DNA of 64,000 bases, from the IMG/VR virus record IMGVR_UViG_3300042731_004976, positions 1-64,000 of that record. One strand, 5' to 3'. Origin of the DNA: a virus. The notes under the pieces are model-generated. The model was not told the origin of the DNA. It made no database searches and saw only the letters and a program-made list of their open reading frames with translations. This document shows positions 1 through 64,000 of this stretch, piece by piece. Each line of letters starts with the position of its first letter. The first letter of the stretch is position 1. Both the position numbers and the translations under genes were made by a program.

Positions 1-356
1 CCCTGCCCTGCAAGAAGTGCGGAAAGCCCGTAGGAGAAGACGCTGTGCGCTCCTTGGAGCATCTGCGCAAGCTGCGGGGAGAGGACAGGGCTGCGCAGCC
101 GAAGGTCTGTCTTCCGTGCCTGTGGAACACTCTCAGCAGCATGGCCGACGAGGACGAGAACGATGAGCAGCCATCCTAACCATAGACGTGAACACGACCG
201 TGTGCAGGAACGAGGTCCTCGTTACGAGAGCCCAGATCCGTCTGCTGGGTGCAACTCGACGCATGTAGCCCGAGCCCGTGCGGGTTGGAGGAAGATCAAC
301 CGCCGCAAACGTCGTCGTGAGGAGAACGATCTCACTGACGTGTCCGAGAGCTGAAC

Positions 357-641
357 ATGGGGGTTTCGCTCACCCCCATCATCTTCGTGCTGGCTCTCTC
401 GTTGCTAGTGGGTGCGGTGTACACCTCCGTCCTCCTATCGCGCATGGAGCGCGACTTCCGAAAGGTCTGTTGTCTCCTGTTCGAAGCGCGCATCCGAGCT
501 TCCGAAGGTTCAGAGAACGACAAGAACACGCGCATCGTGCGCATGAGGAAGGCCGTCGAGTCTCTGAACATCCCGGAGCTGACGCTCGTCGCGTTGAAGA
601 AGCTACCGAAGGGCGTTCCGTATGAGGAAGAAGCAGCGTAA
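357..641 (+). CDS. small membrane protein
   Basis: N-terminal hydrophobic helix; overlaps next ORF. Confidence 0.6.
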   Translation: MGVSLTPIIFVLALSLLVGAVYTSVLLSRMERDFRKVCCLLFEARIRASEGSENDKNTRIVRMRKAVESLNIPELTLVALKKLPKGVPYEEEAA

Positions 642-1008
642 GAACGAGATCCGGCTATTCGTTTGGGAGCTGGAGTCGATGCCTGAGTACTCGTCGAGTC
701 TTCCTACGGGTCAAGTGCTCTTCAAGATGTGGAGGAGGGCCATCCAAGATCTTCGTACGAGGGCAGTCGTGGCCTGGCAGGCGGGTCAATACGTTCCTTG
801 TCGCATTCCGGGGAACGTTGGGATCCGCTGGTTCGATGTCGTTCTTCGAGCAGGTCCAAAGCCACCCGCGTGGGAGGCTCCTGATTGGAACAACAGAGCG
901 AGATACCAGCGCGAGGGCTTCTACAAGAACCCGTGCGTATGCGGGAACGAAGATCTGGTGGGAGAGCCTCCGAAGTGTCGCCAATGCGGGCGTCGGTATG
1001 CAGTGTGA
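622..1008 (+). CDS. hypothetical protein with C-terminal Zn-ribbon
   Basis: CxC...CxxC at C-terminus; tiles with neighbours. Confidence 0.6.
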   Translation: MRKKQRKNEIRLFVWELESMPEYSSSLPTGQVLFKMWRRAIQDLRTRAVVAWQAGQYVPCRIPGNVGIRWFDVVLRAGPKPPAWEAPDWNNRARYQREGFYKNPCVCGNEDLVGEPPKCRQCGRRYAV

Positions 1009-1037
1009 GCATGGTTGGAAGAACGAAGGAGACAAGA

Positions 1038-1343
1038 ATGATCCCGATCGGAAAGTGGACGTACAAGGATGTGTGCGGGAACGAGTGGGAAGAGATTCCT
1101 CACGCGGCTTCGAGCATAGGAGTCGTTGCGTGGGAGACGACAGATCCAGATCGTTACTTGGAGTGCGAGATACTGAAGCCGAAGATCTCCTACGACGAAG
1201 AAATGATCTCGTTTCACACGACTGACGACATTCCCCTCGACGCTCTCTTTGCAGTTACTCGACGCGCGCTGGAAGTGCTGGAAGCTGACGAACGCTACGG
1301 CCCGAAGTACGTCAAGTGGCTTCGGGAGAAGCTCTCGATATGA
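1038..1343 (+). CDS. hypothetical protein
   Basis: AAGGAG SD before ATG 1038; ATGA overlap with next gene. Confidence 0.6.
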   Translation: MIPIGKWTYKDVCGNEWEEIPHAASSIGVVAWETTDPDRYLECEILKPKISYDEEMISFHTTDDIPLDALFAVTRRALEVLEADERYGPKYVKWLREKLSI

Positions 1344-1642
1344 TCCACCTTCTTGTAGGCGGGCGAGTCGCGCAGCCCTGCATGAGCGTTCACGGCCTGC
1401 CCGAAACTTGGCCTTCAGGCCACCAGTGGGTCTCTCTTGCCGACTACGAGCAGGTCACCTGCGACTCCTGCAAGAACGATCCTGATTGGCGTGTCTACAA
1501 CTTCGTCGACACGGCGATCCGAGCGTTGGGCAAGAGCGCTTCTGCCAAAGAGCTTCTGCATCATGTGATGCAGCATCTGTCGCACGGGAGCGTGAACCCG
1601 AGAAATGTTCAGCAGCGCCTGAGAGAGCTGGGGTATGTCTGA
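1340..1642 (+). CDS. hypothetical protein
   Basis: ATGA coupling; CxxC. Confidence 0.55.
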   Translation: MIHLLVGGRVAQPCMSVHGLPETWPSGHQWVSLADYEQVTCDSCKNDPDWRVYNFVDTAIRALGKSASAKELLHHVMQHLSHGSVNPRNVQQRLRELGYV

Positions 1643-1946
1643 TCGCTTCTGGCGCTGGGTGCTGAGTCTCTTGGGTCGTACTCAGAAGTGGATCTACACG
1701 ACACGCTTGAAGCGTCATGTCTGGAAGTCCTTCAACGATACCGTGACTCCGCTCGATGAGTTGGACGACGACCACCTGGCCAACATCCTCCGCAAGCTGA
1801 TTCGGGAAGGTCACGCTTTGGAAGAGCCCCTGTTTCCTTTTCTCCTGGCGGAAGCGCGATCTCGTGAGAGGCCCAACCATCGCTTGAAGAAAGCCCTCCT
1901 GTTCGCGAAGCACACCGAAGAGTACAATCCCCGGTCCCATGCCTGA
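1635..1946 (+). CDS. hypothetical protein
   Basis: Overlapping tiling. Confidence 0.55.
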   Translation: MSDRFWRWVLSLLGRTQKWIYTTRLKRHVWKSFNDTVTPLDELDDDHLANILRKLIREGHALEEPLFPFLLAEARSRERPNHRLKKALLFAKHTEEYNPRSHA

Positions 1947-2211
1947 TCCAGTCCTGTTCGAGAAGAAGCCTTGGCCTTCGCTTCCGAAGGACATCAACGC
2001 GATGTACGTCATCTACGACGACAAGACGCGGGAGTACCCGGGCTATTTCGTCCTGCGCCGCTGGTTCCTGTACGGACGGCAGGAGCTAGCTGAAATACTT
2101 CCCCGTCTCGGATATTCGTTGGAAGACATCCGCGAACACCTACCTCCCGGGAAAGTGCGCCTGGAGCGAGACATCGAGGACAACCCTTCGATAGTCGAGA
2201 TTTGGGTGTGA
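1939..2211 (+). CDS. hypothetical protein
   Basis: Overlapping tiling. Confidence 0.6.
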   Translation: MPDPVLFEKKPWPSLPKDINAMYVIYDDKTREYPGYFVLRRWFLYGRQELAEILPRLGYSLEDIREHLPPGKVRLERDIEDNPSIVEIWV

Positions 2212-2213
2212 CG

Positions 2214-2242
2214 TTGACAATGCCTATCCTTTAGGATAGCGT
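2214..2242 (+). promoter_or_regulatory. sigma70-like promoter
   Basis: TTGACA-17-TAGCGT; ATG 7 nt downstream. Confidence 0.7.
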
Positions 2243-2249
2243 TGTGTGT

Positions 2250-2756
2250 ATGGCTTCTCGTTCCGAGCATGTATCTCCGTTCGACCTGCTCGACCTTCGA
2301 CACATCACCCGCGACTCTTCTAGAGCGGTTTGTCGTGTCCGCATTCAGGCTTCGGACTATCACGACTACGAGTGGATCGTATGCGGCGTTGCCAACCTTC
2401 AGATGGAGAAGCACTTCTGTCGTCTGACCGCGAGAACGAACGCAGGCATCACCGACTTCGAACACGACAGCGCCTATGCGTTGAGCCTTCCTCTAGTAGG
2501 CGTGGAGTTCGAGTTCACGATGAACCATCACAGCCAATTCCGTGCCTGGGTCCGACCGGACGATCTGAGCGACTTCAACGTTCCTCCTCCTGGATATGAT
2601 CCAACGAAGGACGAGAAAGCGGAGAAGTGTAAGCGCTGCAAACCCCGTCACTGGATCGTTCCTGCTTTCGTTCCCCCTCCGAACGGAAAGCTGTTCGACA
2701 AGGTGCGGGGGCGCAAGGTTCAGATCTCCTTTGGGCCCGTGTTCTCGGAGGAGTGA
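2250..2756 (+). CDS. hypothetical protein
   Basis: ORF directly after promoter. Confidence 0.65.
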   Translation: MASRSEHVSPFDLLDLRHITRDSSRAVCRVRIQASDYHDYEWIVCGVANLQMEKHFCRLTARTNAGITDFEHDSAYALSLPLVGVEFEFTMNHHSQFRAWVRPDDLSDFNVPPPGYDPTKDEKAEKCKRCKPRHWIVPAFVPPPNGKLFDKVRGRKVQISFGPVFSEE

Positions 2757-3154
2757 TGGCGTCCGGGCGTAGCTTGGACCTTGTGCTGGTCGTGGAGGTG
2801 ACTCCTTGGGAGCCTCTCGAACCGGACGAGGAAGATGAATGCGAGGGGGAACCCCACTTCGATGCGGAGATAGTCAACATCTCTCCCCGAGGTTTGCACG
2901 AGCACCCCCGGTACGAAAACAGATCGTGCTTCTACTGCGAAGAAGATGTCGACTCTCTCAGTACGCGCTACGTGTGCGACGGTTGCTGGCTTGAGCAGCA
3001 CCTGTCCGATCTCGGTTTGGAGACCTTCATCCAGGACTACGATCTTGACGATGGTTCCGGTGTGCTGGTCGTTGAGGGATTCGTGCAGTGGTGGCGAGAC
3101 TACTTCGGCGAGTACGACGAGGAGTTCCACATTACGAGGAGCCACTGGCTGTGA
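2753..3154 (+). CDS. acidic hypothetical protein with CxxC pairs
   Basis: GTGA overlap, GGAGG SD. Confidence 0.6.
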   Translation: MMASGRSLDLVLVVEVTPWEPLEPDEEDECEGEPHFDAEIVNISPRGLHEHPRYENRSCFYCEEDVDSLSTRYVCDGCWLEQHLSDLGLETFIQDYDLDDGSGVLVVEGFVQWWRDYFGEYDEEFHITRSHWL

Positions 3155-3453
3155 CACACGAAGTACGAGAAATGGATCTACCCTCAGGACCCTCGACCCT
3201 GAAGCTCATCCTACTGATCCTTATGTCTGACTTCTGCTTCCGTCAGTACACTCGTCAGACCTACGATATGGAGTCGTACTCCTATCGGATCTGGCGCTGG
3301 TGCCACCACACGGAGAGCTACAAGTCGTACAAGCGCTACCTCGTCGAGGACAAGGTTCGCGCGAAGCATTGGCGCTACCTGTTCCGGTTGAAAAATCTTC
3401 CCTGATCTGTCAGATCTGGCGTTCCTCCTGCGTCCTCCTCTTAGATCGGGTTC

Positions 3454-3482
3454 TTGACAATCCGAAAAGAAGATGGTACTGC
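3454..3482 (+). promoter_or_regulatory. sigma70-like promoter
   Basis: TTGACA-17-TACTGC. Confidence 0.55.
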
Positions 3483-3491
3483 ATGAGGAAG

Positions 3492-4772
3492 ATGACAACG
3501 CCTGCTCCTTGGGTTCCCGTAGACCGCTCGGGGAAATCCCAGGCGCCCTTGCTGAACGAAGAGGGACACGATACCGACGAAGGTTCTGGAGATCTCCGGC
3601 ACCGATTCGGTAGGGCTATGATCGATTACGCTAAGGAAGTGCGCGTGAAGAAGGATCCTAAAGCCGAAGTACTCGAAGCGCAGCGCGCTGCTCGCGAGTT
3701 AGTAGCCTTTCGAGAAGGTACTCTGGAGAAGCTCATCACCGGATTGGGTGTGGACGTTCCGTGGATTGGTGAACCCTCGATGCTCGCGATGCTGGGAAAA
3801 CGTAACTACGAGCACAGCCTTCAGAAGGACCCAGATCTCACAGATATCGACGTAGCGCGTGTTCTGATGCATGAGGCTTCGGAACGAGGGGACGACATCG
3901 AAGCAGCCTCGCTTCTTCTGCCCCCCTTCCAGCTCCGAGCTTGCTGGTCTGCGCGTTGGTACCAACAGGCCAAGCCTCGCATAGTTTGGGAACCGCCCGC
4001 CTACGCTGAACAGCTCATGGTCTCTCCCCCTCATCGAGACGTGCTGGAGTACGTGCGGTCTCCGTGGGATGCCTTTCTCTTGGATCTCCCTAGGGACCTG
4101 CTCTACTCCGACAGCCCGAAGAACGGAGAGCGCTGCGAGCTGACCCACGTGCTCGTGCACAATCACGAGAACACAGAGGGGGCGCGCGTTTGGCACTTCA
4201 TGGCTCACGGACCGGGAGGAGTGGAGCTGTGGAGACACGGCGTCAGCACAGATCAACTGGTGCACCCGGAGAAAGACACGTTCTCCGAGCTGTACGCAGG
4301 AAGCATTGCCAACGAAGACGAGTTGACGCTCCAGTACATCGGAAACCTCATCGTGGGGACTTGCTTGACGCTCAGCGATCCCACCAAGTTTCGGGTGGCC
4401 AAGAACACTAAGGCGCGCCGTCGAGGGATTCGAGGAGAGAAGTCCAAGAAGACCAAGACGGTTCCCGCCACGAGGAACTTCGTTGTCGGTGTTCCTGTGA
4501 AGGTTCGCATTCGGGGAGCCATCGAAGAGAGCTACGAGTTGGTTCGGAACCATAAGCGTCGTGGGAAGATCAAGGCGCTACGCTTGGCCTCGTTCGTAGC
4601 AGGCCACTGGAAGAATCAGGCGTACGGTCCGAAGCACTCGCTTCGACGCCCGCAGCATGTCGAGGGATATTGGAGGAACCTCGACAAGGACAACCCGATC
4701 GTTGTCCGGGATCATCTCGTGATGAAGAAGGAGGAGACGTGGGAGACCTCGAAGAAACCGTCGGGAAGCTGA
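3492..4772 (+). CDS. phage hypothetical protein
   Basis: Long ORF; basic C-terminal VAGHWKNQAYGP...GYWR motif; start chosen from promoter position. Confidence 0.75.
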   Translation: MTTPAPWVPVDRSGKSQAPLLNEEGHDTDEGSGDLRHRFGRAMIDYAKEVRVKKDPKAEVLEAQRAARELVAFREGTLEKLITGLGVDVPWIGEPSMLAMLGKRNYEHSLQKDPDLTDIDVARVLMHEASERGDDIEAASLLLPPFQLRACWSARWYQQAKPRIVWEPPAYAEQLMVSPPHRDVLEYVRSPWDAFLLDLPRDLLYSDSPKNGERCELTHVLVHNHENTEGARVWHFMAHGPGGVELWRHGVSTDQLVHPEKDTFSELYAGSIANEDELTLQYIGNLIVGTCLTLSDPTKFRVAKNTKARRRGIRGEKSKKTKTVPATRNFVVGVPVKVRIRGAIEESYELVRNHKRRGKIKALRLASFVAGHWKNQAYGPKHSLRRPQHVEGYWRNLDKDNPIVVRDHLVMKKEETWETSKKPSGS

Positions 4773-4930
4773 GAGCGATCCTGGAGGGAACAGGGGCACC
4801 CGTTGTGGGGGTGGCGGGGAACGGAGCCAGCAACACGATCTTCGTGTATCTGAGCTTCCCCTGGCCCGAAGTCCCCAAAAAAATTGGACCTTACAAGGTC
4901 TACACGGCCCTGCTGACAGTAGGCTCCTGA
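4739..4930 (+). CDS. small protein, putative head-targeting leader
   Basis: AGGAGG SD before GTG; leader DLEETVGKLRAILE. Confidence 0.5.
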   Translation: MGDLEETVGKLRAILEGTGAPVVGVAGNGASNTIFVYLSFPWPEVPKKIGPYKVYTALLTVGS

Positions 4931-4956
4931 CCAGGATCTCTGATAAGCTACCCGGC

Positions 4957-6045
4957 GTGGACATTCGAGAAACCGTCTCCCGCCTCCGTAAGGACCTCCT
5001 GGAGCTGAGCCCCGGAGAGTCCCCCGAGCAGCATCGTCGTCGCACAGGGCGCTGCCCACCGGGATTTCAGTGGAATGGTACCTCGTGCGGGGAGAAAGCA
5101 GCAGGAGGCGCTCCAGGAACAGAGCCCAAGCCGAAGCTGAAGCCGGGGGGAGGTCCGGCGAAGAAACCCCCACCTCTCCCAAAGTCGAAGCGCAAGGGAC
5201 CCGCGATCGGGAAGACCTACCAACCCCCGAGCGACAAGAAGAAACCAGCACCGGGCTATCGTGCCCCCGCGCCCAAGCCCTCAATCGGTCAGCGTGCCGG
5301 AGGTGCTTTGAAGGCCCTCAAGAACAAAGCCATGTCCATGCTCAGTGCGGCTAAGACAGACGCGAAGGCTGTAGCAAAGGCCGCTAAGGACTGGCATCCG
5401 AAGGTGAAGGCCAAGTTGCAGCGCATGCCCAACGAGACGAAAGCGTTCTTCACCGATCCGGAGTTTCGTCGAGCAGCTTCCCAGACCATGGGAGCGATGG
5501 CGAAACAGGGAGCAAAGAAGCTCGCTAAGCATGCGGTAAACGTTGCGAAGCACGAGGTCCACGAGTTCAAACACGCAGGCGAAGCTCTGAAAACTCTCGC
5601 GAAGACGCGATCCTTCAAGAAGCTCAGCAAAGATCACAAGAAGGCGCTCAGCACTGTCACGAAGCACATGGCGATCACAGCAGCGGCTTCAGCCGCTACT
5701 GCATCGGGACTCGGAATCCCGGCTGCTTTCGCGAAGGGCCTAGCTCGTCACTTTGCGGCGAAGATGGCCGGGCGGGTGTTCGAGAAGCTCCACCTTGGAG
5801 ACGAGATCAGTCACATCTCTCACTTGTTCCACGACGATCAAGGAGACGCCGAGATCGATAGCGCGATGACTCGGGTAGGTGAGTTGCTCGCCCAGGAGTT
5901 TTCCGAACTCGTGACCAGTATGGATCCTTCAGAACTCGAAGCTCTCATGAAGCAGATTCCTGAAGAAGCGCCAGCCGCTCCCAAGGCTGAGACGCGAAGC
6001 CGTCTAGAAAGCCTCGTGCAGGAAGCTCGATTGACAATCGGATAG
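4957..6045 (+). CDS. Lys/Pro-rich putative internal head protein
   Basis: Leader IRETVSRLRKDLLE; CPPGFQWNGTSC motif. Confidence 0.65.
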   Translation: MDIRETVSRLRKDLLELSPGESPEQHRRRTGRCPPGFQWNGTSCGEKAAGGAPGTEPKPKLKPGGGPAKKPPPLPKSKRKGPAIGKTYQPPSDKKKPAPGYRAPAPKPSIGQRAGGALKALKNKAMSMLSAAKTDAKAVAKAAKDWHPKVKAKLQRMPNETKAFFTDPEFRRAASQTMGAMAKQGAKKLAKHAVNVAKHEVHEFKHAGEALKTLAKTRSFKKLSKDHKKALSTVTKHMAITAAASAATASGLGIPAAFAKGLARHFAAKMAGRVFEKLHLGDEISHISHLFHDDQGDAEIDSAMTRVGELLAQEFSELVTSMDPSELEALMKQIPEEAPAAPKAETRSRLESLVQEARLTIG

Positions 6046-6059
6046 TCATAGGGTAGCCT
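6031..6059 (+). promoter_or_regulatory. sigma70-like promoter
   Basis: TTGACA-17-TAGCCT. Confidence 0.65.
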
Positions 6060-6070
6060 CACGGTTCTCC

Positions 6071-6349
6071 GTGACTTCTGACCCATACGCGCACGTCTGT
6101 GGTGGACGCTGGGAACCCTTCGGTACTGGAGGTGCTCGGTACCGTTGTACGCAGTGCTGTGTGATTGGACTCAAGCGTCGGGTCATCGAGGAAAAGGGGA
6201 CGAACCTGATCGATCCGTACAAGTGTGGCGAGACGAACCGTGTTCGAGAAGGAGGCGATGGGTCGCGATGCTCCAAGCCTGCGGTTGCCAAGAACAATCG
6301 GACGTGGATGTGTCACGAGCACAATCGGAGGTACAAGGGGACATCATGA
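6071..6349 (+). CDS. Cys-rich small protein
   Basis: Multiple Cys/His motifs; follows promoter. Confidence 0.55.
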   Translation: MTSDPYAHVCGGRWEPFGTGGARYRCTQCCVIGLKRRVIEEKGTNLIDPYKCGETNRVREGGDGSRCSKPAVAKNNRTWMCHEHNRRYKGTS

Positions 6350-6623
6350 GATTCCTTTCCCCGCCCCCTCAAGGTTTGGATCTCCGTGAAGCTACTTCGG
6401 AGGAGAAGGCTGCTTTGCAGAGGATCGTATCTTCAGCCAAGGACGAAGTCCTCTGGCGCGGAGAAGACGCCTTGTCTGCATACGCCGACGCTCTTCAAGG
6501 AAAAGTGCTGGAGTTCCTAGGAGACTGCTGGGCAGAGATGCACGGAAACGGGCTCACCGTGATCTTCACTCGCAAGCAACCCGAACCCGACGGCGTTCAC
6601 GTCTGGTACCCACTGAGCCTCTG

Positions 6624-6788
6624 ATGCCCTCCGAAGATGACATCGCCGAGGAGTTCCAGGAGCAGAGGAAGCTCTTCCGCCCACTCGAAAACAGCAATGC
6701 GAGCATAGACAAGAACGTAGGTTGTATCGGTGGCCTCCTCGTGCTGATGTGGGTCACGCTCCTCGTGATCCTATGGAGGGTTTGGTGA
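6624..6788 (+). CDS. 54-aa protein with C-terminal TM helix (below ORF-track cutoff)
   Basis: TGATG coupling at both ends. Confidence 0.55.
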   Translation: MPSEDDIAEEFQEQRKLFRPLENSNASIDKNVGCIGGLLVLMWVTLLVILWRVW

Positions 6789-7231
6789 TGGCTACGATAG
6801 AACAGCTAGAGAAGGAACTCGCACGATCTCAGCAACGGGTCGAAGACTTGCGAAACGTAGGAAAGGCGATCCGAGGTAATCCAGACGCACGAGCTGCTGC
6901 GGAAGCTCTCGAAGCTCGAATCGCGTCCCTGGCGGTGGAGGTAGAGACGGCGGAGAAGAAGATCGTCGAACTGGAAGCTCAGGTCCGGTCCAAGGAAGTG
7001 GAGAGGATCCACGCCGAAGTCACGACGGAGACTTCCGCAGCGCAGAATGTTCAGGAAGTTCTGAACACGTTCGAGGCTCTTCGCGCAAAAGCGCTAGCGA
7101 CTACTGCGGCGACTTCTTCTGGGAAGCGCAGTCTACTGGACATCGAGATTCGAACATGGGCACACCCGTTCGTCGGACGAGCCTTCGACGATTTGAAGAA
7201 GAAGATCGAAGAGGCTCTTGGAGAAACGTGA
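6788..7231 (+). CDS. coiled-coil protein
   Basis: Heptad-rich; GGAGG SD. Confidence 0.65.
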   Translation: MATIEQLEKELARSQQRVEDLRNVGKAIRGNPDARAAAEALEARIASLAVEVETAEKKIVELEAQVRSKEVERIHAEVTTETSAAQNVQEVLNTFEALRAKALATTAATSSGKRSLLDIEIRTWAHPFVGRAFDDLKKKIEEALGET

Positions 7232-7647
7232 TGGCGCGTGATTGGACAGTATTCGTTTTCGTCGGGTCCTACCCTTTCAAGAGGGGTCAGACGCCTCCCG
7301 AACACCTAATCGTGTTCGTGGACGACTCTTACACAAAGGCTCGGGAGCGGTACCACGAGGAGAAAGGTGCGTATCCCGAAGCGCACGGCATGATGAATTT
7401 CGAGGGCTCCTCCAAACAAAAAGCGTGGGACGTGGCTTGCAGATCAGGCTTCGTTGGAACGTACGAGCCCCGAGACCACGACGCTGAGCACGTTGGCCAG
7501 AAGAAGCAGACGCTGGTGATCGCCTTCAAGCAGAGCAAGCCCGCAGTCGATGGTTTGTTCTGCCAGGGGCCTTGCAACACGTACTGCACCTACGTGGAGC
7601 CCAATCAACCCGACGGAGGCTACATCTGCCCCGACTGCCGACCCTAG
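7231..7647 (+). CDS. hypothetical protein with C-terminal Zn-finger
   Basis: TGATG coupling; CxxxC...CxxC. Confidence 0.6.
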   Translation: MARDWTVFVFVGSYPFKRGQTPPEHLIVFVDDSYTKARERYHEEKGAYPEAHGMMNFEGSSKQKAWDVACRSGFVGTYEPRDHDAEHVGQKKQTLVIAFKQSKPAVDGLFCQGPCNTYCTYVEPNQPDGGYICPDCRP

Positions 7648-7755
7648 ATGGGGAAGAAGGCGTCCTAGACAGCTTCTAGGACGTGTACTACATTTGCTGA
7701 TACGGACGAAGGTTCAACCTCGCGGTGTTCCCGCGATCATAAAACGGACGAAGGA

Positions 7756-8505
7756 ATGAGCATGCACTCCCAAGGAGGCGCAAGCATGGGACTAAAGTCT
7801 GGAGAGGATCCACGGCTAGTTCTTCCTCGTCACGCGGAACGCGGAGCTATCGAACTCACGTACACTTTGGAGGACATCGCCGCTGCTGCGGGGGTGAACT
7901 ACCAGTCCGTTCGAAAGGCGATCAGCACAGAGCGCCTAGACCCCTCCGACTTGCGTTCGATCTCCGGATACATCGCCACGGCATTGATTCGAAAGAGCAA
8001 GCCGGTATTGAGCGCCGAAGTTCATGGGATCCTTCCGGCACAGCAGCAGGCTTGGTGGCCCGATCGCTGGCCGAAGTTCCAGCTCTACCGCTGTTCCCAC
8101 CCAGGATGCTCGGAGATCTTGTTCGGCCCCGGAGTGTGTGCCGAGCATGGAGGCGATCGGCGTCCTCAGATTCGTTTCGATCCTGATTGGCACATTCAGA
8201 TTCTGCTGGAGAAGGACTACGTTCCCCTGCATCGTCTCATTGCGCAAACGCCCAAGGGATTCCACACGCATCATCGTGATGGCAACCCGTGGAACAACCG
8301 TTGGGAGAACGTGGAGGCTCTCCCTCCGAAGGAGCACGAGAAACGACACCTAGGAGGAATTCTCTCCGCAGAGGTACTTCCCGACCAACCTCCTCGCACG
8401 CCTTTGCGCTCCGAGGTCGGTGGCATGACTAAAGCAGAGCTACAGGCCATCAAGGATACGGCCTACCTCAAAGGGTTGGCGGACGGAAAGGCACGTTCCT
8501 CGTGA
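7756..8505 (+). CDS. HTH + Zn-finger + HNH endonuclease-domain protein
   Basis: TLEDIAAAAGVNYQSVRK HTH; HHRDGNPWNNRWENVE..H HNH motif. Confidence 0.75.
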   Translation: MSMHSQGGASMGLKSGEDPRLVLPRHAERGAIELTYTLEDIAAAAGVNYQSVRKAISTERLDPSDLRSISGYIATALIRKSKPVLSAEVHGILPAQQQAWWPDRWPKFQLYRCSHPGCSEILFGPGVCAEHGGDRRPQIRFDPDWHIQILLEKDYVPLHRLIAQTPKGFHTHHRDGNPWNNRWENVEALPPKEHEKRHLGGILSAEVLPDQPPRTPLRSEVGGMTKAELQAIKDTAYLKGLADGKARSS

Positions 8506-8661
8506 TTCCCCCCATCCTCTTCAACGTGAGTTGGAAAGCAGTCCCCTGGGAACACAAGACTGCTATCTTTCGGGCCACTGTCGAAGCACATGTAGCTCTC
8601 AACAAGTTTCGCCTCGTGTAGTGCACGAGAGATCAAATACAACGGACGAAGGAGCAAGCAA

Positions 8662-9600
8662 ATGCAATACGGATTCAAAGGTGACGTGAACTACACGGTA
8701 CGTCTTCGTGGCCACAAGGATAGTGGTTGGAAGGGTCGAGAAGACCTTCGAGGTACGGTGCGCTTCACGGGACCTCCACAGAAGCCCACCTACGTGAATT
8801 TCTCGAACCTCCCGTATCTGTTCGAACGGTTCGGTGCAGCAGTGACCCTGTTGGACATGAGCTTCGACCCTTCCGATATGAGCTTCTCGCTCACGCTGGC
8901 CTCTGGAGACGTCATTCACCTACAGCTTCATCGAAAAGACCAGCACCTCCTGGCGCGGGTGGAGGAGGGTCTGTTGGTAGGCAAGGTCACGGGAAAGTCC
9001 AAGTCGAAGCCCAAGAAGGGATTCACGAAGACCGCTGCTGATGTAGGGTCGGCAGCCAAGGCGGCTGCTGCCTACGTGATGGACATCCTCGGAAAGGGGA
9101 AGAAGAAGTTCCTCCCTTCGGGGGAAGAGTTGGCCTACCTCTCCGCTCTGGAGGGAGGAATCCTCCAATCGGACCTCGACTCGGATCGACGTGCGTGCCT
9201 CATGGCTGCGGGTCTCATCCGATGCGCCGTTCGAAATCCAGGAGCAGCTGTCGCTTTCACTCCTCTACCCGCGTGGATGCCCCAAGCTGCGTATGTGAAG
9301 GCTCAGCTCATCGGACTTCTCGCCACTACGGGTTTGGGACGCTTCGCTACCTTCACCGAATGCGCTTTTCGTCTGGATCGCCCAACGGACGGTCCTGAGG
9401 TGTACGAGTTCGTCCGGCTGTCCGAGCAATGGCGTGCTCCGCTTCACTCGTTCAACCTGGACGCAGTGCCCTCTGGTGTCCTGCCCTCGGTAAACGGGGG
9501 CGAGGCTGATTGGGGAACCGCTCTTCGATCTGCGCTCGATCAGAAGGACGCCGAGAACGGTCAAGGTCCCACACCGCTCGACATGAGCACCCTTCAGTAG
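8662..9600 (+). CDS. hypothetical protein
   Basis: AAGGAG SD, 312 aa. Confidence 0.7.
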   Translation: MQYGFKGDVNYTVRLRGHKDSGWKGREDLRGTVRFTGPPQKPTYVNFSNLPYLFERFGAAVTLLDMSFDPSDMSFSLTLASGDVIHLQLHRKDQHLLARVEEGLLVGKVTGKSKSKPKKGFTKTAADVGSAAKAAAAYVMDILGKGKKKFLPSGEELAYLSALEGGILQSDLDSDRRACLMAAGLIRCAVRNPGAAVAFTPLPAWMPQAAYVKAQLIGLLATTGLGRFATFTECAFRLDRPTDGPEVYEFVRLSEQWRAPLHSFNLDAVPSGVLPSVNGGEADWGTALRSALDQKDAENGQGPTPLDMSTLQ

Positions 9601-9601
9601 G

Positions 9602-10003
9602 GTGGCTGAGCGCGAGTTCTCTCTTCGGGAGCTGGAGGCCCTAGCGTACCGGGCCGGGGTGGCGGGCATGCGGTTTGCGCATGCTTCCCCTTCCTTGGCT
9701 CGGGCGTATGGGCGTCTGGCGGAGGCTGCTGACGCCCTCCATGCCGTAGAGCTACGAGAACGGGGTCCTGAGGCTTCTTCAGAAGCCTCCGATGACGACC
9801 CCCCGGAAGACCTCGAACTCGGCTCAGGGGAGCCGTCAGAGGACAAGGACGGGGTTCCTGTTCCAGCGCACTTCAAGATACGTCCCAAGGGCGTGAAACG
9901 GACCTGCGGGGCGCCCGGGTGCGGCCTGCCTCAGTGGAAGAGCCCCGGAGGTTGGACTTGCGACAATGGCCATGGGGGTGCCCCGTCCCTGAAAGAGGAT
10001 TGA
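9602..10003 (+). CDS. hypothetical protein
   Basis: Tiling; C-terminal Cys/His motif. Confidence 0.55.
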   Translation: MAEREFSLRELEALAYRAGVAGMRFAHASPSLARAYGRLAEAADALHAVELRERGPEASSEASDDDPPEDLELGSGEPSEDKDGVPVPAHFKIRPKGVKRTCGAPGCGLPQWKSPGGWTCDNGHGGAPSLKED

Positions 10004-10007
10004 TAGG

Positions 10008-10397
10008 ATGTTCGATACAGTTTCCAACGACGGTCTACTCGTGGCTATCGAGTCCGAGCGCCTGCCTCCGTTGATGCGGACTCCCGAGGGGAAGGTGATC
10101 AGTCGGGAACCGGACGAGGAGAAGTTGGATGCATTGATCGAGGAGTGCGTTCGTCGCGGGATCTACCCAAAAGAGACTTGCCCTGGCAATCCCAACACCC
10201 TCCGTCAGATGGTTCGTGGATACGGCGCCCGGTGGTTCGAGTGGCGGACGGGGCACCTGAACTGCCCTGCCTGCTCCGCTGACCTTCGAGATCTAGAAGC
10301 AGGTCCTCCCTTCTTACGTCAGTGCGGGCGGGTCGAAAACGATCGAGTCGTGGCGTGGGAGTGCCCGGATTGCGGACACTCTTGGTCCGCCGGATAG
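10008..10397 (+). CDS. Zn-ribbon protein
   Basis: CPAC...CPDC. Confidence 0.6.
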   Translation: MFDTVSNDGLLVAIESERLPPLMRTPEGKVISREPDEEKLDALIEECVRRGIYPKETCPGNPNTLRQMVRGYGARWFEWRTGHLNCPACSADLRDLEAGPPFLRQCGRVENDRVVAWECPDCGHSWSAG

Positions 10398-10503
10398 CCC
10401 AGACCCAGCCCATTTCGCAGGGATCCTCAGGGTTGAGCCCAGGCCGGCTATCGCGTAGAGTACAGGGGTAAAACTCCCCATCCGGGACGGAGATCCGAAA
10501 GCC

Positions 10504-10962
10504 ATGCCCCAACTGACCGAAGAGATGAAGCGCCTCATGGGAATCGCGCCTGCCGGATTCGGCGGTCCTCCTGTTCTCTTTCAGAAGGGAGAGTTCTCCG
10601 AGGGAGGCAAGGCTCCTGTTCGAGAGGTCAAGGAGTTTTCCCCGTTCAAGCCCGAAGAGCCGGTCGAGCTGCACGAGGGGACGATGCGTCTCTTCAAGTC
10701 CGTCAAGGAGCAGATGGCGGCTCTGGAGCGTGCTAGCAAGCTCGTACAGCGCGTGAATGCCTCCATTCTCAGGGACCGCAAGTCGTCGAACGAGTCCCTC
10801 ATGAACGAGCGCTGTCGGGCGGAGATGTACCGACTCGACCAAGAGGTGGCTACGGCCATGGACTCCATTCGAGCTGCTCAGGAAGCTCTGGAGAGCATCC
10901 AGAAGGAGCAGAAGGTCGCGTCCCGTATGGCTCGGGAAGCCCGTCGGCAAGGTCGTCGCTAG
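10504..10962 (+). CDS. coiled-coil putative internal head protein
   Basis: N-terminal LTEEMKRLMGI motif. Confidence 0.6.
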   Translation: MPQLTEEMKRLMGIAPAGFGGPPVLFQKGEFSEGGKAPVREVKEFSPFKPEEPVELHEGTMRLFKSVKEQMAALERASKLVQRVNASILRDRKSSNESLMNERCRAEMYRLDQEVATAMDSIRAAQEALESIQKEQKVASRMAREARRQGRR

Positions 10963-10986
10963 ACCCGATGCGTCCATATGGACGCA
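10963..10986. repeat. palindromic element, copy 1
   Basis: ACCCGATGCGTCCATATGGACGCA, identical to 56337-56360. Confidence 0.85.
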
Positions 10987-10989
10987 CTC

Positions 10990-11018
10990 TTGACCATCCT
11001 GCGGCTATCGCATAGCAT
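10990..11018 (+). promoter_or_regulatory. sigma70-like promoter (leaderless)
   Basis: TTGACC-17-TAGCAT; GTG 6 nt later. Confidence 0.65.
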
Positions 11019-11024
11019 GCCGAA

Positions 11025-11405
11025 GTGTCTGGTTCCTTCGGCGCTCCCGCGTCGTACGTCTACTACGAATCGAGGGAGGCGTTGCCCTCCTGCGCATTCT
11101 GCGAGGGGGAGGGTCAGATCGACGGGCCGTTTCCCCTTCCATGTCCGAAGTGCTTCGGGGGTAAGAAAGACATCGAAGCGCTTCGGATGTACCGAGGTCG
11201 GGGCGTGGTGCGCCGTATGGGCTTGATAGGGGAAGCGAATATTCCGGACGACGTCGAGGTTCTAGAGGAGCAGATCCAAGTCCGAGAGAAGCTCAAGTCT
11301 CAGATGGTGGGCTGGCTCTATCCTTCCGTGTTGACGGACGAGATCGCGAGACTTCGCGAGCGTAGGTTTCGCCTGTTGGAGCAGGCGCGCTTCCGCTCCT
11401 CTTGA
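11025..11405 (+). CDS. DnaJ-type Zn-finger-containing small protein
   Basis: CAFCEGEG...CPKCFGG. Confidence 0.55.
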   Translation: MSGSFGAPASYVYYESREALPSCAFCEGEGQIDGPFPLPCPKCFGGKKDIEALRMYRGRGVVRRMGLIGEANIPDDVEVLEEQIQVREKLKSQMVGWLYPSVLTDEIARLRERRFRLLEQARFRSS

Positions 11406-11443
11406 TCGTCTCTGTTCGGAGTCTCTCGGAAATACACAGGGTC

Positions 11444-11472
11444 TTGACAATCCCTATTCAATAGGGTATGGT
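11444..11472 (+). promoter_or_regulatory. sigma70-like promoter
   Basis: TTGACA-17-TATGGT. Confidence 0.75.
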
Positions 11473-11480
11473 GTAGGGCA

Positions 11481-11777
11481 ATGGAACGCAAAGAAATGCA
11501 GTCGTTTGTCGGCAAGGTTTTGGTGGATGCCTTCAAAGAGGCCAACGTCGTCATGGACGTGGATCACTCCCGGAGGTTGATCCGCGTGCTTCTTCGTGCG
11601 GCGGCTCGCTTGAGCATTGCGTACGGTGTACCGCTTCCTGCACTCGTCGCCGCAGCTACTGCGGAAGCGATGAAAGAGGGGCACACGCAGAACCCGGCGA
11701 TCGTTCCCACACCTGTGCTTCCCAACGAGCCTCATCTGCATCTCGTTCCTGAGAAGGATCCCGACGAGTTGAACTGA
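11481..11777 (+). CDS. hypothetical protein
   Basis: Follows promoter. Confidence 0.6.
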   Translation: MERKEMQSFVGKVLVDAFKEANVVMDVDHSRRLIRVLLRAAARLSIAYGVPLPALVAAATAEAMKEGHTQNPAIVPTPVLPNEPHLHLVPEKDPDELN

Positions 11778-11786
11778 GGGGGCGCC

Positions 11787-14783
11787 TTGGCGGGTAAGAT
11801 CCAAATGAGCTTCGAGGCGTTCAAGAACGCACCGAAGCTCTCTAGCGACAAGCCGGAACCATTCGCGTTCAAATCGAAGCCTCCCTTCAAACCTCTTTGG
11901 GAAGTGCAGAAGGCGGACGGTACGGTCCTTTGGACGTTCGCCTCTCAAGCGGAGGCTACGGCCAAGGCGCAGACGATCATGAACTCGTCCGGAGAATACG
12001 TCATGGTCGTTGCTCAACAGGCTACAACCAAGAAACAGACCCCTGTTGAACAAGAGGCGGCTGTTGGAGAGGTGCTCGCAAACGCACTCGAATGGAAAGA
12101 CATCGAGGCCAAAGCGAGCGAGGACTCCGAGCTGGACGCTGACGACAACTTCTCAGAGCTAGCAAAGGGTCTCCTGTCCGACGAGGAGGACTTCGGCGAA
12201 GACACGCCCGAACTCGTTGAGTCGCAGGACCCGGAGGCGGAGCAGATCGCGTTAGCTGCCTTGCAGAAAGAAGAGGAGGAAGCCGAGAGCGACGTCGATG
12301 AAGCGATTCAGACATTGAACAGCCTGACCGCCGACGATGACGATGAGGAAGAAGAATCGAGTGACGTCGATCCCTTCTCTAAAGACGACGCAGATGCGTA
12401 TCCCGAACCAGATCCTCCCGTTCTCTACATGGAGGAGTCCGTAACTTACTGGAGCGTCAAGACTTACTACGAAGGCGCCCTAACGATTTGCTCTGTCTAC
12501 TTTGCGGAGGGTTTGGAGGGAGAGCCGCTTTTCGATCTCGTGAAGCCGTTCGGCTTCGTTGCGCGAGAGCATCCGGTAGCCGAGGATCCTCCGTTCACCG
12601 TGCAGCTAGATGGTATCTATCCGAAAGCCGGGCAGTGCCTCGCTCAAATCTTGGATGCAGAGGAAGGAGGGCTCCTCGTACATCTCGATTCCCTGCTGGT
12701 AGGCGACTTCGAGCTTTGGAAGCAGGATCACGTTCTGGATCTCGATGCTGGCACCGCGTCGGTCTCGCTTACGTTCAACTTGCCCGATAGCTGGTCCTGC
12801 GAAACCGCGGAGGCGGCGGCCAAGTCCCTGTCCTGGATGCCCGAGGGTACGCAGGTATCGATCGAGTCAGAACCTCTCAACAACTCCGAGTCACATCGTC
12901 TCGTCGTTCTGTTGCCTGACTTGGAGACAGGTGTTGCTCCAACGATCACGAGTTCGTTGAAAGGGTTTGCTGCACAACTCAAGAAAGGGAAAGTCAAGTA
13001 CCTCGCCGACGAGTGGAAGAAAAAGGCATTCTCCTCTGTCTCCTTTCCCGGATCGATTCTTTCGGCCGTCATGTCGGGAACGCCGTTGAAGGACGCGCTA
13101 CCTGTACAGGTCTCACTCAAACAACTGAACGATGAGCTGGTTTCGTTGGGATTGCCTCAGCTCCAAGAGGACGGGCAGCTGATCATTGGTGGGGAGACCT
13201 ACACGGTCGTTCCGACTGGAGCGAACCATCAGGTCTTTGCGAAGCCTGCCGGGGAGCCCCTCGCGTACATAGCCGGAGTCGACTACTCCCACAGTCCTGG
13301 CACGGGGACTACGACACAGATCCACGTTCAGGTGTCGGCACCAGGGCTGCTCCCGGCTTTCATGCAGCGCATCCACGCTGACTGGGGTACCGAGGTAATA
13401 GCCGCGGACGCTGAAACGGGAACCAACCATATCAACATAGAGGTAGTCGGGCTCTGGCACGAGCACGAAATCAAGGCGAAGCTGAATCGGTGGGTTTCGG
13501 AGATCCTAGACGAGGTTGATTCCGTAGGGTCCTCGGCTTCGGCCTTAGTACACGATCAAGTCCTCAAAGACATGATCGAGGCTCGGAAGCAAGCACTTCA
13601 GACCATGCTCCTTCCCAAGGGCGTGATGACCAAGTCGTTACTTCTCTCTGAGAAACCAGCCGAGGTCGTTACCAAGTCCAAGAAGAAGTCGGGAGATACC
13701 GTGGCGGAGATCGATATCGCTCCGGCTACGCCCGCGGAGAGTATCGATTTCGAGCTAGAGCTAGCCAAAAAGCCCTCGCCCAAAGAGATCGAGTCTGGGT
13801 TGAAGAAAGCCCTAGGCGAATACGTGTCCGAGGACACGGAGTACTTCAACAAGAAGCTATACGACGCTCTCGGGTTGGCTCCTGGAGGCGAGAACCTGAA
13901 GCACGAGCCTCTTGCAACGGTACGCCTCCATCTCCTACCGACCCCAACGGAGTCCTCCGACTTGGTGTTCTCTTTGGGCTCGGGTCCGAACTCCGACGAG
14001 GACGACGAGCACCCTAGGACGATCGTAGTCGGTGACTTGCATGGGTGTATCGATGAGCTGTACGAGCTGTTGAACGACGTCGGATTCAACCCTGGAATGG
14101 ATCGTCTCATCAGCGTGGGCGACGTCCTAGATCGCGGCCCGAACCCTATCGGCGTTCTGCGCCTCTTCCAAGGACTGGGAGCAGAAGTCGTTCGAGGCAA
14201 CCACGAGGATAAGTACCTCCGCTACTGGAAGCACCTAAAGAAACCAAAGAAGTACCCCAAACCCCACATGACCGCTCGCCACATGGCGATGTTCAAGCAA
14301 CTCACGTTCGAGGACTTCGAGTTCATGGAAACGTGGCCTACGATGATCGACCTCGGCAAGTTCGATCACGTGCACGGGCGCTTCGTTGTTGTTCACGCGG
14401 GGATGGAGCCCGCGTTGCCCGTCAAGGACCAGAACCCGAAACACCTCATGAATACGCGCTGGGTTGACTCCGCAGGTCACTTCCTTGCATGCGAACCAGG
14501 CACGCTCGAAAAGCCCGAAGGAGGAATTCGCTGGACTGCGAAATGGCTTCGAAAGGAGAACGTGATCTACGGACACTCCGTGCGTAGTCTCGAAGATGTC
14601 GTCATCGAGCAAGTCCAGATGAAATCCAAGAGCAACGCCGATGTTTGTGGAACTACGTACGGTCTCGACACCGGCTGCGTCTACGGCGGTAGGCTGTCTG
14701 CTCTCATCCTTCCGGACATGAAAGTGGTCCAAGTACAAGCGCAGAAGCAGTACGTTGCTCCGATCCTGGACCTCGCGGGTTGA
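11787..14783 (+). CDS. large multidomain protein with C-terminal calcineurin-like metallophosphoesterase (PPP/ApaH/PrpE-like)
   Basis: GDLHG, GDVLDRG, RGNHE, VHAG, YGH, LDTGCVYGGRLSAL motifs; long acidic N-terminal part. Confidence 0.85.
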   Translation: MAGKIQMSFEAFKNAPKLSSDKPEPFAFKSKPPFKPLWEVQKADGTVLWTFASQAEATAKAQTIMNSSGEYVMVVAQQATTKKQTPVEQEAAVGEVLANALEWKDIEAKASEDSELDADDNFSELAKGLLSDEEDFGEDTPELVESQDPEAEQIALAALQKEEEEAESDVDEAIQTLNSLTADDDDEEEESSDVDPFSKDDADAYPEPDPPVLYMEESVTYWSVKTYYEGALTICSVYFAEGLEGEPLFDLVKPFGFVAREHPVAEDPPFTVQLDGIYPKAGQCLAQILDAEEGGLLVHLDSLLVGDFELWKQDHVLDLDAGTASVSLTFNLPDSWSCETAEAAAKSLSWMPEGTQVSIESEPLNNSESHRLVVLLPDLETGVAPTITSSLKGFAAQLKKGKVKYLADEWKKKAFSSVSFPGSILSAVMSGTPLKDALPVQVSLKQLNDELVSLGLPQLQEDGQLIIGGETYTVVPTGANHQVFAKPAGEPLAYIAGVDYSHSPGTGTTTQIHVQVSAPGLLPAFMQRIHADWGTEVIAADAETGTNHINIEVVGLWHEHEIKAKLNRWVSEILDEVDSVGSSASALVHDQVLKDMIEARKQALQTMLLPKGVMTKSLLLSEKPAEVVTKSKKKSGDTVAEIDIAPATPAESIDFELELAKKPSPKEIESGLKKALGEYVSEDTEYFNKKLYDALGLAPGGENLKHEPLATVRLHLLPTPTESSDLVFSLGSGPNSDEDDEHPRTIVVGDLHGCIDELYELLNDVGFNPGMDRLISVGDVLDRGPNPIGVLRLFQGLGAEVVRGNHEDKYLRYWKHLKKPKKYPKPHMTARHMAMFKQLTFEDFEFMETWPTMIDLGKFDHVHGRFVVVHAGMEPALPVKDQNPKHLMNTRWVDSAGHFLACEPGTLEKPEGGIRWTAKWLRKENVIYGHSVRSLEDVVIEQVQMKSKSNADVCGTTYGLDTGCVYGGRLSALILPDMKVVQVQAQKQYVAPILDLAG

Positions 14784-14808
14784 CTATCGCAACCCCATAC
14801 GATAAAGT
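14780..14808 (+). promoter_or_regulatory. sigma70-like promoter overlapping upstream stop codon
   Basis: TTGACT-17-TAAAGT. Confidence 0.7.
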
Positions 14809-14817
14809 TCGATCTCT

Positions 14818-15114
14818 ATGATTCGTCTCCCTCTCCTTCCTGGAGACCTCGTTGTTCTCGAAGCAGCTCTCTGCGCATACGTCGAGAAGGCGCCGGACAG
14901 GCTGCGTGGTCAAGGCGAGCGCTTGCTAGAGCACGTACGCTCACAGAAGGAAACGGAATCTCCTGTCCTAGGCAACGTGGACTATTCGGCATTGGAAGCT
15001 CGTATGCTGGCGCGTGTCCTGGCTGGGGCTTTGGCCTCTCACCAAGAGGCTATGCAGAGCGAAAGCCCGACCGGACGCCTTCCGAAGGAAGCAGGCGCAC
15101 GTGGACGAGAATAA
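14818..15114 (+). CDS. small protein carrying PolA motif-A-like and TGRL peptides
   Basis: DYSALEARMLA and SPTGRL. Confidence 0.6.
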   Translation: MIRLPLLPGDLVVLEAALCAYVEKAPDRLRGQGERLLEHVRSQKETESPVLGNVDYSALEARMLARVLAGALASHQEAMQSESPTGRLPKEAGARGRE

Positions 15115-15370
15115 GCTCCGGATCCTTCGGAAGGTCGGGTACCGCTTCCCGCCCACCTGTGGCCGCTGCAAGCACGGGATCTTTCCTCAAAACCAGTGGG
15201 GGACCTGCGGAATCCACAAGTACGAGCACCAGAAGCATACCGGCCCGGCCAGGGCTCTGAGCATCCACATGCTTGGGAGCTGTCCTCAGTTCGAGTCCCA
15301 GGGCGTATCCCTGGGGGCTTACCAGGAGTTCCTCCAGGAGGGGATCAAAAAAGATCCGATCTCCTCTTGA
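15101..15370 (+). CDS. Cys/His-rich small protein
   Basis: CGRCKH..C..H..C; start uncertain. Confidence 0.5.
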   Translation: MDENKLRILRKVGYRFPPTCGRCKHGIFPQNQWGTCGIHKYEHQKHTGPARALSIHMLGSCPQFESQGVSLGAYQEFLQEGIKKDPISS

Positions 15371-15395
15371 CCATGCCGTTCTTATGCGATAAGGT
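15367..15395 (+). promoter_or_regulatory. sigma70-like promoter (leaderless)
   Basis: TTGACC-17-TAAGGT; ATG 6 nt later. Confidence 0.7.
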
Positions 15396-15401
15396 CTAGG
15401 T

Positions 15402-15629
15402 ATGGCATTCAGAGATGGTACTCACCTCAAGTTCTCCGATCACGCCGCTTCGGCGCAGATCGTCGCTCTTTTGGAAGAGGGTCCTCGAACGGCGCGCACT
15501 GTTGCTCAGGCATGCGGTATCCACAGCGGCTATGCCCTGTCCTTGCTTCTTCTGGCAGCTTCCGAGGGCGTTGCTTGTCCTAGGCGCTCTTCAACGGGGT
15601 CCCTCTGCTTCCGTTTGAGGGCGTCGTGA
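15402..15629 (+). CDS. small winged-helix-like protein
   Basis: IVALLEEGPRTARTVAQACGI wHTH pattern. Confidence 0.55.
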   Translation: MAFRDGTHLKFSDHAASAQIVALLEEGPRTARTVAQACGIHSGYALSLLLLAASEGVACPRRSSTGSLCFRLRAS

Positions 15630-15735
15630 AGAGGATTGTGCGTCGAATACGTGTCGACGACACGCTCAACGAACGGTCCGCACACCGAAAAGTGTCTACG
15701 GTCTGGATGGATCTCTTACGACAAGGCGTTTTCCG

Positions 15736-16200
15736 ATGCCTAAGTACCTGATCTACGACAAGGCCCAGCAGCTGTACGTCGGCGGGGTTCAAGCCTCGCG
15801 CAGAGTCGCTGAAGAGGTCTCGAAAGAGTTCGGAACCTCCACGTGTGTGGAGACTGCGACCCAAGCTCGCGGTTCGTTCAACAACGACGAGAACGAACTG
15901 TTCTGGATGAACCACACGCAATTCGGCGTGAAGTACAAGTGCAAGGTTTGCTTGAAGGAGCACCTCGGTCGTAGCTACAAGCACGGGCACTGGCCCCGCT
16001 GTCCCCTCGCGGAAGAGCAGAGCAGCAGCCCTCCGGTAGCCAAGCCCATGCCTCTGCGTTCCGCACGGGAGCGTGTAGCTCCCGCCCAGGAGTCTCTGAC
16101 GGACCAGATGCGCCGGGTGCTCTCATGGGCGAACCGCAGCGGTCTCTACGACGCCGCAGACTGGATTCACACCCGATGGAGCGAAGCCGGTGGTCGCTAA
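15736..16200 (+). CDS. hypothetical protein
   Basis: Tiling; CxxC..H..C. Confidence 0.55.
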   Translation: MPKYLIYDKAQQLYVGGVQASRRVAEEVSKEFGTSTCVETATQARGSFNNDENELFWMNHTQFGVKYKCKVCLKEHLGRSYKHGHWPRCPLAEEQSSSPPVAKPMPLRSARERVAPAQESLTDQMRRVLSWANRSGLYDAADWIHTRWSEAGGR

Positions 16201-16510
16201 CCCTGTACCCGAGGAGTGGAGTCAGCGTGCTCCCCGTCTGCGTACCATCGCAACGTGGATCAACGAGCGCACGCGCATGAAGGCCGAGGTGGAGCGGAGC
16301 TTCACGAGCACCGATCGACAGATCCCAGGAACCCGCCTTCGCCATGTAGGGAAGGGACGTTCGGGCAACAGACTGATCGTTCGAGACCTCGGGGCTGAGG
16401 TTCTTCGTCACGACTCCTCCGGAACGTATCGCCAGAACAGTGAAGTGGTGTGGTGGCTGCGCGGCTACCTCGCGAAGAACCCAAAAGCCGTGAAGCAGCG
16501 ATCAGCCTAA
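16190..16510 (+). CDS. hypothetical protein
   Basis: Tiling. Confidence 0.55.
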   Translation: MVANPVPEEWSQRAPRLRTIATWINERTRMKAEVERSFTSTDRQIPGTRLRHVGKGRSGNRLIVRDLGAEVLRHDSSGTYRQNSEVVWWLRGYLAKNPKAVKQRSA

Positions 16511-16582
16511 ATACGGTCGCATCCCCTTCCAGATGCGAAGAAAACCCTAGCAAAGACGACTACATAACCCCGATCTTTCCCG

Positions 16583-16611
16583 TTGACATTGGAGATCCTT
16601 GCGGTTACTCT
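16583..16611 (+). promoter_or_regulatory. sigma70-like promoter
   Basis: TTGACA-17-TACTCT. Confidence 0.65.
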
Positions 16612-16671
16612 ACTTCTGAGGTAAGTGCTCGATCTCGGTAGAACCCAAGGGTCCGAAGGAGCTGAAAAGAG

Positions 16672-17685
16672 ATGATCCGAGAGACAACGAAGCGTCAAGT
16701 AGAACCCGAGGGAGGTTTCTACCGCGAGGTGACGATCGCCCTGGAGCAACACTTTCACGACAACACGAAGAAGCCGATCAAGACCGTCGAGAAGGGTCGG
16801 ACGCCCGGCCGACTTTTTCGCAAAGCGAACCCTGGTGAGACGCCCAGCACTCAGCTAATGGACGCATCTTCCTTCGACGTTCTGGCCCTGGTCGAAGTAG
16901 AAGAGCAACCCCAACCCAAGACTGCGGCCAAGGCGAAAGCCAAAGCCAAGGAACCACAACCACAACAACCGGACGCCGAAGAGGAAGAAGCCGACGCAGA
17001 GGAAGGGGCTGACGAAGCCCTTGCGGAAGCAGAAGCCTCCGAGGACACAGAAGACGAATCGACACCCGAGGACGACACATCGGACGAGGACGAGCCCGAA
17101 GCTGCTGAGGAAGCCGAGGAAGCCGACGAAGAGTCGGAAGAGCCGGAGGCAGACGAGGACGAGACTGCGGACGAGTCGGACGAAGAAGACGAGGAGTCGG
17201 ACGATACAACGGACGCAGGAACAGACAACGAGGACGACATGGCCAAGAAGAAGACCAAGAAGACCACCAAGAAGACCACCAAGAAGGCAGCAGCCAAGAA
17301 GAAGGCAGCTCCGAAGAAGGCCGCCAAGAAGAAGGCTGCGCCCAAGAAGGCAGCCAAGAAGGCAGCCAAGAAGGCAGCCAAGAAGGCAAGCGCCTCGGGC
17401 GAGGCCGCGTTGAGCGGACAGTCCGGACCTCCGGTGGACCTCTCGAAGAAGAAGGTCAACCCGAAGGAGAAGAAGGTGATGGAGGCTCTCAACCACGGCA
17501 AGGGTCCGCAGAAGATCCTCGACATCGGTTCGGACGCCTTCAAGAGTGCCACCAAGGCTCAGCAGAACTCGTGGACACGAAACAGCCTCCGTCGGCTGGT
17601 GCGCGGTGGGCTCGTCGAGCAGGTTGCCCGGGGAACCTACAAGCTCACGGACAAGGGCAAGAAGTTCAAGCCGGCTGACGCCTGA
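16672..17685 (+). CDS. histone H1-like DNA-binding protein (acidic tract + KKAA repeats + winged helix)
   Basis: D/E tract, KKAA/KKTT/PKK repeats, C-terminal RNSLRRLVRGGLVEQVARGTYKLT. Confidence 0.75.
   Translation: MIRETTKRQVEPEGGFYREVTIALEQHFHDNTKKPIKTVEKGRTPGRLFRKANPGETPSTQLMDASSFDVLALVEVEEQPQPKTAAKAKAKAKEPQPQQPDAEEEEADAEEGADEALAEAEASEDTEDESTPEDDTSDEDEPEAAEEAEEADEESEEPEADEDETADESDEEDEESDDTTDAGTDNEDDMAKKKTKKTTKKTTKKAAAKKKAAPKKAAKKKAAPKKAAKKAAKKAAKKASASGEAALSGQSGPPVDLSKKKVNPKEKKVMEALNHGKGPQKILDIGSDAFKSATKAQQNSWTRNSLRRLVRGGLVEQVARGTYKLTDKGKKFKPADA
17242..17390 (+). repeat. coding tandem repeats (AAGAAGGCAGCC-like)
   Basis: Repeated 12-nt units encoding KKAA/KKTT. Confidence 0.85.
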
Positions 17686-17699
17686 ATCTCGGTACTCGA

Positions 17700-20465
17700 A
17701 TGATCGAGTACGAGGTGGTCGACTCGCCCGCGGTCTTACCCAAGATCGCGGGCGAGATCGCTGAAGCTGAAGCAGTCGGTCTCGACATCGAGACGACGGC
17801 GTACAAGCCCCAGCACGGACACATCCGTCTGGTGCAGATCAACACCCTCAAGGGTGTGTACGTCATCGACCTCTTCAAGACGAAAACTCTCGATCCCGTG
17901 ACGGAGGCTTTGGCGGGCCCCGCCGTGAAAATCGTTCAGGCGGGAGTTTTCGAACAACTGTGGTTCCTCGCAAAGTACGACTGCATCTTGTGGCCGTTGT
18001 TCGACACGCACCGTGCGAGCGCGATGATCCACAACGGGAAGAACCTCGGGCACAACCTCTACGATATCTACCTTAGGGAATTGGGAGTTTCCCCGGAAGC
18101 GCCAGACCTTGGAGGCTCTGACTGGAGCGGGCACCTCACCGACGCCCAGTACAAGTACGCTGCGGAGGACGTTGTCCACCTACCAGCACTACGGCAGTCC
18201 CTCAAGCCGAAGCTGGCTAAGGCAGGACTGAATCGTATCGCGCTGCTGGAGTTCGGAGCCATCCTTGGAGAAGCCGAGATGAAGCGCAACGGCTTCCCTC
18301 TCAACAAGGACCGATGGCTCGCGCTCGCGCGAGACAACAAGGAGAAGGCGGAGAAGATCCGCTCCCAGTTGGATCTGATGCTCCCGCATCCTAGCGGACA
18401 GGTTTCGCTCCCTGGGATGTCTTCGGGTTTCAACCTGAACTCGACCCAGCAGCTACAGAAGAGCTTCAAGCGCTTGGGTATCGACTTGACGAGCACAGCG
18501 GAGAACGTGCTCGGTATGATCGCATCGAAGCACCCCTCGATTCCGAAGTTGATGGAGTACAAGAAGGTCTCCAAGAGGGTCAGCTCTTTCGGTCCGGACT
18601 ACCTCAAGCACTTAGATGAGGCGACCGGCCGCATTCATTGTGACTACTGGCCGCTTACGGGAGCAGGTCGCTACTCGTGCAGCGATCCCAACCTTCAACA
18701 GATCCCTCGTACGAAGGACTTTCGCGGTTGCTTTGCCCCTGGTGAGGGAAAGACCTTCGTAGTCTGCGACTACGGTCAGATCGAGCTTCGCATCGCTGCG
18801 GAGATTACCGGAGACAAAACGCTTCGAGGCATCTACGTGAAAGGGGAGGACGCGCATCAGCGCACGGCGTCCCTGGTGTCGAACGTTCCGTTCGATCAAG
18901 TCAGTAAGGAGCAACGGCAAGCAGCGAAGCCCGTGAACTTCGGACTCATCTACGGACTGGGTTGGGAGAAGTTGATCATCTACTCCCAGGTATCGTACGG
19001 CGTTACCCTGACGGAGGGGCAAGCCAAGAAGTTCATCAAACGCTACTTCGAAGCCTATCCGGCGGTGCGTGCGTGGCATGATCGTGCCCTTAGAGATGGG
19101 CAGCGGACGCACATGGCCCGTACGTTGTGGGGGCGTCTTCGTTACCTCGATCCCGAGAAAAGCCGCAATGAGTTCTTCAATTGCGTGGATGACGAAACGG
19201 AAGCGCTCACCCGCCGAGGGTGGGTTTCCGGATTCGATCTCAACCTCGACGACGAACTGTTGACCAAAAACCCAGACACAGGAGAGCTGGAGTGGCAGCG
19301 CATGACGGCTCTGAAACGCTTCCCCGATCACGAGGGAGAGGTTTGGGAGTTCCGCAATAGGAGCTTCAGTGCTGTAACTACGCCCGATCACCGCTGGTTG
19401 GTGTACAACAAGATCAGTAAGCGAGACGAAGAACGAGTATCGAAGGACCTCTCGCAGTGGGGTGACCATAGGATTCATCGCACGGGACACTTCCGTGGCG
19501 CTTCTCGAAAAGAAGTTACAGACGACTTCGTGGAACTGGTTGGTTGGTTTCTCACAGACGGATCTGGTTTCTTGTCAGGAACGAACAAGACGAGAGACAC
19601 TGCGAATCTGTACCAAAGTGCTCGCGCGAACCCGCACAAGGTCGCTGAGATAGATCGGCTCTTGGAGAATAGTCCGGAGTGGTTGACTGGCCGGTACGAG
19701 TACGGGGAGTCCAACAACTTCCAGGTCACGTGGCGCTTGGAAGAGAAAATCTCCGAAGAACTACGTACGCTGTTTCCCTCCCGCCAGTTGACCGTGGACT
19801 TTCTGGGGCGTCTGACACGTCCGCAACTAGATCTTCTTCTCCACACCATGATGGCTGGAGACGGCCACGTTGAGGACAGCGGTAAGCGGACATTCTGTTG
19901 CGGAGAGGATCGTATAGATCAGAAGGAGGCTTTCCAGATCTTGTGCACCCTTTGCGGGTATGCTTCTTCGAGTAGGCTTCGTGACTTCCGGAAGTACCCT
20001 CCGGGCGTTTCTGCGAAGATGCAGAACTCACCCAAGCGGGGGAAAGCTTGGTACGTGACGATACTTCGGAGAGACAAGGTTAAGATCCAAAGGGACCACG
20101 TAACCGTTTCGCACCGGAAAGTTCCTGTTTGGTGTCCCATCGTTCCGAACACGTTCTTTGTCGCTCGGCGAGAGGGTCAGGTATACATCACCGGGAACAC
20201 CCCCGTGCAGGGAACGGGAGCAGACGGGCTCAAAAGATCCTTGCCTCTTGTGTACCATCGACTGCGCCAATTCGGTGAACAGGCGCGCATGGTTCACATG
20301 GTCCACGACGAAATCGTTGTCGAGGTAGACGATCATCCAGATCTGGTTACGGCGGTGAAGCACGAGCTGGAACAGGGCATGATCGAGGGAATTCAGCCTA
20401 TGTTGCCGCATGTTCCTGTGGAGGCCGAAGCGGCCTCGGGACCTAGTTGGGCAGAGGCGAAGTAG
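17700..20465 (+). CDS. polA: DNA polymerase family A (3'-5' exo + pol) with intein
   Basis: LDIET exo I, YAAED exo III, PNLQQIP, DYGQIELR, RQAAKPVNFGLIYG, VHDE. Confidence 0.95.
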   Translation: MIEYEVVDSPAVLPKIAGEIAEAEAVGLDIETTAYKPQHGHIRLVQINTLKGVYVIDLFKTKTLDPVTEALAGPAVKIVQAGVFEQLWFLAKYDCILWPLFDTHRASAMIHNGKNLGHNLYDIYLRELGVSPEAPDLGGSDWSGHLTDAQYKYAAEDVVHLPALRQSLKPKLAKAGLNRIALLEFGAILGEAEMKRNGFPLNKDRWLALARDNKEKAEKIRSQLDLMLPHPSGQVSLPGMSSGFNLNSTQQLQKSFKRLGIDLTSTAENVLGMIASKHPSIPKLMEYKKVSKRVSSFGPDYLKHLDEATGRIHCDYWPLTGAGRYSCSDPNLQQIPRTKDFRGCFAPGEGKTFVVCDYGQIELRIAAEITGDKTLRGIYVKGEDAHQRTASLVSNVPFDQVSKEQRQAAKPVNFGLIYGLGWEKLIIYSQVSYGVTLTEGQAKKFIKRYFEAYPAVRAWHDRALRDGQRTHMARTLWGRLRYLDPEKSRNEFFNCVDDETEALTRRGWVSGFDLNLDDELLTKNPDTGELEWQRMTALKRFPDHEGEVWEFRNRSFSAVTTPDHRWLVYNKISKRDEERVSKDLSQWGDHRIHRTGHFRGASRKEVTDDFVELVGWFLTDGSGFLSGTNKTRDTANLYQSARANPHKVAEIDRLLENSPEWLTGRYEYGESNNFQVTWRLEEKISEELRTLFPSRQLTVDFLGRLTRPQLDLLLHTMMAGDGHVEDSGKRTFCCGEDRIDQKEAFQILCTLCGYASSSRLRDFRKYPPGVSAKMQNSPKRGKAWYVTILRRDKVKIQRDHVTVSHRKVPVWCPIVPNTFFVARREGQVYITGNTPVQGTGADGLKRSLPLVYHRLRQFGEQARMVHMVHDEIVVEVDDHPDLVTAVKHELEQGMIEGIQPMLPHVPVEAEAASGPSWAEAK
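19182..20198 (+). mobile_element. intein (339 aa) with LAGLIDADG-like endonuclease
   Basis: EFFN|CVDDETEALT...TPDHRW...YITGN|TPVQG; LVGWFLTDG and MMAGDG motifs. Confidence 0.9.
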
Positions 20466-20499
20466 GCGTACCAGGTAGAAGTGCGTTACACTGGGATCC

Positions 20500-21327
20500 G
20501 TGGCTGTCACCAAGAAGAAGAGGAAACAGCGCAAGCCGGCCTTTCGGACTAGCAACCCCAACAGAGATCCGCGTTTCGCACGTCTCAAGGCCCTCGCCTG
20601 CTTCGACCAAATCAAGCCAATGTTGCTCGCTGGACACTCCTGCCCGAAGGTAGCCGAGTGGATTCAGGAGGAGCAGAAGGAGCTGGAAGACGCCTCGCGC
20701 GAAGGTATTGTCACGCTGCTCCGACGCTATCGGGAGTCCTTCTCGGACGCTGAGCTGATCCAAGAGCGGATGCCCCAAGTCTTCGAAGAAGCGAAGACTC
20801 GGGTACACGAGTCCCTCGATGAGTTGGCGGAGCTGGAGGATCTATACCGTCTCCAGAAAGAGCGCGTCATGATCGATGTGGCTCTGGAAAGAAAGTTCAG
20901 CAAGCTGCTTCCATCCAACACGCAAGAGATTCGAGCCGCGCGCGAGATCCTCAGCACCATCGCCGAACTGAAGATGGACCTAGGACTTCATGATCGCAAG
21001 CTCGGTACAGTAGACGTGGATGCAAAGATAGAAGCTACGCTCATCGCCAAGCACGGGGACTCTCGTTTGGCGAAGACGCTGGCAAATCCTCAGCAACGGC
21101 AGCGTCTCTTGGGTATAGCGAAGCTCATGGCCAAGCGTGCCGGTCGAGAGGACGAACCTGTCGAGGTGATCGACGTTCCTGGGGAAGCTACGGACATCCA
21201 AGCTTCTCCAGAAGAATCTCCCGTCGTCGTAGACGTGTCCGCTTCGAACGAGACGGAGGAAGAAGAGACTCCTCCCTCCGACGTTTCCTCTTCAGGCTAC
21301 CCCGGTGCGGAGGGCGTGTCCCCATGA
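20500..21327 (+). CDS. putative terminase small subunit
   Basis: Helical protein directly upstream of and overlapping TerL. Confidence 0.55.
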   Translation: MAVTKKKRKQRKPAFRTSNPNRDPRFARLKALACFDQIKPMLLAGHSCPKVAEWIQEEQKELEDASREGIVTLLRRYRESFSDAELIQERMPQVFEEAKTRVHESLDELAELEDLYRLQKERVMIDVALERKFSKLLPSNTQEIRAAREILSTIAELKMDLGLHDRKLGTVDVDAKIEATLIAKHGDSRLAKTLANPQQRQRLLGIAKLMAKRAGREDEPVEVIDVPGEATDIQASPEESPVVVDVSASNETEEEETPPSDVSSSGYPGAEGVSP

Positions 21328-23414
21328 TCATTGAAAAGGGTGGGAGGGCTCGGAGTTTTCGAACTCTTGAGGAAGAGGACGCAGCTCTGAAGAAGGAACT
21401 GGAATCGCTTACTCCAGACGAGCGCGATGCCCTCATGCTCATGCTCTCAGAGCTAGAAGAAGAAAAGCAAGACGGCGAGCAGACCCTGATAGATCTCGTT
21501 TCTGAAGCTGAGTACAAGCACGCGATCGTTGACATCGAGACCTTCATCAAGGATCCCTACTACCTGGGGAACACGTGCGAAGCGCTGTACGATCAGCACG
21601 TCATCGACCTAAAAGAACTGTTTAGCGGCGGCTACCAAGAAGCGATCTGGACTGGCGCAATCGGGTACGGAAAGACCTTCGTCGCGTCCGTAGCTGTTGC
21701 ACGGGTCATCTATGAGATCTCGTGCTTGAAGGATCCACACCGATCCTTCGGCGTCGCTCCGGGGTCCAACATTTCCCTCGTCTGCCTTTCCGTAAACGAG
21801 GGCCTCGCGATGAAGGTGGCCTTCGAGAATATCGCGACCAAGCTCAAGGCGAGCCCCTACTTCCAAGAGAACTTTCCGTTCAAGGAGACGAAGAAGGAGT
21901 TCCGTTTTCCCAACAGCGTCTGGTTGGCTGCGCGAGCTACAACCGACACGTCTGTTCTCGGCTTGAACGTGATCAGCGGTCTCCTCGACGAGACCAACTT
22001 CATGGACAAGGGACGAGCGGACGCTCGCTTCGGGTCTGTGGATCACGCAGAAACCATCTATGCCGGCATGCGACGTCGTATGAAGTCTCGTTTCGAGCGA
22101 CGGGGGAAGCTGCCCGGCATGTTGTTTCTCGTGTCGTCGAAGACAACCACGGATGACTTTACCTCTCGACGTATTCGAGAGTCTAAAGACGATCCGACTG
22201 TCTTTGTTAGGGACTACTCCCTATGGGACGTCAAGCCAGAGGAGTACTACAGCGCGGATAAGTTCCTCGTCATCTGCGGAAATGAGCAGGTTCATTCACG
22301 CATCATCGACAAGGAAGAAGAAGAGGTCTTCCGAAAACAGATGGACGATCTTCCGGACGGCATCACCGTAGTAGATGTTCCGGAGGACTTCCGTCTCGAC
22401 TTCGAAAGGGACATTGAGGGAGCGATCCGCGACATCGCGGGGATGAGTACGGTTGCGATCAGCCCCTTCATTCAACGAAGAGAGCGCCTCGTTCCTTGGG
22501 ACAAGCACCCGGGCCATCCGTTCTCCGTGGAGGTCTGGGATCCGTCAAAGCCAGGCAACTTCGTCTGGGAGCGCATGGTCATGGAGGTGGAGGAGACGGA
22601 CTTCAGTGGGTACTCCCACAAGAAGCTTCGTCCTATAGTCAATCCTACGGCTGCGCGTCACATTCACATTGACCCGGCCTACCGAAAGGACCGCGTGGGA
22701 TTCTGCATGGGCCACGTAGCGGACTGGACTGACGTAACCCGTCGCACTGAAGACGGTGCGGTGTACCAGGAGCGCGCGCCCATCTTCCACATCGACGTCA
22801 TCTTGCAGATCGTTCCTCCCGTAGGAGATGAGATCGTCCTAGGGGACATTCGACGTCTCGTCTATCAGCTAGCGGATCACGGTTACATCATCACTGGGGT
22901 GTCAATGGACACCTGGCAGTCGGTTGATGCCCTTCAGCAGCTCAAGGCCAAGGGGTTCAACTCAGAACACCTATCTGTCGATACTCAGATGGATCCGTAT
23001 AACTGCGTGAAGGATGCCTTCTACGAAGGCCGAGTTCGGATCTATGACTACGCGCCGGTCTTCAAGGAGCTTCGGGCTCTGGAGAAGGACGAGAAGAGGA
23101 ACAAGGTCGATCACCCTCCCAAGGGCAGCAAGGACGTCAGCGATGCCCTTGCTGGGTGCCTATTCAAGCTGAAGATGCGCAATGCTCGTCAACCTCTTCC
23201 GATAATGCGAGGTCTGTCGTACTCTCCAGATGCTTGGATGGACGAGCAACTTCAGCACTCCATGGCCCTACATCAAGGTTCCAACCGCGGTGAAGACGGC
23301 CGCTACTACCCGGGTCTGGCGACTCGGGGAGGAGTGCCGCAGGGGATGCTTCCTCCATTCCTTGGGGGAGGTAGTGGTTCGAACGACGATGACGGGGGCT
23401 GGTCTCCGTTGTGA
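21324..23414 (+). CDS. terL: terminase large subunit
   Basis: Walker A GAIGYGKT, Walker B LLDE, nuclease HIDPA and KDVSDALA. Confidence 0.9.
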   Translation: MIIEKGGRARSFRTLEEEDAALKKELESLTPDERDALMLMLSELEEEKQDGEQTLIDLVSEAEYKHAIVDIETFIKDPYYLGNTCEALYDQHVIDLKELFSGGYQEAIWTGAIGYGKTFVASVAVARVIYEISCLKDPHRSFGVAPGSNISLVCLSVNEGLAMKVAFENIATKLKASPYFQENFPFKETKKEFRFPNSVWLAARATTDTSVLGLNVISGLLDETNFMDKGRADARFGSVDHAETIYAGMRRRMKSRFERRGKLPGMLFLVSSKTTTDDFTSRRIRESKDDPTVFVRDYSLWDVKPEEYYSADKFLVICGNEQVHSRIIDKEEEEVFRKQMDDLPDGITVVDVPEDFRLDFERDIEGAIRDIAGMSTVAISPFIQRRERLVPWDKHPGHPFSVEVWDPSKPGNFVWERMVMEVEETDFSGYSHKKLRPIVNPTAARHIHIDPAYRKDRVGFCMGHVADWTDVTRRTEDGAVYQERAPIFHIDVILQIVPPVGDEIVLGDIRRLVYQLADHGYIITGVSMDTWQSVDALQQLKAKGFNSEHLSVDTQMDPYNCVKDAFYEGRVRIYDYAPVFKELRALEKDEKRNKVDHPPKGSKDVSDALAGCLFKLKMRNARQPLPIMRGLSYSPDAWMDEQLQHSMALHQGSNRGEDGRYYPGLATRGGVPQGMLPPFLGGGSGSNDDDGGWSPL

Positions 23415-23444
23415 ACGGGACTGGTTCCAGGTAAGAGAGGATCG

Positions 23445-23801
23445 ATGGCCCACCTAGCGCAACAGATCGAAGACCTCCGCATTCTGATGCTGGAGCCTCC
23501 GTGGGTCGACTTCGTGCGGCTTACGCGCATGGTCGACTCGATGGCAGACTCTCCTGAGCTGGAGGTTCTCAACAACGACGAGATCCGAGCCTTTCAGGGG
23601 TTCAGGATCACTCTCCATCGAAGTGCGCAGATGGAGCCAGACATGATGGTCAAGCATGTCTTGGCGCACTGGCGAGGATCCAACGGTGTGGTCGAACAAG
23701 CGATTCGCAAACTATCGATCGGACCGGAAGCTGTGGCTTGTATCGGTCGCTTTCGTCACGGTCCCTACACCGACCAGGTGAGTTACGGAACCCTGACGTG
23801 A
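23445..23801 (+). CDS. hypothetical, putative head protein
   Basis: GAGG SD; leader LAQQIEDLRILMLE. Confidence 0.55.
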   Translation: MAHLAQQIEDLRILMLEPPWVDFVRLTRMVDSMADSPELEVLNNDEIRAFQGFRITLHRSAQMEPDMMVKHVLAHWRGSNGVVEQAIRKLSIGPEAVACIGRFRHGPYTDQVSYGTLT

Positions 23802-24145
23802 AGGACACTGCGCGCGCCGTTGCCGAAGATTTGGAAAAGGTGTTCGGCCTCTCCGAGGGCCCTGTCAACACAGGGACCGTTTTGACGTTGCCGTCTACCA
23901 TTTCTAGGGAGCAGGCCCTGCGTGCTGCGCACACCTGTCCTTTGGACGCAGTCTTCCGAGACTTGGGAGCTGTTCTCGCTCGTGAGCTTGGGAACGAGCT
24001 ACTTTCGGCCAACCTGCGCCCAGCAGACTACGCCGAGTTCGGAGACATCATCCCCGTTCTTCGGGATCGCCTCGTTCGCGCGCTCATGGCGGATCCCTCT
24101 AAGCTTGCTTCCTCCGTCGAAACCCATTTGCGCATGCGTGGATAG
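23798..24145 (+). CDS. hypothetical protein
   Basis: GTGA overlap. Confidence 0.55.
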   Translation: MKDTARAVAEDLEKVFGLSEGPVNTGTVLTLPSTISREQALRAAHTCPLDAVFRDLGAVLARELGNELLSANLRPADYAEFGDIIPVLRDRLVRALMADPSKLASSVETHLRMRG

Positions 24146-24154
24146 GACTGAATC

Positions 24155-25918
24155 GTGGGGTTCTTCACTGGAGTAGCGGATCGCATTCGCCAAGCGTGGA
24201 TTCAGGACAAGGAGTCCGTTCCGCTTCAGTTGGCGAAGGGCGCAGCCATGGCCGGGCTTCCGCAGTCTGGCTACGATCTCCTCCAAGCGTACGGATACGA
24301 TGTCCTAGGCGACTATCTTCGCCTCGAACAAGATCTCCTTTCTCGCTACGTTGACTACGAGGAGATGGATGACTACCCGGAAATCGCTGCCGCGGTAGAC
24401 ATCTTCGCAGACGACTCCACGCAGCCCGACACTCAGATCAATCGTACGGTCTGGGTGACGTCTCCAGACAAGAACATCCAAAACGCGCTCAACGAACTGT
24501 TTCAGAAGCGGTTGCGGATCGACGAAGAGATTTGGGAGATCGCCCGTACACTGGTCAAGTACGGCAACGACTACGAAGAAGTGCTTGTCACTCCTCAGGG
24601 TGTGATGGGTCTCAACTTCCTCCCTCCTCCTACGGTACGTCGTATCGAAGGTCCGAGAGGAGAGCTGTTTGGGTTCATTCAGGACTTTCAAGGCCGTTTT
24701 GGGTACTCACCCGAAGAGTTCAAGAACGTGCTCGCTCGTCGGACCGCTGCTCTACAGGGTAGAGGCCAAGATAGCTACGGCATGCAAATGGACCCAACGC
24801 TCAATGCGTTGGAAGACTGGGAGGTGGTGCACTTCCGTCTACGTGGGAAGCATCGCCGGAGCATCTATGGGTTCTCTGCGTTGGAGGCGGCTAGATGGAT
24901 CTTCAAGCGCCTCATCCTCCTCGAAGATTCGGCGATCATCTATCGTCTTCAGCGCGCTCCTGAACGCTTCGCCTTTTACGTAGATGTTGGGGACCTGCCC
25001 CCTGCCGAAGCGTTGGCGTATGTCAACAGAGTTCGACAGCAGTACAAAAAGCGCAAGTACGTCAACCCGAGTACGGGCAAGCTCGACCTGAAGTTCGACC
25101 CTCTCTCTCAGGATGAGGACTTCTTCCTGCCTTCTCGTCAAGGGCAAGACGGTACCCGAGTAGACGTCCTGGCCGGTCCGCAATGGCAGCACATGGAAGA
25201 CATCGAGTACTTCCAGAACAAGCTGTTCAGTGCGATGAAGATCCCGAAGGCGTACCTTGCTCAGGATGAGAATACTGCTCGTGCGGTCCTCTCGACCGAG
25301 GACGTTCGCTTCGCGCGTTCCGTGCTGCGTATCCAGCGAGAGCTGCAAAACGGCTTGCGCAAGGTAGCCCGCATCCACTTGGCTGCTATCGGACTCGATC
25401 CTCACAAGGCCGATTACGATATCCACATGACTGTCCCCAGCTCCATTTTCGAGTTGGCTCAGTTGGAGGTCCGAAACGCACGTGCGGACCTGGCAGGGCG
25501 TATGAAGGAGTTCATGCCCTTCTACTGGATCTACAAGCGCATCTTCTCGCTCAGCGACGATGAGATCCAGGTCCTTACCAAGCAGAGGGAAGAGGACGTT
25601 CTCAACGAGGCCCTGTGGGGAGCTAAGGCAGAGGCAGCGGCTCAGAAACTGGCCCAGGGCGGAGAACAACAAGCAATGCCCGTGGCTTCGGGAAAGAGAG
25701 AACTCGGAGCCTCCAGAAAGATCATCGTTCCCGGACAGGTTTCGAGGGGCGGGGCCCGCGGTATTTCCGAGCGGGAGCTGATGGCGGGGTACTCCAAAGA
25801 GGTGGAGAAACGGCTCGACGACAAGCTAGATCGCCTTCTGAAGGGGGATCGGCAGTTGGAGGGGGCGCTTCGAGAGCTTGGGGACTTCGTTCAGGTGCTG
25901 GCAAGATCTCATCGGTAA
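24155..25918 (+). CDS. portal protein (T4 gp20-like)
   Basis: IYRLQRAPERFAFYVDVGDLP, EDFFLP, EDIEYFQNKLFSAMKIP. Confidence 0.93.
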   Translation: MGFFTGVADRIRQAWIQDKESVPLQLAKGAAMAGLPQSGYDLLQAYGYDVLGDYLRLEQDLLSRYVDYEEMDDYPEIAAAVDIFADDSTQPDTQINRTVWVTSPDKNIQNALNELFQKRLRIDEEIWEIARTLVKYGNDYEEVLVTPQGVMGLNFLPPPTVRRIEGPRGELFGFIQDFQGRFGYSPEEFKNVLARRTAALQGRGQDSYGMQMDPTLNALEDWEVVHFRLRGKHRRSIYGFSALEAARWIFKRLILLEDSAIIYRLQRAPERFAFYVDVGDLPPAEALAYVNRVRQQYKKRKYVNPSTGKLDLKFDPLSQDEDFFLPSRQGQDGTRVDVLAGPQWQHMEDIEYFQNKLFSAMKIPKAYLAQDENTARAVLSTEDVRFARSVLRIQRELQNGLRKVARIHLAAIGLDPHKADYDIHMTVPSSIFELAQLEVRNARADLAGRMKEFMPFYWIYKRIFSLSDDEIQVLTKQREEDVLNEALWGAKAEAAAQKLAQGGEQQAMPVASGKRELGASRKIIVPGQVSRGGARGISERELMAGYSKEVEKRLDDKLDRLLKGDRQLEGALRELGDFVQVLARSHR

Positions 25919-25977
25919 AACATCGATCTCTGTGTTGACACCCGTAGAAGCTGACGGGTAGTTTTGGAGGACCCCCT

Positions 25978-26919
25978 GTGACGACCAAGTACTTCGTTCC
26001 GATCTCAGAGATCCGCAAGCTTGCTGAAGGCAGCTTCGAACAGACGGCCGTCACTTTGAGCCAGGTGGTGGAAAACTCCTCAAAGCAGATCTTCGGAGAA
26101 GATGTTGTCTGTGAGTTGATCGGAACTTTTCCAGACACTGCTTTGGTTCTCAGCGAAAACGGCGACGTGGCGCGTATTCGCTGGTCCCGTAACGAACAAG
26201 GGAATCCGCAGATTACGGGTCACGAACCTGTGAAGGTTTCTCGTTACTCTTCGGAGAATCGGGGAGACTACGTTCGTCAGGAAGTCCGTCGCGCGGTTCG
26301 CTCTTGGATGGAGGGCCGCGTGGATGAGGCCAAGGGCATCATCGCGGAGGTGGCTCCTTACGCTGTGGGTGCTCCCTCCCAGGATCCCTCAAAGGTGGTC
26401 GAAGCGCTCGCCGTGGAGCTGAAGGCCCCTCGCCCCTGGAGAGTTCTACTTCAGTCCCGAAGCGAGCAGATTCGTCCGATGGTGGGGGAAGCGGCCATCA
26501 GGAAGATCGAAGAAGAGAAGGTTGCCCCGAAATATGGGCCTCTTTACAACGGTCGCCTCGCCGAGTCTGAGATCCTGAGCTACCGCGATCTGGTTGAAGG
26601 GGACTTCGTCTACCTCACTACACGAGTAGGCGCCCTGAAGGATCTCGTCGAGTCGAGTTACGACGCCGTAAGATCTGTGGTACGTTCTGAGGAGTTGAAA
26701 GAGGAGGAAGCGATCAAAGTGTTCGTAACCTTCTCAGAAGATCTGATTGCTGATCTTCGACGACTCCAAAAGATCGTGTCCGAAGCAACGACCCAAATTT
26801 CAAAGCTCGACAGCCTTGGAAAACTCCACGACACTATCGTGGAGCACGAAGCAGACTATGCAGTTGCCAGTCGGTTCGTCGAAGCGATGTCCAGTCGGCT
26901 ACTCGAAGCCATGAAGTAG
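25978..26919 (+). CDS. hypothetical head-module protein
   Basis: GGAGG SD; position between portal and protease. Confidence 0.65.
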   Translation: MTTKYFVPISEIRKLAEGSFEQTAVTLSQVVENSSKQIFGEDVVCELIGTFPDTALVLSENGDVARIRWSRNEQGNPQITGHEPVKVSRYSSENRGDYVRQEVRRAVRSWMEGRVDEAKGIIAEVAPYAVGAPSQDPSKVVEALAVELKAPRPWRVLLQSRSEQIRPMVGEAAIRKIEEEKVAPKYGPLYNGRLAESEILSYRDLVEGDFVYLTTRVGALKDLVESSYDAVRSVVRSEELKEEEAIKVFVTFSEDLIADLRRLQKIVSEATTQISKLDSLGKLHDTIVEHEADYAVASRFVEAMSSRLLEAMK

Positions 26920-26928
26920 GAGAACAAG

Positions 26929-28230
26929 ATGAGCGCTCTCAGGCACCCGGTTGTGATCACCTCCCTCCAAGAGGACATGCGACGCATCGGCCTTTCTCCG
27001 AAGGGTGAGGCCGCAGATGATGTGCCTTACGGCAACGAACCCGAAGAGCCCGGTCCCGATCCCGAGGCCGATGGCGGCAACCCGCAAGAGGGTGAAGGCG
27101 AGGGGGACGTAGATCCCGAAGCCCCGGCTTCTCAGACCGAACAGGACAACGGAGACGACGACGGCGAAGAAGACGAGCCGCCCAAGGATGCACAGGACGA
27201 AGCTCGTGCTCTCGTTCGTCAGCATGCTCAGGGCTGGATCGCTCAGCACGCTCCCATCGGTCCCGGTCCTGTCGGTGCTCAGTCCGAGAGCCGTCGAGGC
27301 CGGGGCAAGAGAGGCGGCAAGAACCTCACCGAGGGCAAGAAGGGTGGCAAGGGCAAGCCTGCCAAGCGCACTCCCTTCCGCAAGCCGGTGAACGAGTCTC
27401 GGGCTCAGCGCGTCTATCGCCTGTCGAGGGGCAAGATCTTCGAGAGTGCTCCCGCTCCGAAGCTGGCCGGTGCTTCGAAGACCAACAGTCTCCTCCATGA
27501 GGTGGCTTCCATCATCGGAGACATTCAGCGCACGAAGAAGGTCGAGCACATCAAGGGCTTCGCGAACATCGCGGTCATCGCCGAGATGCTCTCCCGCCGT
27601 TTCGCTTCGATCGGAATGGGTCTCGCCGAGGGCAGCATCTACCGAGTCAGTGGTGAGATGAAGCGCATCTCGGAGCAGGCTTCCGACATGGCCATCGGTC
27701 TCGATGGTGGTGATGACGAGGAGCAGCCCACGGAGCAAGATGCCCCGATGGGTGGAGGAGACGACGCTCAGGTCGATGACCTGTTCAAGAAGCTGATGGC
27801 GAAGCTTCTCGATGCGCTCCAGCTCTACAACGACGTCACGGGCAAGTCCGACAACGAGGTGGCTCCGGACGACGGTCGTCTACCTCCCGACATGGAGCCT
27901 CAGGAGGGCGACGAGAACCCGGACGACAACGATGACGAAGAGCCATCGGACGATGCGGGTTCCGATGCCATCGACGACTTCGATGGTGGCGACCTGGGCG
28001 GTGACGAGGAGCCGTCCGGTGACGAGGAGCCGTCCGATGACGAGCCTTCGGGAGACGAAGGCGAGGGAGACGACGACGAGGAGCAGGAGGAGAGCACCGA
28101 TGCTTCTCCCTACGGAGATCCTGCCAACGGCGACGAGCCCGAGAACGAATCTCGCGATCGGGTGTATCACGAGGTGCTTCGGGCGATGCGCGGGGGAAAA
28201 GCAGAATCCCGGCAGGGGAGGCGCCGGTAG
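26929..28230 (+). CDS. acidic prohead core/scaffold-like protein (possible -1 frameshift extension to 28418)
   Basis: AGGAG SD; acidic tracts, repeated ESR sites; G GGA AAA near end. Confidence 0.65.
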   Translation: MSALRHPVVITSLQEDMRRIGLSPKGEAADDVPYGNEPEEPGPDPEADGGNPQEGEGEGDVDPEAPASQTEQDNGDDDGEEDEPPKDAQDEARALVRQHAQGWIAQHAPIGPGPVGAQSESRRGRGKRGGKNLTEGKKGGKGKPAKRTPFRKPVNESRAQRVYRLSRGKIFESAPAPKLAGASKTNSLLHEVASIIGDIQRTKKVEHIKGFANIAVIAEMLSRRFASIGMGLAEGSIYRVSGEMKRISEQASDMAIGLDGGDDEEQPTEQDAPMGGGDDAQVDDLFKKLMAKLLDALQLYNDVTGKSDNEVAPDDGRLPPDMEPQEGDENPDDNDDEEPSDDAGSDAIDDFDGGDLGGDEEPSGDEEPSDDEPSGDEGEGDDDEEQEESTDASPYGDPANGDEPENESRDRVYHEVLRAMRGGKAESRQGRRR

Positions 28231-28434
28231 ATGAAGCTTGGCGGCTTCGACGAACTGCATATTCGTCGGGCCGCCGTGAAACCTTCGGGTTCGTGAAGAG
28301 AGAGATCAATCCTCTCGCAAGGAAGATGAGGAAGCACAGGAAGGACTTCAAGAGCGCGTTCGGTGCCAACCTCACCTTCACTCCCTTCAAGGGTAACTTT
28401 CGCTGGCGATTCCACTGATTCGAAATCAACCCCG

Positions 28435-30108
28435 ATGACCAAGAAAAAGATCACAGAAGCCTACGTTCCGAAGCCGGGACAGAAGCTATTGGTCGACTCC
28501 TTGCCGATCTCGCTACAACTCGTCGAAGACGGGATGTCAGGCGGCAAGCTCATGGTTCGAGGGGAGTTTGCAAGATCAGACATCGCCACCGAGAACAAGC
28601 GGGTCTATCCCCGATCTCTGTGGGAGCGTGAAATCCGAAGGCTCAACAACTCGATGCAGGAGAGGAAGCTCTTCGGCGAGTTGGACCATCCGAACGATGG
28701 GACGACGAAGCTCACCCGAGCGTCCCACATCATCACTGCGATGGAAGTTGGTCAGGACGGTACGGTCATGGGTGAAGCGGAGGTCTTGGACACCGCTCGC
28801 GGCAAAGACCTCAAGGCCATGCTCTCCGCAGGTTGCAAGGTGGGCGTCAGTTCGCGTGGCTACGGGTCCACTCGAACGAACGACAAGGGGTCGGAGGTGG
28901 TCCAGGAGGACTACAACCTCGTGACCTTCGACTTCGTTGCGGAGCCGGCAGACAGCACCGCTTACCCGGAAGTGTACAGCGAAAACGCGCCGACCCCGGC
29001 TCCGGAACAGCGGGTCAGCGAGAACAGGGAGAACGACATGGGAACCCAGGCTCAGCGAGAAGCCGATCAGGAGAAGGCCAAGGCATTTGCCGCTGCTGTT
29101 CAAGCAGAAGCCGAGGGGAGCAGCCCCGAGGATCTGGCGAAGCAGTTCGAAGCCGACATCCTGAACAACCTCGGGAAGCTCTCCGCAGAGGCACGTGAAC
29201 GCATCCGTGCTGAAATGCTGGCAGATCCGGCTGTGGGCCGCGCCAAGGAAGCGGTCGAAGCCATCAAGACCGTTCTTCGTCCGTTCGTCCTTCCGGAGGA
29301 CGTCGAGACCGTGGTGAAGCAGAAGGACGAGGAGATCGCTCGCTTGCACTCAGCACTCAAGGAGCGCGATCTCAAGATCCACGACTACGAGCAGCAGACC
29401 GAGCAGCTCGCTACCCTCGCTCGTCAGGCCGGGTTCAAGTACTTCACAGAGCGTGCTCTCAGCGGGAATCCCGACAAGAAGACCATCATCGAGTCTCTCG
29501 GTGACATGACGCAGTTCGAAAACGCCGAGGCCCTCAAGGCTGCGGTGGGCGAAATCGTCGAGTCCTTCAAGCAGCGTCGTGCTGCGGAAAAGAAAGCTCG
29601 TGCTCTCGCGGAGCAGAAGGAGAACGAGCGTCGGAAGGCTCAGGCTGCTGCCGATGCACGTGCCAAGGCTGCGGAAGAAGCCGTTCGCAGGGAGCGCGAC
29701 CAGCTCCAGGAGGCCCTCGAAAAGTCTCTGGAGTCGCACAAGCAGTTGGCCGTGCAGCTCTTTGCGGAGCGTCGTTTGGCAACGCACCCCAATCGCGGGG
29801 AGCTGAACGTACTCATGGAGCGAGTACAGCCGAAGACGAAGGAAGAGGTCGAGGCGATCATCGAAGAGCACGATCGCCTCAACGAGGAGCGTCGAGATCC
29901 AGATCAACTCGAAGCGGTTCGATCGCGAGTGCGTGAGGCCACGAAGGGCGGATCGGGAAGTACACCTTTGAACGAGGAGAGACCTTCCCCTCGATCGAGA
30001 GGTGTGACAGACTACAACGGTCTTGGTATCGATCTCGGCACTCTCAAGCAACTCAGCGGCATCGGACGAAATGGCGCTCCCGCACTTCCGCGGGGAGCCA
30101 AGAACTAG
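28435..30108 (+). CDS. prohead protease (gp21-like) fused to coiled-coil scaffold
   Basis: NKRVYP, GELDHP, GVSSRGYGS, DFVAEPA; helical C-half. Confidence 0.9.
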   Translation: MTKKKITEAYVPKPGQKLLVDSLPISLQLVEDGMSGGKLMVRGEFARSDIATENKRVYPRSLWEREIRRLNNSMQERKLFGELDHPNDGTTKLTRASHIITAMEVGQDGTVMGEAEVLDTARGKDLKAMLSAGCKVGVSSRGYGSTRTNDKGSEVVQEDYNLVTFDFVAEPADSTAYPEVYSENAPTPAPEQRVSENRENDMGTQAQREADQEKAKAFAAAVQAEAEGSSPEDLAKQFEADILNNLGKLSAEARERIRAEMLADPAVGRAKEAVEAIKTVLRPFVLPEDVETVVKQKDEEIARLHSALKERDLKIHDYEQQTEQLATLARQAGFKYFTERALSGNPDKKTIIESLGDMTQFENAEALKAAVGEIVESFKQRRAAEKKARALAEQKENERRKAQAAADARAKAAEEAVRRERDQLQEALEKSLESHKQLAVQLFAERRLATHPNRGELNVLMERVQPKTKEEVEAIIEEHDRLNEERRDPDQLEAVRSRVREATKGGSGSTPLNEERPSPRSRGVTDYNGLGIDLGTLKQLSGIGRNGAPALPRGAKN

Positions 30109-30180
30109 GGCTTAGGGCAGATCAGAAAACTCCCTAGCGCCTCTCGGGCGCAAACGAGAACGAGAGAAGGAGAACAAATC

Positions 30181-31689
30181 ATGGGAACGGAAGCACGGCA
30201 GATTCTCAACGAGGATGCCAAGCGTACGGTAGCCGACAAGAGCTACGTTGGTGCGTTGGTTCGCAAGTGGGGTGAGTTCCTCGAAGGGATGCCCGACCGA
30301 ACCGATCAGGATCGCTACACGCTCGGCGTGACTGCGGTTCTGATGGAGAACGAGTCTCAGTACCTCCAGGGGCTGAACGAGGAGACGCGGACGGTCAACG
30401 TCGGCAGCTTCACGAAGTTCATCTTCCCGGTGCTGCGTCGAGTTTTCCCGAACCTCATCGCCAACGAGATCGTCTCGGTTCAGCCGATGACAGCTCCGGT
30501 CGGTGCGGTCTTCTTCCTCGACTACATCTACGGAACGACGAAGGGTCAGACGACGCAGGGGAACATCTTCCCCCGCGACTTCGATCGGGACTACTCGTCC
30601 GAGTTCATCAATGGTGAGCCTCTCGCCACGGGTGACGGCACCAACTTCGGTGGTGGTGGCGCTGCTCTCGGTGCGACGCTGGCCTTCCAGCCGGTGCGTC
30701 AGTTGGATGCAAGCCGCGGCTTCAGTGTCGTGGTTCGGGAGCTGGCTTCGGACGGTTCGACCGTTCAGGAAGCAACCGACGACGGGACGGGTGGTTTCAC
30801 CTTCAGCCCGACGGGCGGCAGCGTTGCGGGTAACATCAACTACTCGAACGGTGCTCTGACGGCGTTCAAGTTCCAGAACGTTCCGGCGAGCGGAAACGCC
30901 ATCAAGGTCTACTACTTCTACGACGGGGAGCTGAACACCAGGGTTCCGCAGATCAACCTCGACGTGAAGAAGAGCCCTGTGGAGGCGGTGCCCCGTCGAC
31001 TCAAGGCTCTGTGGTCGGCCGAGGCGGCGGAAGACCTCCGTGCGTTCCACGGTGTGGATGCCGAGACCGAGATGGTCTCTGCCATCGCCCAGGAGATCGC
31101 GCTGGAGATCGACCGTGAGATCATTCAGGATCTCTTCGCAAACTCCACCAGCACCACGTCCACGTTCGACCGAGTCCCGCCCGCGGGCATCAACGAGCTG
31201 GACCACCTGCGTGCCCTCATCACGCAGATCAGCACGGTGTCGAACCTCATCCACAAGAAGACGCTGCGTGCGCCGGCCAACTGGATCGTCACCTCCCCCG
31301 AGGTGTCGGCTCTGCTGACCCAGCTCACGACCCACGGCGACTTCCGTCCTCTGTGGGTGTCCGGTGGCGAGAGCCCCTACGGCCCCGTGGACATGCCGCG
31401 TCCTCTGACGCAGCACGGTCAGTTCTCGATCTACAAGACGGGAACGCTGATGAACAAGTGGCTCGTGTACGAAGACCCGTTCTTCACGCGCGACCAGATG
31501 CTCATCGGCCTCAAGGGCGCGAGCTACCTCGACAGCGGGTTCGTGTGGGCTCCGTACATCCCGCTCCAGGTCACTCCGACGTTCCTCGATCCGAACGACT
31601 TCTCCTTCCGCAAGGGTCTCCGTACCCGTTACGCGAAGAAGATGCTTCGGCCCGAGTTCTACGGAAGCCTGCGCATCCTGAACCTCTGA
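30181..31689 (+). CDS. major capsid protein (T4 gp23-like)
   Basis: RRVFPNLIA, VQPMTAPVG, RRLKALWS, EIDREII, APYIPL, TRYA. Confidence 0.95.
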   Translation: MGTEARQILNEDAKRTVADKSYVGALVRKWGEFLEGMPDRTDQDRYTLGVTAVLMENESQYLQGLNEETRTVNVGSFTKFIFPVLRRVFPNLIANEIVSVQPMTAPVGAVFFLDYIYGTTKGQTTQGNIFPRDFDRDYSSEFINGEPLATGDGTNFGGGGAALGATLAFQPVRQLDASRGFSVVVRELASDGSTVQEATDDGTGGFTFSPTGGSVAGNINYSNGALTAFKFQNVPASGNAIKVYYFYDGELNTRVPQINLDVKKSPVEAVPRRLKALWSAEAAEDLRAFHGVDAETEMVSAIAQEIALEIDREIIQDLFANSTSTTSTFDRVPPAGINELDHLRALITQISTVSNLIHKKTLRAPANWIVTSPEVSALLTQLTTHGDFRPLWVSGGESPYGPVDMPRPLTQHGQFSIYKTGTLMNKWLVYEDPFFTRDQMLIGLKGASYLDSGFVWAPYIPLQVTPTFLDPNDFSFRKGLRTRYAKKMLRPEFYGSLRILNL

Positions 31690-31701
31690 GCGAGGTTCGT
31701 C

Positions 31702-31909
31702 TCCCGGCTCGGTTTCTCTTCTTCTCCTGTGGCCGAGCCGGGAAGCGTGCAGCTTGAAGAGTTCTCCGTTCTCGTTGTCGGCCACCACATCCTCTTGGGG
31801 TGTGGTGGCTTGACGTTTGTGCCTCCACAAGCGATCCCTGTTCCACACATGAAGGGACGGGGATTCCCTTTCCATGTTACAGTTCTGAGGTAACGTCCCG
31901 CGTGGACGT
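31702..31909 (+). other. multi-hairpin structured region 3' of MCP (terminator, stabiliser or ncRNA)
   Basis: Stems at 31702-31743, 31781-31809, 31814-31833, 31834-31864, 31893-31909. Confidence 0.6.
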
Positions 31910-31929
31910 ATCCAACGGACGGAGGTTTG

Positions 31930-32337
31930 ATGACGACGGCTGCGGAAATAGAGAACGAGCTGGCTTCTTTGGGTTTGGACGACAGTCCTGAAGACTCCAT
32001 CGAAGAACCCTCCCCTGAGGATCCCGAGGGAGCCCCTGTGGAGACACCCCCCTTCGTGAATACCGAAGGCGCTCCAGCGGAGGAACCTGTGGTGGTTCAA
32101 ACGAACGCGAAGCCTCTGGACGTGGCCCGTACGCTGGTGGCAGCTCTGGATCGTCTACAAGGCTACGTTGCGGAGGTTAGGGACGCTGCTCAAGCTCTTT
32201 GCGACGTGTTGGACCCATCGTCCAACGGCGTGTCAGAAACTGCTCAGGAGCCCACTCCTGAGCCCCCAACAGAGGTTCTAGACGAACCCACGGACGAAGG
32301 AGACGACGAGGATGCCTCGGTACCGCAAGAGCGCTGA
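31930..32337 (+). CDS. acidic hypothetical protein
   Basis: GGAGG SD. Confidence 0.6.
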   Translation: MTTAAEIENELASLGLDDSPEDSIEEPSPEDPEGAPVETPPFVNTEGAPAEEPVVVQTNAKPLDVARTLVAALDRLQGYVAEVRDAAQALCDVLDPSSNGVSETAQEPTPEPPTEVLDEPTDEGDDEDASVPQER

Positions 32338-32764
32338 CAAGGACGTAGTGATCATTCCCGGGGTGGGTCGGGTAGCTCCCGGACAAATCCTCGATGGGCT
32401 GGAGTATCAGCGTTTCGCTGACCTTGGGCTACTCGAAGAGATCAAGGGCGCGGCTCCGCCTCAGCCCGTTACCTCACTTCCGAAAGAAGTGAAGGTCCAG
32501 AAGGGCGTAACAGTGTCGGTGCCGGATCCTGTGCCCGTCATAGCTCCCGACATTCAAGAGATTTCTCCACCAAAGTCCTCTGGTGTCGAGATTCCGGACA
32601 CGTCTGAGATCGAAGATCCAGACCTTCGTAGGGGCTGGAAGACGGACGAAGAGAAGGACGTCGGAGAGCCCGATGAGGTCCCAGAGGAGACGGACGACTC
32701 CGAAGAGGCTAAGCTGAAGAAGCGAGCCGAGGTCCGGCGGAAAGGATCGAGGAAGAAGAAATGA
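32312..32764 (+). CDS. hypothetical virion-module protein
   Basis: Tiling. Confidence 0.6.
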   Translation: MPRYRKSADKDVVIIPGVGRVAPGQILDGLEYQRFADLGLLEEIKGAAPPQPVTSLPKEVKVQKGVTVSVPDPVPVIAPDIQEISPPKSSGVEIPDTSEIEDPDLRRGWKTDEEKDVGEPDEVPEETDDSEEAKLKKRAEVRRKGSRKKK

Positions 32765-32958
32765 ACTGTCCCAAGTGCAACGCGCCGGGCTTGATCGTGG
32801 AATCGAGTTCGGACGGTAAGACTCGACACATCAAGTGCAACTCTTGCGGGCTCAACGAGGTGAAGGACGTGCAGGGTCGATCCCTCTTGACGGAGGTACC
32901 TACGAGCCCCCACCTTCAGAGTACACCCGGAGGTCGCCAGCTTCTGACCGAGGGGTGA
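32761..32958 (+). CDS. Zn-ribbon protein
   Basis: CPKC...CNSC. Confidence 0.6.
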   Translation: MNCPKCNAPGLIVESSSDGKTRHIKCNSCGLNEVKDVQGRSLLTEVPTSPHLQSTPGGRQLLTEG

Positions 32959-32982
32959 AAATAGCCCCTTGGAGACGAAGCC

Positions 32983-33753
32983 ATGGGAAATCCTACCAAC
33001 GCCGGGAATCTGACATCCGAAGGACCGTTTCAGTCGAGACAGTTCGACTTGGACACGTTCACCGATTGGATTCTCCGCCGCCTGGGGGCTCCCTTCTTCA
33101 AGGTCGAACTCACGTGCGAGCACGTCCACGAGGCTATCGAGGGGGCTATCCGTTGGTTCGCTGCCAAGAAGGGGGTCTTCAAGTTCGGCACGATCCCCAT
33201 CCAACCAGGACGGGTCGAATACCAACTTGCTGATGAAGTGGACATCGTTCTCGACGTAGCCTTCCGCGCGCCGCAGAGCGACATCAGCCTTATCTTCTCT
33301 CCGTATCTCCTATTGGACGAGAAGGTCCCGTACGACGTCTTCGCTGCCCCTCAGAGCGTTGGGCTCTACTCCAGCTACGTGCAGACGTTGCAGTACATCG
33401 AGACGGCAAAGCGCATTCTAGGAGCTGAGCTGGATTGGGAACAAAGAGGACGCTGCTTGTTCGTGTCCCCCACGCCCCGCCAAGCTTCGGTCGCCTTCCT
33501 CGAAGTCAAGAGCAGCAAGTTCAATTACAACGAGCTGCCGGAACGGGATGCGTATCTGATCCGTCAGTACGCTCTGGCTTGGGCGATGCGCGATTTGGGC
33601 ATGGTGCGTGGGAAGTTTTCTTCGTTCCCTGGTGCCCAAGGCGACCAGACGTTGAACGCAGACTACCTCCTGAGCGAGTCGAAGGACATGTTCGAAAAGC
33701 TCAACGAGGAGATCATTCTCACTGGGTACCCCATGAAGTTTGCGGTGGGTTAG
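32983..33753 (+). CDS. neck/head-tail adaptor (gp13-like)
   Basis: ILRRLGAP..VELT, LGMVRGKFS..PG...LN. Confidence 0.8.
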   Translation: MGNPTNAGNLTSEGPFQSRQFDLDTFTDWILRRLGAPFFKVELTCEHVHEAIEGAIRWFAAKKGVFKFGTIPIQPGRVEYQLADEVDIVLDVAFRAPQSDISLIFSPYLLLDEKVPYDVFAAPQSVGLYSSYVQTLQYIETAKRILGAELDWEQRGRCLFVSPTPRQASVAFLEVKSSKFNYNELPERDAYLIRQYALAWAMRDLGMVRGKFSSFPGAQGDQTLNADYLLSESKDMFEKLNEEIILTGYPMKFAVG

Positions 33754-33768
33754 GGCATACTATGAAGT

Positions 33769-34281
33769 ATGCCATACGCCGATCCTGAGAAAGCAAGAGC
33801 CTACCGTCGTGAGTGGAAGAAGAGCCCAGAACAAAGAGCCAAAGCAGCGAAGCGTGCTCGCGAGCGCTATGCTGAGGACTCAGAATTCCGGGAGCGGAAC
33901 AAGGCCGCAGCGCGTCGATACCAGCAGGAGAATCCTCTCTCACCTGAGGAAGTCGAGAAGCGTAACAAGAAAAATGCAAAGCTCATTCGAGCCTCTCAAC
34001 TCAGGCGCCTCTATGGAATCACGGTGGAGGACTACCAGCGCCTATTTGCCAAGCAGAAAGGTTGCTGCGCGATCTGCGGTTCGAAGGAACCACGTCGAAC
34101 AGGCAGGAAACACTTGTGCGTGGATCATTGCCACGAAACCGGCAAAGTTAGGGGACTTCTCTGCGACCCATGCAACAACGGGTTTGGTCGATTTGGCGAC
34201 GACCCTCAACTTCTCAAGAGGGCAGTAGCCTACCTGGAACGCTATGACCAAAAAGAATTGCTGTCCCCCGAGTCCTCGTGA
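33769..34281 (+). CDS. endonuclease VII-family protein
   Basis: YGIT..Y, CAICG, VDHCHETGKVRGLLCDPCN. Confidence 0.9.
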   Translation: MPYADPEKARAYRREWKKSPEQRAKAAKRARERYAEDSEFRERNKAAARRYQQENPLSPEEVEKRNKKNAKLIRASQLRRLYGITVEDYQRLFAKQKGCCAICGSKEPRRTGRKHLCVDHCHETGKVRGLLCDPCNNGFGRFGDDPQLLKRAVAYLERYDQKELLSPESS

Positions 34282-34843
34282 CTGCCTTCCGTGCTTGAAC
34301 ATGCCGAAGCGCATCGAAGGGACGTGCGACTTCGATCTATCCGCGGAGAACGAAGACCTGTTCGCCTGTTGGAACCAGGAGCACACGGATGTGTCGGGCA
34401 CTACCGTGGACTACTGGGTGCAGGATCTCATCAACTCGAAGCTAGATCCGCTATACAACGAACCGGAGCTTCGTGTGTGGGCCGGACCGTTTCGCTTCAA
34501 GGCGTTCTTGGAATGGCCTGAGAAGACGTTCGAGACGCGAGAAGAAGGTGCTCGGGCTCTCTGGGAGACACAGATCTACGTGCCCCGTCTCAGCATCGAA
34601 GAATCCAACCTCCCGGGGTTCCCTCGGGAAGGAGACGTCGCGCGCATCTGGCAGATCCCCTTCTTCGACCAGTACGCTCAGGGCGTAGACTTCAACATTC
34701 CTGGGGCTGGATACTACTTCGACGTGATCAACGTCAACGAGGATGGACACGCTCTCGACAACTTCGAGTTCACTCGCTTCAAGCTCACCCTCAAGCGTCG
34801 CACGGAGTTTACGCCCGAGCGCCGTGTTCTCAACCAGACGTAG
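34244..34843 (+). CDS. neck/head closure protein (gp14-like)
   Basis: DPLYNE, PREGD motifs; position. Confidence 0.65.
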   Translation: MTKKNCCPPSPRDCLPCLNMPKRIEGTCDFDLSAENEDLFACWNQEHTDVSGTTVDYWVQDLINSKLDPLYNEPELRVWAGPFRFKAFLEWPEKTFETREEGARALWETQIYVPRLSIEESNLPGFPREGDVARIWQIPFFDQYAQGVDFNIPGAGYYFDVINVNEDGHALDNFEFTRFKLTLKRRTEFTPERRVLNQT

Positions 34844-34855
34844 GAGATCGAAAGA

Positions 34856-35140
34856 ATGGCTAAGAAGCAAATCGTCGAGGAGGCGTGGCCTCACGGGAGG
34901 CGTCGTGTCTTGAAAGAAGAGGACACAATGGATGCGGCCTCTCAGAAGATCGTTCAGCAGATCGCTCTCGGAGCGAAGGCTGCGGGACTACTCGACACCG
35001 AGAATCCTTTGGAGGACACGATGTTCGTTCTTCGCGACATCGTTCGTCATCCGAACGCTCTGAAGATGGAACTGAAGAAGATGGCGAAGTCCGGTAGTCG
35101 CGCGGCTCAGACTCTGCGAACGGTTCGCAAGGAGATCTGA
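34856..35140 (+). CDS. hypothetical protein
   Basis: AGGAG SD. Confidence 0.6.
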   Translation: MAKKQIVEEAWPHGRRRVLKEEDTMDAASQKIVQQIALGAKAAGLLDTENPLEDTMFVLRDIVRHPNALKMELKKMAKSGSRAAQTLRTVRKEI

Positions 35141-35143
35141 GCG

Positions 35144-35659
35144 TTGCCCATCACTACCGAGATGATGCAAGCAGCTGCTGCTGGCGGCCTCTCGGTAGTG
35201 TGTGCTTCCTGCGAACGTTACTGGGAAGCCCGGGAGAAGGGTATCCAAGGGGATCGATGCCTGGCTACGGACGGCTGTGGTTCTCCCCTGGCTCGTGGAA
35301 CATTCCACGAGTACCGAGGTCCCATGACTCCCGAAATGATGAAGCGCTGTTGCTTCGTCTGTGGTTCCCCCTCCGTGAAGGGTCTACGAGCTACCGGAAG
35401 TCCGCGTGTCATCGGAGTATGTGCCGAGCACTTTGCGTGGATGAACGATCCCGAAATGCGAAACCCGCTACCGTCTCAGGTTACTTCCAAACCGAAACGG
35501 AACTACCTCGACATCGATCCCAAGGTCCTGAACGGACACAAGCTGCCCTCGGAAAAATCTCTCCTGGGGACGATGCTCAAGACCGAAAAGGAGTGGGCGG
35601 ACAAGGACGGGGTCGAGTTCGACGCCATCCGCTTCCTTGGTCTGAAGCATGAGCATTGA
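35144..35659 (+). CDS. Cys-rich hypothetical protein
   Basis: Several CxxC. Confidence 0.6.
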   Translation: MPITTEMMQAAAAGGLSVVCASCERYWEAREKGIQGDRCLATDGCGSPLARGTFHEYRGPMTPEMMKRCCFVCGSPSVKGLRATGSPRVIGVCAEHFAWMNDPEMRNPLPSQVTSKPKRNYLDIDPKVLNGHKLPSEKSLLGTMLKTEKEWADKDGVEFDAIRFLGLKHEH

Positions 35660-36485
35660 CGTTCGAGTCCGCAGTCCGCAGGCGGGCAACCTAGACAAGC
35701 TGCTCCGGGAATGGCCGAAGCGACTGGAGCACGTCAAGGCGCAGCTCACTTACCTCGCAACCGAGTACGTACACGAGGAGATTCAGAGTCGGATCCCAAA
35801 CGATCAGGAGTACGGGAGTTATCGACGAGGGTTGACCTTCTCCAGGGTAATGGGGACCGGGAAGGACGTCGTCTATGCAGTACATATCAACCCGAAGAGC
35901 ACCAAAGTCCGGAAAATAGAGGCGAAAAATACGCTCCTCTACGTCAAAGCAAAGAGACGATCTCGAAGGACTCCTCCGGAGATCGCTGTTCTGGAGCGCT
36001 ACAATCCGTGGACTGTCCGTACTTTGCCCTTCGCGCCCAACAAGCGCTGGGCGATCGTAGTTTCTCAGAAGGCAAATCCCACCACCGTTGCGAAGGTGGA
36101 GGCTAAAAGGCAGCACCAACGGCCTGAATGGAGGCGCGCCCTGACCGAAGTCGGCGTCCGAACCATCAAAAAAGATCAGGGGATCAAGCTGTCCAAGAAG
36201 CTCGAAGCACTTCCCGATGTAGCTCTGGACGGTATTCGGCTAGAATTCGGTCTCGGTAATAGAGCAGAGCCTCACTGGCGACCTGCTATCCTAGGTCTCA
36301 GGAAGACCTTCTTCCGGAGACTGTTACGAACACGAAGAGGCAAGGAACTGATCGCAGCGCTCACAAACTCTCGCTTCAAGAAATGGACGAAGTGGCCTAA
36401 GAGGATGAGAGGAAAACTCCGCGCGGGCGAGGCGAAGAAGTTCGTAGGATTCCAGAAGCGCCTCGGCATACGGGGACAGAAGTAA
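35649..36485 (+). CDS. basic virion morphogenesis protein (tail completion-like)
   Basis: Position; PHWRPA motif. Confidence 0.5.
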   Translation: MSIDVRVRSPQAGNLDKLLREWPKRLEHVKAQLTYLATEYVHEEIQSRIPNDQEYGSYRRGLTFSRVMGTGKDVVYAVHINPKSTKVRKIEAKNTLLYVKAKRRSRRTPPEIAVLERYNPWTVRTLPFAPNKRWAIVVSQKANPTTVAKVEAKRQHQRPEWRRALTEVGVRTIKKDQGIKLSKKLEALPDVALDGIRLEFGLGNRAEPHWRPAILGLRKTFFRRLLRTRRGKELIAALTNSRFKKWTKWPKRMRGKLRAGEAKKFVGFQKRLGIRGQK

Positions 36486-36497
36486 GGAGAACGATCG

Positions 36498-36908
36498 ATG
36501 AACAACCGGATCAATGCGGTACTCGAAAACATCCGAGCGACCATGGAAGGCGAGGGCGACGACGCCACTGCTTACGGTCCTTCGGTTTCCGGAGACGTTG
36601 GAGGTGCAACGAACGCCGATGCTGAGGCAGGTGCCGGCGGAGCGGTGAACCCGAGCGATGTCAGCAACACGCTCGACCTCTACCTCTCGGAGATCTCCGA
36701 CCTCCTCACCCTGGAGTACGGCAAGAACGAGAACGAAGCGATGAACTTCGTGTTCAGTGCAGCTTCGGCTCTCGCTCGTGAAGGCGTCATTCCCGAGGTT
36801 CCGAGCGACAGCGCTACGGACGACGAGGTGGCTCAGTGGCTCGGCAAGGCCAAGAGCGTCCAGTTCGCGTCCCACGTGCTGAACCGCGCTCGTGAGATGA
36901 GCAAGTAG
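36498..36908 (+). CDS. putative internal head protein
   Basis: AAGGAG SD; leader INAVLENIRATME. Confidence 0.6.
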   Translation: MNNRINAVLENIRATMEGEGDDATAYGPSVSGDVGGATNADAEAGAGGAVNPSDVSNTLDLYLSEISDLLTLEYGKNENEAMNFVFSAASALAREGVIPEVPSDSATDDEVAQWLGKAKSVQFASHVLNRAREMSK

Positions 36909-36927
36909 GGGGTAACACCAGGGCCCC

Positions 36928-37707
36928 ATGGCTCAGGAGCTACCCACCCTATCGCCTGTAGAACGGGCACGCTTAGTCGCTCGACGCTTCGGTGCTGAGC
37001 GACAAGGGCGGGTGACCATCCGAGACTTCGACCAAGGAATGGTCGAGACCCTTGGTGCTTGTGTCTACCCAGACCTCTCGGTCCCGGACAACCAGCGGTA
37101 CTGGTTGAAACTCGACGGCATTGATCCCCCTCCGGGAAAGCCGGGCGTCCTCGTGACGTTCAGCTTCCCGGAGGCCGAGTTCAAATCGTACGTCGTTCCT
37201 CTCGTACTCTTCCGTAGGGACGATATCTCGCCAGCGAACGAGCGATGGCACTCCGTTGGGCACGAAGGGTACCGGGCTCCAGCCCCCGACGCCAACAAGG
37301 TGATCGTTCCGAATACAGCTCCCGCCAGTGTCGCTGGCAAGACTGGGTACGATCGCGTTGAGGTGGGCCTAGCACCCATCCCCTTCGATATCACCTACAC
37401 GATCTCGATCTTCTGTCATTACCGCGGAGCCATCGGGCAACGTGGGCAGGTGAATTCGATCCTGGGACATGTCCTCCGGATCTTCCCGCCGTATGGGAAG
37501 GTTTACGTGAAGGACGACATCGGAGACTACCGCGGGTACTACACCTTCACGGAGTCGACTTCCGTTCTGGACGAACACCCCGAAGTTGCGGAGCGCATAA
37601 TCGGTTTTGGTGTAACCGTTCGTGTTGAGGCTGAACTCGATCTATCGGAACCGACGATCCACAGAACAGTCACTCAACCATTGACCGTCAACCTCAAGCA
37701 ACTGTAA
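36928..37707 (+). CDS. tail terminator/sheath stabiliser (gp15-like)
   Basis: IRDFD, PIPFDITYTI; upstream of sheath. Confidence 0.65.
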   Translation: MAQELPTLSPVERARLVARRFGAERQGRVTIRDFDQGMVETLGACVYPDLSVPDNQRYWLKLDGIDPPPGKPGVLVTFSFPEAEFKSYVVPLVLFRRDDISPANERWHSVGHEGYRAPAPDANKVIVPNTAPASVAGKTGYDRVEVGLAPIPFDITYTISIFCHYRGAIGQRGQVNSILGHVLRIFPPYGKVYVKDDIGDYRGYYTFTESTSVLDEHPEVAERIIGFGVTVRVEAELDLSEPTIHRTVTQPLTVNLKQL

Positions 37708-37718
37708 GGTGGTGACAG

Positions 37719-38051
37719 ATGGGCAGGTACTTCAACAAAGGACGCGGCAGTCTTCCTCTGACTCTGAGTGATGGGAAGTCCGTCTCCGTACCTGGCAATT
37801 CTTGGATCGTCCTCGAAGGACGTGACGAAACGACCGCAAGCGTGCGGCGTGCTGTTCGGAAGGAGCAACTCTTCCAGCAGATCGCAAAGAAGCAGCCTGC
37901 GGCTTCAGCAACGAAGAAGACAGAGGTGAAGACCACGGCAACTCCTGCCGGGGAAGAGGCTCCTGCGGATACCGCAGCCGAGGAGTCGAAGCCTACAGAA
38001 GCGGCACCGAAGAAAGCGCGGCGCAGCCGTGCTCGCGCAACAGCCGAGTAG
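37719..38051 (+). CDS. small tail-module protein
   Basis: AAGGTGG SD; precedes sheath. Confidence 0.6.
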   Translation: MGRYFNKGRGSLPLTLSDGKSVSVPGNSWIVLEGRDETTASVRRAVRKEQLFQQIAKKQPAASATKKTEVKTTATPAGEEAPADTAAEESKPTEAAPKKARRSRARATAE

Positions 38052-38085
38052 TTCGTAGGTTTCCAAAAAACCCAGGAGGTAGACC

Positions 38086-41000
38086 GTGGCAGAATTTCTG
38101 AGCCCGGGAGTTTTCATCGAGGAAGTCCCGTCGACAGTCCAGACCATTGCGGCTGTCTCCACCTCGAACTTGGGGATCATCGGTTTCACGACCAAGGGTC
38201 CGGTGGACGAGGCGACGCTGGTCACTTCTCCGGATCAGTTCTTCCGAACCTTCGGAGAGCTGTCCCCCGATACCTTCACGGGTCTCTCGGTTCTGGCCTT
38301 CTTCGCCAACGGTGGTCGTCGAGCCTTCGTGGTTCGTGTCGTTCCAAGCGATGCGGTCACTGCCGATGCCGACCTTCAGAGCAAGACCTACTCGCAGCAA
38401 ATCGAGACGGGTGACGGGTCCACAGTCAACTTCACGAAGACCGATCTCAACACCACGCTCAAGGTGAACGGGGGTCTGTCCCCGATCATCGCCTACAACG
38501 GTCTGGCCAACGCCGGTATCCTTCTCCAGTGGCGTTCTGCTGGCGCAGCGATTGCTGCGGAGCGGGTGAAGGACATCACGGACGGTACCACGGATCTCGA
38601 CCTGGTCGACAGCCAGGCGGAGTACGGGTTCACCATCGATCCCACGCAGCTTCCCGCCCTCGCCGAAGAGGACTGGGAGCAGCTCGCCGTCGTTCCGGGT
38701 ACGGTCACCCTCTCGTTCGATCCGGACGGTGGTGGTGCACGCACTCTCGTCCTGGCCAATCCCACTTCTGGATCGGTATCCTCCACCCCAGGGGACGGAG
38801 CCACGACCGACTCCGAGACGGTTGTGGTCTTCGACTACGCTACGGGACGTGGATCCATTCTCTTCGGTGCTTCCGACATCAACGATGTGCCCGATGCCTC
38901 CGTGGTCGCAGCGTCTCTGACACTCGCCTACACCCCGACGACAACTTCGCGTCAGGCTCGGGACGATGGTTCCGGGAACATCATTCAGATCACAACGAGC
39001 ACGATCGATGCCGGTGGTACCAACACCATCGACTACAACGACGGTTCCTACGACTTCGACACTACGGTGGGGGCCACCCCTCACGACGGTGCGCCCATTC
39101 TGGCGACGTACTTCATCGAAGCGTTCGACCTGAACCCCGTCTCTCCCGGCGAGTGGGCGAACAACATCAAGCTCCAGGTGCAGGGCAACGCGAACTACTT
39201 CGATGCGTCTACGCAGACGTACACGAAGTTCGACGTCAACGTCACGGAGTTGAACTCGCAGAGTGGTCTCTTCGAGGTCGTCGAGTCCTACGAAGCCCTC
39301 GACTTCTCGGATTCAAGCGCCGTCGACTACTTCGTCGATGTCATCAACGAGCTGTCCGACCTGATCGAAGTCACGTCTCCCGCAGGGGACGAGGCTCCTG
39401 GTACCCTCAACGGGCGCTCGGTGACTCAGGAGATCGGTGCTGGCGGAGCCAACTTCACCCCGGCAACCTTCGGTGCTGTGGATCTCCTCGGAGATGACCT
39501 TCGAGACCAAGGCTTCGCCATTGGGCCTCGGAGCGTCGTTCTCACGGCAACCGACAAGGGTCTCGCTGCAACGGGAACCATCACCACGGTGGCGGAAGCA
39601 AGCCTCATCGATGGCGAGACCTTCACGCTCGACGACGGTGTGAACCCGGCCATCACCTTCGAGTTCGATGTCGGAGGCGGTGGTGTAGTTGCAGGCAACG
39701 TGGCGGTAGTCATTGCTGCCATGGACACGGCGGACGTTGTCCGGGATGCCATCATTACTGCGGTCAACGGTGAGGCTGCTGCTGGCAACATCCTCATTCG
39801 TGCCGCAGACGGTGGTGCCGCGACTGTCGACCTCACCCACGCTCGTACGGGTGTGGTGGGCAACCAGGCCATCACGGACACGGTGGCCGATGCAGGCTTC
39901 GTTGTCGTAGGCATGGCCGGCGGTACTGCCGACACCACGCTCACCGTCAACGATGATGGTACGGGTGCTCTCACGGGGGATATCGATCCGACCTACGCCA
40001 CTACGGTGACGGTGTCGGGTACGGACATTCCCCCGAACGAGATCAACTACGCGCTAGGCTGGGCGAACTTCCAGTTCAACACGACCAACGGTCTCAAGGG
40101 CGGAACGCTCGTGGAAGCGGCCTTCTACACCGACCCCGAGGAATCCGTTCGGGAAGACCAGTTCGGCGACACCGACAAGCAGTTCACGGATACGGCTGCT
40201 GTTCCCGTGGATCACTACGCTGCCGGCTCCGACGGAACCTTCACGTCGAGCACGTACTCCAGGACGCAGTTCTCGGATCCGACTCTCCAGTCGGGCGACC
40301 GTGGTCTCTATGCCCTGAACAAGGTCGACGAGATCATGCAGGTCATCATCCCGGACTTCGCGGGTGATGTGACGGTGACAGGAGATCTTCTCGACTACGC
40401 CGCTGCACGAGCTGCTCTGCCCTCGGGTGGAGACCGCTTCATCATCCTGGCGGTTCCCGTGGGATCCGATGCTCAGGAGGCGGTGGACTGGTTCCGTTTC
40501 GACCTGGGACGGTTTAGCAAGTTCGCGGCTCTCTACTGGCCTTGGATTCGGGTTGCCGATCCTCTGGCGGACGGGCGACCGCTGCTCATGCCGCCTCTGG
40601 GCCACGTTGCAGGTGTCTACGCACGTACCGACACGACTCGAAACGTGGGCAAGGCCCCTGGTGGTACCGTGGACGGTGCTCTCAACTTCCTGATCGGTCT
40701 GGAAACGGAACCGACACAGGGGGATCGAAACTTCGTCTACCCGAACAAGATCAACCCGCTCATTTCCAGCCCGCAGACGGGTCTGGCGGTGTGGGGTGTC
40801 CGTACCATCGCCATCGAAAGCGAGTGGCGATACATCCAAGCACGTCGGCTCTTCATGTTCTTGGAGAAGTCGGTGTTCAACGCCACCGGGTGGATCGTCT
40901 TCGAGAACAACGGTCCTGGCCTCTGGTCTCGCATCAAGGGTCAGCTCGATGGCTTCCTCTCGAACCTCTTCAACGAGGGGCTGTTCTTCGGGGCTTCGCC

Positions 41001-41151
41001 TACCGATGCGTACTTCGTCGTCGTGGACGAGACCAACAACGATGCGGCTTCCATCGAAGCAGGTCAGGTCATCATCGACATCGGAGTCGCCCCGAACCGC
41101 CCGGCGGAGTTCGTTCGCTTCCGCTTCCAGCAGAAGACGATCTCAGGCTAG
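38086..41151 (+). CDS. tail sheath protein with large insertion domains
   Basis: SPGVFIEE, KGP, FFANGG, YWPW, KAP, INP, VWGVRT, VFENN, PAEFV. Confidence 0.95.
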   Translation: MAEFLSPGVFIEEVPSTVQTIAAVSTSNLGIIGFTTKGPVDEATLVTSPDQFFRTFGELSPDTFTGLSVLAFFANGGRRAFVVRVVPSDAVTADADLQSKTYSQQIETGDGSTVNFTKTDLNTTLKVNGGLSPIIAYNGLANAGILLQWRSAGAAIAAERVKDITDGTTDLDLVDSQAEYGFTIDPTQLPALAEEDWEQLAVVPGTVTLSFDPDGGGARTLVLANPTSGSVSSTPGDGATTDSETVVVFDYATGRGSILFGASDINDVPDASVVAASLTLAYTPTTTSRQARDDGSGNIIQITTSTIDAGGTNTIDYNDGSYDFDTTVGATPHDGAPILATYFIEAFDLNPVSPGEWANNIKLQVQGNANYFDASTQTYTKFDVNVTELNSQSGLFEVVESYEALDFSDSSAVDYFVDVINELSDLIEVTSPAGDEAPGTLNGRSVTQEIGAGGANFTPATFGAVDLLGDDLRDQGFAIGPRSVVLTATDKGLAATGTITTVAEASLIDGETFTLDDGVNPAITFEFDVGGGGVVAGNVAVVIAAMDTADVVRDAIITAVNGEAAAGNILIRAADGGAATVDLTHARTGVVGNQAITDTVADAGFVVVGMAGGTADTTLTVNDDGTGALTGDIDPTYATTVTVSGTDIPPNEINYALGWANFQFNTTNGLKGGTLVEAAFYTDPEESVREDQFGDTDKQFTDTAAVPVDHYAAGSDGTFTSSTYSRTQFSDPTLQSGDRGLYALNKVDEIMQVIIPDFAGDVTVTGDLLDYAAARAALPSGGDRFIILAVPVGSDAQEAVDWFRFDLGRFSKFAALYWPWIRVADPLADGRPLLMPPLGHVAGVYARTDTTRNVGKAPGGTVDGALNFLIGLETEPTQGDRNFVYPNKINPLISSPQTGLAVWGVRTIAIESEWRYIQARRLFMFLEKSVFNATGWIVFENNGPGLWSRIKGQLDGFLSNLFNEGLFFGASPTDAYFVVVDETNNDAASIEAGQVIIDIGVAPNRPAEFVRFRFQQKTISG

Positions 41152-41179
41152 CCTCGCTCACGAATGAAGGAGTAGATCA

Positions 41180-41548
41180 ATGCAAGTTACGTTCACGAAT
41201 GCATCGGGAGACGACCTCTTCCTTTCGCAGCTGTACCGCAACCTCGCTGCCGGCGAGTCGCTCACCACGAGCCGTACTCCCCTCGACATCGACGGAGACC
41301 AGGCACTCAAGGCTCTCATCGAAGCAGGTGACATCACCATCTCGGCAGTCACCGAGGCTGGTGACACCATCTACTTCGCTCGAATCGCGGGTTCCGACGC
41401 TCTCGTGCCTCTGGCGGTCTACGATGATGCAGGACGTCCGGATCCCACAGCGGTTCCGGCTGGTACTGCCATCTTCAACTCGGATGACGGCTTTCCGAAC
41501 TACAGCGACGGCACCAACTGGGTCGACGCTGCCGGCGTAACCACCTGA
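41180..41548 (+). CDS. virion accessory protein
   Basis: AAGGAG SD; N-terminal domain similar to 41645. Confidence 0.65.
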   Translation: MQVTFTNASGDDLFLSQLYRNLAAGESLTTSRTPLDIDGDQALKALIEAGDITISAVTEAGDTIYFARIAGSDALVPLAVYDDAGRPDPTAVPAGTAIFNSDDGFPNYSDGTNWVDAAGVTT

Positions 41549-41644
41549 TGGGGCTCTTGAGCCCCTGAAGGGGCTCATGCTAGAACGGACGACTTGGACG
41601 CTCAGCGCAAGCTGCGCTGAAATCTCACGGACGGAGGCCCCATC

Positions 41645-42256
41645 ATGGCACAGCTGACGATCACGAACATCTCCACGGAACGCAAGTACCTAGGGGATCT
41701 CTACACTAGCGTCGAGCCTGGATCTTCGATCGAGGTGACGAGGTCCGCTGCGGACCTTCCCCAGATGACTGCCTTGCAGAAGGCAGTGGCAGATGGAGAC
41801 TTGACACTCTCGGTGGCCTACTCCGCTGAAGAGGCTGCGTCGGGCCTCCATTTGCCTCCATCTGTTGTCGAGGCAGGAGACATCGCACCCGTAGCTGGGT
41901 CGAATCCAGCTTCCGGTCTCGTGACGATTTTCTCCTCCTTTGCGGCAGGTGGTGGGGGAAGTGCAGATGACGTGGAGATCTTCCCGGCAGGAGCGCTCCC
42001 CTTCAAGTTCCGCGTTCTCGATTTCCTCGTCTACGTGGCCACTGCTGTGGGAGCCTCCACGATCGAAGCCAGGGACGAAGCCGGAGGTGCCGGAAACGTG
42101 CTGGCTTCAGCAGATTCGGCAACGACTGGTCGACAGACGAACGCCGAGACGGTCACAGGGGTCGCCGACCCTGGATCAACCAAGGGACTCTTCCTACGAC
42201 GATCTGACAGTGGAGTGGCTGGTGAAGCCGTTCTGATCGTTAGGCCCGAGTTGTAG
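41645..42256 (+). CDS. virion accessory protein
   Basis: GGAGG SD; N-terminal domain similar to 41180. Confidence 0.65.
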   Translation: MAQLTITNISTERKYLGDLYTSVEPGSSIEVTRSAADLPQMTALQKAVADGDLTLSVAYSAEEAASGLHLPPSVVEAGDIAPVAGSNPASGLVTIFSSFAAGGGGSADDVEIFPAGALPFKFRVLDFLVYVATAVGASTIEARDEAGGAGNVLASADSATTGRQTNAETVTGVADPGSTKGLFLRRSDSGVAGEAVLIVRPEL

Positions 42257-42316
42257 GAGGCTGGAAAACTCCCGAGTACTACGCTAGAGTCGAGGTAACT
42301 CCAAGGAGGAGCGCAC

Positions 42317-42898
42317 ATGGTTCGTCCCGTATCTCAAGACTTCCTGCACTCGATGCGCTTCCACGTATCTGTGTTGGGTACCAACGCCGCGGGTTACCTC
42401 CAAGGAGGTGGTCGTGACGTAGGGACCAAGCCAGAGGCAGGATTTTCGGCATGCTCCACGCCCGAAGCTTCGCTCGAAGCGGTGGAGTACAAGGAAGGAA
42501 ACTTCGTCTACACCCGCAAGTACGCTGGCGTACCGACTGTCTCGGACATCACCATGTCCCGAGGCGTCGCTCGTCAGGATTCGTCCTTCTGGGGTTGGAT
42601 GAAGGCTGCCATCGAAGGCGGTCCCATCGCAGGCACAGGCACGTATCGCGAAGACATCCAGATCAGCCACTACCACCGAGATCGATTCTTGGAGGCGACG
42701 GTTCCGACCGTTCCCACCACGATCATCGACATCGGAAGCAGTGGTCCCGAGCCGGGTCGTCGCTACACGTGTCGCGAGTGCTTCCCCATCCGTCACAAGA
42801 CGGCTGCGGACCTCGATGCCACGGCGTCCGAGATCTCCATCATGGAGCTGGACGTCTCGATGGAATACTTCGAGGTCGAAGAGATCGCTCCCCCGTGA
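42317..42898 (+). CDS. tail tube protein (gp19-like)
   Basis: GFS, VEYKEG, KYAG, ITMSRG, FWGW, LDA..I.ELD. Confidence 0.85.
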   Translation: MVRPVSQDFLHSMRFHVSVLGTNAAGYLQGGGRDVGTKPEAGFSACSTPEASLEAVEYKEGNFVYTRKYAGVPTVSDITMSRGVARQDSSFWGWMKAAIEGGPIAGTGTYREDIQISHYHRDRFLEATVPTVPTTIIDIGSSGPEPGRRYTCRECFPIRHKTAADLDATASEISIMELDVSMEYFEVEEIAPP

Positions 42899-42938
42899 TT
42901 CAGAGCCAACGCCTCCTGCGTAGGCAATAGGAGGACGC

Positions 42939-43658
42939 ATGGCTCGAAATCCGATCTCGGACTACCTCCAGGTCTACTCCTTCTGGTTGATGGACCTGGG
43001 GCCTATCGACACAGTCGCTCTACCCATCCTGACTCCGCTCTTTGGGTTCAGCTCCATCACTGCACCCGAAATGGTGATGGAGACTCAGGACATCCCCGAG
43101 GGCAACTGGTACTTCGACCGCAAGGTCTTGAAGCGGGGTTCCATCTCGAACGTCACCCTCTCGCAGGGGGTGACGTTTTTCAATTCCGACTTCTACCGTT
43201 GGATGATCGCTGGAGTCACAGGCGATACGGCTGCGGTCAACAGCTCGTCTTTCATCCCCTTCCTTCAGATCGGTGGTCCGACGTACCGTCGCAACTTACT
43301 ATTGATCCAGTACTTCGCGCATACGACTTTCGGAGCGCAAGGAGGCATCAGCGCGGTAGTTGCGCAGTCTACCTTGACCGCGGGTATCGCCGCTTCTGCT
43401 GCTGGTCTGGAAGGCGCTTCTACTGCGGGACTCGTCGTTTCTGGTGCCATTGCGGGAGGAGCTGCTGCGCTCGGAGCCCTCAATGTAGGTCCTTTCGAGT
43501 TTGCTGCTCGCGTTCCCGCACGTGCGTGGATTCTGAAAGGCTGCATACCTGTTCGGTATAGGCCTTCGTCCGATTTCGATGCACTATCAGGGACTGTTTC
43601 TGTGGCCGAACTAGAGTTGGCCATGGAAATGTTCGAAGAAGTGGCATTGACAGCATGA
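42939..43658 (+). CDS. second tail tube paralog
   Basis: GFS, EGN, VTLSQG, FYRW, FDALSG..ELEL; Gly/Ala-rich insert. Confidence 0.75.
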   Translation: MARNPISDYLQVYSFWLMDLGPIDTVALPILTPLFGFSSITAPEMVMETQDIPEGNWYFDRKVLKRGSISNVTLSQGVTFFNSDFYRWMIAGVTGDTAAVNSSSFIPFLQIGGPTYRRNLLLIQYFAHTTFGAQGGISAVVAQSTLTAGIAASAAGLEGASTAGLVVSGAIAGGAAALGALNVGPFEFAARVPARAWILKGCIPVRYRPSSDFDALSGTVSVAELELAMEMFEEVALTA

Positions 43659-43866
43659 TCGGATGAAGGAGAAAATACATGGGAGAGATGACAGAGTTGA
43701 ACCCGAACGATCCCCCCTCCACCCTCGAAGAGCTGAGCCTTCTGGCAGGCTCCCGTGGATCTGTGATCTTGTCTCGTGCTCCACAGCACGACGAGTTCGG
43801 AGTGGAAATGCGCATGGAGCCTTCCCCGTGCGCTGAGGAGCACAAAGCTCTCTGAAGGAGGTCCGT

Positions 43867-44700
43867 GTGTCCTTTGCCCGATCCCAATTGAGTTCCCGTA
43901 TGGAAAGCGCTCGCCGCAAGCGTCACGAACAGACGACTTCGGGGAACGCAGGTGCCATACCGGGTCGGCCCCTCGGTCCTCCTCTGACGCCCCTGTTTCC
44001 CAAACAGGACGACGAGGAAGACGATTGGGAAGAGTGCGAGGAGTGCACGGAGGCCCGAGAGGGCGACGTCGCCGAGATGGAGGTTCCTTTCGACATCGGC
44101 GACGTTGTCCTCTTCGGGAAGTACAAGAACAAGCGGGGAAAGATTCTGAGCTTCGGGACCAACGACCGGGGTCAACCAGTCGTGGAGATCGAGCCTGTTC
44201 CCAAAGGCCGGAAGCAGAACAAGACCCTCGGGCTGTACAAGGTCTGGACCTCCGAGGAAGTCCTGGCGGACTGCTGGGAGAGGATGGTCACCGTGGGGCC
44301 CCCTGACGAGTGGTCTGGAGGCGTTGCGTCCTCCATGGCAGCGGAGGAGCGCCAAGTACTCCAAAGGGCCTGGGAGAGCCTCTCAGAGGCCCAGAAAGGG
44401 CAGCTCCAGCAAGAATGGCAGGACGAGGTGGAGGAGGCCGCTCCGCGGCGCGTCAAGAAGCGCAAGCCCCGCAGCGGTGCTCGGAAGCTGGTCAAGGTCT
44501 GTCCGACCGGAATGCACATCAAGGGTGGACGTTGCTCCCGGGTTCCTCGGTCCCAGCTTGCCAAGATGCGTCGCAAGAAGAAGAAATGGCGCCGAAGCGG
44601 AGCTGGGAAGCGGAGCGCCAAGCGGAGCGCCATGTACAAGAGACGCTTCGGAGAAGCGCTGGAGGGATTCATCGCCGAAGGTCGGGATCTCCTGGAGTGA
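43867..44700 (+). CDS. putative prohead core protein (KOW/SH3-like + gp68-like basic tail)
   Basis: AAGGAGG SD; IGDVVLFGKYKNKRGKI; CPTG..C followed by Arg/Lys-rich helix. Confidence 0.6.
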   Translation: MSFARSQLSSRMESARRKRHEQTTSGNAGAIPGRPLGPPLTPLFPKQDDEEDDWEECEECTEAREGDVAEMEVPFDIGDVVLFGKYKNKRGKILSFGTNDRGQPVVEIEPVPKGRKQNKTLGLYKVWTSEEVLADCWERMVTVGPPDEWSGGVASSMAAEERQVLQRAWESLSEAQKGQLQQEWQDEVEEAAPRRVKKRKPRSGARKLVKVCPTGMHIKGGRCSRVPRSQLAKMRRKKKKWRRSGAGKRSAKRSAMYKRRFGEALEGFIAEGRDLLE

Positions 44701-44706
44701 AATCCC

Positions 44707-45630
44707 ATGCCCATTCACAAGGTCAAAGGGGGGTGGAAGTGGGGCAAGCACGGCAAGGTCTACCGCTCCCGTAAGAAGGCAGCAAAGCAGGCAGCGGCTG
44801 CCTACGCCCATGGGTACAAGGAGGATCTGGGAGACCTTGTTGCCGAAGCACACGCCATTCTCGAAGGCGTGTCAGTCAAGTACGACACCAAGGCAGTCGA
44901 AGGTCTGTTGGACGACCTGATCGACTCCCTTCTGGACCGGACAGCTGCTGGCAAGTCCGAGTACTCGAAGCAGGATGCGGCCAAGGATCGAACGCACTAC
45001 GTTCGGGAGCTGAAAAAGAGTGCCGAGAAGATCGGCAGACTCATGACGAGTGCTGCGGGACGCATTCCGACGTGGACGGGATCGAAGATCGCGGTGAAGC
45101 TGCTTCCTCTCTCCAGCAGTTTCGGAGACACCTTCATGACTGACGAGGGGGACGTCACCGACTTCGCCGAGATCAGTGTCTTCAAGAAATCCGAGAACAA
45201 CGCTCCCTCGTTCACCTATTTCGGAGGAACGACGGTGGACGATGTTCTCGATGCAGGCGACTCCGACTTCTTTGGGGACCCAGAGGTGGAGCAGGACTAC
45301 TTCGCTCTCGTCAATGAGATCCGCAACCCGGGGAAGTCCAAGCGCGAGGGCGAGAAGGTCATCCGTCTGTTCACGGCGCGCCCGTCAAAGGATCGGCAAC
45401 AGTTCCAGAGGTCCAAAACGCTGCCCTCCAACCTGTTCCTCACAACGAGCGAAGACGAGGCAGAGGGCTACGCCCGCGATTTCGGTTCGAGGGACATCTG
45501 GGTGGTTCGCATCAAGAAGAAGCACCTCGTGCAGACGTTGGACACACCACGCGCGAAGAACTACCAAACGTTCGGAGCCGGGGGAAAGGTCCCTGTTGAG
45601 GCTATGGACCTGGTAGCCCCTGGGAATTGA
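44707..45630 (+). CDS. putative internal head protein with possible ART-like C-terminal domain
   Basis: Basic N-terminus, LVAEAHAILE motif; LFTAR..LFLTTS..AEGYA..FG pattern. Confidence 0.55.
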   Translation: MPIHKVKGGWKWGKHGKVYRSRKKAAKQAAAAYAHGYKEDLGDLVAEAHAILEGVSVKYDTKAVEGLLDDLIDSLLDRTAAGKSEYSKQDAAKDRTHYVRELKKSAEKIGRLMTSAAGRIPTWTGSKIAVKLLPLSSSFGDTFMTDEGDVTDFAEISVFKKSENNAPSFTYFGGTTVDDVLDAGDSDFFGDPEVEQDYFALVNEIRNPGKSKREGEKVIRLFTARPSKDRQQFQRSKTLPSNLFLTTSEDEAEGYARDFGSRDIWVVRIKKKHLVQTLDTPRAKNYQTFGAGGKVPVEAMDLVAPGN

Positions 45631-45655
45631 CTATTCTCAGTACCCCTGGTATCTC
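45627..45655 (+). promoter_or_regulatory. sigma70-like promoter overlapping upstream stop codon
   Basis: TTGACT-17-TATCTC. Confidence 0.55.
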
Positions 45656-45663
45656 GAATTCCG

Positions 45664-45888
45664 ATGGCGAAGGCGAAAGCCCTGTCTCTTGCGGCGTGGT
45701 TGAAGCGTTACGATGCTCGGTGCGTGGGTCTCCGCTACGACCCGGATACGAAGAGACACGTGGTAACAGTTCAGATCGAACGAGAGATCCCGAAAGACGT
45801 GCTCGTGTCCCCCGAGGATGAGGACGCGCACAGCGGAAATGCGACACGCAAGCACCTGCTCTTTCCCTTCGCTGAACCTGAGGCTTGA
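45664..45888 (+). CDS. hypothetical protein
   Basis: Between two promoters. Confidence 0.55.
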   Translation: MAKAKALSLAAWLKRYDARCVGLRYDPDTKRHVVTVQIEREIPKDVLVSPEDEDAHSGNATRKHLLFPFAEPEA

Positions 45889-45913
45889 CAATCGTGAGGC
45901 TGTAGCATAGCCT
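45885..45913 (+). promoter_or_regulatory. sigma70-like promoter overlapping upstream stop codon
   Basis: TTGACA-17-TAGCCT. Confidence 0.7.
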
Positions 45914-45922
45914 CCGCGAGCA

Positions 45923-46330
45923 TTGGCCTCGTTCATTCAGCTCGACTTCGCGAAGGAGCGTGCGGAGCAGATCCGTACCTTCGCTGAGAACCCCGACAAC
46001 TGGTACCGCGCGTTTCAGAGCAGTGCGAAGGTTCCGGGGTTGCATGACGAGTACGTCTTGGAATCTGGGACGATACGCGCCGTGTTCTCGTGGACGCTCG
46101 TCCCGGACGGCGACATCTTTCGACAGATGACCGTGTCGTCGAAGAATCCAGGTAAGTGGGCCCAACCGCTTATCGTCTGGACGTTGGCGCACTACTTCGG
46201 CTTCACGGGAGCCACGACCAACGAGCATGACTTGGTCGAAGAGGCGGCTTCCTCTTGGCAAGTTCAGATGGTCGAGGAAGAGAGCTGCGTCATGGTCGTT
46301 GAAAAGGTCGAGGAAGAAGCACCCACGTGA
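45923..46330 (+). CDS. hypothetical protein
   Basis: Follows promoter. Confidence 0.6.
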   Translation: MASFIQLDFAKERAEQIRTFAENPDNWYRAFQSSAKVPGLHDEYVLESGTIRAVFSWTLVPDGDIFRQMTVSSKNPGKWAQPLIVWTLAHYFGFTGATTNEHDLVEEAASSWQVQMVEEESCVMVVEKVEEEAPT

Positions 46331-46645
46331 AGATCTGCGTCCCGTGATCTACTACACACTCTACCCACACATCGTGGAGAAGGTCAGAGAACGCCTTCGT
46401 GACTACGGCCGCATCCACGGCTCCGAGGTTCGCGATCTCTTCATTAGACACAGCTCCGCTGCGGTAGACGATCACGCAGAACGGCTCCTAACCGAGATGG
46501 TCGAATCCGGGGAGCTGAAAGTCTTCGGCGGTCCGGCCCCGACACACAGCCAGGCAGCGTTCATCGGCCTCCAGTACTCGCAAAAAGCCTACAAGGACGC
46601 TGGATGGGCTCCCGGGCTCAAGGAGCACTTCTACTACGAGACCGC

Positions 46646-47002
46646 CTAGGCTACCCTTGGAGAATGAAGATCATCGAGGGCTTGGAACTGGATCCCGGCG
46701 AGTTTCACACCCAGGTGCGGGGCTTGCGCCATCTGCCAAGGCTCTTCGAGCAAGACGAAGAGCCTAGCGCTGCGGTACGAGCAAAGCAGGCCCGTCAGGT
46801 GATTTCCGACCGATTGAAAGACGCCGAGGGATCCGGAGACTTCGGTATCGGAGGAGGGGACGAAGTCGTCTACGTCAACGTCCAGCCGGAGGATACTCAC
46901 GAGTACGGTATCCAGCTCAACATGATCGCCCGCGAGTTGGGTTACTCGATTCGAGCCGAGCCAAGTGGTGAAGGGGTGCGGTATGTCCTCACCCGGCGCT
47001 GA
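46646..47002 (+). CDS. hypothetical protein
   Basis: GGAG before ATG. Confidence 0.55.
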   Translation, partial: LGYPWRMKIIEGLELDPGEFHTQVRGLRHLPRLFEQDEEPSAAVRAKQARQVISDRLKDAEGSGDFGIGGGDEVVYVNVQPEDTHEYGIQLNMIARELGYSIRAEPSGEGVRYVLTRR

Positions 47003-47239
47003 GCCCCCGCTAGTCGGTTACGTCTACGGACACCTGGAATGCGAGCCGGACGCGCCTCCAAAGCACATGATCTTGGAGATCGAAAAGGATCCCGAGAGCC
47101 CTGGTTACCGCGTGAAGAAGGTGCTCGCGTCAGCCGAAACCCTGTCCCTCGCACTCGAACGCTACGAAGCGTTGAACCGCGACGATGATATGCCCTCGGA
47201 CCTCTCGTACGCAACGGTGGTGAGGTTCCAAGCGCAGCC

Positions 47240-47269
47240 TTGACAATCCCATACCGTACCTGATATGGT
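47240..47269 (+). promoter_or_regulatory. sigma70-like promoter overlapping upstream stop codon
   Basis: TTGACA-18-TATGGT. Confidence 0.65.
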
Positions 47270-47278
47270 TCTGGTTTG

Positions 47279-47581
47279 ATGTCAGAACGTGTCTGGGTTC
47301 CGTACGCTCCTTTTCAAGGAGGGCTTACACCAAGCCCGATACGACGGAGGTTTGTTGTGGCGACTCCTGAAAAAGTAGAGCACGCAGAGCTACGTCAACT
47401 ACTGAAGCGCTTGGAACAGGTCTCTGGCTCTGCTGCCTCTGAGATCCGGATGGCTGCCGATGTGCTCTCCGAAATGGAGGGTGAAGAGGAAGCGGATATG
47501 TCTCGGGAGCTAGCCGACGACCTGGCTTCAACCGTGAGCGATACCATTGCAGCGGTCAACCGTCTGCTGGACGGGAAGTGA
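47279..47581 (+). CDS. helical hypothetical protein
   Basis: Follows promoter; start could be 47357. Confidence 0.5.
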   Translation: MSERVWVPYAPFQGGLTPSPIRRRFVVATPEKVEHAELRQLLKRLEQVSGSAASEIRMAADVLSEMEGEEEADMSRELADDLASTVSDTIAAVNRLLDGK

Positions 47582-47582
47582 C

Positions 47583-47981
47583 GTGGTCTTCGTTACCGCA
47601 GATCAACTGCTGCTCCATGCGGTAGGAGACTATCTCCTCCAGTCGCACTGGATGGCTACGGCCAAGACCTCTCGCAAGACGGCGGCTCTGGCTCACGCGC
47701 TCGTATACACAGGACCCTTCTGGTTCCTCACCCAGTCGTGGGCCGCGCTCCTCTTCATCTTCGGCACGCACTTCGTGATCGATCACTGGCGCCTTGCTCG
47801 TTACGTGTGCTGGTCCAAGAACTTCTTGGCGCCTCCGGGCGAATGGCCTGCGTCTTGGAAGAAGTGCTCGGCTACGGGGTACGATCCCAGCTTGCCGGCT
47901 TGGTTGGCGATCTGGTTGATGATCATCGCCGACAACACGATGCACATCATCTGTAATGCGGCGGCCCTCCGATGGTTCTGA
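47583..47981 (+). CDS. DUF3307-like membrane protein
   Basis: HAVGDYLLQS.WMA..K, H..Y, THFVID, DNTMH. Confidence 0.75.
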   Translation: MVFVTADQLLLHAVGDYLLQSHWMATAKTSRKTAALAHALVYTGPFWFLTQSWAALLFIFGTHFVIDHWRLARYVCWSKNFLAPPGEWPASWKKCSATGYDPSLPAWLAIWLMIIADNTMHIICNAAALRWF

Positions 47982-48028
47982 ACGTACGCGACGAATTCAA
48001 AGGGTCTCCAGCCTCTGGAGCCGAGATC

Positions 48029-48559
48029 ATGAGCGAAGTGAAGACATGGCGGTACAGTCTCCCAGGTCAGAAGGAGCCGTACGATAGCTGGACGATCGCG
48101 TTAATCGATTCGACGGGTTGCGTGGCGATCCTCTCTGACTACGGAGACTGGTGCTACCGTTGGTCCACGCCAAACACAGGCCATGAGGACTTCCGCGAGT
48201 TCTTCATCGGCATCGATGCGAGCTACGCCGCGCGCAAGCTAGCCAACGAGAGTGATCGAAACCAGTTCGACGGAGAGGCCACGAGGAAGCGTATTCGTCA
48301 GGACATCCTGAGAGACCGTCGCGCGCGTGCCTGCTCTGCGGATTGGGCTCGCCAAGAGTGGGACCTCGTGGATGTGATCGAGGATGACCACGAGTGCTCT
48401 TTCAGTGCATTTCTGGCAGAGACCTCCATCGAAGATGCTTTCGAGTACGCGATCACCAGGATGGGGCGCGGCTTGACACACTGGGTTCACGTGTCACTAC
48501 CTCGGCTACAACAACTGATTCGAGAGGAGCTGGCGAGCGAAGCCGGCGAAACGTTATGA
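48029..48559 (+). CDS. phage hypothetical protein
   Basis: SDYGDW.Y.W, YAARKL motifs. Confidence 0.6.
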   Translation: MSEVKTWRYSLPGQKEPYDSWTIALIDSTGCVAILSDYGDWCYRWSTPNTGHEDFREFFIGIDASYAARKLANESDRNQFDGEATRKRIRQDILRDRRARACSADWARQEWDLVDVIEDDHECSFSAFLAETSIEDAFEYAITRMGRGLTHWVHVSLPRLQQLIREELASEAGETL

Positions 48560-49962
48560 GCTTCAAGTACCAAGCGATCAAGCACGGAGACAGCCACTAC
48601 GTATTGCCGAAGATCGGCGACATGCGAGTGGAGGCCCACGCCTTTCTTTCCGATGCTCTCTATGAGTCGTCAGATGAGGGCCTGTGGAACCAGCTTGCGA
48701 GCGGAGCTTCCTACGAGGGTGTCATCGGAGCCTACGTCATGCCCGACACGCACCTGGGCTTCGGAGTTCCGGTAGGTAGCGTCATCGTCACCGAGAACAC
48801 CATCATCCAGGCAGGCTCCGGCTACGACATCTCGTGCGGCGTCGTCTACATGAAGGTTCCGGGGCTCAAAGCCCGAGGCGTGCGTGGCTGGTACGATCGC
48901 GAGCGCTGGATTCGAGAAGTCGAGAAGCGGGTAGCTACGGGTGTGGGTTCCAACCGCCCCAAGCTGATGCCCAAGTTCTCGGTGAAGAAGAGCGACGAGA
49001 TCTTCCACCAGGGGGCCAAGGCTCTCGGAGTCTCGGCTGATGTGTGTGAACGCCAGTTCATCGAGGTCCCCAGCGATACAGATCCTTCGAGGATCGAGAA
49101 GGCCTACGCAAAGTCCCTCGATCAGCTCGGAAGCGTGGGAGGGGGAAATCACTTCGTCGAGATGCAAGTCGATCGCGACACGGGCGAGGTCTTCGTCATG
49201 GTTCACTGCGGCTCCCGCGGCTATGGCTGGCAGGTCGCCAACCACTTCTTCTACGAGGGTGCGCTTGCTCGCGGTCTTCCCACGAATCGCCGAGAGGACT
49301 CGTGGCTCTACGCAGACGAGCCCCTCGGGAAGGACTACTGGGCCCTTCACAACACGGCTGCCAACTACGCCGTGGCCAACCGACACATCATCGTTCGTGG
49401 CGTCCAGGAGGCCCTCCAGGAGGTTTTCGGGGTTGAGGGTGAGGTCTACTACGAGATCAGCCACAACCTCGTGCAGGAGGAGACTCTGGTCCTCCCCGAC
49501 GGGACTCAGAAGAAAGGCTTCGTGCACAGGAAGGGCGCGACACGTGCGTTCCCGGCCGGACACCCGGACTTGAAGGGTACGAAGTGGGAGTCCACGGGGC
49601 ACCCCTGTCTGATTCCCGGCTCGATGTACGAGGGGGCAGCGATCCTCTTTCCGAAGCAAGGCGCCTACAAGTCTGGGTGCTCCGTCAACCACGGTTCTGG
49701 TCGTCTCATGGCTCGGGGAAAAGCACGGAAGACCCTCGGGCACAAGCAGGCACGCATCGACGAGGAGATGCGTACGGTCAAGCGTACATTCAACGGTGTT
49801 CAGATCGAAGGGATTGTCGGAAACACCAAGAAGACCCCCATCGACGAGTGTGGGCACGTCTACAAGGATCTGGACGAGGTGCTTGCTGTCCTGGAGGACA
49901 ACGGCATCGCAGAGGTGCGCCACCGGCTCTATCCGGTGGCCAACATCAAGGGAACGGACTGA
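48556..49962 (+). CDS. rtcB: RtcB RNA ligase
   Basis: MPDTH.G.G.PVG, DISCG, GGGNHF, HCGSRG, HN, HRKGAT, PGSM, HGSGR, YKD. Confidence 0.95.
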   Translation: MSFKYQAIKHGDSHYVLPKIGDMRVEAHAFLSDALYESSDEGLWNQLASGASYEGVIGAYVMPDTHLGFGVPVGSVIVTENTIIQAGSGYDISCGVVYMKVPGLKARGVRGWYDRERWIREVEKRVATGVGSNRPKLMPKFSVKKSDEIFHQGAKALGVSADVCERQFIEVPSDTDPSRIEKAYAKSLDQLGSVGGGNHFVEMQVDRDTGEVFVMVHCGSRGYGWQVANHFFYEGALARGLPTNRREDSWLYADEPLGKDYWALHNTAANYAVANRHIIVRGVQEALQEVFGVEGEVYYEISHNLVQEETLVLPDGTQKKGFVHRKGATRAFPAGHPDLKGTKWESTGHPCLIPGSMYEGAAILFPKQGAYKSGCSVNHGSGRLMARGKARKTLGHKQARIDEEMRTVKRTFNGVQIEGIVGNTKKTPIDECGHVYKDLDEVLAVLEDNGIAEVRHRLYPVANIKGTD

Positions 49963-50567
49963 TGAACGGGGAAGCGAAGGAAGAGGAATGTAAGAAGCGC
50001 GGTTGGTTCTGCCAAGACGGCTACGGACCTCACCGACGCTGGGGTTCCTTTTGCCCCTGTCCCCCAAACGCTCCAGAGGCGATGCCAGACTTCAATCGCT
50101 TGGCTCACTTCAAGAGGACAGGTCGAGACGACCTGTACGAGGGCTGTGAGCGTCAGTACATGAAGAAGATCACTGCTGCGGTCGCCATCATCACGCAAGA
50201 AGAGAACGGCAAGACGAAGATCTTGGGCGTGTCTCGGAAGGACGACCACGAAGCATGGGGACTCCCTGGAGGATCCATCGAAGAAGGCGAAACCCCCGAA
50301 GACGCCATGGTGCGTGAGGTACGAGAGGAAACAGGGCTGATCGTCTCCGAGGCTCGGAAGGTGTTCGTACGCATCGACGACTGGGGCGTTGCTGCTGCTG
50401 CGTTCGAGGTTCTGGAATGTTTCGGGGAGCCGCGCACGGTCGAGCAGGGCCTGGTCCGATGGCTCGACCTCAACGAGCTGATTGAAGAAAAGGCTCCTTT
50501 CCGAGAGTACAACGCCCGGCTATTCCACCGTCTCGGCTGGATGGTAGACTCGGGAGCATGTCCCTAG
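49962..50567 (+). CDS. NUDIX hydrolase
   Basis: GGSIEEGETPEDAMVREVREETGL NUDIX box. Confidence 0.9.
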   Translation: MNGEAKEEECKKRGWFCQDGYGPHRRWGSFCPCPPNAPEAMPDFNRLAHFKRTGRDDLYEGCERQYMKKITAAVAIITQEENGKTKILGVSRKDDHEAWGLPGGSIEEGETPEDAMVREVREETGLIVSEARKVFVRIDDWGVAAAAFEVLECFGEPRTVEQGLVRWLDLNELIEEKAPFREYNARLFHRLGWMVDSGACP

Positions 50568-51913
50568 ACAGCTACCAGGATCGAATCAAGTGGGGCTCGT
50601 ACTCGAAGTACGAAGGTCCCTGGACCAAGGGAGTTTTCCACTTCAACGTTGGAGACAACCCAGACTTCACACGCAAGCAGCTCGCTGTCCTTACTGCTAC
50701 CGAAGGTGGGCGATACGGCGCGATCAACATGTACGATCGCTGCATCGTCTCCGTTGGTTTGATCCAGTGGTGCGAAGCGGCCAACTTGTACCTCGTGAGC
50801 AAAATGCTCGGGCGCATCGCGGCTGCGGGCAACTACGAAACGCTTCGTGCCTACATCAAGATGATCGGCCCGGATGCGGACTTCCGAAAGAATTCCAGAG
50901 ACCAGTGGCGTTTCTTCCTCGAAGAGAAGGAAGTCGACTCGAAGGCACTGCAACGGGAGCTATTCTTCGCCGGAGGCTCCGGGCTCAGAGGACAGTGGAC
51001 TAAGGAGCAACGAACCCACGCTGAGCGTGTGTGTGCTCTCCTCAGCATGATGTGGCAAGAGCCGTCATTTCGAAAGGCTCAGGAGGACTACACGGGAGAG
51101 CGCTTGCTCGGTTTCGCGATGGCGAAGTCGAAAAAGATCCTGTTTCCAGAAAACTTCCCGACTGGGGGTTGGGACGGCGCTCTTCGGGCCGCGTTCACAT
51201 CCTTCGCTGCCAACCTTCCCGCCGTGGCGGATGAACACTTTCGTATTGCTTACGAGAAGGCGGGAGACGCCTCCATCGAAGACCTGACGATTGAAGCTCT
51301 TCGCGAGATGACCTTCGGCCCTGGTATCTCGATCTACCCTCATCGCTACAATGCCATCCGCCCTGTCTTGGAGAAGCAGTTCGGCATCGATCTCCCCGAT
51401 TTCGCCAAGGAGCTGGAGCAGTTCGAGTACCAAAATCCTTGGGCCGAGCTGTATCCAACGGTAGCTCACTTTCAGACAGCTCTGCTGGAGTTGGGCATCT
51501 ACGATCTAGGCCCTAGCGGGGCAGACAACAAGATGGGGAAGCTCACCAAGGCAGCCATCGCTCAGTTCGAGGAGGATCACAATCTACCTGTGGATGGCAA
51601 ACCTGACCGCAAGTTCGCCGAAGCCCTTCGCGACGCGGTCAACGAAGCACGTGAAAACGGTCTTGCTGCCAACGCCAGCACCGACGTGGAAGAAGAAGTT
51701 CCGGAGGAGGACCCCTTCGACGCTCCGGATCCAGACGTTCCCGACGTGATGTCCATTCCGGACCCAAGACCCCCGGGAGACGGACATAGTACCCCTCCCC
51801 CTCCAACAAGCGAACCTGTACCAAAGAAGTCGTCGGGGGCTGCCAAGACCACAGGCATCGTGGTATTCGTGGTGGGCTTGCTCGGAGCGCTATGGAAGCT
51901 CTTCAGTGAGTAG
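50558..51913 (+). CDS. putative endolysin (lysozyme-like + peptidoglycan-binding domain + C-terminal TM)
   Basis: TEGG..AIN.YD..SVGLIQW; QTALLELG..AD..G..TKAAI..F...HNL.VDG. Confidence 0.7.
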   Translation: MSLDSYQDRIKWGSYSKYEGPWTKGVFHFNVGDNPDFTRKQLAVLTATEGGRYGAINMYDRCIVSVGLIQWCEAANLYLVSKMLGRIAAAGNYETLRAYIKMIGPDADFRKNSRDQWRFFLEEKEVDSKALQRELFFAGGSGLRGQWTKEQRTHAERVCALLSMMWQEPSFRKAQEDYTGERLLGFAMAKSKKILFPENFPTGGWDGALRAAFTSFAANLPAVADEHFRIAYEKAGDASIEDLTIEALREMTFGPGISIYPHRYNAIRPVLEKQFGIDLPDFAKELEQFEYQNPWAELYPTVAHFQTALLELGIYDLGPSGADNKMGKLTKAAIAQFEEDHNLPVDGKPDRKFAEALRDAVNEARENGLAANASTDVEEEVPEEDPFDAPDPDVPDVMSIPDPRPPGDGHSTPPPPTSEPVPKKSSGAAKTTGIVVFVVGLLGALWKLFSE

Positions 51914-51923
51914 CGAAAGGACG

Positions 51924-52232
51924 ATGGACATGAGCACGGACGCCAAGGATCTGAGGAACGAAAACGATCGCGTACAGCTTCTCCAAAACCTGTACGGGAT
52001 GATTGGCGAGGTGAATAGCGCGGCGTACTTCGCTGCCCAGTTCGCAAAGGCGACTCTCGAAGGAGCTACTCCTCAGAGCGTCAAGACCAGCGGTCCTGAC
52101 TACAACGTGTTGAAGTTGGGGTTGCAGGCTCTAGAGGCCGCAACGGCGGCGGCCGTGGCGATTAACGATCTGAGCGAGAAAGCGGTTCGCCTTTCTCAGG
52201 AGATTCGGAATGGGCAACAACTCAACGAGTAA
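51924..52232 (+). CDS. helical hypothetical protein
   Basis: AAGGA SD. Confidence 0.55.
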   Translation: MDMSTDAKDLRNENDRVQLLQNLYGMIGEVNSAAYFAAQFAKATLEGATPQSVKTSGPDYNVLKLGLQALEAATAAAVAINDLSEKAVRLSQEIRNGQQLNE

Positions 52233-52309
52233 CTTCGAGGAGTACCTGAAGTCCGACCCAAGAGCAGTAGAGCGCTTGAATCAGGTCTGCGACGTTCCGG
52301 AGAGTGTCG

Positions 52310-53506
52310 ATGGCGAAAGCACACGCCCGCCCGCCCCGCGAAAAAAAGAAAGCACCCCCGCTCGACCCGAGTAACAGGATCTTTTCGGGTCCTTGTCTGA
52401 ACCACCTGCGTCTCTTCCCTGACAACAGCATAGATGCCGTTGTCATGGATCCTCCGTACGGCTTGGGTACGAAGGAGCCGACGCTAGACGAGATCCTCGC
52501 GTACCTACAGGGAGCGGACCTCGATACAGGCGGGGATTTCATGAGCACGGATTGGGAGATCCCGTCCGTACTCGTATGGCGAGAGCTGTACCGAGTTCTC
52601 AAACCCGGAGGGTACGTGCTGACGTTCGGAGGGACTCGAACGTGGGACTTGATCAGCTTGGGTGCGCGAGCAGCGAGTTTCGAGTATCGAGACTCGATCC
52701 CGAACATCTTCCCCGACCTTCCTGGCTTCCTGTGGCTCTACGCCCAGGGACGAGCCAAGATGAGCTTGGCGAACACGCTCGCAAAGAAAGCCACCAAGGA
52801 AGAACAAGAGGCGTGGAAGGGGCTCGACGTTGGGCTGAAGCCTGCTTGGGAACCGATCTTGATGTATCGCAAACCTCTCGAAGGTTCGATACTCGACAAC
52901 CTACGGAAGTGGGGTACCGGAGCACTCAACATCGACGGTACGCGGGTCTTCACTGATTGGAATGAGCCCGACCGCTCTGACAGTTGGAAGCGTAGCGGGC
53001 ACACTAAGAAGCCGGATGCGAAGAAGATCGCAGCTCCTCCGGGACAGGGCATCAACCTACATCCGCTCGGCAGGTGGCCTCCAAACGTAATCTTCGTTCA
53101 CGCTCCCGAATGCAAAGAGATCGATGCGGCTTCGGAGAAATGGAAATGCGCTCCGGGGTGTCCCGTAGAGGACCTCGACGAGGGCACACGCAGGTTCTTT
53201 CCACGGCTACCTCCCTTCCAGTACGAGGGCAAAGTGAGCCGGAAGGAAGCGACCCTAGATGGGGAGCTGAAGAACGATCACTTGACCAAGAAGCCCGTGG
53301 CCGTGATGAAGCGGTTGGTTACTCTTGTTACCCCTCCCGCTGGGTTGGTCCTAGACCCTTACTGCGGATCTGGGTCGACGCTTCACGCCGCCGTCGAGGC
53401 AGGCTTCCGGTTCTGTGGTATTGAGAAGGATCCGGAGTCGTTCAAGACGTCCGTGAAGCGAATTCAACTGGTGGCTGCCCGTCAGGGGCGCATCTGGAAA
53501 CAGTAG
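52310..53506 (+). CDS. DNA N6-adenine/N4-cytosine methyltransferase (beta class)
   Basis: DPPY before LDPYCGSGST; H.TKKP. Confidence 0.9.
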   Translation: MAKAHARPPREKKKAPPLDPSNRIFSGPCLNHLRLFPDNSIDAVVMDPPYGLGTKEPTLDEILAYLQGADLDTGGDFMSTDWEIPSVLVWRELYRVLKPGGYVLTFGGTRTWDLISLGARAASFEYRDSIPNIFPDLPGFLWLYAQGRAKMSLANTLAKKATKEEQEAWKGLDVGLKPAWEPILMYRKPLEGSILDNLRKWGTGALNIDGTRVFTDWNEPDRSDSWKRSGHTKKPDAKKIAAPPGQGINLHPLGRWPPNVIFVHAPECKEIDAASEKWKCAPGCPVEDLDEGTRRFFPRLPPFQYEGKVSRKEATLDGELKNDHLTKKPVAVMKRLVTLVTPPAGLVLDPYCGSGSTLHAAVEAGFRFCGIEKDPESFKTSVKRIQLVAARQGRIWKQ

Positions 53507-53519
53507 GAGGCAGCAGAAG

Positions 53520-53723
53520 ATGAAGGGCTTCCCCATACACACGAAATCCGACGAAGGACCAAAAGTCGAGCCGAATCGCTATCAACGCCGTGCGCAAGCT
53601 GCCTTGGATCGGAAGGAGCACCGCAAGACGGTCAAGGCGTTGGAACGTCAGGCGAAGGTCGCTTACGAACGAACACGGTTGGTCTCAAAGGAGGAGGCTG
53701 AAACCGACTACGACTTCGGGTAA
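53520..53723 (+). CDS. small basic protein
   Basis: AGGAGG SD; NRYQRR motif. Confidence 0.55.
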   Translation: MKGFPIHTKSDEGPKVEPNRYQRRAQAALDRKEHRKTVKALERQAKVAYERTRLVSKEEAETDYDFG

Positions 53724-53728
53724 CCTGT

Positions 53729-54100
53729 ATGCCCATGCACGCCCTTGCATCAGCTGCCGACTCCGGAGGGGGAGCTGTCGATGGGATCTCGGAGCTAGCC
53801 AAGCAAGGGGTCCTAGGGCTCGTAGCCAGTCTTCTCATCCTCGCGCTCATTTGGGTCACGAAGAACTGGAAGACTTCGATGGAAGATCGTCTTGCAGACG
53901 CCAAGGGCTACGGTGCAGATCTCAAGGCTATCAACGACGCGGCTACAAATCTCGTCGTCGAAACGAACAGATCGTCAGACGCGCTACGCACCACGTGCGT
54001 GGAGTTGAAGGCCGATGTGACAGGGACCAAAGAAGAACTGGGGAAGCTTCGCGAAAGACAGGCGGAGTTCATTGCAGCCGCAAAAGGACTCAACGGGTGA
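53729..54100 (+). CDS. TM + coiled-coil protein (holin-like)
   Basis: GVLGLVASLLILALIWV helix, then coiled coil. Confidence 0.5.
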   Translation: MPMHALASAADSGGGAVDGISELAKQGVLGLVASLLILALIWVTKNWKTSMEDRLADAKGYGADLKAINDAATNLVVETNRSSDALRTTCVELKADVTGTKEELGKLRERQAEFIAAAKGLNG

Positions 54101-54105
54101 TCGCC

Positions 54106-54348
54106 ATGAGTTTCGCTTCCTGGTTCAAGGATTGGCTTACCCTGGGTTCACGCTCCAACGATGTGATCCGAGAGTTGGAAGAGCAGCGGCGGCGCGCTGC
54201 GGCAGTGAGGATGGATATGGAACGCGCCGCAGGCGATCAAGCGGACCGCCGGACGAAAATGCGTGCTACATTCCATCCGGAGGAAGCTGATGACGGACAA
54301 AAGATCAAAATCCCCCACCGACCCGAGTTCAAGTCCTCCGCAGGATGA
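54106..54348 (+). CDS. hypothetical protein
   Basis: Tiling. Confidence 0.45.
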   Translation: MSFASWFKDWLTLGSRSNDVIRELEEQRRRAAAVRMDMERAAGDQADRRTKMRATFHPEEADDGQKIKIPHRPEFKSSAG

Positions 54349-55243
54349 ATCCGCCTCGAAGATCGAATCGGTACCGTCCCAGAAAGCCTCTTCCGTATCC
54401 GGATCACATCGTTTCGATCTGAGCAAGACGTTGAGCACGAGTGTCGCTGCGGAGAGCATCGCCTCCGGCAAGAAGACTATGACGGAGCGCGCAGAAGAGA
54501 AGGCCAAGACCGTCATGCCTATGCCAAAGCCTATCAGAGGGGCTCCGGTTGCAGTTCCCGCGAGCCCTCCTCCGCCGGACGAGAAAGCTCCCAAGGAGGA
54601 TCGAGTCTCTCTCGTCGAGTCCGGAGAAGAAGATGCGACGCAGGGGATGAACACGTTCACGCACTACGCGGACACGATCACTGACGCACTCTTTTACATC
54701 ATCGGAGTTTTCGACAAGGCTACCGCAAGGATCAACCTCGGGGTTGGACTGCTGTTCCTAGTAGTGGCTGGTCAGTCTGTTCTCCTCTACCGCTTCGAAG
54801 GTGCACTCGCTGACCAGAAGATAGATCGAAAGAAGAACAAAGAGCTTCTCGTTGAGCTTCAGAAGCTCAAAGACGAGTTGGTGACGGTGAAGACCGACGC
54901 GAAAGAAACCAAAGAGAGTGTGGCCGAGGTCAAGGAAGCCGCAGATCAAAAAGCAAACATCGACATCGAGGTCGATGAGACGGGCGCTGCGAAGGTTGTG
55001 ATTCTTCCGAAGACGTACAAGGCGAAGGTAACCGAGGCGAAGAAGTCCAAAGCGTCCAAGAAGCGCAAGTCGTCCTCCTCCTTCTCAGCACCTCCTGCCC
55101 CGAAGCCTGCTCATAAGGTGGTGGAAGCTCCGTCACCGAAGGCTATCGAGATTCCGCTGAAGCTGCCTCCGGGAGCGCGTGTGGTAGACGCGCCCGAGTC
55201 TGTCGTTCAGCCGCCGATGGCGGAAAAAACGCCGAAGAAGTAG
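54290..55243 (+). CDS. membrane protein with coiled coil and Pro/Lys-rich tails
   Basis: GGAGG SD; central TM; coiled coil. Confidence 0.6.
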   Translation: MTDKRSKSPTDPSSSPPQDESASKIESVPSQKASSVSGSHRFDLSKTLSTSVAAESIASGKKTMTERAEEKAKTVMPMPKPIRGAPVAVPASPPPPDEKAPKEDRVSLVESGEEDATQGMNTFTHYADTITDALFYIIGVFDKATARINLGVGLLFLVVAGQSVLLYRFEGALADQKIDRKKNKELLVELQKLKDELVTVKTDAKETKESVAEVKEAADQKANIDIEVDETGAAKVVILPKTYKAKVTEAKKSKASKKRKSSSSFSAPPAPKPAHKVVEAPSPKAIEIPLKLPPGARVVDAPESVVQPPMAEKTPKK

Positions 55244-55248
55244 CCCCA

Positions 55249-55277
55249 TTGGCTATCCGATAAGTATGTGATAGCTT
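55249..55277 (+). promoter_or_regulatory. sigma70-like promoter
   Basis: TTGGCT-17-TAGCTT. Confidence 0.5.
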
Positions 55278-55287
55278 CCGGCAACAC

Positions 55288-55785
55288 ATGCCGCAAGCTG
55301 GTTTCACAAGCGCTCCGGTTTTGACTCCCGAGGCGATCGATGAGGTCGAGATGTGGGCGCAAGCCGCCCTGGAAGACGATCCCGACGACGCTCTCGCGAA
55401 GATCTCCCTTGCTCTCGTTCAGGAGAACAGGGAGCTACGCATGTTTCTTCATAGAGATGCGGACGGTCAGCTATCGATCTTGCAGAAGGTTCAGCTTGAG
55501 AACGAGCGCTTGGAGAAGAAGCTGCGCGACCAGGAAGATATTATCGGGCGTCGATCCAAGGAACTTCGGGAGAAGAGCCAAGAGCTGAGCGGGTTGAAAC
55601 AGCGTTTGGATCGCTACACGAAGATCCTACACAAGGTAGAGGTCCTGTTGCACATCGCTCGAACGCGCATGGCGGATGACGGCAGCATCGACCACGGAGG
55701 TCCGGAAGAGATCGGACGCCTCATGGGGTTGGTGGAGAAAGAGTACGACAGAGTGGCAGAACAACAGCAAGGGCCTCAGGGATGA
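55288..55785 (+). CDS. coiled-coil protein
   Basis: Heptads; ATGA overlap with dcd. Confidence 0.6.
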   Translation: MPQAGFTSAPVLTPEAIDEVEMWAQAALEDDPDDALAKISLALVQENRELRMFLHRDADGQLSILQKVQLENERLEKKLRDQEDIIGRRSKELREKSQELSGLKQRLDRYTKILHKVEVLLHIARTRMADDGSIDHGGPEEIGRLMGLVEKEYDRVAEQQQGPQG

Positions 55786-56336
55786 TTCTATCAGACGGTG
55801 ACATCGAGACTCGCTTGGAGAGCGGAGACCTCGTCATACACCCCTTGATCAATTCCAAGTTACAGGTCCAACCAGCGAGTGTGGACCTTCGACTCGACAA
55901 GAACTTCATACGGGTGCGCAAGTCGCACGTTGGGGTGATTGACTTGGCCGATCCCGTTCAGGAGCTGGACCGCGTCACCACTGAAGACTCCTTCGTAATC
56001 GAGCCGTGGGAGTTCGTGCTCGCTTCTACTGCGGAAACGATTCGCATGCCCAACGATCTTGTGGGGCGTGTCGAGGGACGCAGTAGCTTAGGTCGCTTGG
56101 GTCTCATCATCCACGTCACCGCAGGTTTCGTGGACCCGGGATTCGAGGGACAGATCACATTGGAGATGACGAACTTCAATCCTTCGCCTCTTCGACTTCA
56201 CGTCGGTATGCGAGTCTGTCAGCTCTCGCTGGAGCAGATGACGAGCCCGGCCAAGCGCCCCTACGGAAAAGAACGAGGCAGCAAGTACATCGGAGAGGCT
56301 GCGGTGGGCGCAGTCCCCTCGCGGTACCGGCCCTGA
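55782..56336 (+). CDS. dcd: dCTP deaminase
   Basis: QPASVDLRL, GRSSLGRLG, AGFVDPGFEGQITLE, SKY. Confidence 0.95.
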   Translation: MILSDGDIETRLESGDLVIHPLINSKLQVQPASVDLRLDKNFIRVRKSHVGVIDLADPVQELDRVTTEDSFVIEPWEFVLASTAETIRMPNDLVGRVEGRSSLGRLGLIIHVTAGFVDPGFEGQITLEMTNFNPSPLRLHVGMRVCQLSLEQMTSPAKRPYGKERGSKYIGEAAVGAVPSRYRP

Positions 56337-56362
56337 ACCCGATGCGTCCATATGGACGCATC
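56337..56362. repeat. palindromic element, copy 2
   Basis: 22-bp perfect palindrome GATGCGTCCATATGGACGCATC at 56341-56362. Confidence 0.85.
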
Positions 56363-56380
56363 CCACGGACGGAGGAATAG

Positions 56381-57055
56381 GTGAGCCGGTTCTTTCTCGA
56401 CACTGAATTCATCGAAGACGGACAAACCATCGAGTTGATCTCCATCGGAGTCGTTTCGGACGATGGCCATGAGCTGTATCTCTGCAACAGCGATTGCGAT
56501 CTCTCGCGTTCCGGTGATTGGGTACGCGCTCATGTGTTGCCTCACCTGCCGGAGAAGAAGTGGGAGCTACGGAAAGATCCGTGGTTTTCGATGATGCGTC
56601 GTCACAAGGACGCTGGGCATTGCTACTACCTGTCATCACGCCAGTGTAGTCGGGCTCACCTAGTTCGGCCTGCCTACGGAGAAGCGGAGATAGTTCCAAA
56701 GCCTCTGCTGCCCTGGGCGACGAAGCTCGACTTGAGATCGCACTTGTGCGCCTTCATCCAGGAACACACCCCGAAGGGGAACCGTCCCGAGTTCTGGATG
56801 TACCACGGCGCCTACGACTGGGTTGTCGTCTGTCAGCTCTTCGGACGCATGATCGATCTCCCTAGCGGTTGGCCGCACCACTTCATGGACCTGAAGCAAT
56901 TCGCAGTCATGTCCGGAAACGAGCGCCTGATCGAGCAACCCATTCCGAAGCACCACGCCTTGCAGGATGCGCACTGGGTCCGGGACGCCTACCTCGATTG
57001 CTTGAAGCGTGATGCCCAGAAGATGCTCGACTGGGTGAGAATGCAGGAAGCGTGA
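56381..57055 (+). CDS. DEDDh 3'-5' exonuclease (Rv2179c/RNase AS-like)
   Basis: FLDTEF, LISIG, YDWV, HHALQDA. Confidence 0.85.
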   Translation: MSRFFLDTEFIEDGQTIELISIGVVSDDGHELYLCNSDCDLSRSGDWVRAHVLPHLPEKKWELRKDPWFSMMRRHKDAGHCYYLSSRQCSRAHLVRPAYGEAEIVPKPLLPWATKLDLRSHLCAFIQEHTPKGNRPEFWMYHGAYDWVVVCQLFGRMIDLPSGWPHHFMDLKQFAVMSGNERLIEQPIPKHHALQDAHWVRDAYLDCLKRDAQKMLDWVRMQEA

Positions 57056-57456
57056 TCGTCTACATTCGGCAATTTCGAATGGAGCAGTCAGCGATGTCTG
57101 CTTACAGTAGCTACATGGGTCCGGGCCCGGTCACGATAGAGATAGAGCTGGTGGCAGAGGGTTCGGAGGGCTACGAAGACCTGAAACACCACGGTCCCTT
57201 CATCTTGGAGCCCTTGAACAAGCATACCCAGAGACGCGAGGCGCCTCGTCCCGAGACACTCGCTCCGTCGAACGCTACGATGGCGAATCCGGAGATGCTC
57301 GCTGTCGATACTCCCTCGCCTACCGAGGCGCAGGCCGAAGCCGATCAAGAAAGGATGCATCGTATGACGACGCCATACGAAGAAGACTATCAATGGTCAG
57401 GATGTCCTGACTGCAACACCAAACCCTGCTGCTGTGCACTGCCGGATCTATTCTGA
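57052..57456 (+). CDS. hypothetical protein
   Basis: GTGA overlap. Confidence 0.55.
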   Translation: MIVYIRQFRMEQSAMSAYSSYMGPGPVTIEIELVAEGSEGYEDLKHHGPFILEPLNKHTQRREAPRPETLAPSNATMANPEMLAVDTPSPTEAQAEADQERMHRMTTPYEEDYQWSGCPDCNTKPCCCALPDLF

Positions 57457-57755
57457 TGGGCCTATTCGACTACATCGACATGTTGATGACTGAGGAACAG
57501 GCGCAGGAGTGCGCCAAGTCGGGTGTGATCTACACGCCGTACGTCCCTCTCCAGGTCTCCAAGGTCATGATCAAAACCACCGTCACCCTCCACCTCGAAG
57601 AGTGTGACTGTCCTGCGTGTTGTCCCTATCACGTAGCAGCACGCCGGCATCCGTACGGACCCGGGCAGGTACTCTCAGTCTCCCTAGCCGATGGCGAATC
57701 TCCTCCAAAGGGCTGGAAACGGGTACCAAAAGATCCGAACAGTTCTCTTCCTTGA
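57456..57755 (+). CDS. small protein carrying an MCP-like peptide
   Basis: TGATG coupling; SGVIYTPYVPLQVS. Confidence 0.6.
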   Translation: MGLFDYIDMLMTEEQAQECAKSGVIYTPYVPLQVSKVMIKTTVTLHLEECDCPACCPYHVAARRHPYGPGQVLSVSLADGESPPKGWKRVPKDPNSSLP

Positions 57756-57780
57756 CAATTCCAAAGATATACGGTAGGGT
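57752..57780 (+). promoter_or_regulatory. sigma70-like promoter overlapping upstream stop codon
   Basis: TTGACA-17-TAGGGT. Confidence 0.7.
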
Positions 57781-57789
57781 CAGATCACT

Positions 57790-58731
57790 ATGAATGAAGA
57801 GACCCTCCGCGACCGTCGACTTGGGACCATTCTCGCCGGAGCTATCGGCGATGCCCTCGGACACCCGACCGAGTTCATGTCCCTGTCCTCGATCTACGAG
57901 AAGTACGGGGTGGATGGCGTTCAGGGCTTCTCTCTCTGGCGGAAGGACCCCGAGACGGGCAAGGAGTACTCCCCCTACACCGACGACACCCAGATGGCGG
58001 AGGTGGTCCTCCGAACCATCCTGAGTGCCCAGTTGGCCGACTTGGACGAGGAGCACATGTTCGAGAAGATGGCTGAGGGCTTCGTGGAGTGGGCCAGAAA
58101 CCCCCAGGGAGGCCACAGAGCGCCCGGAGGAGCCTGTATGAGCGGTTGCCGGGCCCTGGGCAGCGGAGTGCCCTGGAGAGAGGCTGGAGGCCCCTCTGCG
58201 GGCGGCTGTGGGTCGGTCATGCGCTGCTACCCCTTTGGGCTCTTCTTCGAGCCGGACGAGGCGGAGAGGCTGGCCGTGGCGCACTCGGCCATGACCCATC
58301 GGGACCCCATCGCGCTGGCTGCCTGTGCCGCCATGGCGAGGGGGGTGGCCCTCAACCTGAGGGACGTCCCCGTGGACGAGGTCATCCAGGAGATGATCGC
58401 TGCTGCGGCGCGTTATAGCGAGCAGACGGCTGAGATGATGACGGATGCTTGGGAGCAGGCCAAGGCCGGGACTCACGCGGACGTGGTGCTCTCTCGGTAC
58501 GAGGGCTGGGCAGCCCATGATGCCATCGCTGCGACGGTCTACCTGTTCGCCTGCTTCCCCGAGGATCCCAAGGGAGCCATGCTCCGCGGCGTGACCAGCA
58601 AGGGGGACTCCGACTCCCTGGGAACGCTTGCTGGGGCCATCGTGGCCTCGCGTACGGGGCTCAAGTCCCTTCCCGAGGACTTGGTCCGAGACGTCGAGCG
58701 CTCGGAGGTCTTCCTGAGCATTCTCGACTGA
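57790..58731 (+). CDS. ADP-ribosylglycohydrolase (DraG/ARH family)
   Basis: AIGDALG..EF, YTDDTQM, G.G.VMR, TH, GDSDS. Confidence 0.93.
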   Translation: MNEETLRDRRLGTILAGAIGDALGHPTEFMSLSSIYEKYGVDGVQGFSLWRKDPETGKEYSPYTDDTQMAEVVLRTILSAQLADLDEEHMFEKMAEGFVEWARNPQGGHRAPGGACMSGCRALGSGVPWREAGGPSAGGCGSVMRCYPFGLFFEPDEAERLAVAHSAMTHRDPIALAACAAMARGVALNLRDVPVDEVIQEMIAAAARYSEQTAEMMTDAWEQAKAGTHADVVLSRYEGWAAHDAIAATVYLFACFPEDPKGAMLRGVTSKGDSDSLGTLAGAIVASRTGLKSLPEDLVRDVERSEVFLSILD

Positions 58732-58741
58732 GACCTCTCCC

Positions 58742-59023
58742 GTGAGCGCTGTGGTCTTGAAAGACGAACGCTTCAAGCGTGTGCGCGCCTTCGACGCAGA
58801 TCCCGAGGTCTACCTGAACGGGATGCTGCTTCACGAAGGCATCGACTACTCATGGCTGGAGGGCGACCGCTTGCAGATAGGACCCCTGCCCGTCATAGAG
58901 TCGGACTTCCTCGCGCTGCAACCGAAGAATCTGATCACAAAGAAGTACATCGCAGAAGAGTCGATCAGCCTCGTGGTCATGGAAGTAGAGGAGAGAGATC
59001 TCCTCACTCCGGAGGTCGGTTGA
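58742..59023 (+). CDS. small protein with a virion-repeat-like motif
   Basis: VYLNGMLLHEGIDY. Confidence 0.5.
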   Translation: MSAVVLKDERFKRVRAFDADPEVYLNGMLLHEGIDYSWLEGDRLQIGPLPVIESDFLALQPKNLITKKYIAEESISLVVMEVEERDLLTPEVG

Positions 59024-59262
59024 TGACCGTTCCGAAAGTCGCTGACTACTTCCTCGTAGGAACACTCGACGAGCAATTCGTCGTGAACGCCCCGTCGCTT
59101 TCTGGGAAGCGAGAGAAGCTCGACTTTACCTGGCACGCGAGTCTCGCTTGGCACTTTCTGGATCGGCGACAGGCGGACGGGTTCATTCGAGATCATCCAG
59201 AACACAAGCTCGTACGATACCTATACGAGACTTGCACTTCCTTCGATGGATACCCCCGATGA
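59023..59262 (+). CDS. hypothetical protein
   Basis: TGATG coupling, GGAGG SD. Confidence 0.55.
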   Translation: MTVPKVADYFLVGTLDEQFVVNAPSLSGKREKLDFTWHASLAWHFLDRRQADGFIRDHPEHKLVRYLYETCTSFDGYPR

Positions 59263-59861
59263 AGCTCGACGACGTGAACCTTCTCCAGTTCGGAAACACG
59301 GTGCAACTCGTGGGGGCGATCTGGCAGGGCGAGGGCAAGACGTACCTCTGCATGTTCCCCGGCGAAGAGGTGCCTCGGGGCGAAGTTCGAGGAGTCGAGT
59401 TCCTCGACACAAGCCTCTTGGAAATGGATGCGGACGACTGGCAGCGCTTCCTTCGTCAGACCGACCTCATGGAGACCGAGGTGCTGGTCCAAGCAAAGGA
59501 CGGCACCACGACGAAGGCTATCCTTCGAAAGAGCGCTAGGCAGATCGATCAGGTCGTGTCATGGCGTGTGTTTCGTAGAGACGACTACACCTGTCGCTAC
59601 TGCGGCAAGGATGACGCGCCTCTGACTGTGGACCACCTCGTGCTTTGGGAAGAGGGCGGACCGAGCACCGAAGAGAACATGATCGCTGCGTGCAAGAAGT
59701 GCAATCGCAAGCGAGGCAACAAGCAGCTCGCGGAGTGGTTGACAGATCCCTACTTCCTTCGGATCAGTGAAGGGCTTTCAGCTTCTCAGCGGGGAGCACT
59801 ACACGCGCTCGTACCGAAGCTCGATTCTATCCCTCGCATGAAGCACAAGAGGTCTCGGTGA
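59259..59861 (+). CDS. HNH endonuclease
   Basis: RDDYTCRYCG..TVDH..GG..N..ACKKCN. Confidence 0.88.
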   Translation: MKLDDVNLLQFGNTVQLVGAIWQGEGKTYLCMFPGEEVPRGEVRGVEFLDTSLLEMDADDWQRFLRQTDLMETEVLVQAKDGTTTKAILRKSARQIDQVVSWRVFRRDDYTCRYCGKDDAPLTVDHLVLWEEGGPSTEENMIAACKKCNRKRGNKQLAEWLTDPYFLRISEGLSASQRGALHALVPKLDSIPRMKHKRSR

Positions 59862-60172
59862 CTCCTGACGTAGCAGAGCGCACGATCGCAATACTCGTGG
59901 TGCTGGTCGTAGTACTATCCGGTCTCGCCGTCGTTACCTGCATCTTTTGGAGTCGTGCACTACGGGAACTGAGTGCTGCTCGACTTCGAGCAGATCTAGC
60001 CGAGATCGATCGAGACTACGCCGAAGGGAAGGCTGAGAGAGCCGAAGAGCGCGTGAAGCATGCCGAGGTCATGAGAGAGTACTCTCGACAACGCGCAGCG
60101 ATACTACATGCGCTACTAGATCCTAGTTCCGTAACCATTGAGGTACGTCCCCGTGACGAAAAGCCCAACTGA
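59858..60172 (+). CDS. TM + coiled-coil protein
   Basis: N-terminal TM helix. Confidence 0.55.
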   Translation: MTPDVAERTIAILVVLVVVLSGLAVVTCIFWSRALRELSAARLRADLAEIDRDYAEGKAERAEERVKHAEVMREYSRQRAAILHALLDPSSVTIEVRPRDEKPN

Positions 60173-60195
60173 GCTAGAGCGCAGAAAGGAAGCCC

Positions 60196-60420
60196 GTGGC
60201 CAAGCGACTACCTAAGCTCCCGCAGATCCGCGTCGTATGCTACGCGATGGACGGCGAGGAGATCAGCGATAGCGTCATCACGCTGGACAAGAGGGTGCTG
60301 AACAAGAAGCTCAGGCCACTCGACTTGTTCTACATTCTGAGTAGCGCGGGCGAGAAAGGTTCCGATCTAGTGACCTCCGCTTTCGAGTCTCTCATGACCC
60401 GTATGGGGATGCTCAAGTGA
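60196..60420 (+). CDS. hypothetical protein
   Basis: Tiling. Confidence 0.5.
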   Translation: MAKRLPKLPQIRVVCYAMDGEEISDSVITLDKRVLNKKLRPLDLFYILSSAGEKGSDLVTSAFESLMTRMGMLK

Positions 60421-60650
60421 TCTGTCCCTGCTGCTCTGCTCCTGCGATACGGACTCCGTTCCAGGACAAGTTCGAGGACGACGAGGAGGTCTTCTACTAT
60501 CTCGCGGCAGATCGCGACAGTTCCGCCGAGGTGTACGATGGAGATGTCGAGCGCTGGGAGTGCACGATGGACAAGGGACACGTGTTCTACTTGTCGACTG
60601 GTGCGGATGAGGAAGACGATGAGGACGAAAGAAGAGAGGACGCAGAGTAG
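60417..60650 (+). CDS. acidic Zn-ribbon-like protein
   Basis: CPCC..C...H. Confidence 0.5.
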   Translation: MICPCCSAPAIRTPFQDKFEDDEEVFYYLAADRDSSAEVYDGDVERWECTMDKGHVFYLSTGADEEDDEDERREDAE

Positions 60651-60653
60651 AAC

Positions 60654-61442
60654 ATGTCAAAGCTGATCATGAAGCACCGCTGCTGGTGCGGGAGCACGGA
60701 ATTCGAGATACCCGGGCCCGGGGAGGTCGTCTGCAAAAAGTGCTCTCGGGAACACGCCTACCAGGTCTTCTTCGCTGATGAAGAAGATCTGGTCTGCGCC
60801 TACTGCGACAAGCCGGCCAACTACGTGGCTTTGATCCCTTCAGTCTCCTTGTACGTGTGTGAGCAGCACAAGGACCGAACCGCGACATCGTGCCTAGTAC
60901 CTGTAGATGGTACGACGGCTCCCGACGGCACAGGTGGCTTTGCCTCTGAAGAAGCATCGAGCCCTGCCAGCGCTTCTCAGTCAACAGCGTCGAAAGCGGA
61001 CGAGAAGGGCCTCAAGTTGAGCCACCGACTCATCCTGCGCTTCGTCATGGAGTACGGGCGCTCGTTGAAAGCCTTCACTCGCTTGGAAGGATCTACAGAG
61101 CTAGCTACCATCGTGAACGAAGGGACGGTTCTGGCAGCGATCGGAGATTTGCTCGTGCTGGGTATGCGTATCGCAGAGCGACTCGGTTCTCCTAAGGAGG
61201 TGAGCGCCTACTTGGACGCGCACGAGGACGAGGACATAGAGCAGATTGCTCGCAGCAGGGAACAGCATTACCACCAAGCTCAGGAGATGCTGCACGAACG
61301 TATCAAGGGACAGGTTGAGGAGGTGCTTCTACGAGGAGATCCGTGCGCGAAGTGCGGGGCTCCCACGTGTCTCCAGTGCAAGACCTGCCACAGGTGCGAA
61401 GAGGCCAAGATCGAAGCCGCCAAGAAAGAGCAGCTCAACTGA
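60654..61442 (+). CDS. multi-Zn-finger protein
   Basis: Several CxxC pairs at both ends. Confidence 0.65.
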   Translation: MSKLIMKHRCWCGSTEFEIPGPGEVVCKKCSREHAYQVFFADEEDLVCAYCDKPANYVALIPSVSLYVCEQHKDRTATSCLVPVDGTTAPDGTGGFASEEASSPASASQSTASKADEKGLKLSHRLILRFVMEYGRSLKAFTRLEGSTELATIVNEGTVLAAIGDLLVLGMRIAERLGSPKEVSAYLDAHEDEDIEQIARSREQHYHQAQEMLHERIKGQVEEVLLRGDPCAKCGAPTCLQCKTCHRCEEAKIEAAKKEQLN

Positions 61443-62218
61443 TGAGCCAGGAAGTCGTGATCTGGTCGGGAGGTGCGGACTCTACGTATCTCCTCCACAA
61501 GCTGCTGACGAATTCGACGCAGCACTGGCCTGTGATCGCCTTGAGCATCGACAAGCACACCCAGCTGCATCAGGGACTTCTTGAAAAGCAGCGCGAAGCT
61601 CGCGAGAACTACAAGGCTTTCGTCAAGAAGAAGCACGTCGGATTCTTGAAACACCGCGTCGTGCGAGTTGAGACAGACGCGGCTCTCGACATAGGCAGTC
61701 AAGTAGCTCTCTGGATCTCCTCGCTGGTTCCGTACGTAGGCAAGGGACAGGAGCTGAACTTCGGCTACATTCGGGGAGACACCTTCTGGCACGAACGTAG
61801 GCACGCCGTAGCCATGATCGAAGCGATCCACTCTATCCACTACTACCCCAATGACGAAAAGATCACAGTCAAGTACCCCATCGAGTGGATGCAGAAACAC
61901 GAAGTTCTGGAGGGGTTGAAGAAGTTCGGTGTCCCGAACAAGTGTTGGTGGTCATGCGAGAAGCCCGAGAACGGAAAGGCGTGCGGTAGATGCGACAAGT
62001 GCTTGGAGCTGGAAGTCGGTCGCTTCGTGCTCAACGGGTCGAGAACCTATCGTCGGATAAACAAGCCAGGGAAGCTGTTGACGAAAGCCGTAGATGCCGA
62101 CGTGAAGCAAGCGCCTCAGCTAGACAAGGACTTCCAAAAGAAAAACGAGCCTGCGGTTCTAGGCGTCGGTCGCTCCATAGCCAAGAAGCGCAGCGCCAAG
62201 AGGAAGCGCAAGTCCTAG
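61442..62218 (+). CDS. queC: QueC-like PP-loop ATPase
   Basis: WSGGADST PP-loop; C-terminal SC..CGRCDKC Zn site. Confidence 0.7.
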   Translation: MSQEVVIWSGGADSTYLLHKLLTNSTQHWPVIALSIDKHTQLHQGLLEKQREARENYKAFVKKKHVGFLKHRVVRVETDAALDIGSQVALWISSLVPYVGKGQELNFGYIRGDTFWHERRHAVAMIEAIHSIHYYPNDEKITVKYPIEWMQKHEVLEGLKKFGVPNKCWWSCEKPENGKACGRCDKCLELEVGRFVLNGSRTYRRINKPGKLLTKAVDADVKQAPQLDKDFQKKNEPAVLGVGRSIAKKRSAKRKRKS

Positions 62219-62531
62219 TACGGAAGTGCTACGTTCTCCTTGTCCATGCTCACCGAGATCTAGTCGATGCTGCTCGCTCTTGCCATCTACAGGTTGCCTT
62301 GAGCCCTCCGCCCGTCGAATGGCTGCCCGACGATCAGAGATGGCGGGCGCGTCTCGGACACGTGCACGCCGTGATCTACCGGATGGGTACTCGCTACACG
62401 TGGGAGGTCTGGAGGGACGACGATTCCGAGGAGCCCTGCGCTACGTGGGCTCCAGAGATTCCTGTGGACCTTGGAGGAGCAAAGAAAGGCGCGGAGATAG
62501 CTCTACGTCGCGCCTTCATGATCCCCAAACG

Positions 62532-62852
62532 CTAGCGGCAGCGTACGTGCTCGGTTGTCGAGAACAGCATGCCGAACTCGCCGCTTCCCAACTCGCAGTC
62601 CTGGTTGAGGGGCTCGCACTCGACCCAAGCAGAGAACGAGCTACACGGCGGTTGAGGGCACCGATTCCCGTGGGACTCGCTGAGGAGTTTCGAGAGCGTC
62701 TTCTCGCAATCCGCCTTGTCGACGGAACAGTGATCCTCCGCAGCATGATCCTCGGTGATGCTCTTGCAAAGAAGCTCTGGCTTCTCGGCCTCCTTGCAGG
62801 AAGAGAACAGAATCCCAACCAAGAACAGTACGGCGAGGGCTCGGAGCTTCAT
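62532..62852 (-). CDS. putative Cys-rich lipoprotein
   Basis: MKLRALAVLFLVGILFSS-C lipoprotein signal. Confidence 0.6.
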   Translation of the reverse strand: MKLRALAVLFLVGILFSSCKEAEKPELLCKSITEDHAAEDHCSVDKADCEKTLSKLLSESHGNRCPQPPCSSFSAWVECEPLNQDCELGSGEFGMLFSTTEHVRCR

Positions 62853-63154
62853 GCGGTGCATGGTACCGTACTCACTACAGCAGGGCAAAGGACTAGGGAT
62901 GCTTCCTAGAACCGCGTTCGTTTTCACCTGCCGGGGCTGCGGCGAAGACGTGCTTCCCGCAGACGTTTGGGAACTTCAAGCGCTCAACGCGCAGTACCGA
63001 CCTACTGCTCTCAGGCTGCTCTCTTCTCTGCTGGACACCAACGCTAAGCGTGGGGTGCACCTGAAGCTCGTTAAGAAACCCGTAGGAAAGAGGATCAAGA
63101 TTGTTCGGGAGTGTTGCGGTCCTGTTGTGGAATCCCGCAAGGTAGTGTCTTGAT

Positions 63155-63430
63155 CTACGTGCGATTTCTTCTGGGCACGTCTGCAATCACGTCGAGGTCC
63201 TCTGGCACGCCCTTGGTTCGGACTTCGCCCCCTTGAGGCCCCTGCCAGATGTACGTCATCGGTTCCCCGGGGCCGTTCCACTCGGTCTTCTTGAGCTTCC
63301 CCCTGAACTTACGCCCGCCGTGCGTGAAGCTGACTTCGGCATCTACGCTGATCCGAGGCTTCCGTTTCTCCAAGAGAGTTTTCGCAGACTCGACCATTTG
63401 CATGCCCTCGCGTACAGCGGCTCTATCCAT
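63155..63430 (-). CDS. putative internal head protein
   Basis: Leader ...MVESAKTLLE. Confidence 0.5.
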   Translation of the reverse strand: MDRAAVREGMQMVESAKTLLEKRKPRISVDAEVSFTHGGRKFRGKLKKTEWNGPGEPMTYIWQGPQGGEVRTKGVPEDLDVIADVPRRNRT

Positions 63431-63444
63431 GATCCTGGATACTA

Positions 63445-63930
63445 TCACGGTTCCTCCGAATAGACCTGACGAAGTATTCGTAGGTGCTCCGCATCTATCT
63501 GCCTCTCGGGGTGAGGCGTGAGAGCTACCTGCCGATCGATCATTTCTCCCCACGATCCCCAGATGCTCGGATCTGACGCACCTGCGTAAAGTGCCACGTC
63601 TGCTGCATAGAAAGCAGCGGGCTTGGTTTTTCCTCGGGCGGCAGCAGCGGCGCTCCTGTAGGCAGCATCACATGCTCGTACGGCGTTAGCGATCACTCGT
63701 CGATCGTCGTCTGTGAATCCTGAGCGTAACCGTTGGGCCAGCGCACGTGCCGTCTTCGAAGTCTGGGAAGCGCTCTCGCGGTCCTCCGTGATCGGCAATT
63801 CTTCTAGCTTCGGTACCTCGTCGTACAACCCCGCAGAGCGTAGTGCTCGGGGAGCCCCGACACGGCATGCCCAGTCCACAGCCAGAAAACTCCTGAGCTG
63901 CTCGTTATGTTTTGTGGATCTCGTGCCCAA
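63445..63930 (-). CDS. Ala-rich helical hypothetical protein (may begin upstream of window end)
   Basis: LAVDWACRV...AAAA pattern. Confidence 0.55.
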   Translation of the reverse strand: MGTRSTKHNEQLRSFLAVDWACRVGAPRALRSAGLYDEVPKLEELPITEDRESASQTSKTARALAQRLRSGFTDDDRRVIANAVRACDAAYRSAAAAARGKTKPAAFYAADVALYAGASDPSIWGSWGEMIDRQVALTPHPERQIDAEHLRILRQVYSEEP

Positions 63931-64000
63931 GAAGGAACCGAGCCTGGGTAGGAAGATCTCGTGTCGGATGCGGTCTGGGATGATCCGTCCAGCGTTCGCT

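Follow-up and report, generated by a model that had tools for sequence, protein, structure and literature searches.

A short accessory gene of a T4-type myovirus (57456..57755, + strand) encodes a 99-aa protein (P0001) in which a capsid-like peptide, SGVIYTPYVPLQVS (57519..57560, + strand), resembles the conserved C-terminal strand motif of the Gp23 major capsid protein (MCP) beyond chance. We consider it rather likely that the N-terminal module carrying this peptide is a capsid-derived mimic with a putative partner. The gene lies in a 64,000-nt window, the whole stretch of DNA that was analysed, which is part of a 167,992-bp record of 58% GC; the record encodes a Portal_T4 portal protein, a Gp23 capsid protein, a family A DNA polymerase (PolA) and a tail sheath protein. 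An earlier note had proposed that accessory proteins of this phage display motifs of portal, polymerase, terminase, virion-repeat and capsid proteins as a multi-target decoy set. The quoted peptides were indeed found in frame at their positions. By the comparison with shuffled sequences that the note itself had suggested, the proposal failed for four of the five motifs, and only the capsid motif scored better than the shuffles. Because four of the five motifs are at chance level, the multi-target decoy set is absent, and only capsid-like fragments exceed chance.

The MCP is of the gp23 type (30181..31689, + strand; Pfam Gp23, E = 1.9e-71) and has relatives of 31-90% identity on 34 viral contigs. 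Its segment SGFVWAPYIPLQVT (31534..31575, + strand), the presumed original of the copied motif, is identical to SGVIYTPYVPLQVS at 8 of 14 positions, and its P458, Y459, P461, L462 and T465 do not vary across the aligned MCPs of the lineage. The segment aligns with DAGIYYAPYVAL of T4 gp23, at about residues 445-456. In its full length, the copied segment covers residues ~449-470 of the phage's own MCP, equivalent to ~445-465 of T4 gp23, and lies just before the A/P linker of T4 gp23 (residues 486-502; PMC9546572).

When the six frames were searched with Pfam Gp23, the site at 57513-57581 was the sole extra match (E = 0.019), and Gp23 was the top Pfam match of the homologue P0003 (E = 0.0028). 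A lineage MCP HMM gave 11.9 bits (E = 7e-4) on ORF 57456-57755, and at most 7.7 bits on 150 shuffled proteomes. The relationship was also recovered in the opposite direction: the MCP was the best non-self protein for a module HMM built without any MCP (E = 9.5e-6), and when five related phage records were searched in six frames with the module-family HMM, the MCP gene was each time the single match (E = 1.7e-5 to 4.2e-5). Comparison of the module with the MCP family by hhalign yielded a probability of 94% (P = 1e-7, score 47.9), with a maximum score of 24 among 200 column shuffles and scores of 12-15 for the portal and PolA controls, and the PYxPLQ core was invariant at coinciding positions in the two families. 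The only matches of phrog_13936 in the genome were the small-protein motif and the MCP motif. A tblastn search of 50,697 phage records with the L165 member of the module family retrieved capsid genes of Flavobacterium, Microcystis and Rhizobium phages, and the alignment of this member reaches the upstream G-x-K-G motif of the MCP (P = 8.6e-5); the 45-aa module itself gave nothing at E<=1 in a tblastn search against cultured phages. These sequence comparisons showed the similarity between module and MCP to be statistically secure, reciprocal and centred on residues invariant in both families.

The AF2 model of the MCP, built with 14 close relatives, had a pLDDT of 47 and was too poor for placing the motif in three dimensions. 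A predicted complex between the MCP and the N-terminal module, modelled without controls, scored 0.00 and weighs on neither side. The lineage MCP HMM also matched four small ORFs elsewhere in the genome, at genome positions 94664, 105577, 119450 and 143112. Two of these four MCP-like mini-ORFs have Tat-like signals.

The gene at 57456-57755 is real and retained in synteny. Its ATG overlaps the upstream stop codon (TGATG), suggesting translational coupling with the upstream gene. It is syntenic with the P0003 gene of metagenome contig L004 (63% amino-acid identity), and the two share flanking genes for a dCTP deaminase, an Rv2179c-like exonuclease and an ADP-ribosylglycohydrolase; P0003 is also present on contigs L005-L007. 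Over the first 45 codons, the two genes differ by 9 synonymous and 11 non-synonymous changes. Since the gene is missing from five related phage records, it must be dispensable; no homologues of ORFs 11787-14783 and 14818-15114 were found in these records either, and no close relatives of the 99-aa protein or of the 998-aa protein described below were found among viral contigs.

The 99-aa protein consists of two modules. The portable N-terminal one (aa 1-40; 57456..57575, + strand) is composed of LFDYI, an invariant Glu13 and A.ECAKSG, followed by VIYTPYVPLQVS; it was found in P0001, P0002, P0003, P0006, P0009, P0013 and the L165 ORF 2962-3285, joined to at least five unrelated C-termini. In the conservation check that the earlier note had suggested, the capsid-like peptide proved better conserved among homologues than any other part of the protein: 13-14 of its 14 residues are identical in P0002 and P0003, and the remainder of these proteins diverges. 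Family members were recruited via the module, so part of this apparent conservation is due to ascertainment. The C-terminal Cys-rich module (57576..57755, + strand; H..CDC..C.P ... GP.Q ... GW.RVP) occurs without the N-terminal module in P0008, P0010 and P0012. The AF2 model of the 99-aa protein was moderate (pLDDT 68.5 overall), low in the N-terminal module (54-66) and best in the C-terminal module (75-85). The Cys-rich module was ruled out as MCP-like (hhalign P = 0.4), a Pfam TGT match on P0001 (E = 0.0044) was dropped since it recurs in no relative, and an apparent second MCP match, LDPxxF..RK in the zinc ribbon of P0002, P0007 and P0011, had a P of 0.45 versus the MCP and is missing from P0004.

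The portal-like peptide EDTEYFNKKLYDALGL (13830-13877, + strand) lies in ORF 11787..14783 (+ strand), which encodes a 998-aa protein composed of an orphan N-terminal part of ~740 aa and a C-terminal NinI-like metallophosphatase. The latter assignment is supported by matches to Metallophos (PF00149; E = 7.5e-14, aa 744-893, 53 bits where 21.5 is the cut-off) and phrog_246 (E = 7.9e-30), and the GDxHG, GDxxDRG and GNHE motifs seen in the translation identify a NinI-like Ser/Thr metallophosphatase; no homologue was found for residues 540-745. The phage's own portal protein, of the T4 gp20 type (24155..25918, + strand; Portal_T4, E = 1.2e-74), contains the counterpart EDIEYFQNKLFSAMKI (25196-25243), identical to the portal-like peptide at 8 of 16 positions. 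This resemblance is at chance level: the Smith-Waterman score was 50 and the ungapped BLOSUM62 score 46, both below the top-1 mean of shuffles (56), and the window z of 6.5 falls within the 4.6-7.1 reached by pseudo-real shuffles (window-corrected p ~0.17). By information content, the portal window ranked 130 among 572 windows. Portal_T4 (PF07230) had no extra match in six frames at E<=10 and none in hmmscan at E<=1, and a lineage portal HMM of 81 sequences found nothing in ORF 11787-14783 at E<=5.

A similar result was obtained for the PolA motif-A-like peptide DYSALEARMLA (14980-15012, + strand). It is located in a 98-aa orphan ORF (14818..15114, + strand), preceded by a promoter-like TTGAC-N-CGATAA site (14780-14805); the GC3 of this ORF is below that of another frame, and its coding status is uncertain. 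No homologue was found for this ORF or for the ORF carrying the portal-like peptide, and both are therefore orphans. The family A DNA polymerase (17700..20465, + strand; DNA_pol_A, PF00476, E = 1.4e-61; phrog_17) has its true motif A, CDYGQIELRIAAE, at 18765-18803 (+ strand). Against it, the PolA-like peptide scored 26-32 (Smith-Waterman 32; shuffled top-1 mean 57) and reached PSSM values of 9.7-9.9 bits, with all-window maxima of ~21 in shuffles; DNA_pol_A had no extra match in six frames at E<=10 and none by hmmscan in this ORF, and the lineage PolA HMM found nothing at E<=5. The terminase-nuclease-like YIAGVDYS (13266-13289) and the virion-repeat-like motif in ORF 58742 were unmatched by Pfam or lineage HMMs and scored at or below shuffled controls. 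The terminase profiles PF17289 and PF03237 matched nothing in the 168-kb record at E<=10, so there is no own terminase with which to compare YIAGVDYS. Scanning with lineage HMMs recovered the capsid match and none for portal or PolA, for which the HMM backgrounds were flat, and fragments of several essential proteins on accessory proteins were not found. The portal-, PolA-, terminase- and virion-repeat-like peptides are chance resemblances selected post hoc. Short motif look-alikes to portal, polymerase and terminase arise by chance in a proteome this large, and a system should be inferred from them only after testing with profiles and calibration against shuffles.

It is very improbable that all matches, the capsid one included, are due to chance. 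At 53, the pairwise capsid score is on a par with the top-1 mean of shuffles (54.8), and crude single-window PSSM tests, which on this genome alone have low power, were non-significant and left the MCP motif indistinguishable from shuffles. The raw Smith-Waterman count for the MCP (7 matches at >=53, against 1 expected) is non-diagnostic alone, since several compositionally biased proteins gather more matches than the MCP. However, the HMM, reciprocal HMM, profile-profile comparison and five-genome replication each gave P <= 1e-5 after empirical calibration, which argues against chance throughout. A true similarity might still be that of a relic, an old captured fragment kept for its own fold, or of a strand motif reached by convergence, with a role in the putative Zn-binding C-terminal domains. 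This is possible, if doubtful. The match is short, and at the DNA level it shows no identity beyond what the shared amino acids impose, with Ser codons from different families; in addition, the C-terminal modules also stand alone and the gene is missing from relatives. Yet proteins that are not otherwise related share the module, and its invariant positions fall exactly on those of the MCP. Moreover, with the L165 member the colinear stretch grows to about 28 columns when profiles are compared by hhalign, and the tblastn matches of this member to capsid genes span up to 79 query residues.

Two further possibilities concern what the module might act upon, and we regard each as unlikely. In the one, the module would display a capsid peptide early in infection and thereby titrate or pre-empt a capsid-triggered host defence protein. 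In favour of such a role, Lit and some CBASS systems are reported to be triggered by capsid proteins. CapRel is a known case of such triggering (PMC13728456), and a decoy function has been proposed for the pieces of essential genes that Bodo saltans virus carries (PMC5871332). The carrier domains vary around an invariant capsid-like core, and the gene sits in an accessory cluster, after nucleotide-metabolism genes and before the ADP-ribosylglycohydrolase gene. Nevertheless, the Gol region that triggers Lit, which we take to be about residues 93-122 of T4 gp23, is far from the copied segment (~445-465), which is thus not the Lit trigger; no sensor is known for this segment, and an expressed trigger peptide could equally activate a sensor. 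In a bolder reading, to which we give little credence, the 57456 N-module protein and the mini-ORFs at 94664, 105577, 119450 and 143112 would form an arsenal of capsid mimics, whose copied segments would serve as baits that neutralise capsid-triggered host defences or sabotage capsid assembly in competing phages; if true, such genes would make up a type of counter-defence or inter-phage weapon that phages are not known to have. In the second possibility, the module would pair by strand mimicry with the capsid protein or its folding and assembly helpers, and so may anchor the C-terminal domain to proheads, adjust assembly or spoil that of a relative infecting the same cell. T4-type prohead-protease sites are of the form L/I-x-E; the invariant Glu13 of the N-terminally placed module follows a hydrophobic-x pair (M-T-E, residues 11-13) that resembles them, but M-T-E is not kept in P0009 and P0013, in which the P3 residue differs. 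The module is predicted to be poorly ordered alone, which would suit a segment whose folding depends on a partner, and the copied part is presumably a capsid-fold strand adjoining the A/P linker (PMC9546572). Against such pairing, a folded capsid subunit has no vacant site for this strand, and the N-terminus is unlike the phage's own shared leader, MKI.EG.ELD.

The reading that we prefer, a capsid-derived mimic module, leaves the recogniser general. The module would descend from a captured 3' piece of the capsid gene, and the capture would be old because no extra DNA identity is left. It may have been retained because it mimics the capsid segment, competing for whatever recognises that segment in unassembled capsid protein; the candidates include a host sensor, a chaperone or protease and another capsid subunit. 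A second activity would be supplied by the variable C-terminal domain. What counts against mimicry is that only about 20-28 residues are alike, a match short enough that convergence on a similar strand-Pro-kink motif is possible. The segment is presumably a strand of the fold's core, as we expect from HK97 topology, and a core strand would make a strange epitope if the sensor reads the folded capsid protein; to our knowledge, none of the known capsid sensors targets it. If the mimicry is true, it would represent a simple, portable phage means of interfering with any reader of the capsid protein, and would provide an experimental handle on which part of a gp23-type capsid is "seen" in infected cells.

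Of the known systems, the gp23-type MCP of T4 (PF07068; PDB 6UZC, 7VS5, 5VF3) is like the module in the lineage segment G-x-x-(Y/W)-x-P-Y-(V/I)-P-L-Q-V-T, which in T4 is GIYYAPYVAL (~445-456). It differs in that the match is limited to about 20-28 of the 376 profile positions, within positions 313-339 alone; the scores of 12.8 bits for P0001 and 17.5 bits for P0003 stay below the whole-protein cut-off of 24.4, and an HK97-type fold was not found. The 99-aa protein lacks the spine helix, E-loop and A domain and therefore cannot build a shell. Among the PHROGs (v4), phrog_13936 (43 positions) was the best match of five of the six module proteins having one; these five matches were weak (E = 0.007-0.05) and confined to positions 24-38. 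The exceptions were P0009, for which phrog_35070 was best, and P0013, which had none. The capsid-targeting sequences of T4 (IPI-III, Alt) are likewise short portable N-terminal tags on unrelated cargo, and the possible hydrophobic-x-Glu protease site at residues 11-13 adds to this likeness. In contrast to these tags, the module's candidate protease site is not conserved in all members; the module is not known to resemble the T4 tag in sequence, and no similarity was found to the genome's MKI.EG.ELD leader family. In the Gol/EF-Tu/Lit system, too, a short gp23 stretch alone is the element recognised by a host defence, but Gol is encoded within the capsid gene and not by a gene of its own, and belongs to another region of gp23. 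The ankyrin-repeat genes of Bodo saltans virus carry fragments of essential genes, for which a decoy function against host defences has been proposed (Deeg et al. 2018, PMC5871332), and here as in the phage the carrier domains vary and bear a piece of a viral protein that is essential. That virus, a giant virus of eukaryotes, has ankyrin carriers, catalytic-domain fragments and many targets, whereas the phage module has one target, the capsid, and tiny putative Zn-binding or helical carriers; in both, the decoy role is a proposal.

The virus record is a T4-type myovirus of 167,992 bp with 58% GC (completeness estimate, 80%), the window being its first 64 kb. It encodes a family A DNA polymerase (PolA, 17700-20465), a Portal_T4 portal (24155-25918), a prohead protease (28363-30108), a Gp23 major capsid protein (MCP, 30181-31689), and a tail sheath of 1021 aa (38086-41151). 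No close cultured phage was found, the highest MCP identity to cultured phages being 35%, and 34 related contigs in IMG/VR have MCP identities of 31-90%. For the large terminase, Pfam Terminase_6N and 6C gave no match across the whole 168-kb record (six frames, E<=10); a 696-aa ORF between PolA and the portal (21324-23414) has no Pfam or PHROG match. An RtcB-like RNA ligase (48394-49962), an ADP-ribosylglycohydrolase (57790-58731, E = 1e-59), and an HNH endonuclease (59148-59861) are encoded in the accessory region. Residues 550-707 of the tail sheath and 133-271 of the MCP have a Gly/Thr/Ala-rich stretch of ~140 residues in common (Smith-Waterman score, 80; HMM, 7.1 bits); an insertion domain present in both proteins could account for it, as could compositional bias alone.

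The earlier note had proposed that accessory proteins of this phage display isolated motifs of several core phage proteins as a multi-target decoy set. The peptides that it quoted are all in frame where it placed them, and each has a look-alike among the core proteins that the phage itself encodes (portal, PolA or MCP). The portal-like peptide (13830-13877) lies in a 998-aa protein (11787-14783), of which the last 250 residues are NinI-like metallophosphatase and the first 740 are orphan; this first part (~740 residues, 11787-14000), with its long acidic stretch, gave neither a domain match nor a homologue in any of the searches. The peptide resembling PolA motif A (14980-15012) lies in an orphan 98-aa ORF (14818-15114), which has a weak coding signal and a promoter-like site upstream. 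For neither of these two ORFs did searches of 5.8 billion proteins and of five related phage records return a homologue. The promoter-like site, TTGAC-N15-18-CGATAA(A/G)GT, occurs twice (14780-14805 and 15367-15392; expected by chance, 0.05), and its copies stand ~10-13 bases ahead of the ATG at 14818 and 15402, a placement that suggests near-leaderless early transcripts. The host of the capsid-like peptide (57519-57560) is a 99-aa gene (57456-57755).

The comparison with shuffled controls that the earlier note had called for was made in several forms. In one, each predicted protein was compared with the MCP, portal, and PolA by Smith-Waterman alignment, and 60 proteomes with shuffled residues supplied the null. 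The 998-aa protein scored 50 against the portal, from a segment other than the claimed one (46), and the 98-aa ORF scored 32 against PolA; the top scores of the shuffled proteomes averaged 56 and 57, respectively. The Pfam profiles DNA_pol_A and Portal_T4 had no match beyond the genuine genes (whole genome, six frames, E<=10). Sequences taken from viral contigs related to this phage (14 MCPs, 81 portals, and 41 PolAs) were built into lineage HMMs, which were searched with every filter off. Those for portal and PolA returned background only (best non-self scores, 4.3 and 2.9 bits), and the claimed ORFs went unreported at E<=5. The claimed portal peptide is the proteome's best match to that single 16-residue portal window; the information content of this portal window puts it no higher than 130th of 572, and when all windows were allowed the peptide was equalled in one of six pseudo-real shuffles. 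The best local match of the motif at 58742 scored an unremarkable 46. Four of the five motifs (portal-like, PolA-like, the terminase-like YIAGVDYS at 13266-13289, and that at 58742) were no better than shuffled controls, an outcome that the earlier note had itself named as refuting, and only the capsid motif beat the profile and shuffle tests. The analysis bears out part of the observation and supports part of the interpretation: the proposed multi-target decoy set is an artefact, produced by spotting motifs after the fact, and the phenomenon is capsid-specific.

PolA itself carries a 339-residue insertion (residues 495-833, window 19182-20198) between positions 285 and 288 of Pfam DNA_pol_A. 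Its first residue is Cys, it ends in ...ITGN followed by Thr, and it holds LAGLIDADG-like stretches (LVGWFLTDGSG); the PolA of close relatives has 585 aa and lacks it. Judged by these sequence features, the insertion resembles an intein that carries a homing endonuclease, but Pfam gave no match to an intein domain in it.

For the capsid motif, a six-frame search of the whole genome with Pfam Gp23 returned the MCP and one extra place, 57513-57581 (E = 0.019). The lineage MCP HMM gave the 99-aa protein 11.9 bits, and the top score of 150 shuffled proteomes against this profile was 7.7 bits, which confirmed the HMMER E-values. The 99-aa protein is not itself a capsid protein, as it lies under the Pfam cut-off with 7% of the profile covered. 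Its family, a small one, was found by word search and exhaustive profile search. One relative, P0003, is full-length, 63% identical, and located on a contig syntenic with the window. In four others (P0002, P0006, P0009, and P0013), as in an ORF of the 151-kb viral contig L165, the similarity is confined to the first ~40 residues. In this N-module, F4, D5, I7, E13, K21, and P-Y-x-P-L-Q are invariant; in the matching segment of the MCP lineage, P458, Y459, P461, L462, and T465 are invariant and Q463 is nearly so. Profile-profile comparison of the N-module with the MCP family gave a probability of 94% (P = 1e-7, 22 columns) and a score of 47.9. None of 200 column shuffles scored above 24, and the controls with portal and PolA scored 12-15. 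An N-module HMM made without any capsid sequence ranked the MCP first among the genome's other proteins (E = 9.5e-6), and when five related phage records were searched in six frames, its single match in every one was the capsid gene (E about 2e-5). The externally built phrog_13936 matched the genome at the motif of the small protein, at that of the MCP, and nowhere else. When the L165 member was searched by tblastn against all cultured-phage records, capsid genes of Flavobacterium, Microcystis, and Rhizobium phages were retrieved, and its alignment with the MCP reaches upstream as far as the G-x-K-G motif (P = 8.6e-5). In the cultured Kuttervirus Escherichia phage EP75, a hypothetical protein of 441 aa (ORF181; L172, 1429-1700) has EEMAKEGIIFAPYTP at residues ~25-39, like the L165 module, in a weak match (tblastn E = 6).

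The N-module (residues 1-40) is predicted to form two short helices and then an extended segment, and to be poorly ordered alone. It is followed by a Cys-rich module (residues 41-99; H..CDC..C.P and GW.RVP), which elsewhere is free-standing or heads a larger protein (P0008, P0010, and P0012); other members link the N-module to a CxxC...CxxC zinc ribbon, short charged tails, or a helical domain. The start codon of the 99-aa gene overlaps the stop of the upstream gene, and its neighbours encode dCTP deaminase, an Rv2179c-like exonuclease, and ADP-ribosylglycohydrolase. The T4 gp23 counterpart of the segment is DAGIYYAPYVAL (about residues 445-456), just ahead of the A/P linker at residues 486-502 (PMC9546572). 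By analogy with HK97 topology, it probably forms one strand of the P-domain hairpin; the MCP structure model from this analysis was poor. The N-module is portable and conserved and copies a conserved capsid segment, and this capsid-strand module is a genuine feature that has no earlier description.

Outside the window, the lineage MCP HMM scored three small MCP-like ORFs at 25.3 (143112-143852), 8.1 (105577-105903), and 7.2 bits (119450-120028), each with an empirical expectation of <0.01 per proteome, and a small ORF (94664-95239) at a background level of 3.1 bits. The MCP segments matched by these four are the spine-helix region (250-314), the QPM...FxLDY region (100-119), and the C-terminal region (454-486); twin-arginine-like signals open the ORFs at 94664 and 143112. 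Directly after 119450-120028 lies an ORF for a ~100-aa protein with a hydrophobic C-terminus (120068-120373), and in L165 (2941-3580), a distant contig, the N-module gene is directly upstream of its homologue (36% identity). From this gene order, the pairing of capsid-like mini-genes with 120068-120373-type genes may be conserved.

By lineage HMM and by profile-profile comparison the capsid motif exceeds shuffled controls, and the reciprocal HMM retrieves the MCP. The match is real, and we regard its origin by pure chance as highly improbable. At the DNA level the genome's two motif copies agree no better than their protein identity demands, so the copy is old and not a recent duplication. As the most likely account, we propose that the N-module descends from a captured capsid-gene fragment and has been retained through mimicry of the capsid segment towards some partner. 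A relic, or a convergent motif without mimic function, might instead be at hand; we consider this possible if rather doubtful. As to more specific roles, it is unlikely that the module is an immune decoy, and an assembly ligand or dominant-negative interferer likewise seems an improbable identity for it.

The matched capsid segment is a different one from the Gol region, the trigger of Lit. No capsid decoy appears in a 2026 review of phage counter-defence. Closest among published ideas is a decoy role proposed for the ankyrin genes of Bodo saltans virus, which carry fragments of essential genes (PMC5871332).

Follow-up and report, generated by a model that had tools for sequence, protein, structure and literature searches.

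The 99-aa open reading frame (ORF) at positions 57456-57755 opens with a ~40-aa module that profile comparisons show to be descended from, or at least to copy specifically, the C-terminal strand segment of Gp23, the T4-type major capsid protein (MCP). About 12 rare small phage proteins carry this N-module, nearly always together with a Zn-binding module, and alignment of these proteins indicates that it is portable, sitting at either end of otherwise unrelated small proteins. By its score against the Gp23 profile the 99-aa protein holds a fragment and is not a capsid protein. The small module has no Pfam, PHROG or PDB entry; its modular family is new and rare, derives from Gp23 and has no counterpart described so far.

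The window, that is, the whole stretch of 64,000 nucleotides analysed, covers the first 64 kb of one phage contig of 167,992 bp with 58.4% GC and a completeness of ~80% (CheckV estimate). The 99-aa ORF and its parts lie among the following features.

55782-56336, + strand: dCTP deaminase gene (dcd)
56381-57055, + strand: Rv2179c-like/DEDDh exonuclease gene
57052-57456, + strand: coupled upstream ORF of 134 aa with a C-terminal C-x2-C-x5-C-x-C knuckle
57454-57458, + strand: TGATG stop/start overlap (upstream TGA at 57454-57456, ATG at 57456-57458)
57456-57755, + strand: the 99-aa ORF (P0001), consisting of the N-module and a Zn-knuckle C-module
57456-57575, + strand: N-module, aa 1-40, with the F-D-Y-I segment, an acidic helix and the MCP-like strand
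57519-57560, + strand: MCP-like strand, aa 22-35, with P28, Y29, P31, L32 and Q33 invariant in the family
57585-57728, + strand: C-module, aa 44-91, a Zn-knuckle (H46, C50, C52, C55/C56, H59) and a Y-G-P-G-Q ... G-W-K-R-V-P tail
57790-58731, + strand: downstream neighbour, an ADP-ribosylglycohydrolase gene (ARH; Pfam PF03747, 1e-59)

Genes around the 99-aa ORF are all on the + strand and tightly packed, and a 93-aa ORF listed after ARH belongs to the same neighbourhood. A first-pass annotation of this DNA had placed the gene next to an ADP-ribosylglycohydrolase and 26 kb from the capsid gene; the former is the PF03747 protein encoded downstream, and the distance was measured at 25.8 kb. The gene lies outside the structural block and sits in a non-structural nucleotide-metabolism cluster.

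Codon usage and divergence support the ORF as a real gene under purifying selection. Its codon-position GC (.60/.45/.64) resembles that of the neighbouring genes, while the other frames differ. Relative to the gene of P0003, a homologue with 62% identity, dN is 0.31 and dS 1.35 (dN/dS ~0.2); for the MCP-like motif alone, the corresponding values are.069 and.32. The coding-type GC pattern, the dN/dS ratio and the TGATG overlap together form the basis of this judgement. The ATG of the ORF is preceded by no Shine-Dalgarno sequence and overlaps the upstream TGA, which makes the translational coupling proposed in the first-pass annotation plausible. GAGG-type sites precede the starts of the homologues P0003, P0006 and P0134. 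A promoter and terminator scan of the locus gave nothing above shuffled expectation, and we infer the timing of expression from the neighbouring genes only.

The capsid gene and the two strands of its product that matter here are located as follows.

30181-31689, + strand: T4-type MCP, 502 aa (Pfam Gp23, 1.9e-71)
31492-31518, + strand: MCP strand aa 438-446 (D-Q-M-L-I-G-L-K-G), a co-linear, low-confidence counterpart of F-D-Y-I..G-F
31534-31575, + strand: MCP strand aa 452-465, counterpart of the motif in the small protein

The MCP matches the T4 gp23 structures of the PDB at 1e-26. The similarity originally reported, eight identities over 14 residues, is found between aa 22-35 of the small protein (S-G-V-I-Y-T-P-Y-V-P-L-Q-V-S) and aa 452-465 of the MCP (S-G-F-V-W-A-P-Y-I-P-L-Q-V-T). 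Compared pairwise by BLASTP, the two proteins score 26.2 bits (E 2e-4). When the small protein is searched against every ORF of 40 aa or more in the 168-kb genome (1529 in all), its best match other than itself is the MCP, at E 0.049. Taken alone, this single-pair match is marginal. At the DNA level the two copies of the motif are identical at 20/24 core positions; this was considered as evidence and set aside as uninformative, because shared codon bias explains it.

A pairwise match this short (14-18 aa), with such an E value against all ORFs of the genome, might be a coincidence, or a convergence between short, hydrophobic, proline-rich strands, and the small protein would then be linked to the capsid protein neither by evolution nor by function. 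The PDB search with the family profile, which returned nothing, T4 gp23 included, fits that explanation; the same search with the 99-aa protein gave nanobody noise only. We nevertheless regard coincidence as very unlikely in view of the profile-level statistics. In a six-frame search of the genome, the Pfam Gp23 HMM matched the MCP and, as its sole other match, positions 57513-57581 (E 0.019). Gp23 recurs as the top Pfam match in four family members, and is the top or only weak match for P0003 (E 0.0028), P0136 and P0134. When ten related IMG/VR records were searched in six frames with a profile of six family members, the MCP gene was the sole match in all ten (E 2e-5 to 7e-4 per genome). Profile-profile comparison of the family with Gp23 by hhalign gave E 5.4e-6. 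With 10 family members set against 11 diverse Gp23 proteins, including T4 gp23, cyanophage gp24 and the MCPs of Flavobacterium, Microcystis, Rhizobium and Listeria phages, the result was Prob 95.7, E 8.6e-9 and a score of 51.2. By comparison, 200 column shuffles of the family alignment scored 12.0 on average (sd 2.2, max 20.2), arguing against a composition artefact. A second co-linear segment, described below, also speaks against coincidence. These data support a capsid similarity that is statistically robust at the profile level and well above chance, in agreement with the first-pass annotation, which had called the peptide capsid-related.

The similarity is confined to a small part of Gp23. 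The whole 99-aa protein scores 12.8 bits against Pfam PF07068 (E 0.079), covering profile positions 313-335 only, and the best family member, P0003, reaches 17.5 bits, so that the family's range of 12.8-17.5 bits stays under the gathering cut-off of 24.4 bits. The strand signature of Gp23, G-x-x-[YW]-x-P-Y-x-[PA]-L, is present in the 99-aa protein.

The strand with this signature, the second of the C-terminal segment, ranks among the best conserved stretches of Gp23. The pattern [SA]-G-[YF]-x-[WF]-A-P-Y-[IV]-P-L-Q-[VI]-[TS] is carried by all of the 120 closest MCPs, those of the clade (120/120). For the broader pattern G-x-x-[FY]-x-P-Y-x-P-L-Q, the first 120 matches listed from IMG/VR were all MCP-sized or contig-end-cut frames, the commonest form among those listed being G-L-F-Y-C-P-Y-V-P-L-Q-M. 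As judged from these scans, the signature is pan-T4-like. An AF2 model of the MCP built with 38 close relatives reached a pLDDT of 47; because this model was unusable, the structural position of the strand was taken from HMMER alignment to solved T4 gp23 and from the literature. The T4 equivalent is residues 446-456 and includes P452-Y-V-A455-L456, as confirmed both on NC_000866 (P452-L456) and by aligning with HMMER to the mature gp23 chain, with 65 residues added to its numbering. In T4, strand 446-456 contains A455 and belongs to the P-domain sheet, on which folding and the contacts between capsomers depend, and the substitution A455V alone removes the need for the gp31 co-chaperonin (gp31 bypass; Fang et al., PMC9546572). 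This makes the strand that was copied one of the determinants of chaperonin-dependent folding.

The sequence preceding the motif bears on its origin. According to the first-pass annotation, the flanks of the motif were unrelated to the MCP. This does not hold throughout, as in relatives the N-terminal F-D-Y-I..G-F segment aligns with the preceding MCP strand. The stretch that leads up to the helix in L008p, P0009 and P0134 (D-F-I-F-D-G-F-K-G; F-D-Y-I-Q-D-G-F) is co-linear with the MCP strand before the motif. This MCP strand reads D-Y-I-V-L-G-Y-K-G in Rhizobium phage RHph_I1_18, and T4 has D-Y-F-T-V-G-Y-K-G there. By BLASTP, L008p aligns over 46-79 aa with MCP C-termini (E 2e-6 to 1e-5), and all three proteins match a set of four MCPs (E 2e-6 to 4e-4). 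Several MCPs were also among the weak top matches of L008p in a tblastn search of 50,697 phage genomes. A greedy hhalign alignment extended to 35 co-linear columns, placing D5 on MCP D438, with low confidence in the extension. We read the N-module as two probable consecutive MCP strands, of the patterns D-Y-x-x-x-G-Y-K-G and G-x-x-Y-x-P-Y-V-P-L-Q-V-[ST] in Gp23, whose connecting loop has been replaced by an acidic helix. The second co-linear strand match favours descent from an MCP gene fragment over convergence.

Compared with T4 gp23 (PF07068; PDB 5VF3, 7VS5, 8T9R), the N-module reproduces the C-terminal strand pair (T4 432-440 and 446-456) and has the near-universal G-x-x-Y-x-P-Y-V-P-L-Q signature of T4-like MCPs. 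It differs in comprising ~35 of ~500 residues without the HK97 fold, in having an acidic helix in place of the loop and in being fused to Zn modules.

That MCP C-terminal fragments do arise is shown by clear fragment genes in related GC-rich phages (L061, L208). BLAST of the present genome also revealed a Gol-region look-alike and three paralogous mini-MCP genes:

94664-95239 (genome position): mini-MCP paralogue
119450-120028 (genome position): mini-MCP paralogue
143112-143852 (genome position): mini-MCP paralogue

Descent of the 99-aa gene from these mini-MCPs was considered and rejected, there being no detectable similarity (hhalign E 0.54). Their own copy of the same strand has diverged from the MCP consensus.

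An exhaustive HMM search of 1.84 billion representatives recovered 11 family proteins, and a word-based search of 5.8 billion clusters recovered 10. A few further members came from pattern scans of IMG/VR and JGI metagenomes. These numbers show that the family is rare. Scanning metagenomes with a protein pattern yielded nothing through the tblastn filter, and a metagenome DNA-pattern scan yielded chiefly chance frames plus four relevant loci. Searching the 50,697 phage genomes by tblastn gave nothing useful for P0001 and P0006, and for P0136 weak Felixounavirus matches only, which lay outside the module. The carriers span 30-62% GC. Carrier contigs that are long represent incomplete genomes of large or jumbo phages (151-208 kb, 35-49% complete), and no Gp23 or T4-portal match was found in the carriers G001, G012 and G014, which are 19-49% complete fragments.

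The consensus of the N-module is [ST]-L-F-D-[YH]-I, an acidic helix of variable length and G-x-x-[YF]-x-P-Y-[VIT]-P-L-Q-[VI]-[ST]-[KR]. In the six-member alignment A2, P28, Y29, P31, L32, Q33, F4, D5 and I7 are invariant. In the ten-member alignment P-Y-x-P-L-Q is kept, and F4-D5-I7 is not kept in L008p. All homologues retain the motif, with P-Y-x-P-L-Q invariant, a point on which the first-pass annotation had made its reading depend.

At least six architectures were distinguished, with the N-module at either terminus, alone or beside a separate Zn-ribbon gene. It stands alone in P0006 (64 aa) and in P0013 (50 aa), the gene for the latter being followed by a separate gene for a Zn ribbon. It is N-terminal to an H-C-C-C knuckle in P0001 and P0003, to a C4 ribbon in P0002 and to a helical domain in L008 (9962-10282), and is N-terminal in P0135 too. 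In P0134 and L220 it follows Zn ribbons, and in P0009 and P0136 another domain. The strand alone was found in two further Cys/His-rich small proteins (L060; L198/L226).

The architecture of the 99-aa protein recurs in P0003; the C-module is stand-alone in P0008 and P0010 and N-terminal in P0012, and both kinds of C-module occur alone (P0008, P0010, P0004, P0007). For P0001, Pfam reports a match to tRNA-guanine transglycosylase (TGT, PF01702; E 0.0044, E 0.0016 on the genome) that places aa 18-77 on profile positions 260-319, as though the C-x-C-x-x-C Zn site and the strand preceding it had survived from a TGT/DpdA-like gene. At 16.6 bits this match is below the gathering score of 26.3 and stems from C-x-C-x-x-C. 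It is restricted to P0001, being absent in nine relatives including P0003, P0008, P0010 and P0012; moreover, the N-module occurs without this Zn module, and the genome has no TGT gene. We rejected an origin as a TGT remnant, which is extremely improbable, on the grounds of a sub-threshold match seen in P0001 only and the lack of a TGT gene in the genome.

Conservation of the gene neighbourhood is limited. The 134-aa ORF is syntenic with a 104-aa homologue in L001 (BLASTP E 2e-10), and the order dcd, exonuclease, small ORF, 99-aa gene, ARH is kept in this one relative. ARH likewise neighbours the family gene in L001 and L002. We grade the adjacency to ARH as weak, conserved in the close relative L001 and not in other family members. 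The 99-aa family gene is missing from ten phage records whose MCPs are 69-88% identical; five of them, the five searched, lack the exonuclease as well. In G004, dcd is followed by an unrelated 245-aa ORF. On this comparison the cassette around the 99-aa gene is accessory, because it is absent from the ten related records and because the locus downstream of dcd differs in G004. No SecB-like, GroES-like (Cpn10) or toxin-antitoxin gene was found beside the 99-aa ORF, PADLOC returned no matches, and PHROGs holds no family for the protein. In L055 and L058 the family gene lies among many small ORFs of no known function. In L055 an ARH gene precedes the family gene by 8 kb and a Cpn10 gene follows it at 8 kb, which, given the distance and the few cases, we do not count as linkage.

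These observations bear on what the protein might do. Given the position of the strand in the P-domain sheet of T4 (PMC9546572) and the use of the module as a portable handle, the strand could pair with the MCP P-domain by beta-augmentation or strand exchange. The protein would then be a helper or inhibitor of assembly or folding, or would anchor its Zn domain in the head as cargo. We consider a capsid-binding factor of this kind distinctly unlikely. The close relatives with similar MCPs do without the gene, so it is not needed for assembly, and its location outside the structural block also argues against such a role. Nor is the module followed by an (L/I)-x-E protease site that the family keeps, since the candidate L47-E48-E49 of P0001 is not conserved in P0003. 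In position, too, the module departs from the T4 capsid-targeting sequence, as it is often C-terminal (P0009, P0134, P0136).

Alternatively, the N-module may be an exapted relic, an old capsid fragment whose strand is now merely structural in a Zn protein with a job unrelated to the capsid; the protein might, for instance, bind to nucleic acid, to RNA polymerase or to some other target in the host. The constant company of Zn ribbons or knuckles, typical of small phage host-takeover proteins, is in line with this explanation, as are the location in a nucleotide-metabolism cluster, the lack of similarity to the other mini-MCPs of the genome and the absence of a linked capsid or chaperone gene. 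From a strand with a structural role only, one would expect drift away from the MCP consensus, as is seen in the genome's own mini-MCP paralogues. The P-Y-x-P-L-Q-V-[ST]-K run is instead identical to the MCP consensus and is kept across phages of 30-62% GC, and the module also occurs with quite different partner domains at either terminus. We regard a relic as possible, if doubtful.

The invariant run is contiguous, not alternating, and the module is independent of position on varied Zn domains. As read from the alignments, this pattern favours an N-module that behaves like a tag. We tentatively propose that this portable module mimics the nascent MCP strand and thereby engages a chaperone, or a capsid sensor resembling one. 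The strand would be displayed as an exposed aromatic linear ligand and would occupy the site with which such a factor normally grips the strand of new, unfolded capsid protein. The factor might be a chaperone of the GroEL/co-chaperonin type or a chaperone-like immune sensor, for example one of the SecB-like chaperones of TAC systems. The protein could in this way blunt or pre-empt capsid-triggered abortive infection. Alternatively, the stability or activity of the attached Zn domain could be tied to the onset of capsid synthesis, the module then serving as a tag or timer in the manner of ChAD. AF2 modelled the 99-aa protein poorly (pLDDT 57.8, pTM 0.28) and left the motif as coil, neither supporting nor excluding a linear-ligand state; the ESM Atlas model has a pLDDT of 0.49 and no usable neighbours. 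Displacement-activated sensors such as the TAC chaperones should be triggered, not inhibited, by an MCP mimic, which counts against the decoy or blocker form of the proposed mimicry.

Several known systems offer points of comparison for a mimic. CmdC, the SecB-like chaperone of a TAC defence system, binds newly made T4 Gp23 (PMC11618068). HigC grips strands of lambda gpV via aromatic SLiMs that are separated by an acidic patch, and the same pockets hold the portable ChAD tag of the antitoxin (10.1101/2024.02.24.581848). Like the N-module, ChAD is a portable, graftable tag; it is an extended strand read via aromatics with an acidic patch, and a phage structural protein competes for its site. 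The N-module likewise has two aromatic segments (D-Y-I and I-Y-T-P-Y), ~20 residues apart around the acidic helix. Unlike it, ChADs occur on antitoxins beside a SecB-like gene and have aromatic motifs ~30 aa apart; the neighbours of the 99-aa gene (dcd, the DEDDh-type exonuclease, the 134-aa Zn-knuckle ORF, ARH and the 93-aa ORF) include no toxin, antitoxin or chaperone gene. The resemblance to ChAD, drawn by analogy, may serve as a lead.

For the decoy form, which the first-pass annotation had put forward, the nearest known parallel is DSAD1, a phage accessory protein. It competes with the tail-tube trigger of DSR2 for a site that overlaps, and so blocks this sensor (PMC11087589). The abstract of that source does not describe DSAD1 as derived from the tail tube protein, whereas the putative competitor here copies part of the trigger. 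In the Gol (Lit/EF-Tu exclusion) system, a short, highly conserved gp23 peptide of 29 aa acts alone as the recognised element and suffices for Lit (PMC3014915). Gol lies in the first quarter of gp23 and is a trigger within the MCP; the motif of the 99-aa protein is a C-terminal strand encoded by a separate gene.

The comparisons also invite a wider claim, namely that large phages have repeatedly excised the most conserved chaperone-dependent capsid strand as a portable tag on small Zn proteins, which engages the machinery gripping nascent capsid protein, either chaperonins or SecB-like immune chaperones. We think this rather unlikely. If true, it would be the first phage use of a copy of its own immune trigger, and would blind capsid-sensing abortive infection or time the shut-off of non-structural, possibly early, proteins at capsid synthesis.

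Bacterial immunity is often triggered by capsid proteins (CapRel, CmdTAC, Thoeris, Lit), and mutating an essential gene is one way in which phages cope. A conserved, portable copy of the most constrained capsid strand among accessory genes is a cheap, testable candidate reagent. It could be used to probe which part of Gp23 chaperones or sensors recognise, and whether phages exploit that recognition. The combination of a capsid fragment with a zinc-binding module is a rare, undescribed gene design, and may tie into the recognition of new capsid protein by cells or chaperones.

The family is also a further sign that phages of this lineage reuse parts of their capsid gene. Like the mini-MCPs and the fragment genes L061 and L208, it comprises small genes that derive from the MCP P-domain region and lie outside the structural block. 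Unlike the 99-aa family, the mini-MCPs keep the spine helix and both C-terminal strands and carry no Zn modules; two of them have Tat-like leaders.

The same genome carries three paralogues of its T4-type (Gp23) major capsid protein (MCP) that are much shorter than the capsid protein itself (191-246 aa), outside the window:

genome 94664-95239, 143112-143852 and 119450-120028: mini-MCP paralogues (loci L066-L068)

The region of the MCP spine helix is kept in all three, as are the strands of the C-terminus. They match the MCP clade with an E value of 5.8e-6 in hhalign, and two of the three begin with a Tat-like R-R leader. Elsewhere, a Gp23-type C-terminal segment occurs as a gene of its own in a phage fragment of 62% GC:

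L061 1636-2238 (also L208): stand-alone Gp23-type MCP C-terminal gene (Gp23 HMM, E 2.7e-4)

Its product is limited to the last ~80-100 residues of such an MCP and preserves the whole strand (G-F-V-Y-A-P-Y-V-P-L-Q-V-T-K). A string L-P-Y-V-P-L-Q-V-T-K was seen in a recurring frame with Pro/Ser/Thr-rich surroundings at four metagenome loci (L199, L212, L230 and L233), on contigs of 47-57% GC; this frame probably lies antisense to a conserved gene.

A different part of the MCP is resembled by another ORF of this genome, likewise outside the window:

genome 105577-105903 (+): 108-aa ORF (L070), BLASTP match to MCP aa 98-117

Its segment I-K-R-E-P-M-K-V-P-T-G-G-L-F-Y-L-D-Y-K-Y is identical to the MCP at 9 of 20 positions (BLASTP E 3e-5 for the pair, 0.047 against all genome ORFs). 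The matched MCP region is conserved; in T4, the corresponding stretch partly coincides with the Gol peptide, at the end of that peptide.

Within the window, the 99-aa ORF is preceded by a coupled ORF, which has a homologue in the relative L001:

window 57052-57456; L001 1730-2044: coupled upstream ORF and homologue, shared N-terminus and C-terminal knuckle

Only the N-terminus and the knuckle (W-S-G-C-P-D-C-x3-P-C-x-C) are common to the two. The cassette thus encodes another small Zn protein besides the 99-aa one. At 1.4 kb downstream of the 99-aa ORF, the ORF at 59148-59861 (+) bears a putative HNH-type endonuclease signature (C-R-Y-C-G ... D-H-L ... C-K-K-C-N).

The gene for P0006, which consists of the N-module alone, is accompanied in L005 by two others:

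L005 1-582: upstream ORF, C-x-x-C-x-G-x-G (DnaJ-type) zinc motif at its start
L005 762-1418: 218-aa protein gene, overlapping the end of the P0006 gene

C-x-x-C-G-G is likewise found in the ribbons of the related small proteins P0002, P0007 and P0011, and P0002 matches Pfam DnaJ_CXXCXGXG weakly (E 0.061). A Pfam search of the 218-aa protein returned no family; by eye, it has putative Y-R-G and S-T-S motifs resembling those of R-S-E ADP-ribosyltransferases.
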